A stretch of DNA of 64,000 nt from Okamejei kenojei (taxonomy: Eukaryota). The notes under the pieces are model-generated. The model made no database searches, was not told the DNA's origin, and saw nothing but the letters and a program-made list of their open reading frames with translations. Position numbers and translations under genes: made by a program. Shown one piece after another: positions 1 through 64,000 of this stretch. The stretch is from contig CM069164.1 of assembly GCA_035221665.1 (NCBI GenBank), positions 24,924,001-24,988,000 of the forward strand, read 5' to 3'. Position 1 is the stretch's first letter. Each line of letters starts with the position of its first letter.

Positions 1-115
1 CAGCCTGGTGTTTTTCCTGGAGAATGCCACTTGGACTTGCATCCAATGGATCATATCTTTAAATATCACGGAAGAAGTCATTTTCTTGCATAATGTCCAA
101 CTCCCATTATAATAA

Positions 116-642
116 GTGTTAAAGAAGGAACTGCCGATGCTGGAAAATCAAGGGTACACAAAATGCTGGAGAAACTCAGCAGGTGCAGCAGCATCGATGG
201 AGCGAAGGAGATAGGCAACGTTTCGGGCCAAAACCCTTCTTCAGACTGGCAAAAAAAAAAATGAGGTCAAGGAATGGTAGGGAAGTGTCGGAAATGATCC
301 AGGTGTATTTGAGTGCCGGATGGAAGTTGGTGGTGAAACGGATGAAGGCAGTCAGTTCTGTGTGGGTGCAGGAAGTGACACCAAAGCAGTCGTCGATGTA
401 ACGGAGGTAGATGTCGGGGATGAGGCCCTGGTACGCCATGAACAAGGATTGTTCGACGTACCCGACAAAGAGGCAGGCGTAGCTGGGGCCCATGTGTGTG
501 CCCATAGCTACGCCTTGTATTTGGATCGGGGATGGGGCCCTGATGGGTCTGAAGAAGGGTTTCGGCCCGAAACGTTGCCTATCTCCTTCGCTCCATAGAT
601 GCTGCTGCACCCACTGAGTTTCTCCAGCATTTTGTGTACCTT
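116..642 (-). mobile_element. Truncated Penelope-like retroelement: RT fragment between inverted terminal repeats that carry hammerhead motifs
   Basis: ORF 176..646 has the RT motifs QGVAMGT.MGP.YA.LF, RYIDD and LPFLDL. About 110 bp inverted repeats at ~150-246 and ~547-642. 12-bp direct repeat CCATTATAATAA at 104-115 and 643-654. Confidence 0.85.
542..583 (+). ncRNA. Minimal type I hammerhead ribozyme motif
   Basis: GATGGGT-CTGAAGA-A-GGG-TTTCGG-CCC-GAAA-C-GTT-GCCTATC. It has the CUGANGA and GAAA boxes, stem II, a 7-bp stem I with G-U pairs, a loopless palindromic stem III and an NUH (GUU) site. Confidence 0.7.
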
Positions 643-1231
643 CCATTATAATAACTTGATATTGTATTTTTCTTTTGAAATTATGTTGGGGAGAAAAAAA
701 GATTTGAAAATGTTACAGCGTGGAGATAATTCTGCAGGAAAGAGTTATTTTAGTTTTTTTACTTTTGTAGAAACAGGTGGACCCAATAGGATAATTTCTT
801 TGGCTTGAAACTGACTATAGATTGCAATGGCTTATGTTTGGAGCAGAAATTATCATTGCTGTCTGCAAGCGATTGTGGTGAAATGATTCATGCTCCCGAC
901 ATGTTTCTAGAACATACCGGGAGATGATTGTTTTGCTGTCGTGCCTGAAGGAGAATTCCTATAAAGTAATTAATTTATATCTAGGTCTGATGCTTCACTG
1001 CTTGTCCTTTTCTAAAACTTTGTGTTGAATTCGAGCTGGACCAATAAAATGTTTTTGATTTAAGCAGTGCTGTTTTTTTGTAGACCAAATGTGCACGATG
1101 AATAAACCAGCCTGTCACATGGTGGGAAAATTAAATAATGATGTTTTTTGGAGGTGCCGCAACGCCGTTCCAATGCATGCAAACACAAAACAAGCACGAG
1201 ATTTAAGCGTAGAAATAGTGAAACAATTTGG

Positions 1232-1518
1232 AGCAGCACAGCACCAGAGACCCGGGTTTGATCCTGCGTACCGGTGCTGTCTGTGCGGTGTTTGTATATC
1301 CTCCCTGTTACCATGTGCATTTTCTCCGGGTGCTCCGGTTTCCTCCCACATTCCAAAGACGTGCAGGTTTGTAGGTTTATTGGCTTCTGTAAATTGCCCC
1401 CTAGTGTATAGGATGTGAAGGTGGGATAACATAGAACATGTGTATGGGTGATTGATGGTCAATGTGGGCTCAGTGGGCCAAAGTGCTTGTTTCCACACTG
1501 AATCTCTAAAACTAATCT
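1232..1518 (+). mobile_element. tRNA-derived V-SINE/HE1-like SINE
   Basis: ccagagacccgggtttgatcctg (B-box-like), ggtttcctcccaca.tccaaagacgt core, CR1-like tail gtgggcc...tgtttcc...ctctaaaactaa. Confidence 0.85.
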
Positions 1519-2990
1519 ACAGAGTTTTTCTCTGTGGAGCGTCAATCATTTTGAGGTAATAATTTTTACTCTTAGCTTTACAGCATTCTTTAAACTTTTA
1601 TCATTATTGTGTTATGATAAAAGCTATAATCATCTAATGGATAATCTTGTACTCATTGGCAATAACTTTTAAAGTTGTATAAACTCTGGTTCCATTACTC
1701 CATCGCTGAGTTTGGTTACATTTTCCTACAGTCAAAAGCCAATATGAACTCATCATCTTTGGTATCTGGAATCTTGTGGCTATAGTTTCAGCTCCACATG
1801 TGATCCATTATAGTTACAAAGAAGATATTAATTATGATTTTTGCTGCAACTGTCCAAAGCCGAACACAGCTCGACAATGTTTATTAGTAACGAGGATAGA
1901 CCGAAGGATTATTTTTATTTGGTTGCTATGTGGATGGTCCTAACATGCCAACATTTATTGTCTATTACCAGTTGGCCTAAGAGGGCATCTATTGGGCTTT
2001 TGAACTGTACCACAAGATGACTTGCTATTTCGCTTCAGAGTATCATGGTTTAACCATCGATGGTGTAAAACACAATCATGTGCAGCTAGACGAGATCAAA
2101 ATGGTAAATCAGTATCCTTGAAGGAAATTGCTAAATGTATTGGCCGTTGTAATTGATTTTTCATTTATTAGCTTGGTGCCATTCATAAATAGCCAGATTT
2201 ATTGAAATTGATTTGCAAGTTGTCATGGATTTTGGTATTAGTGCCTCTGGATTACCAGTCCAATTTGTCAATCTAAACCCGCAGTCACACAATCACATTG
2301 CATTTCACTAGCTTCATCTTAAACACTAGCTTCATCTTTACACATTTATTTTTGTATTATGTTGGCAACATTCTGATAGTTAAGGGTAATTCAGAAATCC
2401 TTTTGCTCACTAATCATTGTTCTGAATTTGCACTTTAAATGTGGGCATTCCTGGTCAATAGGAATTGGATGTTGGATGTTGTTTATCATGAATCTGAAAA
2501 TCTTGCTGCTCAGACAAATGCCAGGTTCTATCATGTTCATGTATGCCAAAGAATAGATTAGATTACCAATAATAAAAGTTGCCTTTGGAATGACAATGGC
2601 ATTGATAGTTTGTCTGGATTTAACGTGTATGCCCCCCAGTGGTCTTCCCATGTGAAATAAAACATTTTAAAACGCTGACCAAGTGCAGATGTTTTTTTTT
2701 CATCTGTTATTTCTCGACAACATGAAATGGTGGCATACTTGGCTGGTGTTATAAACACCATAAATGCATCACATGTCAAAGTTCTAGGAGCGACAGTATG
2801 GGTTTGATTTGCATCAAATGAATCATAGTTTTAAATCTGTAGATTAAAGCCTATTTCAGATCATGCTTTGAAGATAGACATGTACAGGTTTATTTTCAGT
2901 GTACATCCTGGAGACAGGTGCCAGCCTTTGGTGACAGGAATCTACAGAATGACCTGCTATGTTTATGTTAGATCTGAAACTCTTAATGCT

Positions 2991-3279
2991 CCGAGATACA
3001 GCATGGAAACAGGACCTTTGGCCCACCGATTCTGTGCTGACCGATTACCCACACACTAGTTCTATCCTACACACTAGGGACAATTTCCCAAAGACAATTA
3101 ACCTACCAACCTGCACGTCTTTGGAATATGGGAGGAAACCGGAGCACCTGGAGAAAACCCACAAGGCACAGGGACAGCATACAAACTACGTAGTCGGCAC
3201 CCATAGTCGGAATTGAACCCAGGCCTCTGGCGCTGTAAGGCAGCGACTCTACTGCTGCACCACTGTGCAGCTGTACCTC
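2991..3279 (-). mobile_element. V-SINE/HE1-like SINE
   Basis: Reverse complement of the same consensus. Confidence 0.85.
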
Positions 3280-4589
3280 CAGAAAACATATCCTGAAACA
3301 TGCATATATGCTAAATTATGAATTTGCCCTCTGCTGTTAATATACCCTCTTAATTCTGAATGTTGTTATAATCTGGTTCTGCAAACGTTTTGGAGAATGG
3401 GTCCCATGAGATAAACCAGTGTGTTGTTCAGACCATGGTACTAGAGTCTAGGATGTCAATACTAGAGGGCTAGTTACTTTTTAAAATTCAAATTATGAAA
3501 GATCAATACATTTAAAGATGATTGATTATAACTTCTATTAAAATCAGTGAGCTAAGATTTCCTCAGGCTAGACTTTGATAAATGTATTTGTGATTTATTT
3601 ATTTCCTCCCTACACTCTAAATTCACCATGTACCTTGTTTCATCTCTACCTTCAAAAAAACCTCCTAATCTTCAACAATATCTTCAGATCCATTGTAATT
3701 CTGTTCCCGTTTGTTATTTTCTTTTTCTCCACCCGAGGCTATATGTAGCAATCTGTGACACCTTGCGGGAACACTATAGAAATATAGGTCTTCTGATCTT
3801 TTCATTATATTATTGCTTTCGTCTTGGGAAGGAGAGGGGAGGGGGTGGGGGAGAGGAGCAGAGGCGGGTGGGAAAGACAGAGTGAATTTATTTTTGAATT
3901 ACCAATTTAAAAAGTCATTCAGTAACTTGCTCTGTTTGCATGATCTAGTCGTTTCATGAGAGGCTGGAGCAGTGATGGTAACGGTATGTTACCAAAGAGC
4001 GGTCAGTCTCCTCTCCACTATTTACATTGAATAATTTAACTTCTTGATTGTTTCAAACAACATGGAACGTTCAAAAATCAAAGAATGCAAAAAGTCGGGT
4101 GCTTCAGTGAGCATGGATATCTTGGTGGTATCCTGCACGTTTACCTAACCTACTGAAATTTCCGTGGCAAGAGGACTATTTGTGAATGGTGCACGAAATA
4201 AAGAATACAAAAGCAATTTCAAGTACCATTGTATATTTATTTATTCCCTTCAAGGAGGACAATATACCATTTTGATCTCTTCTGACTACACATGATTGTA
4301 TTTTGCATTAGATGTTTAAATAATGGTACTCAGGGTGGAATAGCCAGTCATTTTGTTGTATTGTTTAGAAGCCGCATGGATGTCCTCTGAGGACAACTGG
4401 TAATATATGATAAATGTTGCCACATTAGGACCATCCAGATATCCAAAGCTTTGGTCCATCCTTGTATGAGTAAGCACCTTAAAGTCTCATTAGCCTTTGG
4501 ACAGTTGGAGTATATCATAATTTTTGTTGTTGTTGTCAATATAATGATTGAATATCATGATGATTTATCAAATCTATACCTGAGGAGTG

Positions 4590-4780
4590 TCTGAAGAAGG
4601 GTCCCAACTTGAAACGTCGCCTATTCATGACCTCCAGAGATGCTGCCTGACCTGAGTCTGAAGAAGGGTCTCAACCCGAAAACATCACCCATTCCTTCTC
4701 TCCAGAGATGTTGCTTGTCCTGCTGAGTTACTCCAGCTTTTTGAGTCTATGCTGCCTGGCCTGCCGCGTTACTCCAGCAC
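4590..4780 (+). mobile_element. Penelope-derived short element, tandem copies with two hammerhead-like cores
   Basis: ctgaagaagggtc...gaaacgtc at 4591 and ctgaagaagggtctcaacccgaaaacatc at 4658, each followed by ctccagagatg.tgc.tg.cctg. Confidence 0.75.
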
Positions 4781-5021
4781 TGTTTGGAGTGAAACACCCA
4801 TGTTTATTGGAGCTCACATCCACAGGAAACATTGATCACCGTGCAGAAGCGCATGATATTTCATCATGGAATGCAATGGCTAACCACGGGGCCAGATGGT
4901 GTTGGGGACGGAGCTTAATTGAACTTGACTGAAAAGCTGGGACAAGTTACAAATCATTACTAGGTATTAACAGAATCTGAAAGAGCAAAGGTAATGTTAG
5001 AGTTAAAGGTAATGTTAATGA

Positions 5022-5250
5022 GTTGTGAATTTGTGGAATTCCCTGCCACAGAGGGCAGTGGATGCCAAGTCACTGGATGGATTTAAGAGAGTTAGATAGA
5101 GCTTGAGAGGCTAGTGGAGTCAAGGGATATGGGGAGAAGGCAGGCACGGGCTATTGATTGGGGACGATTAGCCATGATCACAATGAATGGCGGTGCTGGC
5201 TCAAAGGGCCGAATGGCCTCCTCCTGCACCTATTTTCTATGTTTCTATGT
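5022..5250 (+). mobile_element. CR1 LINE extreme 3' fragment
   Basis: Near-identical to 14513-14730. Confidence 0.9.
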
Positions 5251-5505
5251 AGAGCGCTTATACTGAAGTACTGGAATTCCTCCACTTTCGACTGTAGCTC
5301 AAGATGTCTTAAAGCATTTTACAGCCAATTGTCTTTCTATATGTGGGCATTATTATAATGTAAGAAACATGGCTGGTGATTTATGCACAGGTGTCTGTAA
5401 AAATAGCTGTCATTCAGGGTCTATTTATATTATTTCCAAAAATTCATTTGAGAAGTAGGTGTTAGACCCTTGACTGCCCCAAGCTGTTCATGATGAAGAA
5501 GAAAA

Positions 5506-5558
5506 GATCATAAATATTACTTTCAAGATCAGGATCATAAATATTACTTTCAAGATCA
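5506..5558. repeat. 27-bp period tandem duplication GATCATAAATATTACTTTCAAGATCA(G)
   Basis: Two identical adjacent copies. Confidence 0.9.
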
Positions 5559-7232
5559 ATTCTTTAAATATTTGTCAGATTTATGGCATAATTCCCTATA
5601 TAGAGATGTTTAAAAGATGTTCTGAGATTGTTTCCTCGGAGTTTGATCATGCAACAAGCAAAACTAAGAGCAAACCCAAGATAAACACAAAGTGCTGGAG
5701 TAACTCAGTGGGTCAGCACTTTGTGTCTATCGTGGGTGTAAACCAGCTTCTGCAGTTCCTTTCCACACAGAGTGAACCTATCTGAATTTGGTCTTATTAC
5801 GCTCATATAATCCACAGCAATCCCCCTTAAAGCCCAAAGACTTGAATAAAAAGGCAATAAACAGATGTGGCAACTGCTTGTGAAAGGGAAATGTTATCCA
5901 AATGAGAAGATTTTTTTTATGGAAGCGATCTAACATGTGTATGCTCATCCTACAAATGGTGTCGGCCTGTTTTCGGAATTAGATTTGGTGGATTCACTCT
6001 GACGTCAATCTGAGTCGGTCAACACGCCTGTGAGCCAAAATGATGTGTATATTAACTGATCAAATGAAGGGCAGGCTGCGTGGCTGGACGACAAGACCAA
6101 GAGTTGATTCAATCAGTCTTTGAGTGTGTCCTTAATTCAGCAAGAATACACAAATGAAAGATATATTTTCTATAGTCCTATTCCACTGAGTTCATTACAA
6201 CATGTAAAAATAACAATGGTTCAGTTATGCTTTTGTTGCCATTTGTGTAAAGAGCAAACACACAGTGAAATTATTTCCTTACAAACAGTCCAATAGAGTA
6301 TTGCCATACCTACGCACATGTCCAATTAGCAACTTGTTTCTATCCCCAATGTAAGAGGCAAATACAGAACAAATACTGTTTAAAATCCTTCTCTGAGCCA
6401 TCCTGAATATTGTTCACACTACTACAAAGTGGTTCAGGATATGTGTCATTCTAACTAGAGTTTGTCAGTGTAACAAAATTGTAACTATGATCATTTTTTT
6501 TCTTTTGTTTTAATGCTAAGATGATTCTAAATATACTTAACCAGTTACTAACGCAGACTGTTCTTTGCCATTTCCCACTGTCTCCACAAGTGAAAATCTA
6601 TTAAAATAAGAATTTAAAAGCAAGAATGTTAAAAGACACACTTATTGTTGGAAATATCAATGAGGGCTACAGTAGGCAACGTAAGATTTCATCGCTGCTT
6701 AAAACAGACTTGAAATATTTGGGAGGAATTCCAATTTAACACTACTGCCAATTTCTAGGCAATTGTGTGGCTGTGGAGAAATGGATAATTTCATTGATTC
6801 TATTTCCTGAGGGAAGTTAGTTTTTTTTAAGTAGCACATTTCCTGGTCTCAGTGCACATTTACTGAATTGAATTTCATGACATTCCTCTAGATGTGAGCT
6901 TGTGCCCTCTGGATTATTGGATTGTTATTTTTTTTTTACCATTAAGATAATTTTATCAGAGTTTATTTTTTAACGTATATGCTTCACTGAAAATACAACT
7001 ATATTCTATTGTATCAAAATCACAGCGGTCATTATCACTATTCCACAGCTTTTTAAGCAGCTCCGTTTCACTCAGCGGTTAATCTTCTCTCTAACCTGAC
7101 AAAGCTTCGTACAAGTACTCTCAAATACATTCCAAGATCCACATCAGGTGGGATCTGTTTGTTACACTGGGGGAAACAGGGGTTTGAGTTCCTTTCAATG
7201 GATAATGAGTTCTATGGTAGCAGCGTAATTGG

Positions 7233-7463
7233 ATGTTCACACAGAGGATGGTGGGTGTATGGAATGATTTGCCAGAGGAGGTTGTTGAGACAGACACTCT
7301 AACAACATTTCAGAGACATTTGGAAAGGTACAAGGAGTTGAAGCTTTATTGGGATATGGGCCAAAATGCGGGTAGGTGGGACACGTGTAGACGGAGCATC
7401 TTGGTCGTCATGGACGAGTTGGGTTTGCAGGACCTGTTTGCACGCTGTAGGACTATGACTCTA
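7233..7463 (+). mobile_element. CR1/HER1-type LINE 3' end (second subfamily)
   Basis: FTQRMVGVWNDLPEEVVE. Similar fragments at ~13119-13385, 17950-18146, 18743-18947(-), 28063-28265 and 54040-54270. Confidence 0.8.
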
Positions 7464-8693
7464 TGGCAAAATAATTACGTCTCATCAAGATTGTTTCTCA
7501 CCTCAGGATAGTATAATGTACACTCGCGATGATTTAAAAGAAAATGTTCTGTTACTAATGGTCAACTAGAATATTGATCGCCATCACTACTAGAGACTGT
7601 GAAGCTGTCAATTCATGATACAAATCCAATTAGTTCATTAATGTCTTTAAGGGAAGGAAATTTGATGTCCTAAGCCAAGTTTGAAAGATTCAAACTGGTT
7701 TAATATTGTGTGTAAAAGACAAAGTTTTAATTTCCAATTCCCAACTATTATTTTCCAGAAAATAATAGATGGCTGAAAAGAGGGGAGATATTTTCTCAGG
7801 CTCTTTCTATGTTAATTTATGTTTCTCTATTGCATAATTGATTCCATATAACATTGAGTTTTTTTATGACAACTTCAAGAACTAAGTGCCTGGGATTTAT
7901 GACTGAATGATCAACCATTTTACCAATGTGCATACATAATGAGTCTCTCAGAGTTAATTTGGATATTTTGGATCCCCATTCCAGAAAAATTGCTCTGAAT
8001 GTTAGGATCCAAGTATATTTTGCTCAGAGTACTGCAATCAAAGCAAAATCTGAAAAGAAAATTTCAACCGTCCAGAGATTAATCCAAATTCTACGTTTAT
8101 TAGTGAAGCATTAAGAGTGATGTACAGGTATTGGTTCTTTAGATCTCCATTATGCCTGCTCATTTCTCCTAAACAGCCTTGATATTTCTCAAATCAGCCA
8201 ACTACTTGCACCCACTTTTTCAATATTACTCCTCCGCCACTCTCATGCATCCCAATGTCACAAGTTTGTGAATGGTTCCATATTTTTTAAATTATAAACA
8301 ATCAACATAAACCAAAACAAAATATTAAATCAGGAAATAGTCTGTTTCCTGGTGCTTACGTTGGAGATAATGGTAGAGGCAGGGCAGCCATTAGGAGCAG
8401 CTGTTAAGAATAAGACAAATATTTCCTAATAGACCTTTCCCAGAAATTACTATGTTTTTTTTTTAAACTTTTAACCATCTATAAATTTTCTGAACAGGAC
8501 TCATTCTGTGCAATTGGGAGACCTCCAATTACCAAGCCTCTATGTGATGATTAAAATATGCCTTGTGTTTCCCTTTGAGAAAGAGAATTAAAGCAAAAGA
8601 GGTGAAACAGCAAAAAAGAACATCTTATGATTCAGCACAAATAACCAATCTTTCAATTTAAAGAATCACTGTTCATATTTTTCTCTCTCCCAG

Positions 8694-8794
8694 CTTCATT
8701 ACAGTTCAGATACAACATGGACGACTTGGTACCAGATGTTTGCAATGCGGTAAAGGAACTACCACTTCGAAAAGTCCTGCCTCCTGTGATTGAG
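8694..8794 (+). CDS. FAM227B: FAM227B-like coding exon (101 nt, phase 1/0): xSLQFRYNMDDLVPDVCNAVKELPLRKVLPPVIE
   Basis: Strong polypyrimidine acceptor (tttttctctctcccag), GAG|GTACAC donor, open frame, phase 0 matching the next exon. Protein similarity is weak. Confidence 0.7.
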
Positions 8795-9355
8795 GTACAC
8801 TCACTGCTTATGGAGCCTTTCTGTGAACCGTAGGGCTTTGTGGTTAAAGGACCAGTGAGGGCAGGGCAGAGTTGTTGTGGCAGGGGATGAGTTCCAACCT
8901 ACTGGCATCTGAGTGAACATCAAGTCACAAGGTGGAACGTTAAGATACTGGCAAGTTCAGGATGCTGTGTGAAAGCCCACACATTACGCATGTAACACAA
9001 GATAAAAAGGAGAGAAATCTGGCATAAAAAACATTTTGCTGTGTGAAACAAAACAATATATATTCTGTTAGCAACATTGGACAACACCGATACTTGTCCG
9101 TGTTGCTATTTATGGGAGGGCGGAGGGTGGCAGTGGAGTTTAAAACTATGAAGACTTTATTTTGTGGTGGATTTCATTGTAAGGACTAATTCCTCCTCTT
9201 ATGAAACCCATTTTACAAAATATAATAAGAAATAAGCAAAATATCTTTTGTTACAGGTTGGTTCAGCACTCATTTAAAAATAGGTCTTTGAGATTTCCAG
9301 CCTACCTTTGGATGTGTGCACATTCTGCAGACTGTTTATCTGCTTAAATACATAA

Positions 9356-9987
9356 AATTGTGAGAGTCATAAACAGGGCTGACAGTCAGAACCTTTTTCT
9401 CTGTTTGGAAAAATTAAATACTAGAGGGCACAGCTTTAAGGTGAGAGGGGAAAGGTTGTATCCTTTGACAACCGCCTTCATGGTCTGTAACTCCACAAAT
9501 TTTGATATAGTCTGCAAACTTAGTAATCAACCATCTACATTCATATCAAACAATGAGGTACCAGTGCTGATCCCTGCAGAACACCACTGGACATAGACCT
9601 CCAGCCAGAACAATATCCTTCCACCACTGTCCTGTATCCTATGTCGAAGCCAGTTCTGAATACAGACTGCCATGTCAATAGACAATAAACAATAGGTGCA
9701 GGAGTAGGCCATTTGGCCCTTCGAGCCAGCACCGTCATTCAATGTGAGCATGGCTGATCATCCCTAATCAGTACCCCGTTCCTGCCTTCTCCCCATATCC
9801 CCTGACTCCGCTATTTTTAAGAGCCCTATCTAGCTCTCACTTGAAAGCATCCAGAGAACCTGCCTCCACCGCCCTCTGAGGCAGAGAATTTCACAGACTC
9901 ACCACTCTCTGTGAGAAAAAGTGTTTCCTCGTCTCCGTTCTAAATGGCTTACTCCTTATTCTTAAACTGTGGCCCCTAGTTCTGGAT
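9356..9987 (-). mobile_element. CR1 fragments: short plus piece, then two minus-strand pieces
   Basis: TRGHSFKV (plus), SGVLQGSALVP (minus) and a reversed CR1 3' end at 9680-9987. Confidence 0.85.
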
Positions 9988-10342
9988 GTTACCTATACAT
10001 CTTAATCTTCTGGTTCAGCCTACCATGAGGGAACCAGCTGCCATGCTGACCCTTGTGTAGACAACATCTACTGCCTACTTTCATCGATCACCTCTGTCAT
10101 CTTCTCAAAAAAAGAATTGAGTTTGCAAGACATGAACTGCCCTGCATAAAGTGACTCTGACTGTCCCTAATTAGTCTTTTTTCACCTAAATGTGAGTAAA
10201 AACCTATGTTGGGTTTCCAGCATCTGGAATTTATTGATTTCCATTGTGATAAAAGCATGCCTTTTCCATGCATTGACAACACGATGTCAGCCAGAGAGTC
10301 GGAAGTGGTTGTTGTGAGACATAATAGAACTAACAGCAAGTA

Positions 10343-10992
10343 CAGTGGCGCAGTGGTAGAGCTGCTGCCTCACAGCGCCAGAGACCCAAGTTCAATCCTG
10401 ACTACGGGTGCTGTCTTATAGTTTAGTTTGGAGATACAGCGCGGAAACATGCCCTTTCAGCCCACTGGGTCCGCTCCGGCCAGCGATCCCCACACATTAA
10501 CACTATCCTATACCCACTAGGGACAATTTTTACATTCACCAAGCCAATTAACCTACTTACCTGTACGTCTTTAGTGCGGGAGGAAACTGAAGATCTCAGA
10601 GAAAACCCACGCAGTTCACGGGGAAAACATCCAAACTCAATGCAGACAGCACCTGTAGTCAGGATCGAACCTGGGTCTCCGGCGCGGCATTCGTTGTGAG
10701 GCAGCAACTCTACCGCTACGCCACCTGGCCGCTGCGCCAACGTGTCTGTCCGGAGTTTGTACGTTCTCCCCTGCAATCATGTGAGTTTTCTCCGGGTGCT
10801 CTGGTTTCCTCCCACATTCCAAAGACGTGCAGGTTTTTAGGTTCTTGTAAGAGTGTATGACTGAGAAGAAGCTTTTGGCTTCTGTAAATTTCCTCTAGTG
10901 TGTAGGATGTGAATGCGGGATTACGCAGAACTAGTGATCGATGGTCGGTATGGACACGAACGGACTGTTTCATGCTGTATCTCTAAACTAAA
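10343..10992 (+). mobile_element. V-SINE with a second full-length antisense SINE nested at 10417-10742
   Basis: The host sequence resumes after the insert; TGTCT is duplicated at 10412-10416 and 10743-10747. Confidence 0.85.
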
Positions 10993-11719
10993 GCAAACCA
11001 TCCATTGTTTAGCAACTTTAATTTACACAGACAGAGTGGAAACAAATGGAAATTCCAGGAACTTCTGTAAGTAGCAAGTGTAACCTCTTCAGTAAAATGC
11101 AATATGGAGGATAGTTACAGAGGAGTAATGATATAAAGCAACTGGGAATACAGCAAATGCAGAACTGAGGGAGGAAAAAAGAGATCTCAGAGAGTCATAC
11201 AGCTGGAACAGTTTACAGTGAAAGACAAATGCCCTGGTAGTTCCCAGCCTTCTCTTAAAATTACCTGAACAGGCATTGTTGAATATTATGTCTGAAAGAC
11301 AATCTTAAACAAAGTGGCATGCTTCCAATGGAAAAACCTGGAACACCTCAGCAGTTAGGTAACCTCTAAAAGAGAAATTAAAATGAGTGGAGCAGAGCTT
11401 GCTGGTCTGGTCTTCCCACCTTGGATCACCACGCATGGTCACTCCGTGCCCCTATTTCAGTCCACCTTGATGGCCCAAAGCAAGACTCCAGTGGCACAAC
11501 CTACAGGAGCAGGACTCTCAGTCATACACTCATACACACTCCATCCCTGAATATGCCCTGAATTTTGTACAGTCCTGGAAAGGCTTTGAAGCTTTCAGAA
11601 TCATTTAATAGCTTTGTAGATCAAGGACAATTAAAATTGAACTTGAATATGTATAATTATCACAAATATTTTAATCATTGAGAATAAAAACGTGTAAGTA
11701 AACAGAAATAATTTCCGAA

Positions 11720-11975
11720 CAAGGGCCCCAACACAAAATGTCTCCTATCCATGTTCTCCGGGGATGCCGTCCAACCCATTGAGTTACTCCAGCTCAGTTT
11801 GCCTTTTTTTAGAAACAAAGAACTGCAGTTGCTGCTTTATACCACCGATAGACACAAAGTGCCTGAGTAACTCAGTGGGCCAGGTTTGGGTCGGGATCCA
11901 AAATACCACCCATCCTTTTTCTCCAGAACTGCTGCCTGACCAGCTGAGTTACTCCAGCATTTTGTGCCTATCATA
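11720..11975. mobile_element. Penelope-derived short element cluster (degenerate, partly inverted)
   Basis: gagttactccagc / gagtaactcag and gaactgcag motifs shared with the 116-642 termini. Confidence 0.65.
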
Positions 11976-12737
11976 GGGGAAATATATTCTTGGGTTTGAT
12001 TCCGTCTGTGCCTATCATAGCGAAATAGCTGATAATGTGAATGAGATGTGTTCTTGCGGTCATTAAATATGTTCCACCATTCTATAACCAGGTCTTTGGG
12101 GCAACTCCCTCACAATTTGACAACCTCCTTTTGGTACGTCATGTTCAGATCAAGAGGGGTTCATCAGCGTACAGGGCCACTCCTCTGGCCTGCCCACCTC
12201 TTTAACACAGATTTTAAAAACAGCAATCTGGAAGTGAGGTGCCCACTGCTTTGTTTAGCTTGAGGTGGTCGCTTCGCAATGGCTGTGCGATGCCCGCCAA
12301 CAGCAATCACCAACACCTTAAAGAGCATGGTGATAACTGTGCCAGATACATGCAGCTGGGGTTAGAAATTCTGCAAATATCAGCAATGGAAGAAATGGTG
12401 AAATAATTCCAGAAAGACGTGAACATGAGATTTTGGACACAGGATTCATGTGCCAATTTATCAGTGGAACAAACTGACTTCGGTTTTCTATCACCTCTGA
12501 CACTTATGACATTTATATCACTATTTCAGTGAGCGATTTCTAGACCAGGAACTCTTATATAAGGAGTTTAAGCAGTATTTAAGCAACATAAAGAATATAA
12601 TTTGTTTTTACGGTGATTTGTTAACACAGTTTGTTAAACTGAAAGATCCTCCAATACCATAATTTCTTGACAAGAAACAAAAATCGTTAAATGGTGTATA
12701 TTAATGAACTAGTAATATTCACTCTTTGCCTTTACAG

Positions 12738-12898
12738 TCATCCTATGCTGGCAGAGGCCCAGAATTCAAACGCATTCGCCTCAGGCTTTCTGGTCGGAGC
12801 CCCCTGGTCGCACACTTCCTCAACATGAAAAAGGTGCAGGGTAGAAGTTTGGGCAGCGTTGGAATAACACTGAAACACAAGGAAATTTCCAAACAGCC
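12738..12898 (+). CDS. FAM227B: FAM227B-like coding exon (161 nt, phase 0/2): SSYAGRGPEFKRIRLRLSGRSPLVAHFLNMKKVQGRSLGSVGITLKHKEISKQ(P)
   Basis: GPEF.R......G.SPL...L.M pattern recalled from FAM227B. tttacag acceptor; ends at the U12-type donor ATATCCTTT. Convergent with GALK2 as in human. Confidence 0.88.
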
Positions 12899-13586
12899 AT
12901 ATCCTTTCATTGTATCGAGTCAGAATGTCTTTCTAACAAAATATTGCCTTTAACTCAAATCAGGTGGAAAGTTCAATTTTATGCACCAGTAATATTGGGC
13001 CAAGTTGGGCACAATCTGATGATCAAAGATGTTTTTTTTTTTTTTAAAAGCAATTCAAAAGGATTTATCCTTTTATAATTACTAAAAACAAATTTACATA
13101 TTCCTCAGGTAGATACCCAGAGTAGGTAAATTGAGGACCAGAGGACATAGGTTTAAGGTGAGGGGAAAAGATTTAATAGGAATCTGAGGGGCAACTTTTT
13201 CACATAAAGGGTGGTGGGCGTAGCAACGTTTAAGAATCAGTTAGACAGGTACATAGGATTGGTTTGGAGGGATACGAGCTAAACACAGGCAGGTAGGTAG
13301 GACTAGTGTAGCGGGGACATGTTGGCCAGTATAGGCAAATTGGGCCGAAGGGCCTGTTTCCACCTGTCTCAGTCTATGACTATATGCTATTCAGTGATAA
13401 AAGTAAATTAAATCATTTAAGATTAAGTAAAATGAAACACACCTGCTATTACATATTTATATTTTTGATCAGGTAAGCAACCAAATTCAAAACTATGGGT
13501 TTGCAGAACCATGGGTGGTATACAGCTGAGGTAATGAATCTGGCTCTCACTTCAGTTTGTTTGGGATCTGACCTCAGTCTCAAAGG

Positions 13587-14938
13587 TTTTAGTTTTAAAG
13601 ATACAGCGTGGAAACATGCCGATCATTGATCACCCACATAGTTGTTCTAAGTTATCCCGGTGTTATCCCAAGCAAAGAGTAGGAGTGAACGGGTCCTTTT
13701 CAGAATGGCAGGCAGTGGCGAGTGGAGTGCCGCAAGGCTCGGTGTTGGGGCCGCAACTGTTTACCATATATATTAATGATTTGGAAGAGGGAATTAGGAG
13801 CAACACTAGCGAGTTTGCGGATGACACAAAGCTGGGTGGCAGTGTGAACTGTGAAGTGGATGTTAGGAGGTTGCAGGGGGACCTGGACAGGTTGAGTGAG
13901 TGGGCTGATGTGTGGCAGATGAAGTATAATATAGATAAATGTGAGGTTAACCACTTTGGCTGCAAAAACAAGGGGGCAGATTATTATCTCAATGGGGTTA
14001 GGTTAGGTAAGGGGGAGGTACAGCGAGACCTGGGTGTCCTTGTACACCGGTCACTGAAAGTTGGCGTGCAGGTACAGCAGGCAGTGAAGAAAGCTAATGG
14101 AATGTTGGCCTTCATAACAAGAGGATTTAAGTACAGGAGTAAAGAGGTTATTCTGCAGTTGTAGAGGGCTCTGGTGAGACTACATCTGGAGTATTGTGTA
14201 CAGTTTTGGTCTCCTAATTTGAGGAAGGACATCCTTGTGATTGAGGCAGTGCAGCGTAGGTTCACGAGATTGATCCCTGGGATGGCGGGACTGTCATATG
14301 AGGAAAGATTGAAAAGACTAGGCTTGTATTCACTGGATTTTAGAAGGATGAAGGGGATCTTATAGAAACATATAAAATTATAAAAGGACTGGACAAGCTA
14401 GATGCAGGAAACATGTTCCCAATGTTGGGTGAGTCCAGAACCAGGGGCCACAGTCTTAGAATAAAGAGGAGGTCATTTAAGATTGAGGTGAGAAAAAACT
14501 TTTTTACCCAGAGAGTTGTGAATTTATTGAATTCCCTGCCACAGAGGGCAGTGGAGGCCAAATCACTGGATGGATTTAAGAGAGAGTTAGATAGAGCTCT
14601 AGGGGCTAGTGGAATCAGGGGAGAAGGCAGGCACGGGTTATTGATAGCGGACGATCAGCCATGATCACAATGAATGGCGGTGCTGGCTCGAAGGGCCGAA
14701 TGACCTCCTCCTGCACCTATTTTCTATGTTGCCTCCTACACATGAGGAGGAATTTTACAGAAACCAATTAATGTACAAAACTGCACGTCTTTGAAATGTG
14801 GGAGGAAACTGGAGCACCCGGAGAAAACCCATGCAGTCACAGGGAGAATATGCAAACTCCATACAGACAGCACCCGTAGTCAGGATTGAACCCGGGTCTC
14901 TGGCACTGTAAGGCAGCAACTCTACCACTGCGCCACCC
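13587..14938 (-). mobile_element. V-SINE split in two (13587-13658 and 14733-14938) by the CR1 insertion
   Basis: The SINE tail lies left of the CR1 and the SINE body and head lie right of it, in the same orientation. Confidence 0.8.
13671..14730 (+). mobile_element. CR1-clade LINE, 5'-truncated RT/3' end, inactivated
   Basis: SGVPQGSVLGP, FADDTKL and [11 protein letters not shown] motifs. Premature TAG at 14162-14164 and a frameshift near 14345. Ends with the gggccgaatg.cctcctcctgcacct tail. Confidence 0.95.
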
Positions 14939-16804
14939 AGGTCAAGCAGTAAATAAAGAGGGAGATTAAAAGCATTGGTGTCAGGCCTCCAGCTGCTCTC
15001 TTGATTTCTATGCTGCACAGTTCAAGCAAGGAAGTCGGAGATGAGCTGTTCTACGAAGAGAGCCTGACCAGCAGGACTCCACAGAGCTTCAGTAGTTCTA
15101 AACATATACAGAATTACCTGGACAATATCTATTTATGGGTGTTCTATCCTTATAGTTTTAGATGGAACACATTTGAAATATAACCTATACAAAATAATTT
15201 AAAAGGCAGGATTCTAAAAAGTATAAACAAAAAACGTAACTAATATAAATTGAATTATTTGAGGGATATAATGGGTGACTATTGTGAGTTTTCATAAGTT
15301 TTGTTTCCATATTGACATCTCCATTCAACTATAAGATTAATAAGTGACTAAAGATAATACAGCTCATAAAAATAATTAGGACATAAATTAATTTGTTAAA
15401 TTAGCTTCTTTGACATACACATCAGACTTAAAATAGGAAACGCAGAATCACAAATTGCAGATAAACTTTAGATTCCAACAATCGTGTCCTTTTAAAAAAA
15501 AAAAAATGCCAATGCATTTATTCTAGTAATGCTTAATCTGTGAACTTTCGGTAACGTGGACTTTGTTCTGTACATGAATTACATTTATTTAAAAATAGTA
15601 GTTGAAAATATCATGGCTGAATTTGGAGATTTTCATAATTTTCTGAAACCATCATTATGTTGAACCTCGCTGGAGGAAATGAGGAAAAGTACTCTGTAGC
15701 CATGTTGCCTTATACCCAACTACATCTGTGGTCCCCTGACACCACGGAGGCATCGTAGTTTACATGTTAATCTAATGTCTTTCGGAACTAAAGATCATCT
15801 TAATTAGTATTATCCTTCCGAAATGTGTAATTGCTTCCAGCAGGCAGGTTTGCCAGATAGTCAGATCAAATCAAAGTTTAGATGGTTTCCCAAGGCAGTG
15901 TCTTCATTCGAATCATCATCTTTGTTATCTTCATAGCATCACCTCTTGTTTGGCAAAATACTCCCAGCAGATAATTTACAACAGTTTACACAAAATTTAA
16001 CTGTATCAAACATATAAGCCTCATGCAGAAAGAAAATTACTGGCATGTAATCTTTCAAACTTTATCTGGTCTAAAGTCCAATGGCAAGGGTCATTTAAAT
16101 GCAATATAAACATTTATGTTGTATCCAAGAGCATGGTACTCATTTTTCTAAAACTGAAACTCAACAGTTAACTGTGTTTTACGGTCCAGTCTTATTAAAA
16201 TTGCTTCTCAAGCTTTTCAAGCTTTACAAAGCAAGTTCTGTCATCTTTATGTAAGATCGCTTAAGGAAAGGCTGATGCCTAAACTAAATAAAATACCACA
16301 GAATGAGATTAGATATGGCGTTAATTGTACATTTAGTGGATTGTTTGGAAGTAATCTTCAAATTCATCAAAAAATTAAAAGATGGCAATCTGGTGCAGTG
16401 ACTTGTCATTCAAGTTTATAAATCAGATTGTTTATGTTCCTTCCGACAGCAATCTTTTTTTTACATGCAAAGGTTGGTGCTTATTTACTTTGGCACAACT
16501 GACTTGTTGGTTGAGATTTTTGAGATGGGAATCCTTGGGCAAGATAAATTTCTGTTGTTGAAGTGGGGTGCTGCTGTGTTAATGTTCAAAGGAATGTAGG
16601 AAAAGGGGGACACCAGTTGGTCTTTTAGACCAGCTCCCCAGATGTGTACTGCATGTTGGCACTTGCTTGGCTGTTAAGAACAGCTATGTCTTTAACATCT
16701 GGATGCTTGTTTGGTAGTTCCTTGGTTCAAAACAGAGAATGTGCCATTGTCTATCTTGTTTAGCTCCACTATCTGCAGATAAATACCATACACTTATTTG
16801 GAGA

Positions 16805-17015
16805 TTCAAGGAACTGCAGATGCTGGAATCTCGAGTAAACCACATAGTACTGTAGTACCTCAGCAGGTCAGGCAGCATCTCTGGAAGATGTTAATGGGTG
16901 TAGTTTTGGGCCGAGACCTTTCCTCAGACTAAAGATGGGTCTTGACCGAATCTCTGCCCAGCATGTCTTCCAGAGATGCTGCCTGACTCGTTGAATTACG
17001 ACAGCACTTTGTTTT
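16805..17015. mobile_element. Penelope-derived short element, inverted pair
   Basis: aaggaactgcagatgctgg...cagact, then the inverted gggtcttgacc...gatgctgcctgac. Confidence 0.7.
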
Positions 17016-18618
17016 GCCATAAACCTCTTGATATTGTAGGACTTGATACAGTATTTGTAAAATTTGATGTGTCTTCTTGCCTAGTGAGGGCAATGCTAAC
17101 TGCAAAGACAACAAAAGAAACTGAACGCCTCCAAATCGGGTCTTGCATTGACAAGTAACAACCTTGACAGTATTAATTGCTTTCTTCAATTGCTTTCTAG
17201 CTGATGGTGCTGAAGTGGAGCTAACTACTTGGCCACATTTCAGACATGATTACTTGGGTGTAATTTTACAAAATGGAACCCAAGCTTGAGCGCATTTTCT
17301 ATTTACCTACCAAGGTATACCCAACATGGAAATGAGGAGATCCAAGGCCACCTTCACACGTATCAAGTGGTCTCATTGTTTTCTTCTTCACTTTACCATA
17401 AGCTAATGCACTATTGAAATAGGATCTCTCCGAATCCTAGACCCTTGTATTCAATGTTGACGCAGGAAATTCAGTGAGAGCCAAATATAAAATCAGCTAC
17501 GTATCTTATTATAGTGCGCCAAGATCTGGTACTACATTGAAGAAAATGCTTAACATTCATTGTTATTTGGACCAGTCAGGAATATTTAGACTATTTAATA
17601 CCAGGTAGTTATGAATGAGATATTTAACTAGGTGATAGGTGATAGTTTCAATGTGCCTGTTCTTTCTCATAAGGTATTGAATTAAAACCAAAATAAGATA
17701 TTTGGAATTTAGATTTCTTCATTAATCTAAAAAGAATCTAACATCCATGTTTTATCTGGATAATACAACTTCAGAAAGAGGACTATTAACAAAATGTGTT
17801 TTAATGGTTATTAAATGGAAAAATATATTTACTTGTTGAAAAATATTGTGAAAAACCAATTTCCTAAAAAGCATTTCACTTTAAGACCATTATTGGAACA
17901 GAATGGCTCAGTGTTCAATGGAAATTTGTGGGGAAAAAACATGATGAGCTTCCAGCAGAAGTGGTGGAGGCAGGATCGATTTTAACATTTAAGAGTAAAG
18001 TGGATAGGTATATGGACGTGAAGGGAATGGAGGGGTATGGTCTGAGTGCAGGTAGATGGGACTAGGGGAAAACAAATGGACGGCACGGACTGGAAGGGCC
18101 GAGAGGGCCTGTTTCCGTGCTGCAATTGTTATATGGTTATATGGTTATTTAATAGTAATGGTGTTGCTGTACCAATCTGTCTTGTATTTAAAGATTATTC
18201 TTTGTTTCACCTTTCCATCAACCTGAACCATTAATCTATAATTTGTTGGTGGGCTGTCATGGTGGTATGAACTTGTGGAAAGTAATGTACAGCTTAAACT
18301 TGGCCTGCAGCACGAGTCTAATTTAGTTCAAGATTTAAGTTTTTAATTAATTTGGCAGTGATTAAGCTTCCAGTGCTAAGCCTTGACCTTTAACGATGCT
18401 GCGTTCATTATCTCAAGAGATTTCAAAATTATGTTGACTAGCATTTGGACTCAATTTGAAAACATTTGCCCATGTTATTTTTGGCACTGTTTGTTACCTT
18501 GTCCTCTGTCTTTAAGCATGAAACTTTAAGATTAATGAGAGATTAATAATGAATCAATTACTGTCGTAGGACACTAAATAGTCCTCAAATCTTTTAACTT
18601 TAACTTAAGTCAATGCAC

Positions 18619-18696
18619 AGCGCTCCATCCAACCTACCTCGAAGTTATCAAAGAAGCCGAGACTTTCAGCAAAATTCTGCTACAGAAAAACATTGA
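18619..18696 (+). CDS. FAM227B: FAM227B-like coding exon (78 nt, phase 2/2): ALHPTYLEVIKEAETFSKILLQKNI(D)
   Basis: PTY.(D/E)VIKEA motif recalled from FAM227B. Preceded by an AC acceptor and followed by a GTAAGT donor at 18697. Confidence 0.88.
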   Translation, partial: SAPSNLPRSYQRSRDFQQNSATEKH

Positions 18697-19048
18697 GTAA
18701 GTTAACAAATGATCACTTATTTTGATTTAAGGCTGCATTAGACATAGAATAAAACAGCATGGAAATAGGCCCTTCTGCACAACTTGTCCATGCCAACCAA
18801 GTCTAAACTAGTCTCATTTGCCGATGTTTGGCCCATATCTCTCTAAATGTTTTTTATTCATGTACCTGTCCAAATGTCTTTTAAATGCTGTTATGGTGTC
18901 TGCCTCAGCTACCTCCTCTGGCACCTCTTTCCATTTACCTACCACCCTTTTATGGGAAATCTCGTGATCCATATTTTAAAGAATATTTTCTACATTATTT
19001 TTGTTAACAGTGGGCTCTCTCTTTACAGCCTTTTCTTCTTCCTTATAG

Positions 19049-19123
19049 TGTACATGAGCAAACCAAAAAGGAAGTCGCAAAAATAAAGTGGGACCAGATG
19101 CAGTTTAACAAAAGAATTGACAG
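19049..19123 (+). CDS. FAM227B: FAM227B-like coding exon (75 nt, phase 2/2): VHEQTKKEVAKIKWDQMQFNKRID(R)
   Basis: ttttcttcttccttatag acceptor, AG|GTTTGT donor, open in the frame set by the previous exon, coiled-coil-like composition. Confidence 0.75.
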
Positions 19124-21429
19124 GTTTGTACCACTACTGATAAAATGTTATTGGTCAGTGTAAGATCTTATTCAGTGCCTGAAGTAATATGTCAATAGCT
19201 GACTGTATTAACTTTAATGAAGCACATTAATAGTGAGATGATAAATGTAGCCCCTAGGTTCAGTCAATTTATTCCAACAAAAAAAAAACATATCATGCTT
19301 GATCAGGGGAGTTCTTTCTTAAAATACACAGTATTTGTAAATATACACCACTAGCAGTGAGAAAATGGGACAGCATAAAACACAAGGTAGATGCTGGAAT
19401 CTAGATCAAAACACAAAGTGCAGGCCGAACTCAGCGGGCAGGCAACATCATGGGAGGGAAATAGAAAGACAATGTTTCGGGTGGGGACTCTTCTTCAGAC
19501 TTCCTCCATCACAAAAGGGTCCCGACTCAAAATGCCGTCTGTCCATTTCTCTCCACAGCCACTGAGTTCTTCCAAAACAAATTTGAACATTAAATTGAAT
19601 AATGTTTTTAAGCAACTTGTGGAAAATAGTTAATCTAAAAACATTTAAATTATTTAAGAAGTGGGGTGGGCACTATGATCAGGTTTACTAAATCATTAGA
19701 TAATTATGCTCGCTCTTATTCTAAACTCTCTCACCATTTGGGAATTAATTTGGTTCTTAAACACTTCCCAGGATTTCACTTATGTGTGAATAATTTCCAA
19801 ATACGTATGGTAAAACTAATAATCTGGTACGCTTGGGACTTTGGGACTGGCAAATTTGAATGTTGCTTTTTTCACACGTTACAATAACTAATTTTCTAGT
19901 GAACCCAGTAAGATTAAAGGGAGTTGGAAATTTACTTGTACTCCAGATTCTTTTCCACTCAAGCCAATCCATGTTTTTGACCCAGGGTGTTTTGGACCCT
20001 ACCCCTGGCTCCAGCCACGCACATTGTACTGACCCCAGATTACAATCTGGAACAAAATTATACTATACATTTCTTTTTTTTTCAAAGAGTTGGTATTTGT
20101 ACTCTCTTGTGCTACTCGCCTAACAATAAAAGTGTGCCAATTTATTATTTTTTTCTATGGCCTGCTTTCTTTTCAGCTGACATTCACTTCTTAAGACTGA
20201 GAAAGTGGATGGAAATAATTTGATACTTTGTCTATCTGGACATTGCATTGTCTTTGATGAGGTAGTGTAGAATAGGTTACTTAGCAAGATGGTGTAATGG
20301 AGTAGGAATTTGTTACACTAGGATTCAGTTGCACCACCATGATGTTGTGGTAAATGTATAGGGTTTAGCCAAGAGGCATGGTGAGGTGTCACCCGGAGGT
20401 CAGTTGCTATTTACCCATCGTTGTGATTTGGATAATATTAACGTGAGAACTGTCCATAAGATGGGAAATAAAAGCAAATGCAAAAAACCTTGTATCCTTA
20501 CAGTATCAAAGATATATTGACAAATAATATTTAACAGATAAATGTAGTGTGACAAACAACACACATTTGTGCTCGCCAATAAAAGCTGTGGATAGATTTG
20601 GATATTATTGGGAACAGAACATTAAATATTCATCACCAATTAGAAATTGTAGCTAATGTTAGCAAGATGTTGGGTTTAATTTTAAAGAACAATGTAAAAT
20701 GAATCAAAGAACACCATTTTGTCAGGCTTTAAGTTATAAGGACTGGACTGCCCACTTTTGGTTCTTCAGTTTAATGGTTTAGTTTATTGTCACATGCTCC
20801 GAGGTACAGTGGAAAGCTTTTGTTGCGTGCTATCCAGTCAACAGAAAGACAATACATGATTACAATCGAGCCATTTACAGTCTATGGATACATGACAAGG
20901 GAATAACTTTTAATGCAAGATAAAGCCAGCAATGTCTGATCAAGGATAGACTGAGGGCCACCTCTGGATGACTATCTACCTCTTTGGTGAGCCATGAGAA
21001 TAATTCTTGGGTGAAATGTATCTTGGTTATTTAGATAACATTACAGTGCAAGTGTCAAGACTGGGAAACAGGAAAATTGTTTCACACTTAGATGAGTTGA
21101 GTTTCAGAATTTTATTCAATTGCCTCCACTCAACCGTGAAGGTTATGTGTGTTGATTGAGAAGAGATAACACCGTCCACACTTGAATAGATGTCCTAATC
21201 TAATGTGAACAAGTAAACTATCATTTTAGTACTGGCAGCAGCCTTTGGAACATTATCACAACATGTACCATCGCCTTTAGGAACGACCAAGAGAAAAATA
21301 AATAAGGGAGACTTTACCCAACAATAGATAATTTAAAAAATATTTTAAAATCTTGGTCAATTTATTATAGAGTTTGTACATCTCCTCTCAAGGAAAGAAA
21401 GTTAACCTATTTTCTCTACATTATGCAAG

Positions 21430-21496
21430 ACTGAAAAATGAGCTGAACCAAAATGGAAATTCGTTTGACTCGGCAAGTAGGATGCTCAACAAAATG
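21430..21496 (+). CDS. FAM227B: FAM227B-like coding exon (67 nt, phase 2/0): LKNELNQNGNSFDSASRMLNKM
   Basis: tttctctacattatgcaag acceptor, ATG|GTAAGT donor, phase-compatible with no stops. Confidence 0.65.
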
Positions 21497-22082
21497 GTAA
21501 GTATGCATTAAATTATTTCTAATTGTATTCATTAATTGATACTATTTGAGTTCTATTATTTACTTTGTGTAACCGAAACATTCAGCTCTATTCTGTAATC
21601 ACACAATGAAAAATACATATGTACTCATCTGATTTTAAAAAAAAGTTTATTCCTGTCGAGACATTACCTGCAAAAGCAGGTAAGAATAATGAATGTGACC
21701 CATGCACGTATCCTTTAAGTTTAACTTTTCCTGCAGGATTAGGAAGTTTATTACCAATTTTCAATTACAATATAGAAAGTAAGCATAATATATCCACAAT
21801 ATGTTTACATCTCAAAACTATTTAAAATCATAAAATGGTTTACTTCCGTGGAATGTACAGGTGTCTTCAGAAAGTTTTTTTTACAGTAGGTATGAATGCT
21901 AAATGACAAATTTTTAATTTATTTATTACAATGGCATTTTGAAATTAATAAAAATACACACACTTTTTGTAGTGTATCTTGTCCTTTTTTACTTTGCCAC
22001 TTAACTTGTTTACACAGAAGATGACAATCTACATTCAAAGCTATGGGCTTATATTGGACTTGCATTATATTCGAAGACCTGT

Positions 22083-22328
22083 GTAACCTGAGGAGTACCT
22101 TCAGCAACAGACTGCCACAGGAGATCCTTCTTTCCTGCAGCTATCAAACCGTACAACTCCTCCCCCTTCTGTTGTGGGGTAGACTGACTCCCCTTGCCCC
22201 CCCACCCCAATCTTTGCACATCCCCAATCCTGGACTTTCCACTCGTCACTTTAATTTCATGTTGTGTTTTATGACTGTTGGCAGATCAATTTTCCTCCTG
22301 GGGTAAATAAAGTTCTATCGTATCGTAT
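22083..22328 (+). mobile_element. Rex1/Babar-like LINE extreme 3' end
   Basis: RSTFSNRL...RRSFFPAAIK.YNSS remnant, then aataaagttctatcgtatcgtat tail. Confidence 0.7.
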
Positions 22329-22339
22329 ATAAAATAGCC

Positions 22340-22345
22340 TTTATT
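22340..22345 (-). terminator. Candidate GALK2 polyadenylation signal (AATAAA on minus strand)
   Basis: First canonical AATAAA I found downstream of the GALK2 stop (plus tttatt). Confidence 0.4.
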
Positions 22346-22551
22346 GTGGATATGTTCTATTGTTGGAGGTCCTGTCCATGAGATGAGTTTTAGATTTAGA
22401 TCCCTATCTTCATATCCAGTTTATATTAAATTGGTAGAGAATTTTCTATAAAATATTCTAGTCTTATCAGACAAATAAGGAGGAACAGTATGTATATGTT
22501 TAAGAACAACATTTCTTTCCTCTCTTAATTGTTGTCATTGTTTGTCATTAG

Positions 22552-22626
22552 ACCACAGCTGAAGCTAATAGCGAACAAAGGAACTCGAGTTTTCCCAAGC
22601 CGGAAGAGAGAAAGAAACGAGAATAA
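22552..22626 (+). CDS. FAM227B: Probable FAM227B terminal coding exon: TTAEANSEQRNSSFPKPEERKKRE-stop
   Basis: Pyrimidine-rich acceptor ending ...gtcattag at 22551, phase 0, TAA at 22624-22626, ATTAAA downstream at 22756-22761. No homology support. Confidence 0.5.
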   Translation, partial: TTAEANSEQRNSSFPKPEERKKRE

Positions 22627-22755
22627 TCTGTACAGATCAGAATCCTTGCATCAATTACAATTAGGGACAATTTGTTAAAGCCTCCGGTAAACCACTACAT
22701 ATTACAACTTATCATGCTACAAAAACAGCATTTTAAGGAATGGTACCAAGAAAAA

Positions 22756-22761
22756 ATTAAA
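22756..22761 (+). terminator. Candidate FAM227B polyadenylation signal (ATTAAA)
   Basis: Lies 130 nt after the putative FAM227B stop codon. Confidence 0.3.
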
Positions 22762-22887
22762 AGATAATTGCAGAAATGTTATATTGCGAACAGCCTTATT
22801 TTCTTCCAGGGATATGATTTTGAAAAATGCATCCTAATAATACAAACAAAAGGTGGAGAATCTAATTTCCTTGTTCTGGCACTTTAC

Positions 22888-23095
22888 TTAAACCTCACGA
22901 TAAACTGCAGCTCCTCCTCCAGGCTGGGTGGCAAACAGATTTTGTGTCTGCTTAGCTGCTCTTTGCCCATCAGCTTTGTAATAGATTTCTTGCACCTTTG
23001 CCAGAAAGCTGTCCAGCTTGTTGGTGGGCACCATTGACACCGTGCAGCCACCCCAGCCAGCACCAGTCAGCCGCGAGCCCACAGCACCAGACCGT
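22888..23095 (-). CDS. GALK2: GALK2 terminal coding exon: [23 protein letters not shown]...[16 protein letters not shown]-stop
   Basis: GHMP motif [14 protein letters not shown] acceptor at plus 23096-23098; TAA stop at 22888-22890. Confidence 0.97.
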
Positions 23096-25414
23096 CTGAA
23101 ATGACAAACAAAGAGTAAAATAAAATTAACCTTCGACAGAAGCTAAACATCACTCTTGCTCCTGGTTTTGTGGGAATTCATTTTTAATTGCAACTGTCAT
23201 CCTCTGGCTTTTTCTTTTGTGTGTTGAGCAAGGATGTTGATGCTGTGGAATGGAACATGTTTCTCCAATGGGCAGCAGACCATTCAAAGCAGGCTGTTTA
23301 ACATTGCAATTTGTGATCGAGGCAAAATAAAATCAGATTTTGTTTTTTAATAAATTGTCAGCTACTGGCTTTGAGAGAAAAGTGGAGTTAAAGTTGCAGA
23401 TCAGTAATCTTTCTCCTGAAACCTTAGATCTATTTCTAAGTCCAGGCGAAGGGTTTCAATTCAAACTGTTGAGCATCCCTCCACAGATGCTGCCTGGCTT
23501 ACTGAGTTCCTCCGAAAGTTTGCTTTTTGCTTTCTGTTTTGGTTCCGAAGACTCTGACTTGGAAACATTAAATGTCTTTTCTTTTCATACATGCCTGACT
23601 AGCTGAGTTCTTCCAACATTTGCTATTTTTTCACGTGAGAATGCTATGAATGCTGCCATAGTTTGCATGCTACAAAAGAGGTATTTTGCAATTTGAAAGG
23701 TATCCTAATTAATAGCACCATCATTGACTAGAGGGACAAAGACAGAGGGCATCGGTCAGATTCTGCTCAACAGATCAGTGCCCTACTCCAACACAGTTAC
23801 TTCACTCTGCCCAAGGTGAGTTACATAACATAGGAAACTTGCCAACTCTGTTTAAAGTAGTGGAACCATATGAAATTATGTCGCGGCAAGGAAACAAATT
23901 AATGCCCATCCACTGCAAATGCCAGTCTTAGCCCAGATGCATTAGTAGTTACTCTTCAAGTAGTGTTCATTGTTTCCCAAAAATATAGTTTGGGGTCCTT
24001 CATTTAAAAAAATGCATATGAAATAGTTATGCATTGTTAAGCTACCTAATAATTTAGATGAATTTGTAATACATCTCGCCACTCATCTAAGGACAGAGCC
24101 TGTCTTTAACCAGGATCATATAGCAAATAACAGTCAATTAGTAGAGTGAATTTTTGTAATGTAGAATGACATACGTGTCTGGTGTGCAGCTTTTTTGGTT
24201 TCCCCGAAACAAAAGCTTCAAAAACGCAGATTATCTTTCAAAAGTCTAGCATTCCTCATACTTTGTGTCAATAATCTGCAGGCATTCAGGACTGTGGGAG
24301 AGTTTTTCAGGACACCTGACCCTTTGCATAATGTAACTTTTCCTTTCGGCAGCCCATATTTTGTTTCCCTGACTCGAGGATCCCAAATTAATATCGCTCA
24401 AACCTAAAAGGACAATGCTCCTTACTGTCTGGGCCTGTTATTTATTACATTTTTGTTTGACGTGATAAAAAGTTACTTATTTAAACATGGGGCAGATCTA
24501 ACTTGGCGACTGCTTTCATACACGGTGTGCTTCCATCTGAATTACTGGAGATATCTTAATATTTGATCATTAATAAAGCATGAATTTTTTAACCTGATAT
24601 TTGCACTGGTGTATTTTTGGAATTTCTGACCTAGATTCCTGAACTCTAGAACATGATAATTTTTTTACAATAAAACCAACAGGAACACAAATGCATAACT
24701 CAACAAAACATTCTCGCAGGCTGTGACCTCTTCATAAATTAAAGAATAGCTATAGAGTAATGAACTGCCTGCAATACTGAATAATCAGCTATCTTTAAAA
24801 GTTGTTTGCAGCTACTAGTATAGTTTAACCCTTGCACACAAAGCTAGCTTGCTGCAAGGTGCACATTGGAGCTAACTTAAAACTACAAGCAAACTCAAAA
24901 GTATTTGAAAAAAAGCAGACTTCATAAAGTTGCAAAGGAAATATATACAATGGTCCTTGTCAATGTTTTCAGAAAGCAGGAGGGAATTATTCATCAAACA
25001 TGATCTCGCATGAAAATGCTTCCTGTTGGCAAATGTAATAGCCGAGAGAAGGGACACAACTTAATGTGGACAGTATTTTCCCATCGGTCTGTTCCACACT
25101 TATTCTCAACCGTTCTAACCTTTATAAAGAAAGGATTTTGCAGTGAATGTACTGTGGGATATGGGTTTAAGCTGTAGCGTGCAATGTTAAACCTTTTCTG
25201 CACATGAAATTCCACCTGAGATCTCCTTAAACTATTAACTTGTCCAAACGTCCTGAAATAATCTACAATCTTAAAAAAAAATCATTTTTCTAGCATGTTC
25301 AAATGACAATTCATGTCCCAAATTTGCAAGACCACATCCCATTCATATACAGTAAGTGTTTGCTCCAACCCTGATATCCAATGAATTGCCCTCCTATTCA
25401 ACTATGGAAATGAA

Positions 25415-25655
25415 TTCACCGCCCTCTGGAGATAAAGAGGAATTTCTTTAGCCATTCTAAAGCTACATCCCTTTATTCTGAGGTTGTGTTCTCTGTCGCA
25501 GATTTACCCACTACTGGAAACATGCTCTCCACATCCCTTCTATCTAGGCCTGTCATTATTTGGTAAGTTTCAATAGGCCCAGAGCCTTCAAATGCTCCTC
25601 ACACATTAACCCTGGGATTATTCTCGTAAACCTCCTCTGGACCCTCCCCAATGCC
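25415..25655 (-). mobile_element. CR1 fragment
   Basis: Reversed catccctttattctgagg...ccactactggaaacat...tttcaat, matching the CR1 ORF2 C-terminal region. Confidence 0.7.
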
Positions 25656-26232
25656 AGCAGTTATTAAACTGGCAATTCCATGAATGAAACACCATATGAC
25701 TAGATTTTTCTGTGTAAAAAATGTGTGTATTTTGATTAAAAATACTATTTTACTTATATTAGGAAATATTTCACCAATTTCAGTTCTGTGGATTGGCGAT
25801 ACAATTGCTGAAATGAGTGAGATATATATAAAATAATCTTTCACATAAGGAAAGTGTAATAAATGCAAGTAAAATAGTATAGAGTAAATAACCAATTCAT
25901 TGCCTTCCATTGAATGCTAATATTTCCATTCTATTTTTACAAACTGTATCTTTGCTTCAAATATCATTTTCAGATTGGCTTCAAAACTAAAGTACTGTGG
26001 TTACATTGACATTAAACAGACATACTCCAGGATTATGCTCTGAATTTCATGTCCAAGCTACTCCTTCAATAAACTCAGATAGCATTACTTCTTGTGGTTG
26101 CTCTAATTGTTGGCTATAAACAGAGTTTTGATTTTGTTATTTTGATGCTATGGAAAATGTGAAACAAAATATTCCTAAGTATAATGAACATATAATCAAA
26201 TCATTTAGGTCTTACTCTTTTGGAAAACTTAC

Positions 26233-26434
26233 AGGCAGACATCAACCAGTTGATCAAGTTCTGGACAGCTGCATTCGTACATATCCCGGCAGCTGAGATG
26301 GCTCTGATTCATCAGGTCCCCCAGCAGTTGCAATGCATTGGCAGGTGTCTCATCACAAACTCTCTTGAATTCGACAACACGTCGGGCTTCACTGTAAACA
26401 TGCTTCGCACGCTGATAAAGTTTAAATGATGGCA
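26233..26434 (-). CDS. GALK2: GALK2 coding exon (202 nt, phase 1/2): (V)[66 protein letters not shown](L)
   Basis: ORF 26229..26456. [14 protein letters not shown] and [23 protein letters not shown] are near-identical to GALK2. CAG acceptor, GTAAGT donor. Confidence 0.97.
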
Positions 26435-28659
26435 CTGAGTAAAAAAGACAGTACACTTATCAATGCAAAATATATTCAATTAACATGTTCAATAAATCAT
26501 AGTTAAATGTAAATACAACTGATATTAACAATGCAGCTCAAATCGCCACTGGAGCTGAAATGATGGCCAAATATATTATTGCAATTTAAATGATGATTTT
26601 GGTTGGCAATGTTCTCTTCCAGTTATGCATCGTTATTTCAAAGGAAAATTCATTGAAATGTGTTGCATCTTTATGATCATCTTCCCCTTCTGAAACAAAT
26701 TCCAGCAGTCAAAACTCCGTTGGTAACTACGTGGATTTACAGTTTTAATGCAGAGAGAAGAAGCCTCCACTTAAAAGAAATGACAACTTTAATATTTCTT
26801 GAAAGTTCACAATTTGAACTACATCGTTTCCGATTTATAAGGTTGAAGCTGACCTAGAACATTCAAATCTCTCAATATAATATAACAATGAAATACAGAT
26901 GAGAATATATTCAGTCACAAGTGATCAGTGTATTACAATGAAACAAGAATGGTTTCTGGTTAGACTGCAAGTTAACGCTGTGAACTATTTAATTTGTATG
27001 ATAATGATAAGTTTGATTCTAAGCAATACCCAGAACAACATTTGCTACTGTCAATACTTGTATCTCACTGGAAGAGATTAAATAAATAACACCATGTATA
27101 GGCCAACGTGCTTACATTGAAAATGAAAGATCTACAATTATGCATACAAGTTTATTTAGATTATGGAAAAGGATGAGTGAAAGACTGGTCTGCACATAGA
27201 CCCGGTGGGCAGTAATTCAAGATGTGATGAATTTCATGTTAAATGGAAGATGCATTTGAAGACAGAAATCCTGAAACAGCAAAGTACTGTATCTTAGCAG
27301 GACCAGCAATGTGGGATCCACACATTATAAAACTCTGCTACTGATCTCATCAATATACTTCATCAAGGATGGGCTGATTCATTTAACTAGTTCAGAAGAT
27401 ATTTACCTGCCACTCGGGGTAAGTACGCAAATTACTGAAGACATCAACAACTAAGACATCTAATTGCTCCAGAGAATGCTGGACATACACAATACAATTG
27501 GAAACATAAATGACTATGGTGATTATTATGCAAGAGGCTATCACCTATCTCAAGGGACCTGTTTCTTAAAATGTACAGAAATGACTCAGATTAAGATCAG
27601 GTGACAGGTGGGATGACTATAATGCAAACATATACCACAAAACAATAATGATCCCAAATACTTATTTAGGCTTTATTATAGATATACAGTATATATAGAC
27701 ATGAATAATATAGAACGAATGGATCCTCCAAGATCTAGTGAAAACAAGAACTACAGATTTAACGACTAGCAATCTTAAAATGCACGGGGCACAGTCTGGT
27801 CATTGCTGCAAAATCCTCCCCATCAACAACTCAAAATTGTCAAAATGGGAAATGCGGTCATGCGGAATAGTCAACAATAGCCTGACAGTTAGTTAACATT
27901 TCAGGTGAACCCAAAACTGTTTCAACCCGAAACATCGCCTGTCCAGTCCCTCCACAGATGCTGCCTGACGCTGCGAGTTCCTCCGGCACTTTGCTTTGGC
28001 TCAATATTCCAGCATCTGCAGTCTCATGTCTGCTGCCTGACAGTCAGGGGAATCAAGACCTGGAGCAGTAGTTGAAGCAGATGCAATAACAACATTTAAA
28101 ATGACATTTAAAATTCATTTGGCCAGGTACATGAATAGGAAAGGTTCAGAGGGACATGGTCAAGCATGGACAAATGAGACTGGCTTAGATGGGGCATCTT
28201 CATTGGCATGGACAAGCTGGGCCAAAGGGCCCTACTTATGTGCTGTAATACTCTATGACACTATGGTAACTTTGAGTATATCATATTTCACTGATATGGC
28301 AGAACCCCAAAGGTAGGAGCACAGAGCTATCCAGGAGGAGGCTAGTGTCTCTAGAAGCTTCCAAAATTAACTCCAGACTCCACAAAGTCTCATAGATCCA
28401 GACTAAACACAGAGAAGGAAATGATCTAATGATTCACAATTCTTCCAAACCATATACTGGTATTCCTTAAAATTCTTTTCACAGAAAGCAGAAAAATAAA
28501 TCATCATGGTTGATTTAAATGACAAAATGTCTCAAAATCCGCTGCATGTAACTTGGGAAAACCTTGCATCTGAAATTAGTTATTTTCAAAACACAAACAG
28601 ATTAAATGCCTGGTGATGTAAATATACACAAAGAAAATAAAATTCTTGGCTATGATCTT

Positions 28660-28780
28660 TCGCAACCTCAGGACATTCCATAGCTCTTTAAAGATAATTA
28701 AGCACTTTTAAAGCACAATGGTATTGCAGCAAATGTGGCAGCTAATTTGCACACAGAAAACTTACACAAACAGAAGTGGG
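28660..28780 (-). mobile_element. Ancient DeuSINE-domain-like remnant (similar piece at ~5295-5395)
   Basis: acctcaggacat.cca.ag..cttta...agcactttt.aag...gtggcagctaatttgcacacag resembles the reversed Deu domain as I recall it. Confidence 0.5.
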
Positions 28781-28877
28781 ATAATAACTTTGGAGAGTGC
28801 TTCGACTGTCATTGATCAAAGGTAGCGGGGGAAGAAAGGGAGGCGGACTATGGATATAGGGAGTAAACGAAAAAGAG

Positions 28878-29038
28878 AGAGACAGACACAGAGACAGACA
28901 CAGAGACAGACACAGAGACAGACACAGAGACAGACACAGAGACAGACACAGAGACAGACACAGAGACAGACACAGAGACAGACACAGAGACAGACACAGA
29001 GACAGACACAGAGACAGACACAGAGACAGACACAGAGA
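28878..29038. repeat. Perfect 12-bp tandem repeat (GAGACAGACACA)n, about 13 copies
   Basis: Directly visible; explains the SVSV/SLCL/RQTQ ORFs. Confidence 0.97.
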
Positions 29039-30156
29039 GGTTATCAAGTCTAGAAGGCCACACCTATCACCGTCTGGAGAGATACCACACCTACCCAGTC
29101 TTCAGATTTTCCATGGGTTCTCTAATAGTCTGAAAGGCTGACCGAGAATTTTTATCAATAGTTTTGTGTCTAGATTGCTGCTTCTGTGGAGGTTAAGGTA
29201 ACTTTGACTCCCAATTTCCTTGTTGCGAGATCTTTCAATCTATTGATGGCAGTTTTCAATGCACTGACAGAGCCTCCAATGATAAAATCTCTCCTTATTT
29301 CAATCTTAAGTGGTCTAACCCTTACTTTGAGACAATGATTCCCTATTTTAGATTCCTCAACCAGGTGTACATCCTTCCCAGGAGTGTGCAAGAAGTGCAG
29401 ATCCACGTGCGCACACCTGTGAGTGTGAGAGAGAACATGGCAGCATGAAGGATTGATACATGTATGGCTGTTGAGCTCATATTCACATATGTGGTCAGAT
29501 CATGAAACCTTGTTTCATGGGTTCTCAGTGCAGGCAATGACTCTGTTAGACATCTCCTACCATGTCTTGCTATTTGACACACTTCAAGGTCTCTCAGCCC
29601 TTCTTGTGCACAAGATCTCTCTCCTGGATCTCAATCTCTGCCTTAATGTCCAGATGGGTGAAGGAGGTGCATACTCCACCTGCACCATTGCGCTCTCTCT
29701 CCTCCACTCTCACCATCATTATCTACTGCTGTGTGGATGCCAAGAGAAATCTACCCTTAAAGGCTTATGTCCTCCCCAGTAATGTAGCACCACTGATGCT
29801 AAATCGGATGAGGCTCCTTCAGGAATAGCAAATTCTGGATATTTTGGTACAAACTATGCCAATTTCGCGCACAGTTTTCAGGGGAAAATTGCAGGAAATG
29901 GAGGGCGGTTGCGGGGGAGAAGAGGCCCATGCATTAGGGTGGTTTCCAATTCTGGCATCTGCTTTTGAAATATCTCATGGAACAATAGAAATGAGGAGCA
30001 GGATTAGGCTATTTGTTTCTTTGAGCCCATTCTACTATGACTGATCATTCAGTTTTGTTAACACTGTGATCTCAGGCACAAATGTTATTAAACCTTTTAG
30101 TTGCTCATTTATATCTGGAAAACCCTGTGTTTAGCAGGGAAGAATGGGAATACTAT

Positions 30157-30446
30157 AGCCCCTGTCCCACAATGCGAGTTTACCCAAGAGCTCTCACGAG
30201 TTCAAACTCGTGGTACTTCATCACGAGTATTTTTTTTACTCTTGGAAGTTTTTCACACTGTTGAAAAAATTTCACGAGTTTCCAGGTTTCCCGAGTACCT
30301 GCCGTTAGTATTACGAGCCGCTACGCGACATCGACAAGCTCAAACGTACCCGCTACGTACATTCTGCGTACTTACCATGAGTTAGATTTTTTTTTTTTTT
30401 AACTCGGGAGAGCTCTTGGGTAAACCCGCAACGTGGGACAGTGCCT
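30157..30446. mobile_element. PIF/Harbinger-like MITE (different internal sequence)
   Basis: About 46-bp imperfect TIRs AG.c.CTGTCCCAC...GTTTACCCAAGAGCTCTC.CGAGTT; flanks TAT / TAA. Confidence 0.8.
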
Positions 30447-30459
30447 TAACTGAGAACAA

Positions 30460-31042
30460 TGGAGGCACAAGAAACTGCAGATGATGGAATCTTGAGTAAA
30501 AAATAAACTGCTAGAAGAACTCAGCGGGTCAGGCAGCATCTGTGGAGGGAATGGACAGCTGGCGTTTGGGGTCAGTAACCTTCTTCAGACTAATTAAGTT
30601 GTGGGGGAGAAAACTGAAAAAGGGAGCAGGGAAAAGGCAAATACGATACATCGATACGGTGAGGGAGGTATGATTGGCAGAAGGATGGAGATAGTGACAA
30701 AGACCGAAAGGAAACAAATAGGTGTAAGGTAAGGAACGAGGAGGAGGAGTGAAATGTAAAGCCAAAGGGTGGGATATGGGTGAAACTGGACAGGATGGAG
30801 GGGAAAGAGGAGGATAACAAGAAAATATGGAATTCGGGGAAGGGAGATGAGCGCACAGTGGAGAAATGAGCTTGGTAACTTTGGTAGATACAAAATGCTG
30901 GAGTAACTCAACGGGACAGGCAGCATTTCCAGAGAAGGAATGGCTGACGTTTCGGGTCCAGACCCTCCTTCAGACCGAGTTACTCCAGCATTTTGTATCT
31001 ACCTTCAATTTAAACCAGCATCTGCAGTTCTTACTGACACAT
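30460..31042 (-). mobile_element. Penelope 3' region with a nested short hairpin copy (30888-31042)
   Basis: Terminal motif followed by a purine-rich tract. The nested copy is flanked by the 16-bp direct repeat TTGGTAACTTTGGTAG (30872-30887, 31043-31058). Confidence 0.75.
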
Positions 31043-33504
31043 TTGGTAACTTTGGTAGTGGGAGCTGATGGGAGTACAAATCATTTGCAGTACGTAACTT
31101 TGTATTCTTACCATAAAGCCTGTAATGTGTGTTAAGTTTACCATATGTCCAAGTGCTCCATATAATGAAGATACATATGCTGTATATCAGATTGTGAAGC
31201 AGTGGCTCTGGCAGGCCAAAGAGACAGCAATGAGTTGAAGTTGTACGTGATCATAACCAATATTGCATGCAAATATTATGACTGATAAATAACGAGACAG
31301 AAAATTGCTTTTCTAATTAGTTTTGTCACAGTCTGTTCTTCTGGACACTGGATTACATACTGTAAAACATAAGCTTTCCAAAGAAAAATTAACAGCTGTT
31401 TCAATTTACTCCCAAATTACTTTCTCTTCTGGGAATATATGTGTACCCAAAAGCCAATAACTAAACCTTAATCGTTTAATTTGGCATTTACAAATAGACT
31501 TCCCAAAAGTCCTTAAACTGACCAAAGATGATATTATTAAGAATAGTGGATTTATGAAAGCAGTAATTCTTCAACTTTTCTGAAAATGACTGCAAATTAG
31601 TTAGCAGAACAGCAAACTAAATGTCGGGGGGTTCAACCTGAATCCTGCAGGATATACTTACCCCTAGATGCTGTCTCTATAAAAATATTTCTCAATAGCA
31701 AGGCAGTCACGAGGAGAGCTGATTTCACAGTGCACACTCATTCAAGGCATAACTGAGTTGCGTGAGAAATTTCCATATCTCACATACCCTTGTAAATCAC
31801 AATTGAACAGTAGTAACCCAAAGAATGAAGAAAGCCATGGCTGGTTTTAATTTTAATGCTGCATCCTTGCCAATGGCTGGGACTGATTCAGAGACTATCC
31901 TTTGGTAATGCAGGCTTTATAAGCCAGATCACCTTAAAATACTTTATGATTTTGGTGCTCTCGTCACGTTATGCATTACGAGCCAGGGTGGTGTTCCAAC
32001 TGCTGGCCACATATCAAAAATTACTCAGGAGGTCATGAAAGCTGTTTAGCGTGATTAGTCTGAGCAATTCTGGGGTAAACAACACACATCAACTGTACAC
32101 CACATTTCTCTTTAAACATTATTGAAATTAACATTGTAAATGCTGCTAGATAGAAGTGGGAAAACTAAAAATCAAATAAATGCCTTTAAAGTATTTAGAG
32201 AATTACAGCATTCAGAATTTGCTAGTTTTCTCAAAGCCGCCTGAACATTAACAAGTTGTATTTTTTAAAGACAGATTTACTGTCAGGTCACAATAACCCG
32301 AGAAAGGGAGTTGATGGTCAAAATGCCGCACTGTAACTGACATTGAAGTGAGACATCCGTGTCATCGAGTCCTAGAATGTAGGTCCACATGTCTGGTTCC
32401 CCCACTCCCCCCACACCTCACCCCCAGAAACTCCAGTTCTCAGTCAGGTTGCCTGGGGGAGGTGCTACATTGAAAAATATCATCTCCAAAAAACGAGAAG
32501 TAAGAATGGCAGGCATGCCAACCTGGGTCACAAAGTCCAAAAGACTACTAATGTACAACACGTGCATGGCCCAGGGGATAGTTTGTCTGTCAAATTTCTG
32601 GAAAGAGCGTAGTGTGTGGCAAGAGGAAAATTGACATGTATTTAAGTCAGGGAAATAATTAAAAGTAACGGCAAAGAAACTTCTTATTTACAGAAAAAAA
32701 GTGAAACTTTCAGGATGACCAGTGTTAATCTTTACTGGAACGCCTATACACTTCTATAGTTAAATGTAATTTTACAGCCAGGGGCTTCCTGGCTCAAATG
32801 CACTACCGAAGTACCTCTCTCTCTCACAAACACACGGGAATTGTGTTACAAAGTGTAACCACACTGCAATCTACTGAGCTGCTAAATGAGTATTACCATC
32901 TGGTTTAAAGTGAATACTAGTTTTGCTTAAAAGGAACGGTCCAATCCAAACAAAATACACACTTTTTGCTGGGCCTAGTTTTAGAATTAAACTCCTCTTG
33001 CCATGTTGCTGTTCTCTTCAAGTGAGCAACTTTGCACACTAACTAATGCTCCTTTTATGTTTGCTGTCTTTCCAAAATATTCCACCAAATCAGTGAAATA
33101 GACTCAGCCTTTTACACAACAGAGTATAAATAATTTGAAAAAAAAGTCCACATTATTTTTAAATGGTCAAACATTAAAAAAAACATTTTGGAAAGATTAA
33201 AATATCAATTCTTAAAATGCATTAAAGAAAATGAAATTAAAGAGTAACAGTGGATTTGTTTTACAACGCGAGACTGCAGCAGACAAAATACAACTTATGA
33301 CTGACTTATAATAGTTACCAAATTAGACTAAATGCTCTTTAAGAAAATGTTTTGTACATATTTGAGCACGACGTGAGAAAGCACAATTTCTCCAAGCAGC
33401 CCACTAATAAGCATAACTAATCAAGGCCTTTAGAGGATTTGTTGAAATTATATTCTATGCAATTTTACTGCGGCAGATAGACCAACAAATCCCAAATATT
33501 AAGC

Positions 33505-33850
33505 AAAGCACAAAGTGATGGTGGAACTGGGTCAGGCAGCATCAGTGGAGGGAATGGACTGGCAACGTTTCGGATCAGGACCCCTCTTCAGTTCGCCGAT
33601 TACCTCCATAGCCAATGCCTGACCCGCTAAGTTCCACCAGCAGATAGACACAGGAGTAACTCAGCGGGACAGGCAGTATTTCTGGAGAGAAGGAATGGAT
33701 GATGTGTCAGGTTGAGAGAGTGATCTAGGCACAAAACGTCACCCATTCCTTCTGCCCCGCTGAGTTACTGCAGCATTTTGTGTCTATCTTTGGTTTAAAT
33801 CAGCATCTGCAATTCCTTCACAAGTTACTACACAAGTTCCTCCAGCCCAT
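33505..33850. mobile_element. Penelope-derived short elements, nested inverted pairs
   Basis: Repeated ggcagcatc / gagtaactcagcggg / gagttact motifs in both orientations. Confidence 0.7.
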
Positions 33851-34199
33851 TTCTTTTTTTACTCAATGATGAAGAATTGGTGTGTGAGGTCTAAAATGCA
33901 ATTCATTATAACGTGGACAATTGTGCTAAGTAATTCAGGAGATTAGGGATGAAATTCTTTAAACTAGTTACCAGAGGCAGCAGAAACCGGAGAGAGTTTC
34001 CATGCTTCCAAGGTAAGAACCAAAAAGAGCGGCAGGAGTCTTCCATTATTTGAATCTGACAATTTATTGCAGTTAAGCTAACTTATACCCACTAGACTGG
34101 GAAAAACCTGGGAAATTGCCTGCAGTAGGAACTTAGTGGGAACCGCATGCCATAATGTGATCTGTTCTAAATATCCATGAAAGAGCGATCTTCATTACT

Positions 34200-34460
34200 T
34201 ACCTGGTCCACCCTCCCCCTCCACCAATCTTCTCTCCCCTGCTGACTCACCTGCCAGTCTATCCTTTATTACCTGGACCCACCTATCACTTGCCAACTCC
34301 TGCCTCATCCCTTCCCTTAGCCTCTTTCTAACAGCTATCGCTCCTGTACTCCATCAGTCTGAAGAAGGGTCCGGACCCGAAACATCTGTCCATTTCCCTC
34401 CACAGATTCAGATTGATATGCGGAGTCCCTCCAGCAGTTTTGAACATCTGCAATCTCTTG
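34200..34460 (+). mobile_element. Penelope 3' fragment with hammerhead-like core
   Basis: Pyrimidine-rich tract, then ctgaagaagggtccggacccgaaacatc at ~34359. Confidence 0.7.
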
Positions 34461-35252
34461 CATCGATGTTCTCATTCCTAGTTGATTGTGGGCTAGTGGA
34501 CCTTACAATTAACTGCAGAACTCCTGGGCTTGGATATTGCTTGGGGAATAGTTGGGGGGGGGGGGAGAACAAAATCAGCTTCCAATTGTTTCCAGTGTGT
34601 CTATTGGAGGGTGTGAACATGTGGCCTTCAGGCAACACTGACAACATTTGGCTGTGGCACTCATTCAACAGCCCGCTGGCAATTTATATTCAGAGATGAA
34701 GAATGGGCGCTTGATAATGGAGAACAGATATCACCTGGCAGTCAGCAGCAATTACCAAGTATGGAACGGACGACATTTGACACACGGGCCTCTTCGGCAC
34801 TATACCTTCACTTAGACGTTGGCTAATCTTGTCTCCCCTTAAAAACCAAGTTCAGCCCAGAAGTCACAGTCTGCAACTTATAACCTAATTCTTATTTGTA
34901 ATCATCCTTGTCAATTGTATCCATATCAATTTTAATAATAAAATTGTTTTGAAATAATTTTTGATCATTGCCTTTAAATAAAAACTCACCATCAAATACT
35001 AGGTGTAGACTTTGCATATCTACTATACCATGAACGGTGAGAGATAGCTCTGCTCTTATGCCTTGCATAAAGATTACTTGCATTGATTTAATACGGAACT
35101 AACACTCTAAAATTAAGTAGCTTACATTATTTATTATACCATTTCAAGATCTTTTTTAATCTCTTTTTCTCAATATATTTTTAAAAGGTATAACTTTGAT
35201 TCAAACAGTGAGTGTTTGGTACTTTATGGGATTACAACAAAAATATGGAAAA

Positions 35253-35515
35253 GCTCCAGAGACCCAGACTATTGGTGCTGCCTGTGTGGAGTTTGTACGT
35301 TCTCCCTGGGACCGTGTGGGTTTTCTCCGGGTGCTACGGTTTCCTCTGCACTCCAGACATGTGGGTTTGTAGGTTAATTGGCTTCTGTAAATTGCCCCTA
35401 GTGTGTAGAATCTGAATGTGGGATACCAGAGTACGAGTGCACTGATGGTGAATGGTTGGCATGTCTCGGTGGGCAGAAGGGCCCATTTACACGCTGTATC
35501 TCCAAACTAAACTAA
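35253..35515 (+). mobile_element. V-SINE/HE1-like SINE
   Basis: Same consensus; tail ctgtatctccaaactaaaactaa. Confidence 0.85.
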
Positions 35516-36527
35516 GCTATGAATGAATAAAACTATTAAATACAACTGCAAATACAAACAATAATTGAAATTCTGCTTAAGGACTGATTCCTTATTTCAG
35601 TAAAAGCATACAGTTTATCTTCTTCATAACCCAGAATGGGTGGATGACTCTTTAAAAAAAAAGACAACTGCCTGGAAGAATTTTAAAACAGAGACAGATA
35701 AATTCTTGACTAGTATGGATGTCAAGGGTTATGGGGAGAAGGCAGGAGAATGAGGTTAAGAGGGAGAGATATATCAGCTACGATTGAACGGCAGAGTAGA
35801 CTTGATGGACCGAATGGCCTAATTCTGTTCCTATCACATGATAATGAGTGCTCTTCTGCAGGAGCGTCTCAGTCCTACTTCCCGCAGAATGCAACAGGTG
35901 TTAACTTGCCTTCACCCAAAGCAAAGAACCCTTGACATTAACACTAAGACCAACATCCTTTCAGCTCGGTTGGTCAGCTAGTTGTCTTTTTTTTTAAAAT
36001 AAAAGAGTCATTCTCCCATTATGGTTATAAAGAAGATACTTCATTTCGTTCCCACTTAAACCATTACTATAAAAGATATCAGGAAAATTTGTACAAAACA
36101 CACAATTCTCAGCAATTGACTCCATTACGGGCAGATTTACAATCAATTCATTGTATGGCCCACCACTGCCTGAGACTGTTTTAGCTGTAAATGATTATCA
36201 CTTATATCAGCAAAATAGTTTTACTTATTATATATTGGTATTAGTCATTACCTACATATTATTAAATCAATTTTCAAAAATAGAAAGTTATTTTCTAGAA
36301 ACTACCGGCTACTTTTGATCAGGATTTAGCTTAGGAAAATACCTTTAAGTTATGTTTCATAGCATCAACAAGGTTCCTTTCAAATAAATAATGATTAAAA
36401 TGGTAGGACTGCTGCATCAGCAATCAATATGATAGGGCATTATACAAAGAAAAATAGATCTCCAAGCATACAGACCAACATTTTTAATGAACTAATGCCA
36501 AACAACAATATCAATGAATCATTTAAT

Positions 36528-36840
36528 CTTAGTTTAGTTTAAGAACACAGCATGGAAACATGCCCCTCAGCCCTCCGAGTTCTAGCCGACCAGTGATCGC
36601 CCAGACACCAGTTCCAAGCTAAACCATTTTTGCATCCTACACACTAGGGACAATTCACAGAAGGCAATTAACCTGAAAACCGGCACGTCTTTGGAATGTG
36701 GAAGGAACCCGGAGAAAACCCACACAGTCACTGGGAGAACGTACAAATTCACCCAGACAGCACCCGAGGTCAGGATGGAATGCAGGTCTCTGGCGCAGTG
36801 AGGCAGTGACTCTACCATGTACACCGCTGCTCTGCCCACA
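36528..36840 (-). mobile_element. V-SINE/HE1-like SINE
   Basis: Reverse-complement consensus match. Confidence 0.85.
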
Positions 36841-37379
36841 CATCGGTAGTATAGGTAGTACTACCATGGTATGGTTGTGATATCTGCTTGCATAAAAATG
36901 TTAAAGCATTTCAAAAACTTAAGTCAGATATTGTACAATGTTTCAGTAACATTGTGGGATGAGATTTTAAATTGATGAAACAAGTCTGCAACAATCTCCT
37001 AAATGAATGCCGCCTGGTGGTGTTTACCTGCATTACATCTGAATGATTTAATTGAATTAATTTAATTGAATGATCGACATTTGAATGAAGAAACAAGAAC
37101 TTGCAGAAGTTGGGATCTTGAGCAAAAACCAAAGTACAGAAGAAACTTAGCGGAATAGGTGTGGAGGGAATGGACAGATGACATTTCAGGTAAGGACCTT
37201 TCTTCAGACTGTAGTAACCCTTCTTCACACAAGAGTCATTTAAAGGCCAGCTGGTCAGAATTCAGGACCAACATTTTCCTGTGAAGAAGGTGTGGATGGC
37301 AAAGTTCAGGAACATTGGATGATGAGAGACGTTGAAGTCTAAATCAGAGAAAATGAAGTATATGGAGATTATGGAAGCT

Positions 37380-39120
37380 GAAATTGGACAAGGCCTTTGC
37401 GGGACACAAAGGAATCAGGAGAAAGCTTAAACAAGGTACCAGGAGGGCTAAAAGCAGCCATGACATGTGCTCTGCAAGTTTAACTAAAGAGAATCCCAGG
37501 GAACTTCATACATACATTAAGAACAAGGGAGTAACTAGGGAGAGGGTGGGACCACTCAAGGGTAAAGGAAGACATGAAGCCAGAGGCAGCAAGTGAGGTT
37601 CTAACGAGTACCGTCTACTCACTCCTCTGATGCTGCCTGACCTGCTGAGTTCCTCCAGCACTTTGTCTTCTGCTCAAGATTCCAGCATCTGCAGTTACTT
37701 GTGTCTTCATTCAAGTATAGTTCAGGGGAAGTAAGCATGGTACTAAATGATAGCTTCACATCGCTAGTCACTAAGGAGAGGGACATGGAGGATTGAGAGA
37801 CTAGGGATGGGTCTGATTTCTGCATCACAGGAAAGTGAATGAATGTATGAATGATACGTTTTTGTCGCGTGTTAATAGTCACAGTGGTAATTCTTTGTTT
37901 TGCATACCCAAGGTATACAAACAGTCGCCATAAAGGGCACCAAGAAAGTTACAAAGTATTCCATTTTATACAAACCAGTTTTAGGTGAAGGCTGTGGAAA
38001 GAACGCAGAAGTGTTCACCAGGAAGTTGCCGTGGATTAGAGAGTGTTAGCTGTAAAAAAAGGTTGGATAAACTTGGATTGCAGAGGAAGTGATGGAAGGA
38101 GATATGACATCAATGTTTAAGAGGCATTGAGACTGACATATGAACATACAGGGGATGGAGGGTTATATGCAAAGGCCAGGCACATGTGCAGCTCATATTG
38201 GCATCATAGTCAGCACAGACATCATGGACAGAAGGGCCTTTTCCTGTGCTGTATTGCTCCATGTTCATCCTCACATCGGCTTAATTGTACTCAAAAGCGA
38301 AAGCGATATAAATTATTTACGAGCAATTATGGCCCAAGGTTAGATTTCACAGAATGTTGTGAATACAACAAGCAAACAGAGATAATTTCTTCGTACTGCT
38401 GCAACTTAATTAGTTAAATATTTGCCGCATTGATATACAGAGGAATCTTGACACGCAAGTCCGAAAGTGCTGAAAGTGGCTACAGTTGCAAAGAAGGTAA
38501 ATTGCATACTTATCCTTCATCTGTCGGGTCATAGGGTATAAAAGTTGGGAATTTTTGTTCCAGCTTAGGTGACGATTGATGTAATGTGTACAGTTCTGCT
38601 AGCCACACTATAGGAAGAGTGTGGACGTTTTGCAGAGGGTGTAAAAGAAGTTGAACAGGATATTGATGGATTGGAGTGTATTAGCTATAAGGAGAGGTTT
38701 GACAAACTTGGATTGTTTTCAGTGGAGCATTAAAGGCTAAATTATAGAAACATAGAAAATAGGTGCAGGAGTAGGCCATTTGGCCCTTTGAGCCAGCACC
38801 GCCATTCAATATGATCATGGCTGGCTGATCATCCAAAATTGACCTGAGAGAAGTATATGAAATTATGAGAAGCACAGATAGGGTAGATGGTTGAAGTCTT
38901 TTCCCCAGGGTAATATGGTCAAATACTTGAGGGCATTGGTTTAAGATAGAGGGTGAAAGTGTAAAGGAGATGTACAAATCAAGTTTTTTTTTTACAGAGA
39001 TTGGGAAGTGTCTGGAACACAATGCTAGCAGATACATCAGCAATGTTTAAGAGACATTTAGACAAGGAATACAGGGACACCGACCATCTGCAGACGCATG
39101 GGATTAGTTTAGATTGGCAT
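37380..39120 (+). mobile_element. Cluster of degraded CR1 fragments with nested insertions
   Basis: KENPR...YIKNKGVTRERVGPLK, tgtgtacagttctg and agctataaggagagg pieces, interrupted by a Penelope-derived unit (~37620-37705) and a reversed CR1 tail (~38744-38835). Confidence 0.75.
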
Positions 39121-39447
39121 CTATTTTATTTATAATGCAATTCACGTTAAAATGCAGAAAATTAAACAAAACAAACAAAAACTAATGGGAATGAAAGCAC
39201 AATAGCTAAGTTATTGGATTAGAATTAGAGGACTGGACTATTGATCTCAAAACATAATCAAATCCTGCCATGGCAGATGGGAAATTTAATTCAAAATAAT
39301 AAAATTAACAAATAGTTATCATTAATGATGACACGTGCAAGTTCTCACTGCTGTGGCTCATATGCAAATCATTTATTCACACTTCAGGCAAGGGGAATCC
39401 ACAAGGGAACCTCAGCCATGTATCCTCCCCACAACTCCCTGTCCACA

Positions 39448-39451
<4 letters not shown>

Positions 39452-39515
<64 letters not shown>
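39452..39515. repeat. (CA)n microsatellite
   Basis: Directly visible. Confidence 0.98.
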
Positions 39516-39516
<1 letters not shown>

Positions 39517-39888
39517 CGAAGGCATAGTAAGCCAACATTTCCAAACTAATACTGAACCTTGTTCGGTAAAGGTTTTAAAAGTTATGAAACCAAAAAAGGT
39601 GTAATTAAGATATCAGCTCTGATCTACTTTAATGGTGAAACAGGATGGAGGCCAGATTGCAATAAACTGCAAGTCCTTCATTGCATTAAGCACATTGACA
39701 AATATAATAATATAGATAATGAGTGATTTTTTTTAGAAATTGTTGTTACAGTTTGTTAAATACTTTAACATTTGTCTTTCACTTTTGCTTTTTAATGTGA
39801 TGAATTGAGTGAATTTGAGTATTTTGCTTGTGAAATAATAAATAACATCATAGGAATGCAACAAGGTTGTTGCAATATTTAGTTACTC

Positions 39889-40088
39889 TTGAAGATGGAC
39901 ACAAAATGCTGGAGTAATTCAGCGGGACAGGCAACATCTCTGGACGGAAGGAATGGGTGACATTTTAGGTTGAGACGCTTCTACGAGAGGGAAAATTTTT
40001 TTTTTTTTTAAATTTTGTCCCGCTGAGTTACTCCAGCATTTTGTGTTTATCTTCAGTGTAAACCAGCATCTGCAGTTCCTTCCTGCAC
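39889..40088. mobile_element. Penelope-derived hairpin element with TSD
   Basis: Inverted arms acacaaaatgctggagtaa / ttactccagcattttgtgt. Flanking direct repeat ATTTAGTTACTC (39877-39888, 40089-40100). Confidence 0.8.
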
Positions 40089-40221
40089 ATTTAGTTACTC
40101 ATGACTCTCCAAACCAAAAGAATGCTATTTAACAAGATTTGACCAGCACCTCTGGACCCGTGTGCCTACAAAACAAAGTTCAGGGCATAAGATACAAGTC
40201 AGAGTTTGACCGGGGACTCAC

Positions 40222-40429
40222 CGTCCTGTGTGTTCTGAGTGAGAATGTTGCACAGTTCCTTCTGGCTGATACCAAGGCTCTGACAAACCTCCTCCCTGCT
40301 GTAAGGTTCCGGGTGCAGCACTTGTTCCACAGTTGAAAGCATCGTCTCCAGATCCACTCCAAGCCCCTGCTGCAAGTCTCCCAGTCTTAAAGGTTTCTGC
40401 CACTCAAGCCCTTTAGCTTTTGCTAGGAC
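40222..40429 (-). CDS. GALK2: GALK2 coding exon (208 nt, phase 0/1): [69 protein letters not shown]
   Basis: Hand translation gives LHPEPY..EE.C..LGIS..EL, typical of GALK2. TAG acceptor, G|GTGAGT donor; phase 1 joins the next exon. Confidence 0.95.
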
Positions 40430-41040
40430 CTAAATACCAAAAGAAGTCATACCGTTAATATTACATGGAGAAACACAGAACTGCAGATGCTGGATTCCTG
40501 ATTAAAAACACAATGTGCTGGAGGATCTCAACAGGTCAGGCAAGCACTTGTGGAGGGAATGGACAGGCGACATTTCAGGTCCAGGCCATTCATCTGAAGC
40601 AGAAACGTTGTCAGTCCATGCCCTCTACAGATACTGCCTGACCCACTGACAGCGCAAACTGATGTGACAGGAGAATTTGGGTGCCATTTTACAGTCCCAA
40701 CTGCAGTTGGCTACACAAAGGCCCGTTGCAGCCGTCTCCTCCTCTAGAACCCTCCAAACCTCTTCATTAAAATTTCTATAAGATTAATCTCTGTTACACC
40801 ACATAACTAAGCTCCTATTCATTGTATCAGCAAATTTCTTTTGCAGCCTTTCTATGGTCTGTCTATATTCTTTTGTACACTCAAGCCAGGAATAATTTTA
40901 TAATTCTGTCTTATCTGATAAGGATAATTCTATATTTTTTTAATTCAGTACCCCTTTGTTAGAAAAGTAGATTGGGCAAGCAGCAGCTCTCAATAAATGC
41001 ACTAACCATTTGTCTCACTAAGTTAACGAAGTATAAAGAA

Positions 41041-41177
41041 TGTGTAGGAAGGAACTGCAGATGCCGGTTTAGATCAAAGATAGACGCAAAAAGCTGGAGT
41101 AACTCAGCGGGACAGGCAGCATCTCTGGAGAGAAGGAGTGGGTAACGTTTCGGGTCTCGATAGACCCTCCTTCAGAC
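41041..41177 (-). mobile_element. Penelope-derived short element with TSD
   Basis: Single ~137-bp unit flanked by ATAAAGAA (41033-41040, 41178-41185). Confidence 0.75.
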
Positions 41178-41596
41178 ATAAAGAAAGAATGTTCACATGG
41201 ACATTATCATGGCGTTATGGATTTACCTGTAGTTTTGTGAGCCACAACTTGATGTAGCAAAAGCAGTATAAAAATACCTCCTCTTCAAGTTGCACAAAGT
41301 GAGATGTAGCAACCATACTGATTATTTATTTTTCATACTAGAACAACATTTATACCACTAGATTAGGAAGCTGGCCTGATTAGCAAAGGAAAAGGCATGA
41401 TGTTATGAAGTAATAATTCACACTCGACAAATCAATAAGATTATTAAATGTTTGGAAGGATTTTAACTGTTGGAGGAAGATTTCTGAGGAAAGAGCACAT
41501 GTTGCTACCAGCAGCCTGTTACTCTCTAATTCTTACCAATCTAGCTTTCAGCTCTTCATCTCCATAAATGCATGCTTATCCCCAACTCTGGTTGTT

Positions 41597-41922
41597 CAGA
41601 GATACTGCATGGAAACAGGCCCTTCGGCCCACAGTAATGCCACTATTGATCATGCATTCACACTGCTTCTATGTTATCCCACACTTTCTCGCTCACTCCC
41701 CACACCCAGGGCTATTTACCGAGGCTAATTATCCTACAAACCCTGCATGCCTTTGGTATGTGGGAGGAGACCAGGGAACCAGGAGGAAACCCACGCGGAC
41801 ACAGGGGGATCATGCAAACTCCACACAAACACCCACGGTCAGATTCAAACCCAGTTATCTGGCGATGTTCGCCAGCAACTCTACCAACCGTGTCAGTGTG
41901 CTGCCCTTTGTGCCACTGTGCC
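41597..41922 (-). mobile_element. V-SINE/HE1-like SINE (diverged)
   Basis: ggaaacaggcccttcggccc and gtgggagga.acc motifs. Confidence 0.8.
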
Positions 41923-44459
41923 CAAACTAGCTCATTCTCTGTATAAGCAGCACCATAATTAACAAAATCTTCTCCTTGTTTTAAAGCTCCTTCCTAATCT
42001 CACTCTGCCTTAACCATGTAATCTTCTCTAGCCTCGAAGCCCCAGATATTGCTTTATCCTATTTCTAGCCTGTTTTCCATCCATTTTTCATATTTCCATC
42101 ACCGACAGCCATGTTTCCAATTATCTCAATCAGAAGTTGAAACCCATCCACAAATTTATCAGACACTCCCTTCCCTTTTAGTACGTTTGTGAAGCACCTT
42201 TTTATTTAAACACTTAGCCATCTCTCCAAGGTGCTTGGCATCTTTTTATTTGATAACTGTTCCTTCAAAGCAATTTACTGTGCTACATAAATGAAACCCA
42301 TTAGTGCCTTTGAGTAGAGAATTAGAAAGAGACTAATTATTCTACAAATTCATTGGCTCACATGGATTTTAATCAGAATTATATCTACTGGGCTTTTCCC
42401 AATTTTTCTCCTTTGATATTAAGATTACTGTCAGCATGCTCTTTACAATCTTCCTAATTTATTTCCCCCAACAGTTCATGTATGGCACCTCATCCAAGAG
42501 AACTATGATACTACACAAATCACTCTGCTAGCATTTTGAATACTTACCAGAACAATATAATAAAGCAGCCCAAAATATGCAGAAAGTAAGAAGAGTTCAG
42601 TTCCAGGAGATCCATCCAAACACTCTCTCTAGAGGCAAGTGTCTAATATTTTCTATCATCTTGATTCATGGGTTTCAAACTGACATCAAGTGGGTGTTGA
42701 TGTTCTCTCTGTGCCTCTTGTGCCTCAACCTCACATTCCCTCTCTCTGTCTAATTATGATAGCCCATTGGTACTGTCAATTAATGCACGATAAACTAATT
42801 GTGCCAACTTTCGGGTTGTCTGGCAGCTATCAGCATGTTGTTTTGCCAATGATCATGTACGCCTAAAAGTTAATGAGATGCCATAACATTGCTGAAAGGT
42901 TCGGATGAGGCTTAACATTCTCGGGAATGCGGCCATTGGGGAGAAAGTGCATGCACTCCCTTCCTAATATATGCATTCCGTTAGAAAATGCATGAAATCA
43001 TCAGATTTGCCAAATAAGAAATCAGTGAACAGTATGCGGCAAAGCACTGTCCATCTGAGAACTCTGCCATCATAAACAAATCAAGAGGAACCAGGTGCAC
43101 AGACTGTCAGAGCTGCAGAAGCTCTCATTAGCCCAGGTAAAGCAAACTCTTTCCTGAACAAAATGGCAAATCATTCATAATATTGTGTCTGGAGACATGC
43201 AATAATAATTATCTGGGTTAGATGTGTCCAGTTTTTCATGGCCAGAACATTGTTGGGCGGATGTCTTGTAGCTATACTGAACAGTGTAGCTAAGCATCTT
43301 CCTCGTTCTGGAGCACTGATTTAAAATGCTGTTGGGGGGTGGGATCGTATGCTCCATCCCATACACGCGGTAATTTCTTGATATTATTTGGAGTTAAACA
43401 GATTGACTGAAGGAGGATAGTAAACACAAAAAGCTAGAGTACCTCAGACAGCATCTCTGGAGAAAAGGAATAGGTGATGTTTCGGGTTGAACCCTCCAAA
43501 CCAAAATGTCATCTATCTATGTCTTCCAGATATGCTACCTGACCAGCACCGTGTGTTCTGAGCAAGATCCCAGTATCTGCAGTTCCTTGTGACTGTGAAA
43601 TGTATTGATGAGCACCTCAGGCGGAGGTTAAGAATACCATTCACTCCGTCCATCTTTCAATGACGAGCACTGAAAGCAAAGTCATCAATTGCACTCTAAT
43701 TTGAAAGCAAACAAAAGGCAGTAAAGCACCTGGAGCTAGAAAAGAACAGGTCTCACAGAAAACCTCATCTTACCACTATCAAACTCACTTTTAAGAGTCC
43801 TTTCTGAATTGTCCAGAACTACTAGAAAATCACAGGGTAGAGAGATTCTGTCATCATTCACATGGCTTCAATTTGTGGATTTCAACAGCAACACTTCTTG
43901 GCAAATGGAATGCAGGAAAAGGTAAAATTGTACAAGAAAGGAAACAATAGTATATTCTTTAAATTAGGTGAACTTGCAGAGTCCCAAGAAGGCAACCACA
44001 TCTTCCAACAATTTACTGATGATTGAAAGTAAACTGACCGGGTCATAATTATCCAGATCGGATTTTTGTGAGGACAATACACACCTTAGCATCCTTAATT
44101 TCCAATCGTACCTACATTCTACTTTTTGTGACTCATGTACTGTGGAACATTTGACCACATTAGCCATTACAGAATCCACAAACCCAGAGTGGATGTATGT
44201 CATCCTTGATCCCTAAGAATTGATGAAGATGAAGTTATATAAAGCACTGGTGAGGGACTGATGAACATTAAGATGATGATAAAGATGAAGATGACATCTT
44301 CTAAGACCCCTGACTAAGACCCCAGATCCCTCTCCATCCAGGCCTCTGCAAATTCTCATAATTTAGATCATATGTTTTTTTTTCCCCCTTTACTATTAAA
44401 ATGGACAATTTCACACTTTCTCACATTATATTCTGTTTGTCAAACCTTTACCTATTCAT

Positions 44460-44810
44460 TTAAGTGCTGGAGGAACTCAGCGGGTCAGGCAGCATCTGTG
44501 TAGGGAATGGACAGGCGAAGTTTGGGGTCAGGCAGCATCTGTGGACTGATGGAGTAGGGGGCAGAAAGTCGGAAAAGAGAGATGGGGAGGGACAAAGCCT
44601 GGCAAGTGATAGGTGGATACAGGTGAGGTGGGTTTGATTGACAGATTTGTGGAGTCAGTGACAAAGGACACAAAACTGTTCCAGCTACAGGGAGAAGAGG
44701 AGTGAAATGTAAAGTCAAAGGGAAGAATACAAGTGGAAGGAGACAGGGAAGGGATGGGGGGAAGGGGAGAGTTAAAGGAAAATGAAGGACCCAGGAATGG
44801 GAGATGAGTA
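44460..44810 (-). mobile_element. Penelope 3' fragment
   Basis: Same terminal motif and purine-rich tract as 30460-30870. Confidence 0.7.
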
Positions 44811-45095
44811 TACAAAGCTTTGTCTTTTAACTAGACGAGTATACTTGTAACTAGACGTGTAAATTTCAGTTTGATTTCCTTCAGATAAAGGTGTTTGCCT
44901 CAGTTTTACTCCATGGCAAATTCTGAGCCATTAGCTAAACTAGTAGTTCACAAAAACAAATGTAGTCAATGGGTCAAATTACCGACACCATATACGAGTG
45001 TGTAGTGTAGTTCTTTGGAATACCATGAGAAATGATTATTATATAAAATACAACTGTTGTTTGTCAGCAAAAGAAATAAAATTGAGCAGTGATAC

Positions 45096-45248
45096 CTTTG
45101 CAGCAATTCGACACTCCACTACTCTGATATTGAAGTAAGTTGTTGCAGCTTTATTCATTTCTTTGCAACTGTTCGCAATCACGAAAACTGCTCCTTTTGG
45201 AACCTTTACATTGGTGGCACGGAGTGGGTTGAATTCAATCAACTTGGC
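45096..45248 (-). CDS. GALK2: GALK2 coding exon (153 nt): [51 protein letters not shown]
   Basis: ORF 45039..45242 contains the GALK2-like FVIANS...NKAAT.FNIRV.ECR segment. TAG acceptor, AAG|GTATCA donor. Confidence 0.96.
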
Positions 45249-47604
45249 CTATGAAAGATAAAACGGTAATTTGTAGATATGTAACCGGTAACACCATTCG
45301 ACATGTCCATTTAGACCAACCTGTACGAAGCTTTGCGTTACATAACAATGTCACACGCACCTGCAACATGTGCAGATCATGGCTCAGAGTATTTAATGGT
45401 AATAATCCATTTCCCTTAAAGGTTAAAGGCAACTTGAGAGCAAAATGAGGAAATAATTTCACATTGACTAGCTCTCTGTTAGCCAATCAGAAATTGGACA
45501 GGAATAAGGCCAGCAAGTCTGTTTTCATTAAAACAAAAAAAATGAAGTAATGGTTTCAGAGATGTTTACGAATATGAAGAGATGTCAAGAAGGCCACTTG
45601 ATAATTTGCATAACATGAAAGCATTGACACATGGTTATGCATAAATGATTTAGGACAGAGAAGAACAAAACTACAAAGAGAGAATTATGAAATCGCAAAA
45701 GTCAGTGATTGAAGCAGAGACCAAGTCTGCATTTAAGTTCGATAAGAGGCTAGGGGAACGGGAAATAATGTAATTTGAAAACAACGCTGGCTGGTTATTG
45801 CTTGGGTGGAGGATGAACATTCATATGGATTGGCTGGGCTGTAATGGCAAATTGACCATACTGCAATTACTTCCCTTTGATACAAATGGCCTCAGTACAC
45901 ATGGATGGCTGTGGCACTTCCACTCTGGTTTTTTTTCAATTCCCTTCTGCTTAAAATTGTAAAGAGAGACCAGGATTATGCCCTACGCCGTCAAACGACT
46001 CCCAAGTCACTCGTACATTAAGAATAAACAGCGCAGTTAGGCACTGAAAGGAACGAGCACTGCATCATGTTATCATGACTCAGCATTTTTAGTCGAAGAA
46101 CAGAGGATGAAATAAGAAGATGTTTGCGTGACAAATTTTTGGCAGAACTGGGAAAATTCTGTTTTTTATTTTCCACATATCCTTGGTCTTCTGAATCTGA
46201 ATAAGAATATGGGCAAAGAACAGACGTACTTCGAATCCTGGCAGCCTTGGGTGTTCCAGACAATTATAAATTTTCAGCTGACCCAACGTTCCACTCCATG
46301 CGATTTAAATTATATGTCCGAAGATCACGCACTGCATGAATCTCATTTAAAAACATGAAAGAAATGTACCATGATTGCAAGGTTTGTAGATGGGATCCTT
46401 TCAGTTGGCAGAATGTCCTACTGTTGTGCAACTTGCCAAATATTTTACAATGGGTTAATTGTGACTCCAGAAATATTTCCATTGAGTATCCCAATTGTGT
46501 ACCAACAAAGGGATGTGTACATCACTCAGTCGCTGCTGGTACTGCAATTGCATTAAATATTTAATTTGTACGTTGCAATCAAAAACTATTGCACATTCCA
46601 GTACAAAGATCACCCATAATAATCTTTTGACGACTACCAGAGGGAAAATAAAATAAACAAATTAAACTACAATTTAATACAACCTCCTGGGACCTTTGAC
46701 TAGCTGTTAATAATTCAATTTTAAAAGCAAATGCTGCTCAGCAAGCGGTTTAAAGATTATCATTTGTCAGTCCATGTGAAATTCATGTACTGTACATGGT
46801 CTAATGACATTTCATCATGGATTCTATTTAACTTGCAAGGATAAACACTTCATAAAATAGTATCCGTCCTTCAAATTTACTAAGCAATCACAGCATGTTG
46901 TCACCGACGGGCCACCTTCAAAGATGAGCATGACAACACAAAAATCTTCACGCTTCATGTAGTATACGGTGACATCACTTTCATGTGCCTGCTACATGGA
47001 AAGACCATAGAATCAACAGCAAATTTTCCAATGATATGAACACACACTTAAAGCTTGTGACCATCGTTAGAATTTGAATGGTTCCTTCCTTAAACCTAAT
47101 CATTCCTCTGGACAATCATTTATAACCAGTTCAGCTGCAAAACTTTCTTCACCGCAGCTACCAAACAATTAGCAACTCCATGAACTTATCCCTTCTATCA
47201 ATATTTCACAAAGACCAATGTTAGAAATCTTCTGAAAATACATGTTACTACTTGCTGAAGCAGAATAACAGTGCATATCCTCAAGCACTTTGAGTCCTTT
47301 TTCGCAAACTAGTATCTGCAGTTCCTTGTTCCTACATCTTAAGAGTGCTTCCGGATACTTTTTCTGCTATATTTCTAAGAGTAACTGATCTAGAACATGC
47401 AGATAATGTCTTGATCTTTTCTCAATATGGTGAAAAAAACGTTCATACTCCAATCCCAAGATACATCCATGCTTTGTGTGAAACCTCTCTCATGTACTAA
47501 ATGATATTAGGGTATTTTAGGAGAAACTGATTACCTGACATGCAACACGTATCTGAAGAGGATGGTCTGAGCATCTTCTGACTTTTCATTTCTATTATTG
47601 GGTA

Positions 47605-47785
47605 TGTGTAGAAGGAATTGCAGATGTTGGTTTATACCAAAGATAGACACAAAATGCTGGAGTAACTCAGCGGGTCAGGCAACAACTTTGGGAAAATGGA
47701 ATAGGTGACACTTCAAGTCACCTATTCCTTTTCCCTAGAGATGTTGCCTGACCCGCTGAGTTACTCCAGCACTATGTGTCTATCC
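47605..47785. mobile_element. Penelope-derived hairpin element
   Basis: Near-perfect inverted arms gatagacaca...gctggagtaactcagcgggtcaggcaaca / tgttgcctgacccgctgagttactccagca...tgtgtctatc. Confidence 0.8.
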
Positions 47786-48110
47786 ATTAACGGGTATGAT
47801 GGACTCAGCAATGATAATGCAATAGTAAGAAACTAGATGTTCATGTGAGAGATGAACAATGTTGGGCAAATTTGCAAAATAATTGTTATTTTCCACTTGT
47901 AAGCCCATGCTTCAATTTTATTTTGTCTTGTATGCTTGAGAATCAATTGTTTCATTTGCTGACGATTTGCAAATGAAATTAAACTTTATGCAATCATAAG
48001 CAAACAACTTCAATTCAAACCTAATAATGGAAGGAAGCATTATAACCAGAGGATTGTATTCACTTCATGCAAGTACTGATGTATCTCAGAATTTTAAATA
48101 AAATGATTAC

Positions 48111-48209
48111 CATTCCCTTTTCTGCCAAGAATGAAATGGATTGGTCCATACCACCACCTTCAGTCCCAATGTAGCGCTCACATCTTGCACAGATTTCTGC
48201 AAGTTCTAT
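48111..48209 (-). CDS. GALK2: GALK2 coding exon (99 nt): [33 protein letters not shown]
   Basis: GGGMDQ motif with the catalytic Asp. TAG acceptor, ATG|GTAATC donor, phase 0/0 matching both neighbours. Too short for the ORF track; translated by hand. Confidence 0.96.
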
Positions 48210-48344
48210 CTATAAATAAATTGAAAAGAATAATTACACATATTTAGTCTGCACATCAGTCAACAGTGGAAAAGAATACTTATCTAGAACATGCAGATAA
48301 TGTCTCGATCTTTTCTCAATGTGGTGAAAAAAACGTTCAACAAC

Positions 48345-49184
48345 GCGCTGATCAACAATCCCCCATGCACTAGTTCTATCCTACACAATAGGGCCAATTT
48401 TGCATAAGCCAATTTAACTACAAACCAGCGAAGTGAGAGGAAACCGGTGCACCTGGAGAAAATGCACACGGTCACAGGGAGAACATACAAACTCCATCAG
48501 ACAGTACCCATAGTCAGGATCGAATCCCATGCCCTAGCCCTTTAAGGCAGCAACTCTACCATTGCACCACTGTGCTGCCCCAAATTGATTACAAGATTGG
48601 TAATGCTTGTAAATCAGATCCAGCTCAATGTTTAATTTCCAGTAAAGCTTTGCATTTTCAATCACAATTTGTGTCGCTTATTAATTAAAACTATAAAGGA
48701 ATATTCAGTGATGTGATTAGGGATTGACCAAAGTGGAAAACCACAATATGCAAAGAAGTGGAATTTTTGCAATAAAACAAACTGTTCCATTCAATATGAA
48801 GGCAAAACTAAATGGTAAACTTTAAGAAGTTGCTGGAAATGTACAATTTGAATTTGCTTTTACCATAATTTTCCCTGGTAATTTTAGAGTTTGGAGCGAA
48901 AAAACAGGCTCTTCGAACCACCGAGTTGACGTCGACCATCGATCACCTGTCCACTAGTTCCATATTCTTCCACTTTTGTATGCTACATTCTAGGAGCAAT
49001 GTACCAAAGCCAATTAACCTACAAACCTGCACGTCTTTCGAATGAGGGAGGAAACTGAAGCGCTCGGAGAAAACCGACACGGTCACAGGAAGAACGTACA
49101 AGCTCCACAAAGATAGCATCTGTAATCAGGACCAAACCCGGGTCTCTGGAGCTGTAAGACAGCAGCCCTACTGCTGTACCACCC
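48345..49184 (-). mobile_element. Two V-SINE copies (48345-48580 and 48885-49184)
   Basis: Reverse-complement consensus matches; the first copy lacks its 3' tail. Confidence 0.8.
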
Positions 49185-49690
49185 TAATTAAGCGGGGAAA
49201 TTCTGCTCACAGAACTTGCACCACACTAAGTCTTTCTGAATAATGAGACCATACATCAGAATACAGATTTCACATTTGCAAAGAAAGTAGCCAAAAGGAG
49301 TTAATTAGAAAACAAAATTACAAGCAATTAGTTGTAATGTTATTTTAAATGTGAATTTATGAGCTTTTATTAAGAAAACGCTACAAATATGTTTTAATTA
49401 TTTGATTTTGTTTTTGAACATTTCTAAATGTCAGGGGCAGTCAGAAAAATTGTGGCATAAGCCCTCAACACCATAGATGATTTAATCAATAGGGTCAGAT
49501 AATATTTCCAGCAAATTATCCTTGCATGTACATTTGTGTAAGTGCAAGGCAATTGGGTATCAATTCACAATTTTGATATCTTATTCTAATCTTCAACTTG
49601 CCAAAGAGTAGAAAAAAAATCAACTACCCTTTTTAGTATTTTGCTTTGCCTATTCTTAACAGCTTGGCCATTCCTGATAGTTTTCATGAA

Positions 49691-50275
49691 TTGTATTGTA
49701 TTGTATATCTTTATTATCATTTTTCTGAGTATTTACATACCCAGAGGAAAACGAAAAAGCGTTTCTCAACCAGTGTCCATTCAGTGTGTGGTAAAAAATA
49801 AATAGAAATAAAGAATAAAAGTACATATATCACGAGTTCCGATCGGCAGTGGCACGACAATGGCTCTGCTTCAGTGTGTCCAGGTTGGTGTGCAATACTT
49901 TGGCAGGGGGCAAAGTCCGTTTATCAGTCTAATTGCCTGCGGGAAGAAGCTGAGGAGCATCCTGCTGGTTTTGCAGCTGATGCTCCTGTACCTCTTCCCA
50001 GATGGCAGGATGGAGAATATGTGATACGATGGGTGGTAGGGGTCTTTGATGATGGAGATGGCTCTGCTAATACATCTCTTCCTGTATATGTCCAGCAATA
50101 AAGGGAGTGGAGCACCAATAATCCTGCTGGCGGTCTTCACAATCCTGTCCAGTTGGTGCCGTTCGTACGCCTTGCAGCTCCCGAACCAGGAGGTCATGCC
50201 GTAGGTTAATGCGCTCTCGATTGTCCCCCTATAAAAAGTTCGTAGGTGTGCAGTGGGGAGACCTGCTTTCCGTAA
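49691..50275 (-). mobile_element. Rex1/Babar-like LINE 3' end
   Basis: TFYRGTIES.LT..MTSWFG...IIKDPYHP...LPSGKRYRS...SFFPQAIRLIN, then a 3' UTR ending in a (tacaa)n tail. Confidence 0.85.
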
Positions 50276-50389
50276 TTAACCATATTGCTGTGGGTAGGAG
50301 CCACATATAGGCCAGAATAAGTTCGATGTCATATTTTCTTTCATAAAAGGCCATTAGTAAACCACATAGATTACTATGACAATTTAAGT

Positions 50390-50528
50390 TGCAGACTGCA
50401 TCAGACTGAAGAAGGGTCTCGACCCAAAACGTCGCCTATTACTTCATAGATTCTGCCTCACCCACTGAGTTTCTCCAGCTTTTTTGCCAACCTTCGATTT
50501 TCCCAGCATCTGCAGTTCTTTCTTAAAC
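50390..50528 (+). mobile_element. Penelope-derived short element with TSD
   Basis: ctgaagaagggtctcgacccaaaacgtc core (GAAA mutated). Flanked by ATGACAATTTAAGT (50376-50389, 50529-50542). Confidence 0.8.
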
Positions 50529-51689
50529 ATGACAATTTAAGTAGTCACTTTTGCTGACATTAATTTTGTTTCAGATTCCCATCATCTGCAGCATTTTAGT
50601 TTTATGCAGCTAATATTGCCATCTTTATATTTCAGATTTTGTTTAATTGAACTGAAACTCCTGTGCTCTGGATTAAAATTTGTAATACCAGTCTAGAGGA
50701 ATGACAACTAAGCAAATGTAGACTGCAATGAATTAAACTTGTATGTATACAAGCAAAATATATGTGACATTTACATTTCAATATGTCTGAAGAAGAGCTC
50801 TAACACAAAACATCTCCTATCCATGTTCTCCAGGGATGCTGCCTTACCGGCAAAATTACTCAAGCAATTTATGTCTCTAGTTTTTGGAAACCAGCATCTG
50901 CATTTCCTTTTTTCTACTGTTTGTACATTTCAATTAATATGTTAAATATTGGCCTAACCAGTTCAAAAAGAGATATTTAAAAAAGTGTATTACACAATAC
51001 ATTACTTTAAAAACACAGATAAACGACCAGCAATGAGGTTTATCTGGAAAGTTTTAAGAAAACTTCCTATTATGTGTAAAGAGGTCTGGCTGGCCAATAT
51101 TAAGTTGAATGAAATGAAATACTGAGACTGCTCTAGTTCAATATTAAAAAATACATTTCTCTGGGGCTTTCAATTTGCCAAGACGTTCTCCCCAATGACA
51201 ATGACAACTGAATACAGAGATGAATTGTTCCCTCGTGCAGTAGATAATAATCAAAACAACAAGGCCACCCACTGTTTTGCTGGATTCGTTCACACTGTAA
51301 TTGCGTTATCCTACAATTTTCCTCATGACTGTGTGTACAGAGCAAAATCTAAATGTAACCAATGAAGCATGTGGACAATTTAAAGAGGCCAATTGAAGAG
51401 ATATCCATTTGGAAGCTAGTGGCAAATAGTTCATACTTATTATTTTTATACAATTCTTTCTAGTGCGGTAATTGAAATAAAAACTAAAAGTGATATCATT
51501 TTGTATTAGAAAGCATTAAAGTCAACACCAGCACAGAAATCAAGAGTCTGGAGTATTTTATTATCACATGCATCAAAATGGAACAATGTAACTCTTACTG
51601 GCTGCCGCACAACAGATTCATAAGCACAGTACTCAATAGGTCATTGAGGTCTGGAACGAGACCTCAATTGAGAACTGGAAACACGTGAC

Positions 51690-51832
51690 ACCAGTATGGT
51701 CGTGAGTAGTCGCCCCAAGAGTCGTACCTTTTTCTGGTCGCCGCTGGATTGTCAACATTTTTGGCGACCTGCTGCGACTATGACGGGTGCCGGCAGTCGC
51801 CGAAAAACAATTGCGTAAGCGGGACAGGCCCT
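51690..51832. mobile_element. Harbinger-like MITE, right half only
   Basis: CpG-rich interior ending gcgggacaggccct followed by TAA. Confidence 0.65.
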
Positions 51833-53150
51833 TAAGGCAAGAAGGCTAAACAAAACATTTCATTGACTTTGCTTCCAAATACTAGGAAATTATATCATTC
51901 ATTTCAGCAGAAAGCAATTAACAGAGATCCCATGGAAGTTCAACGATGTCAACTTTCCACCTATTCCTGTCCCCTTCCATCTACATGTAAATAATCCTCT
52001 CAAAAGTATAAAATGTTGATAGGAAAAAAATCAATTGACATCTGTTGGTATTAATAAACATTCTATTATACCCATGAGATCGATAGTGTTTATAATATTC
52101 AAATTAAAATTGCTTTTGCAAATAATATATTATTTATTTTAAAAATTCATGTCTAACACAATTTAGTACGAGCTCTGTTATTGGTCTTACATGGAACAAA
52201 ATAGCGTGCCGTATAAATATAAATCAGGAAAAGTACTTCTGGGTAAACCTAAAACCAGTTAGCTCCTATTATACGCGAGACTAATTAAAGTTACCATCTG
52301 CTTCAACTTTGCATGCTAAGTTCCAATTTCCTGTTATTTCACATATGTTGTACGGTAATGGCACTTATTTTCATCAGGAGCTGGGACGTTTGTCAGACGT
52401 TATCTGGTTGTCATCATAGCCACCAGAATTAAGCAACGATGTTATCTATTCTAATAACTTTTGCTCTCATGTCTCTACTATGCATGGCTCAGAGCGTTTA
52501 ATGCAGATTTGCCACAAATCTGCTTTCAACATGCTTCATTTCTCACTTGTGTTATGAAATAAACAAACCTGACATAAAGACTGCTTCTCTGTGCAACAGA
52601 ATTCCACGTATACAAGTTTGTCCAGAATGCTTAACAAAATGAATAGATTGAAAATAAGGTCATGTTTGGTCTATTCTCAAATCCATTCACGTTTAAAACA
52701 TATATGCAGTCCTGCTTAAAGCATTTGTCCAATTTTATTCATTAGAATTATTAATTTGTTTTAAAACTGGCTTTCCAATGTTTTTAAACAAAGGGGCCTC
52801 TTACATAAAAGTGTTTCATAACCCAGGCACTACTAAATATTTATCCCACTTCTCCTTCCAGAAGCGTTCTTCTTTCTCCTCCTCCATTGCTGCTTTTTCA
52901 TTGTTTTTTATGCTCCCACCTGTGGAAACTACTCTCATTCCTCAATCATTTCCGCTACATAACGTGCACCATTTTATTGGGCGGCATAGATTGCTTTCCC
53001 ATATTGTATTCCCAATGTACCATTGTCTTGTACTTGCGACTTCTATTTCAGCTGCACACACTATCCCCACACTGCATAACACCTAAAGTCATACATCACA
53101 GAAGCCCCATCTAAGCTAGCCCTCATCCGGCCCATATCCTTCTAAATATC

Positions 53151-53291
53151 TTTTTTTTTTTTTAAAGAAGGAACTGCAGATGCTGGAGAATCGAGGGTAC
53201 ACAAAAAGCTGGAGAAACTCAGCGGGTGCAGCAGCATCTAAGGAGCGAAGGAGATAGGCGACGTTTCGGGTCGAGACCCTTCTTCAGACCC
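53151..53291 (-). mobile_element. Penelope-derived short element with TSD and A-rich tail
   Basis: Flanked by TCCTTCTAAATATC (53137-53150, 53292-53305), with a T13 run at the left end. A second, older plus-strand copy follows at ~53358-53470. Confidence 0.8.
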
Positions 53292-53297
53292 TCCTTC
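53247..53297 (-). ncRNA. Minimal hammerhead ribozyme motif, sense in a GALK2 intron
   Basis: Minus strand reads GAAGGAG-GGT-CTGAAGA-A-GGGTC-TC-GACCC-GAAA-C-GTC-GCC-TAT-CTCCTTC, with an intact core and a GUC cleavage triplet. Confidence 0.7.
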
Positions 53298-54291
53298 TAA
53301 ATATCCCCCTATTTCCTCTCTGACCCTTCCAGTTCTCTTTCCCCCAACCCCTGCAATGTCTAAAGAAGGATCCCAAGCCGAAACATCACCTATCCATGTT
53401 CTTCAGGGATTCTGCCTGACCCAATGAGTTACTCCAGCATTTGTGTCTTACCTTGGTAAACCAGCATCTCATTATCTCAACATTCCCACTAAATCTTCCC
53501 TATCCACGCACCTGTCCAAGTGCCTTTAAATGTTGTTACTGTACCCGTCTCAACTACCTCTTCAGGCACTTGTAGGTTTTTCATGCAAGATCTCAATATC
53601 ATAACAATGAATAAAACCTTTTTAAAGCAAAGTACTGTAAATGCTCGCTTCCTTTCTCCACAACTACTAACTGGCCTTCAGCGGATATCCAACATATTTC
53701 ACTTCCATTAAACAAATCTGCAGAATGTTACCTGATAATGTTTGTAAAATGGGGAGAGTGCTCATCATCTCTTTTACCTTTCCCCTTTGTCTATCTGAAA
53801 ATCTGTGGGTCAAAGAATGATCATTCACTTGTCTCATCCCGAAGAGAAAGAACAAATCTTGAGTCATTTCATCAAATGAGCCGAAGAATCTGCTGTAACC
53901 CAATTGTAAGACAGCAATATCAGTTTGGGGTGTTTTAATATTCTTCCAGTTTCTTCATTACAATTTAGAGTGCATATAAATGTTAAACTGTTTAAAGAAA
54001 ATTCATTCAAGACAGAACTATCACATACTTGACATCATTAGCAGAGCTTTAAATTGAGAGGGACAAAATTTACAGGAGGCATGTAGGGCAGGTTTTCTTA
54101 CAGAGGGTGTGAGTGCCTGGAAGGCAGTGCTGGTGGGTGGTGGTGGAGGAAGGTACACTAGTGGCATGGAAGAGGCTTTTGGATAAGTACGTGGATATAC
54201 AGAGAATGCAGGGGTATGCATTATGTGCAGGCAGGTAAAAGTTGGTCTTGGAATCATGTTCAGTATAGACCTTTTTAGTTTTTTAATTTTA

Positions 54292-54811
54292 TGGTTTTAG
54301 AGATACCGTGCGGAAACAGGCCCTTCGGCCCACTGAAAAATCTGCACCGACCAGCGATCCTCGCACATTAACTCTAACCTACACACATTAGAGACAATTT
54401 ACATTTATACAAAGCCAACTAACCTACAAAGCTATACGTCTTTGTAGTGTGGGAGGAAACCGAAGGTCTTGGAGAAAACCCACGCAGAGAGAACGTACAA
54501 ACTCCGTACAGAGAGCAACCGTAGTAGGGATCAAACCCGGGTCTCTGGCGCTGCAAGCACTGTAAAGGACCCGTCCCACTTTCACGACCTATTTTACTTG
54601 TGGACATCCTTCATCATGTTGAAAAAGCGCCCCGACCTACTTGATGCCATGAGTACCTACGACTAGCATCATGACCTACCCAAGACCTACCTACGACCAC
54701 GTGACGACCATGCTGCGAGTACGAGTCAAGGGCAAACTCGGCAGAGGTCGTGAATTAGGTCGTGAAAGTGGGACAGGCCCTTAAGGCAGCAACTCTACCA
54801 CTGTGCCACCC
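54292..54811 (-). mobile_element. V-SINE interrupted by a MITE
   Basis: The consensus ctgTAAggcagcaactctacc is split at TAA by a 216-bp insert. Confidence 0.85.
54566..54781. mobile_element. PIF/Harbinger-like MITE
   Basis: About 26-bp TIRs AGG(G/A)CC(T/C)GTCCCACTTTCACGACCTA and a TAA target duplication (54563-54565, 54782-54784). Confidence 0.85.
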
Positions 54812-55975
54812 CATATGGACTCATGGGCCATCAGGCCTGTTTCTGCACTGTGCTCTTCGAAGATCATCGTTCATTATCTGCAGCAGTGGACCGTCATCCT
54901 AGTATACATGGTCATCCCTTTCACAGTTTAAAATTAATATAATCTTCATTAAGGCTGTATAGGTGGTAATACCTACTCTTGTTTTAGTCCATGCCGAGGC
55001 TTAAAATAAATTACTCCAATGTCTGGATCTAAGATGCAGGAAGAAGGAGCAAGCCTCCAGGGTTCAGGTATTATGGAAAGACGGGAGAGGGAATACGAGA
55101 TATCACTAAGTAAAAAAAATGCAAAGCAAATAGACTTGGCAGTAGAAGACAGGAAATTACATCTGGAGTCAATCTTGGAAGATAAAGGCGGTGGTATATA
55201 TTCTTTCATATATATAATTCATATATATTCTTATGTGAATTAATAATTGTTTTTCATATTTCTATTATTTTAAGGACAAGAGCTGGCACAACAACCCAAT
55301 GTCACAAAAGGTTCTTGCAAAGCAGATTTTTTTTGCTATTAAGCCAACTCAAAAATGACATTACCTGGATGACCGGGGGAACTGATTTATTTGGGATCTG
55401 GAATCTGTTTTCTTTGAATGTCCGATTCTGTCATTGGACGCGAGAAGTGTTTGCTATAAATATACACTATCGCAGCCATAAAAATGTACAAAACCACTAG
55501 GACCCAAGCATTCAATAAAACTTAAAATCACTAGATACGATTAAATCTAATTAAATCCTACTGGGTAGGACGAAATCTAATTAGCTCAATTATCTGAAAA
55601 AATATCGTTACCCATAAATCCCTTTTTCTCTACTTTCCAATGTCATAAATACTCAAACACTGAAACTCCTTGAAATAGTTTTAACAGTCTGTAACTGGGG
55701 AATGGTGTAGATGACGATGGGGTGGAGGAAGCATTTGACGGCTTTGCTGGATATCAAAGCTTTTCTGTGAACAGGCTGCCACTTACAGCTAGAGCCCTAA
55801 CTACAAAGGGCTCTGACTACACTCAATTATCACCAAATCTAGTTACTGCTTTCTGTGAGGTGCCCTTAATATGCCACGCCCAGTATATCAAAAGCCCAAC
55901 GTACAGTGCTGCTCACCGGTCAACTCTCTCATAAACCGCGGATGGGGTGACGTTCATTTTACAGTTACACAGTAC

Positions 55976-56119
55976 CTTTGATAGGACCTTTCCATTCGCT
56001 ATCACGGTGATGAGACCTGCGCAGCAAACCAGTGCACTAGAGCTAGAAAGTCCTGAGCTCGCTGGGATCGTGCCATCAACCATACAGTTTATTCCACCGG
56101 AAACAGGGTTAAAATGCTC
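55976..56119 (-). CDS. GALK2: GALK2 internal coding exon (144 nt, phase 0/0): [48 protein letters not shown]
   Basis: GHMP-kinase ATP-binding loop PxxxGLSSS. CAG acceptor (plus ctg 56120-56122) and AAG|GTACT donor. Closely resembles vertebrate GALK2. Upstream exons were not found in the window. Confidence 0.96.
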
Positions 56120-56726
56120 CTGATGAAACAAAAATAGTGTATTTTTGTATTGTGCAGATAAAACATAAATCCTATTTCATGTCTGAAAGTTTTAGCATGC
56201 ATTTATTCTAAAGTATTTAATCACAATGTAGTGCAACAATGAGACATTTAATATTAAAGACCTGGCCGCACTTGTACAACGATCCACTGAGCCTGAATGT
56301 ACCTTCCGTAAACTCCACCAGTGAGAAATTATTTGCAGAAGCTATCCTTTCCTTATAAATTAGGCCCTGTAAAGCTTTGGCACCACATTTCTAACACGTG
56401 ACAGGAACATTTAGTCTCTGACCTTTCTCAAGCTGCAGAAACTTTTATCAAGTGTGGGATCAATGGCAAGCAAAGTGCTGTGAGCCTCAGCCTTTTTATT
56501 CAACATTATGTCCAAATCATTACTTCTGAGAAATACCCGCCCTCCCAATAATTCAGTTAATTATAACTTATCAAATGCTGCTCTCCAAGTACATTTACAA
56601 TCAAGTTTAATATTTTGATTGGCTCAGTGGTGCAACGATAGAACAGGAAAGGTCAAATTTCCCATCAGAGTCTTCTTAATTCACATCAGTCAGCGAAATG
56701 CTAGATGAATGGCAATTGTGCATACT

Positions 56727-57281
56727 TTATTGCGTACAGTTTTGGTCTCCTAATCTGAGAAAAGACATTCGTGCCATAGAGGGAGTACAGAGAAGGTTCA
56801 CCAGACTGATTCCTGGGATGGCACGACTTCCATATGAAGAAAGACTGGATAGACTCGGCTTGTACTCGCTGGAATTTAGAAGATTGAGGGGTGATCTCAT
56901 AGAGACCTACAAAATTCTTAAGGGGTTGGACAGGCTAGATGCAGGAAGATTGTTCCCGATGTTGGGGAAGTCCAGGGCAAGGGGTCACAGTTTAAGGATA
57001 AGGGGGAAGTCTTTTAGGACCGAGATGAGAAAATCGTTTTTCACACAGAGAGTGGTGAATCTGTGGAATTCTCTGCCACAGAAGGTAGTTGAGGCCAGTT
57101 CGTTGGCCATATTTAAGAGGGAGTTGGATGTGGCCCTTGTGGCTGAAGGGATCAGGGGGTATGGAGAGAAGGCAGGTACAGGATACTGAGTTGGATGATC
57201 AGCCATGATCATATTGAATGGCGTTGCAGGCTCGAAGGGCCGAATGGCCTGCTCCTGCACCTAATTTCTATTTTTCTATGC
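56727..57281 (+). mobile_element. CR1-clade LINE 3' end
   Basis: ORF 56698..57189 YCVQFWSP...[12 protein letters not shown]...FFTQRVVNLWNSLP, followed by the CR1 3' tail. Confidence 0.95.
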
Positions 57282-58254
57282 ATTAGAATTGGGAAAAATC
57301 GACTTCAGATTGCAAGATATGCATATCTTTGGGAACATTGGGCAAGGTCTACATTGGGATGAGCTGGATGCTAACAAAGTATGACCCACAGAGATGCAAG
57401 AAACTGTATATGTGGAGATTTGGAGCAAAACACAAAGTGCTTTGGAAACTCAACTGGTCAAGCAATATCCGTGGAGGAAATTGATAAGCAACGTTTTGGG
57501 TCAGGTTCTGAAGGGACAAGTCAAGGGTCTTGATCTGAAATGGCGTCAATCCGTTTCCCCCACAGATGCTGACTGATCTACAAATTATGAACATTTGAAA
57601 GAAAATCTGGAAAATGAAATTTAACACCAGGTGACAGAAGTAGCGAGTATGTAAGTGCAAGGAATACACTTTCCTAAAATATAACCCCTAATTTCCTTTC
57701 AACTACAGATGGCAATGGAGAGGGCAACAGAGAAAGCAAAGGGAGAGTCTCAAGTTTGTTCAAAAGTGTCACAATAGATATCACCAGATTAAACAAATTT
57801 AAATCATTGCTTTACGCTTGCTGAATCATTTTTTAAACGGTATTTAAACTGCATCTAGTAAGTACTGTTTTACAATTGCCAAGACAAAAATTGTGAAAGA
57901 TGGCAGGTCAGCCTACATGAAATATAAAATGCAGAATAATTATATGAAATTATCAAGGGAATATGAAGCAAAGACTGAAAAGGGCCTAGATGGAAAATGA
58001 GATACTGTTCCTCATCTAGTCTCAATAATTTCAGTTTTTCATAATTCGTGTTACCATTTTTAAGTATTTAACTAATAGTGATATATGAAATACTTCTCAG
58101 AAATTCAATGAAATCATATCTGCAGAACTCCTTTTGTCTGTAAGCTTGATAATGTTTGCAAATTCACTAATTTACCAAACTATTATCTATTCTGCACAAA
58201 TCAGTGTTCACAGCCCTAAAATGGTCCATAACTAATGTTTCCAATCATTGGGCA

Positions 58255-58448
58255 NNNNNNNNNNNNNNNNNNNNNNNNNNNNNNNNNNNNNNNNNNNNNN
58301 NNNNNNNNNNNNNNNNNNNNNNNNNNNNNNNNNNNNNNNNNNNNNNNNNNNNNNNNNNNNNNNNNNNNNNNNNNNNNNNNNNNNNNNNNNNNNNNNNNNN
58401 NNNNNNNNNNNNNNNNNNNNNNNNNNNNNNNNNNNNNNNNNNNNNNNN
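58255..58448. other. Assembly gap (194 N)
   Basis: Run of N; its right flank looks like a LINE 3' tail. Confidence 1.
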
Positions 58449-60309
58449 TTACAGAGTACTATGTTTACATATTCTGTTGTGCTGCTGCAAGTAAGAATTT
58501 CATTGTTCTATCTGGGACATATGACAATAAAACAATCGACTCAAACCAGCCTCCTGTCATTACACAGTTTCCTCATGGCTATACTTATATGCTCCCCAAA
58601 CATCAGCCTTGAATGCATTTCACATTTCTCACTTGGTACTAAAGGCCTTTTAACTCAATTTAATTGTGTTATTACCAAAAGTGTGTCCCACGTGAGTGAA
58701 ACGGCCAAATATTTTGTAGGTACAAGGTAACCCTGCTTAACCTTCATTACTAAAAATAAAATGACAATAGTTACTGCCAAAAATAAATATCCATGTGGAA
58801 AAATAGAAGTTCCATGAAATGAGGTCAGGCCATTCAAAGCGCGATACACTTTTAACCTTCATAGCAGAGATTCCGTGACACGGCTATTTTCCCATAGCCG
58901 CTTTAAATTGGCTGGGTTGGGGAGGAAAATACAATTATGGGTAATATATTTTACTCCAGAGTAAACTGGATATTTAAGTCTTAAGATTTGGTTTTAGGGT
59001 CAGGACAGTTGCACAAATAATAATAATACGGAAATGTCTCTAGTGACCAAAAATGTTGCCCTTTGCCAATATACATAAGTACAAAGAATCCCTTGGATAT
59101 AGCTATTTGTTGGCACAAATGGGCAAAAAGTAATAGAAATTCTTGAAATTTTCAGCAGAAAACAATCAAGGCTATTTTATAGAGCTGTACCCTGGTGAAA
59201 TGCAAGTATAAAGTTTGAAATTCTTTACAGAAAATAAAAATTAAAAAAATCGGCTGAAAATAACATTTTGTTATAAAAAATTAGTAATGTTCCCATGGCA
59301 GTTTGAGAGCAAATTACGAGTTGATATATATGGATGCCAGATATTTCGTCCTAGAGAACTCTGGCCAAATCTAGTATGAAAAAAAAGGTTTGAGCAATAT
59401 GTCTAGGCAGCACTGATCCACAGGGTTCGGCCCATGCATGGATGTAGCTTATAAAACTATCACGCAATGTTTCACAAAGTGCTTTGGTTTCAGCAAATGA
59501 AGTCTGCCAAGTATTGCTCTACTCATATCCCAGTGGAGTTAGAAATTCAAATTAATATAAACAGGCTATACCCTTGGAACCTTTTAACACTCCTACTTTA
59601 GTCTGCAGTGTTTCAAACTACTTTAGGGACCTGCTTGGTTGTGCAAAAACCCGAGTTATGCAACCCCCCTCCCCCTCCTATCCCAGCATTGTGTACTGAT
59701 ATTCTGCATAATGTGGGCTCTCAAATGAGTTTGAAGTTTTAGTCTGCAATTTCTCCCATTAAAAATCTCTAATCCATGCTAACTGTTGCCAAATAAAAGG
59801 GAAACGCTTACTTTATGGATGGGAATAATTATGATGGAACTAACCAGTGCAGGTTTCAGAACAATTCCTCAGATGTGGTTCAAGAATGTCATCAAGAGAC
59901 ATCTAGAACCAAGTCATGGTGAACATTAAAAACACCATTTGCTCGAGCACAAGGAAGAGTGAAGTCCCAACCAGCTGTTTCTCTCCCTATAATACAATCA
60001 CTGATCATTTGCATGGTTAAGAAACTGACTGCTGGCAATATCGGTACAGTTGCGCTTGTTCGAGCTTTATGTCCCGTATATTAATTGCTAACTCTTTTCA
60101 GGCATTTTCCATACAGGGATCAAACATTTATTTCCACCCAAAGCTGCTAAATTAAGATGCCAGAACAAAATTAAAGGAAACTTTAAATCAAATAAATGAC
60201 TAGTTTGCCATTGCTTTCAGAACTTTGTAAGTATCCAAAAATTGCTAATGTGGCATCCAAATGTAATCCTGTTCCACATATGGTGAGAGCACACACACCG
60301 CAAAGGAAG

Positions 60310-60512
60310 TCTTTCCTTGATCGGACTTTGCTGGCTTTACCTTGCAGTGAGAGTTATTCCCTTGTACTGTACTATAAATGTACTATAACACACTGTACAT
60401 ACACTGTGAATGGCTCGATTGTAATCATGTATTGTCTTACTGCCAACTGGATAGCATGCAACAAATGGTTTTCCCTGTACCTTGGTACATGTGACTATGT
60501 AAACTAAACTAA
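60310..60512 (+). mobile_element. Non-LTR retroelement 3' tail family (second copy, reversed, at ~20775-20960)
   Basis: ggctcgattgtaatcatgtattgtctt...actggatagca.gcaacaaa is shared in opposite orientation; short-repeat tail aactaaactaa. Confidence 0.7.
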
Positions 60513-62330
60513 GCCATGAACCGGAATGACTTTCACTATTCACTGGGATGCTAAACACATATCACCAGAGATCAACTATGTTTTGTGGAAAGCCTGTTGG
60601 CCTCTTTTCAAATTTATTTAACCATGTTTAGGTTTAGGTTAGACTCAATGACTGAAATGGGAGAAAGAAAAATATACGTAGGTGCTGCCATTTATTAGTT
60701 AGTGCAGCATACAATTCTTTCTCTGTTTCATACCACCCAAATAGTCTTGCAATATCTTCACTTAAAGTGTCTTTCACTAAAAGTGTCTAATTAATGAACA
60801 TCTTGATTTATCACACATTCCCATCTCTACCTCACTTTGAAGTGAATTATCCTTATCAAGTGCTGTGCTGAAACGCTCATTATTTCAGTGTGGCCATTTT
60901 GTCTTTCAATATATTTATCTCATGCTCAATAGATAAATATTGTTCTGCCCGTAATAGACCAATCAAAATGTGGATTTGGAAAGAAAGCCAATGACTCTTT
61001 CCACATCTTGCAGGAATACTTCTGCAACAATGGGAAGCCAGGTACCCACGTTGAGGTACTACTTCAAAGGAATCCCAGGAATATATTTGCATTATAAACG
61101 CTACATGCTCGTAAAGATTTTTATAGTGAGTCACTTTTAAACAGTATTTCATTTGTACGTCTATGAATTCAATGATCACTTCTATTTAAAACATGGATAT
61201 ATCTGCTGAAATATTTAATCCACTAAAGAACAATTTGAAACAAATCAAATTAGTATAATCTTGGCATCTATCTGGCAAATTACCCACGTATGCATTGTGC
61301 ACAAAAACAGATCATGTATAATGCAGTAATTTGCTACCCTATCAATCTCTTAATCATCAGTTAGCTACTGGAGGTATTATAAATAGCAACAGTGAGTGAC
61401 ACTTTTTCCAATTACTGTTCCCTGGTGTTCAGTTTGGATCTGTCAGAAACAAATTGAAAAATAAATCACAGCTTTTGTCCAAACATGGACAGAAGAAATG
61501 CAGGCCAAGGATGACAAGAGAGAAGTTGCCCTCAACATCAACGCAGCATTCAGCCAATTATGTAGAAAGAAGTCATATCAAAACACACATAATGTGATGA
61601 AAGGAAAATTCTCTGGAGACTCTGTTATTCATACTGAGAAGAAAGCAACTATCATTGCCAGAGTCTAGTTATCACAGCATAGAATACTGTCCTTAGTTGC
61701 AAGGTCACAAACAATTGCCATTCCAATCAACCCTTGAGAGAGCTGGGGGGCAAAGTGCAGCTGGAAATGCAAGCAAGATATACAGGGTGGCCAGAGTATG
61801 CCCAAGGATAAGATCAGATATGCGGCAACCATAGGAAACCCAAGCAGGGTTCAGTTGGAAGCCAAGTGCCAGTGTATAGTTGGAGACATGGCCAAGTGTG
61901 CCATAGAGGGAAGGAAGTGCTAAGGGCTGAAGGAGATGTATCTGTAGCATTATGGGAGATGGCAATAAGCTGCAGGTTGTGAGGAGGAAATGAACTCTAT
62001 GAATTGAGGAACGGGAAGCACAGAGGATGTGAGAGGTTTGGAGAAGGGTGGGCACGGAGGAGGGAGAAAGTGTGCAAGGGCAACTGTACTTCAGTCCAAA
62101 CACATGGGACTGTGAAAGATTGTGAGTGCATATGTATGAATGGCACAACATGGGCAATGATCTGCTTTGTTTGCATTAAAAGGATCTCACATTGAAGGAT
62201 TTTTGTTAAAGTGGCCCCAGCTTTGGAAACAGTGAAAACCACCAGCCTAAGATCTATCTACGAAAGCTCCTGATCCAAATACAAACAGCTCCACCTCTTT
62301 GTTCCCCTCTTTCATAAAGACCAACAGTTA

Positions 62331-62641
62331 GGGCGTTACGGTGATACAGCTGTAGATTTGCTGCCTTACAGCACCAGGGGCCTGGGTTTGATCCCGACCA
62401 CGGGTGCTGCCTGCATGGAGTTTGTATGTTCTCCCCGTGACCGTGTGGGTTTACTCCAAGATCTTCGGTTTCCTCCCACACTCCAAAGATGTACAGGTTT
62501 TTAGGTTAATTGGCTTGGTATAAGTGTAAATTGTCCCTAGTGTGTGTAGGCTTGTGTTAATGTGCAGGGAACGCTGATCGGTGCGGACACGGTGGGCCGA
62601 AGGGACTGTTTCCACATTGTATCTCTAAACTAAACTAAACT
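62331..62641 (+). mobile_element. Full-length V-SINE/HE1-like SINE
   Basis: tRNA-like head, central core, gtgggccgaaggg.ctgtttcc tail and (ctaaa)n end. Confidence 0.88.
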
Positions 62642-64000
62642 TAGGTTGTTTTCTAAAGCACTCAGTATTTAGTATCCATCACAATTTCTGGGAGTATGAG
62701 GCAATTAACTCCAATCTATACAAGGCCCTAAATTAGCAATAATTTTCACAAATGTGAAATTGTGACCACAAGGGAAAAGAAAACACCACATTCTCTTGTC
62801 TTAAATGTCAACATCACCCCTTGATGGAAAATGACACAATAACTGATCAGAAATGTAATTAGAAAAGCCATGTCAACATTTTGACTGGTCTACTTCATTA
62901 CATTGTGATGTTCAAAACCATTCTTCACCATCAACTAGACCCATGTCAGTACTGTGATAAACACTCACTACTAGTTTTCATAGGAACAACCACATAACAT
63001 TCAGGCAGAGCAGTTTGCTGCTCTCAACCCTAGAAAAATGATACGTCCATTTTTCTAAATGGAATTGCTTAATTCCAAAATAATGCCGAAAAACGATTCC
63101 ATAGCTTTCTCCACATTTATTGGAAATGCTGTTTATCCAAAACACAAATGCTGCAACATTAGACTCTAATCTTTTGATCACCATGAAAGCACTGAACCAT
63201 CATCTTATCCAAGAATGAATCACTTAATTGGCCCTTGACAGGCTACTTCTGCTTCATGACTAATTGTAATCCACATTTGTATTGCAATGGGCTCCCTGCA
63301 TGGATTATCCACAGATGGTGCCAGCTATCTAGTACTTTTTGTAGATGTAGAAGTCTGGGCAGGAGGATATTCCTCACGTGACAAGCGAATCAGGCAGTGT
63401 CCCCTGCTGCAAATAAGCCTCGGGAGGCCTATCCTTAGGTTCCCTCTCTGAACTGTGTTGACAGCTTTTCTTAGATTGCTCCTAGTTAAAATTAGTGAAA
63501 TTAATTAATTAAATATGCAATCCCAACATGGCTCATAGTGAAACATTATTCATCACATTTTTCTCCCTGTGCTCCTAATCCCACCCTCTGCCATCGCCAA
63601 ATACATCAACGGTCTTGTATAAATCACAATAATGCTTTAATTATAAGAAATACCCAACTATTTTTGTTGTTGAGCCCAGACTGCGTAGATCGATATCCTA
63701 TAACTTCAGCACTCTTATTAGCACCACCAACCCAGGTGGAAATCTGCAAACCTTTGGCACCCCAATGCAAGATTATTATTTGTGTTATCTGTGTTACCTA
63801 TCATATGCCTTACCACTGTTAGTGAGCACAGTGTAACACGCAAAGCATCAGTGGAAAGTCAATGAACGTGGAGTATTGTGTTTTCTTAAAGGTGCTGCAT
63901 TGAAGCTTGCACTGACACCATATTGGAATGAATAGAAGCCTAACCGATAGAAAGTCCCAGAAAGATAAACAGAACATTTTCAGTTGGTAAAGTGTAACTG

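Follow-up and report, generated by a model that had tools for sequence, protein, structure and literature searches.

The 64-kb stretch of the Okamejei kenojei genome analysed here (the window; 64,000 nt of contig CM069164.1) is interspersed with a short, hammerhead-bearing repeat, which raises the question of whether its copies form a mobile family of their own or are products of Penelope-like elements (PLEs). An nhmmer profile built from 9 window copies of the ~130-nt unit identified 45 copies (arms) in the window and 0 in the reversed window, and a sequence-only Infernal model also returned 45 matches. These arms form 26 clusters and, with insertion boundaries and arm starts curated by hand, 28 insertions (Table 1) that together occupy 4108 bp (6.4% of the window). 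The initial annotation had counted about two dozen recurrences at a density comparable to that of the tRNA SINEs; the recurrence was confirmed, and the comparison is fair, since the window's SINE occupies 4040 bp in 18 matches (13 strong). Median identity between subfamily groups of the unit is 66%. At least four PLE subfamilies are probably represented among the window copies, and 2 of 26 inner branches are firm in a tree of the arms. One solo copy had no blastn match among phage sequences, and the open-frame translation of one solo, compared with proteins, had 14 candidates, none of which scored. An antisense Pol III or tRNA origin was rejected: the A and B box pattern occurs in 1 of 26 arms, in antisense, leaving no conserved boxes or tRNA head as in tRNA-derived SINEs, and ARAGORN found 0 tRNAs. 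The profile consensus does fit the A and B box pattern, but so do 3.7% of shuffles.

Table 1. PLE-derived insertions and their parts (window positions; TSD, target-site duplication).
Feature	Positions	Strand	Remarks
PLE insertion 116-642, 12-bp TSD (104-115, 643-654)	104..654	-	tailed arm and inverted tail-less arm on either side of an RT fragment
Tailed arm, hammerhead core to tail	116..247	-	RT fragment attached directly to the 5' edge of its core
Penelope-like RT fragment, QGVAMG to YIDD to FLDL region	248..526	-	sole PLE coding sequence found in window
Inverted tail-less arm	540..642	+	sole copy with 7-bp helix I; hammerhead topology in the minimum-energy fold
Partial tandem: 68-bp dimer of two hammerhead-like cores (4589-4722) and third fragment	4588..4787	+	
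Very short head-to-head pair without hammerhead	5676..5767	.	
Solo arm (11715, +) adjoining head-to-head pair (11811-11974)	11715..11974	.	
Head-to-head pair	16800..17017	.	both arms start at core edge
Head-to-head pair	19387..19574	.	
Two decayed direct arms	23448..23627	+	
Decayed solo arm	27919..28025	+	no TSD by boundary test
Ordinary 5'-truncated copy	30461..30851	-	unit and ~260 bp pyrimidine-rich 3' UTR
Head-to-head pair	30872..31058	.	155-bp insert, 16-bp TSD
Older head-to-head pair	33497..33846	.	younger pair (33642-33833, 13-bp TSD) nested within
Copy with ~105 bp UTR	34251..34464	+	UTR and core align to C-terminus of shark PLE protein P0025
Decayed tailed arm	37090..37232	-	
Decayed tailed arm	37603..37705	+	
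Head-to-head pair	39877..40100	.	200-bp insert, 12-bp TSD
Head-to-head pair	40467..40707	.	
TSD-flanked solo	41035..41192	-	140-bp insert, 9-bp TSD
Head-to-head pair	43418..43592	.	
Copy with ~250 bp UTR	44459..44808	-	internal duplication
3' fragment alone	47278..47333	+	
Head-to-head pair	47594..47798	.	179-bp insert, flanked by an imperfect repeat of 13 bp, 7 of them exact
TSD-flanked solo	50376..50542	+	139-bp insert, 14-bp TSD; start ~10-14 nt upstream of core
TSD-flanked solo	50772..50934	+	141-bp insert, 11-bp TSD
TSD-flanked solo	53137..53305	-	141-bp insert, 14-bp TSD, 3' A-run; shares clade with 116-642
Arm with pyrimidine-rich upstream sequence	53357..53481	+	UTR homology not significant
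Decayed head-to-head pair	57392..57581	.	

The proposal that the unit opens with a hammerhead (CUGANGA, stem II, GAAA) was borne out by a minimal-hammerhead descriptor, which matched 7 times in the window, whereas 100 dinucleotide shuffles averaged 0.03 matches. The sequence features CUGANGAH, helix II, GAAA, a palindromic pair and UH of a minimal hammerhead (min-HHR) are present, 85% of helix II cells are paired, and pair counting over helix I, helix II and a 3' hairpin gave 83% paired versus 28-45% when slid. Judged by its sequence, the hammerhead is of the min-HHR type and fits the published PLE motif. The anticipated conservation of the core boxes above neighbouring columns was seen (0.94 vs 0.73), though part of that difference is hit-edge bias. 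Neither of two further checks was positive: an Rfam scan at E up to 5 gave 4 chance matches, none a hammerhead, and there was no covariation beyond shuffles, with two-sided change in 2 of 18 pairs (shuffled mean 3.0) in a test of low power because the copies are decayed. RNAalifold found no consensus structure for 17 arms. Helix I measures 7, 4, 4 and 3 bp in four of 15 arms and 0-2 bp in the other 11, short copies being without the upstream strand, and the second core of the 68-bp dimer fails the descriptor.

The insertion anatomy is textbook PLE. The 3' ends of the 45 arms are bimodal (13 at consensus 90-103, 22 at 122-133, 4 between and 6 shorter), and 13 of the 28 insertions are head-to-head inverted pairs, in which the intervening ~32-nt tail is carried by one arm only in 11, by neither in 2 and by both in 0. 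An optional 30-40-bp tail thus lies at one insertion end, and head-to-head or partial-tandem structures occur with TSDs; inverted pseudo-LTRs (pLTRs) with an optional 31-bp tail and 8-10-bp TSDs are described as standard for PLEs (PMC3846280, PMC8557442). All five direct repeats initially claimed are present at their boundaries: 30872/31043 (16 bp), 50376/50529 and 53137/53292 (14 bp each), 39877/40089 (12 bp) and 41033/41178 (8 bp), the last being better described as a 9-bp repeat (41035/41184) offset by a 4-bp slip. Additional TSDs occur at 104/643 (12 bp, flanking the 116-642 insertion), 50772/50924 (11 bp) and 33629/33834 (13 bp, 1 mismatch). By the boundary test, a repeat of at least 9 bp flanks 8/28 insertions, compared with 0.5% of 600 random intervals, and is absent at the other 20; an origin of the TSDs in PLE-type insertion is supported. 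Copies free of coding sequence do carry TSDs, as proposed, but those at 30872 and 39877 are head-to-head inverted pairs, not solos. The proposed length of ~140-200 bp likewise covers two structural kinds, namely TSD-flanked solos of 139-141 bp (4/4), a discrete class, and TSD-flanked inverted pairs without coding sequence of 155-200 bp.

Several lines of evidence tie the unit to Penelope, as had been suggested. Arms cap the RT fragment of the 116-642 insertion on both sides, with the junction at 248. Within it, the open frame 263-526(-) codes for 88 aa of RT that share 84% identity with a Leucoraja protein; searched by itself, this RT fragment gave 0 Pfam families. The shark PLE protein P0025 reads from GIY-YIG (292-331, below Pfam's cut-off) through a UTR into the unit, and the C-terminus of this protein matches 34251-34368 (E 8e-6 among 15 proteins). 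A UTR stretch of 105-260 bp is common to three copies (30461, 34251, 44459), so far as recovered for one subfamily group only; at 53306-53356, UTR homology lacked significance, the score being reached by 316, 356 and 21 of 500 shuffles. Read from these alignments, the unit is the PLE 3' end, consisting of a minimal hammerhead and ~100 nt, with the optional ~32-nt tail as its last part, and it follows GIY-YIG and a pyrimidine-rich 3' UTR. The RT-bearing insertion shares a clade (100/97) with solos 53162 and 50404, and 53162 is 91-94% identical to the two RT-linked arms. Coding sequence is present in 1/28 insertions, a proportion equally compatible with non-autonomous masters; with 15 named relatives as tblastn queries, matches fell only on the RT fragment, and neither a full-length PLE nor a 5' pLTR followed by an ORF was seen in the window. 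A Cys-rich, Zn-finger-like RT-EN linker, typical of Neptune, is discernible by eye in relatives P0006, P0014 and P0025, while the window fragment stops short of the linker; the parent elements probably belong to the Neptune clade.

A notable feature of the copies is a fixed 5' edge at the hammerhead's first bases, where cDNA-derived ends preferentially fall. Among 32 anchored arms, 12 start at consensus 1-5, 3 upstream and 17 over 9-80, a peak with a binomial P of ~1e-13 for hand-curated starts and an interval picked after seeing the data. The 53357 arm was entered as an upstream start despite its non-significant UTR homology, which acts against the peak. Core-edge starts come from several subfamilies and include an RT-linked arm. 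The bases right before the core vary between copies (AG, GG, TG), with no consistent cap-derived G, and two head-to-head junctions (16930, 40596) overlap a near-palindrome at the edge and could reflect microhomology.

We consider it probable that autonomous Penelope-like elements gave rise to these copies as short insertion products and that the copies are not a separate replicon. The closest biochemical guide is Poseidon_Ac (PAc) of Anolis (Frangieh 2024, PMC11167929), which nicks and extends both strands, starts reverse transcription at two internal sites bounding the tail, and needs RNA to +172 but not hammerhead cleavage. The window copies resemble PAc in having 3' ends of two classes with a tail between them, an AC-rich end, AT-rich targets and extension of both strands, and in the distance from tailed end to helix II start (~120 nt here vs 111-118 nt). 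By contrast, no ORF frame runs through the unit in all subfamilies here, which rejects it as a conserved coding frame, and the relatives carry a Cys-rich RT-EN linker, so the mechanism is borrowed across clades. On the PAc model, an RT-GIY-YIG protein would nick AT-rich DNA in staggered fashion, giving the 9-16-bp TSDs, and cDNA would start inside the RNA at either of two fixed sites, consensus ~98 and ~130. Priming of a single nick would yield a tailed solo, whereas priming of both, one per site, would yield a head-to-head pair of one tailed and one tail-less arm, the joint marking where two cDNAs met. Short cDNAs most likely end at the template RNA's 5' end, and rarer, longer templates would yield UTR-bearing copies. 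The hammerhead would be a passenger in short copies, most of which are probably not copied again.

More tentatively, we hypothesize that the Penelope transcript starts exactly at helix I, such that internal priming gives fixed-length run-off cDNAs that are integrated directly. Comparable to retroviral strong-stop DNA, these would be primed at the tail-bounding sites near the mRNA 5' end and would integrate singly (~135-bp solos) or on both nicked strands (tail/no-tail pairs). In a bolder sub-case, the edge would be a splice acceptor, with an upstream exon completing helix I (7 bp at 540-546) and splicing activating the ribozyme; D. virilis Penelope provides a splice acceptor precedent. A spliced-exon origin of the edge was considered: upstream G residues are common to 546 and 53290 only and no common exon 1 is seen, the other arms sharing nothing upstream.

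The same copies could instead constitute a non-autonomous, SINE-like family whose ~135-bp solos keep an internal promoter, are self-transcribed and are re-mobilised in trans by a PLE protein; this matches the initial annotation once its retrozyme component is set aside. The uniform solos (4/4 at 139-141 bp) and the 27/28 insertions without coding sequence would suit such a family, and both trans-mobilisation of pLTR-bounded sequence (PMC3846280) and non-autonomous PLEs such as MRC1 (PMC8557442) have been reported. However, the same edge recurs in groups of 66% median identity, so that each group would need its own master, and on an RT-linked arm as well. PAc needs RNA ~55 nt past the start site, a stretch that the solos lack although they keep the tail; no non-PLE segment is common to them; and solos 53162 and 50404 share a clade with the RT-bearing insertion, the one coding copy available for comparison. 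We therefore view a SINE-like family as unlikely, if the least so of the alternatives. Ordinary random 5' truncation, with the edge produced by microhomology at the short palindrome, an RT pause or subfamily UTRs missing from the profile, appears improbable. It would explain the scattered internal starts (17/32), the two junctions overlapping the palindrome and a UTR recovered for one group only, and PLEs are known as heavily 5'-truncated (PMC8557442). Yet the anchored ends leave no space for an unseen UTR, three of the four TSD-flanked solos start within ~2 nt of the edge without a partner arm, and ~63-80% of arms attaining the edge stop within 5 nt, versus ~4-5% expected. Random truncation alone is rejected by this peak and the 139-141-bp solos.

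The label 'retrozyme-like', also given initially, was not supported. A non-LTR retrozyme would arise from tandem monomers that are hammerhead-cut, circularised and reinserted, and in its favour are the type I hammerhead core, one 68-bp dimer (4589-4722) and a preprint that traces retrozymes to PLE pLTRs and has one chondrichthyan among their hosts (bioRxiv 10.64898/2026.07.22.740005). Against it, 27/28 insertions are not tandems of core-bearing units, 0/44 arms start at the cleavage site (positions 31-34; 2/44 at 29-30), and the motif has the minimal, not the canonical, form, helix I spanning 0-3 bp in 12/15 arms and at least 4 bp in 3/15; the 13 head-to-head insertions have a structure not given by rolling-circle copying. 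Such an origin is very improbable. The copies do resemble metazoan non-LTR retrozymes as reported (PMC7229834 and the same preprint) in being non-coding, dispersed monomers of PLE pLTR origin with a type I hammerhead, but those are defined by tandem complete-hammerhead units and circular RNA, whereas here there is a single dimer and the ends track PLE start sites, not the cleavage site.

As a family, these copies are ordinary, PLE termini with minimal hammerheads being known across animals. Cervera and de la Pena 2014 (PMC4209133) described the min-HHR of endonuclease-bearing PLEs, and our unit conforms to the consensus given there (U-rich, CUGANGAH, G-C-closed helix II, GAAA, palindromic CG, UH), although it differs in its helices, with 4 bp in helix II and mostly 2-4 bp in helix I. 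Most of their motifs, which number thousands per genome, were single or lay in opposite-strand pairs separated by 100-700 bp; with such copies of truncated PLEs known since 2014, novelty is lower than the initial annotation's 'poorly described' implied. Supplement 2 of that paper yielded no shark, skate or chimaera term, but the 2026 preprint's PLE-derived retrozymes include one chondrichthyan, and this unit may already be among the consensus sequences given for it. The Penelope of Adineta vaga (Arkhipova 2013, PMC3846280) is similar in its head-to-head inverted pLTRs, 31-bp optional tail, TSDs, solo pLTRs and palindromes at junctions; as described there, it is of low copy, with TSDs of 8-10 bp compared with 9-16 bp here, several solos lack TSDs, and self-priming on an antisense template is favoured. 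Neither main-text passages of PMC4209133 nor the text of the PAc paper describe a fixed 5' edge.

At 28 insertions in 64 kb, these copies are relevant to how repeats are annotated in skate and ray genomes. The origin of inverted pLTRs and one-sided tails is described as an open question for PLEs (PMC8557442, PMC11167929), and a large set of short copies bounded by TSDs, whose 3' ends fall at two fixed sites and whose 5' ends favour one, lets the reaction be read out directly and yields a clear prediction of where PLE transcription starts. If true, a transcript start at helix I would account for the inverted pLTR, the tail on one side only and the thousands of solitary minimal hammerheads in animal genomes, with no need for a non-autonomous element.

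A profile derived from nine copies in the window recovered 45 copies (arms) of the ~130-nt hammerhead-bearing unit in the window and none in the reversed window, and a second model likewise recovered 45. The arms form 26 clusters covering 4108 bp, curated by hand into 28 insertions, while the main SINE in the window covers 4040 bp in 18 matches, 13 of them strong. Boundary repeats of at least 9 bp flank 8 of the 28 insertions, as against 0.5% of 600 random intervals, and are absent from the remaining 20 in the same test. The initial annotation had described an abundant Penelope-derived repeat and listed five target-site duplications (TSDs); all five are present, together with three more, and the repeat is real, abundant, and tied to Penelope as proposed.

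The unit is the 3' terminus of a Penelope-like element (PLE), since in the Stegostoma protein P0025 the GIY-YIG domain is followed by a Pro/Ser-rich stretch and then by a peptide translated from the hammerhead core, and since a pyrimidine-rich UTR of 105-260 bp is common to three copies (named by window position as 30461, 34251, and 44459). The copy at 34251 aligns to the stretch of P0025 after GIY-YIG. The RT fragment in the window best matches Leucoraja (84%) and Amblyraja (77%) proteins, followed by those of rays and sharks, so that the host is probably a skate or ray; relatives of the fragment bear RVT_1 and GIY-YIG domains as well as a Cys-rich linker, a feature assigned to Neptune and Nematis in PMC8557442. 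No further PLE coding sequence was found in the window by tblastn with 15 named relatives. The arms fall into about four groups with a median identity of 66%, and firm tree support is confined to the group holding the copies at 116, 546, 50404, and 53162.

Positions of the PLE RT fragment, its junctions, and other features of the window
Feature	Position	Strand	Remarks
RT fragment	263-526	-	88-aa reading frame
RT-to-edge join	236-275		RT homology reaches hammerhead edge via T-run expansion, GIY-YIG and UTR absent between; may be template jump, deletion, or cryptic splicing
Filler	527-545		20 nt, separating RT fragment from inverted arm
Two diverging tailed arms	37090-37705		common extra 9-nt end; ~370 bp enclosed, its translation presumably resembling a CR1-like LINE fragment; may have been captured by inverted pLTRs on either side, or the arms may be two independent insertions
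A-run	53151-53163		ends 3' side of a solo arm, versus AC-rich end in sister copies; probably slippage
~330-bp SINE	1237-62639		abundant, 13 strong copies (e.g. 2977-3281, 14630-14958, 48871-49197); presumably HE1/V-SINE type
Adjacent inverted copies of same SINE	10338-10996
LINE RT 3' fragments	13538-14664; 56680-57280		presumably CR1-like; RVT_1 match at 13538-14161
Pieces related to LINE RT fragments	5020-5243; 9678-9986; 38744-38836
Open frame	49871-50275	-	134 aa; no Pfam match; presumably resembles C-terminus of another non-LTR RT
12-bp minisatellite	28878-29038
(CA)n microsatellite	39444-39515
Assembly gap	58255-58448		194 bases

The 3' ends of the 45 arms are bimodal, with 13 at consensus 90-103, 22 at 122-133, four between, and six shorter; two CCAGCA-like motif copies lie ~30 nt apart, each followed by one 3'-end class. 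Thirteen insertions in the window are head-to-head pairs of inverted arms, in which the motif of the optional ~32-nt 3' tail occurs on one arm only in 11, on neither in two, and on both in none. The same arrangement is described for the inverted pLTR of Adineta, with its optional tail (PMC3846280), and is drawn as typical of PLEs in PMC8557442. For the element PAc, PMC11167929 places the tail between two internal RT start sites and reports that the target is nicked and extended on both strands, that ATT is the favoured cut, and that RNA to +172 is needed, without a need for hammerhead cleavage. In 6/9 flanked insertions here, by a hand count made without a null, ATT sits no more than 3 nt from the tail junction. 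Insertion 33642 is nested within another copy and several others adjoin older copies, a tendency known for PLEs (PMC6765202).

Because profile-edge bias was to be avoided, the 5' edge was counted in anchored arms, whose start is set by a TSD, a partner arm, a tandem junction, or RT homology. Twelve of these 32 arms begin at consensus 1-5, the first bases of the minimal hammerhead core, three begin upstream, and 17 are scattered over 9-80; adding four UTR-type copies (n = 36) gives 12 at the edge, 7 upstream, and 17 internal, and all 44 curated arms (the 45 minus one internal duplication) give 15, 7, and 22. With an expected loss of 4-5% over 5 nt, a binomial test gives P = 1e-12 to 1e-15, for hand-curated starts and a 5-nt window picked post hoc. 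The TSD-flanked solo arms (n = 4) measure 139, 140, 141, and 141 bp, and thus form a discrete length class.

The unit matches the published min-HHR consensus (PMC4209133 supplement 2), and a minimal-hammerhead descriptor gives 7 matches in the window versus 0.03 in shuffles, while Rfam holds no model matching the unit. Mean identity is 0.94 in core columns, a value inflated by a first box at the hit edge, versus 0.73 in neighbouring columns, and reaches 0.87 in conserved 3' blocks. Helix II is paired in 85% of cells, and the proposed covariation test found none beyond shuffles. Among 15 arms, helix I has 7 bp in copy 546 only, 3-4 bp in three, and 0-2 bp in 11; copy 546 folds as a hammerhead, its helix I being completed by the last bases of the filler. 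Most short copies have lost the upstream strand, and cleavage by them is unlikely. By eye, many PLE hammerheads in PMC4209133 supplement 2 show a U-rich stretch and AG shortly before the core, as do the UTR-type copies here, and this context may represent a splice acceptor that has been conserved.

Cervera and de la Pena (PMC4209133) describe min-HHRs in the thousands per genome, most of them single and some in opposite-strand pairs, and ascribe them to truncated PLEs. Random truncation could account for the scattered internal starts, and appears quite improbable given the excess at the edge and the uniform solo lengths. The initial annotation had read the copies as retrozyme-like; a retrozyme is defined as having canonical hammerheads in tandem together with circular RNA (PMC7229834), and tandem retrozymes have been linked to PLE pLTRs (Li, Clavereau and Pollet, bioRxiv 10.64898/2026.07.22.740005). 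The copies fail retrozyme tests, with 0/44 arms starting at the cleavage site (consensus 31-34), and we consider this reading highly improbable. The preferred start lies on the 5' side of the ribozyme, and self-cleavage is unable to produce this edge. A self-propagating non-autonomous family would suit the discrete solos, sits less easily with the recurrence of one edge in several arm groups, and is on balance unlikely.

The copies behave like short end-products of PLE retrotransposition. We hypothesize that target-primed reverse transcription would initiate at two internal sites, primed by one of the nicked strands or by both, and that the cDNA would run off the RNA 5' end, a model that we regard as reasonably probable. 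The sequence context of the edge in UTR-type copies matches the pattern of an initiator (YYANWYY) as well as that of a 3' splice site; a start site is favoured, since an upstream exon common to the arms is lacking. There is precedent for an RNA boundary at the core edge, as the 75-bp intron of D. virilis Penelope terminates at helix I, with the promoter described inside the pLTR, 46 bp upstream of that intron (PMC2377424). A bound protein that stops RT may also cause the edge.

Among the publication matches listed, none beyond bioRxiv 10.64898/2026.07.22.740005, which includes one chondrichthyan, concerns the unit in cartilaginous fishes, although this does not establish its absence from print, and none pairs Penelope with strong-stop or twin priming. 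PLE copies of this kind are already known; the testable oddity of those described here is their fixed 5' edge.
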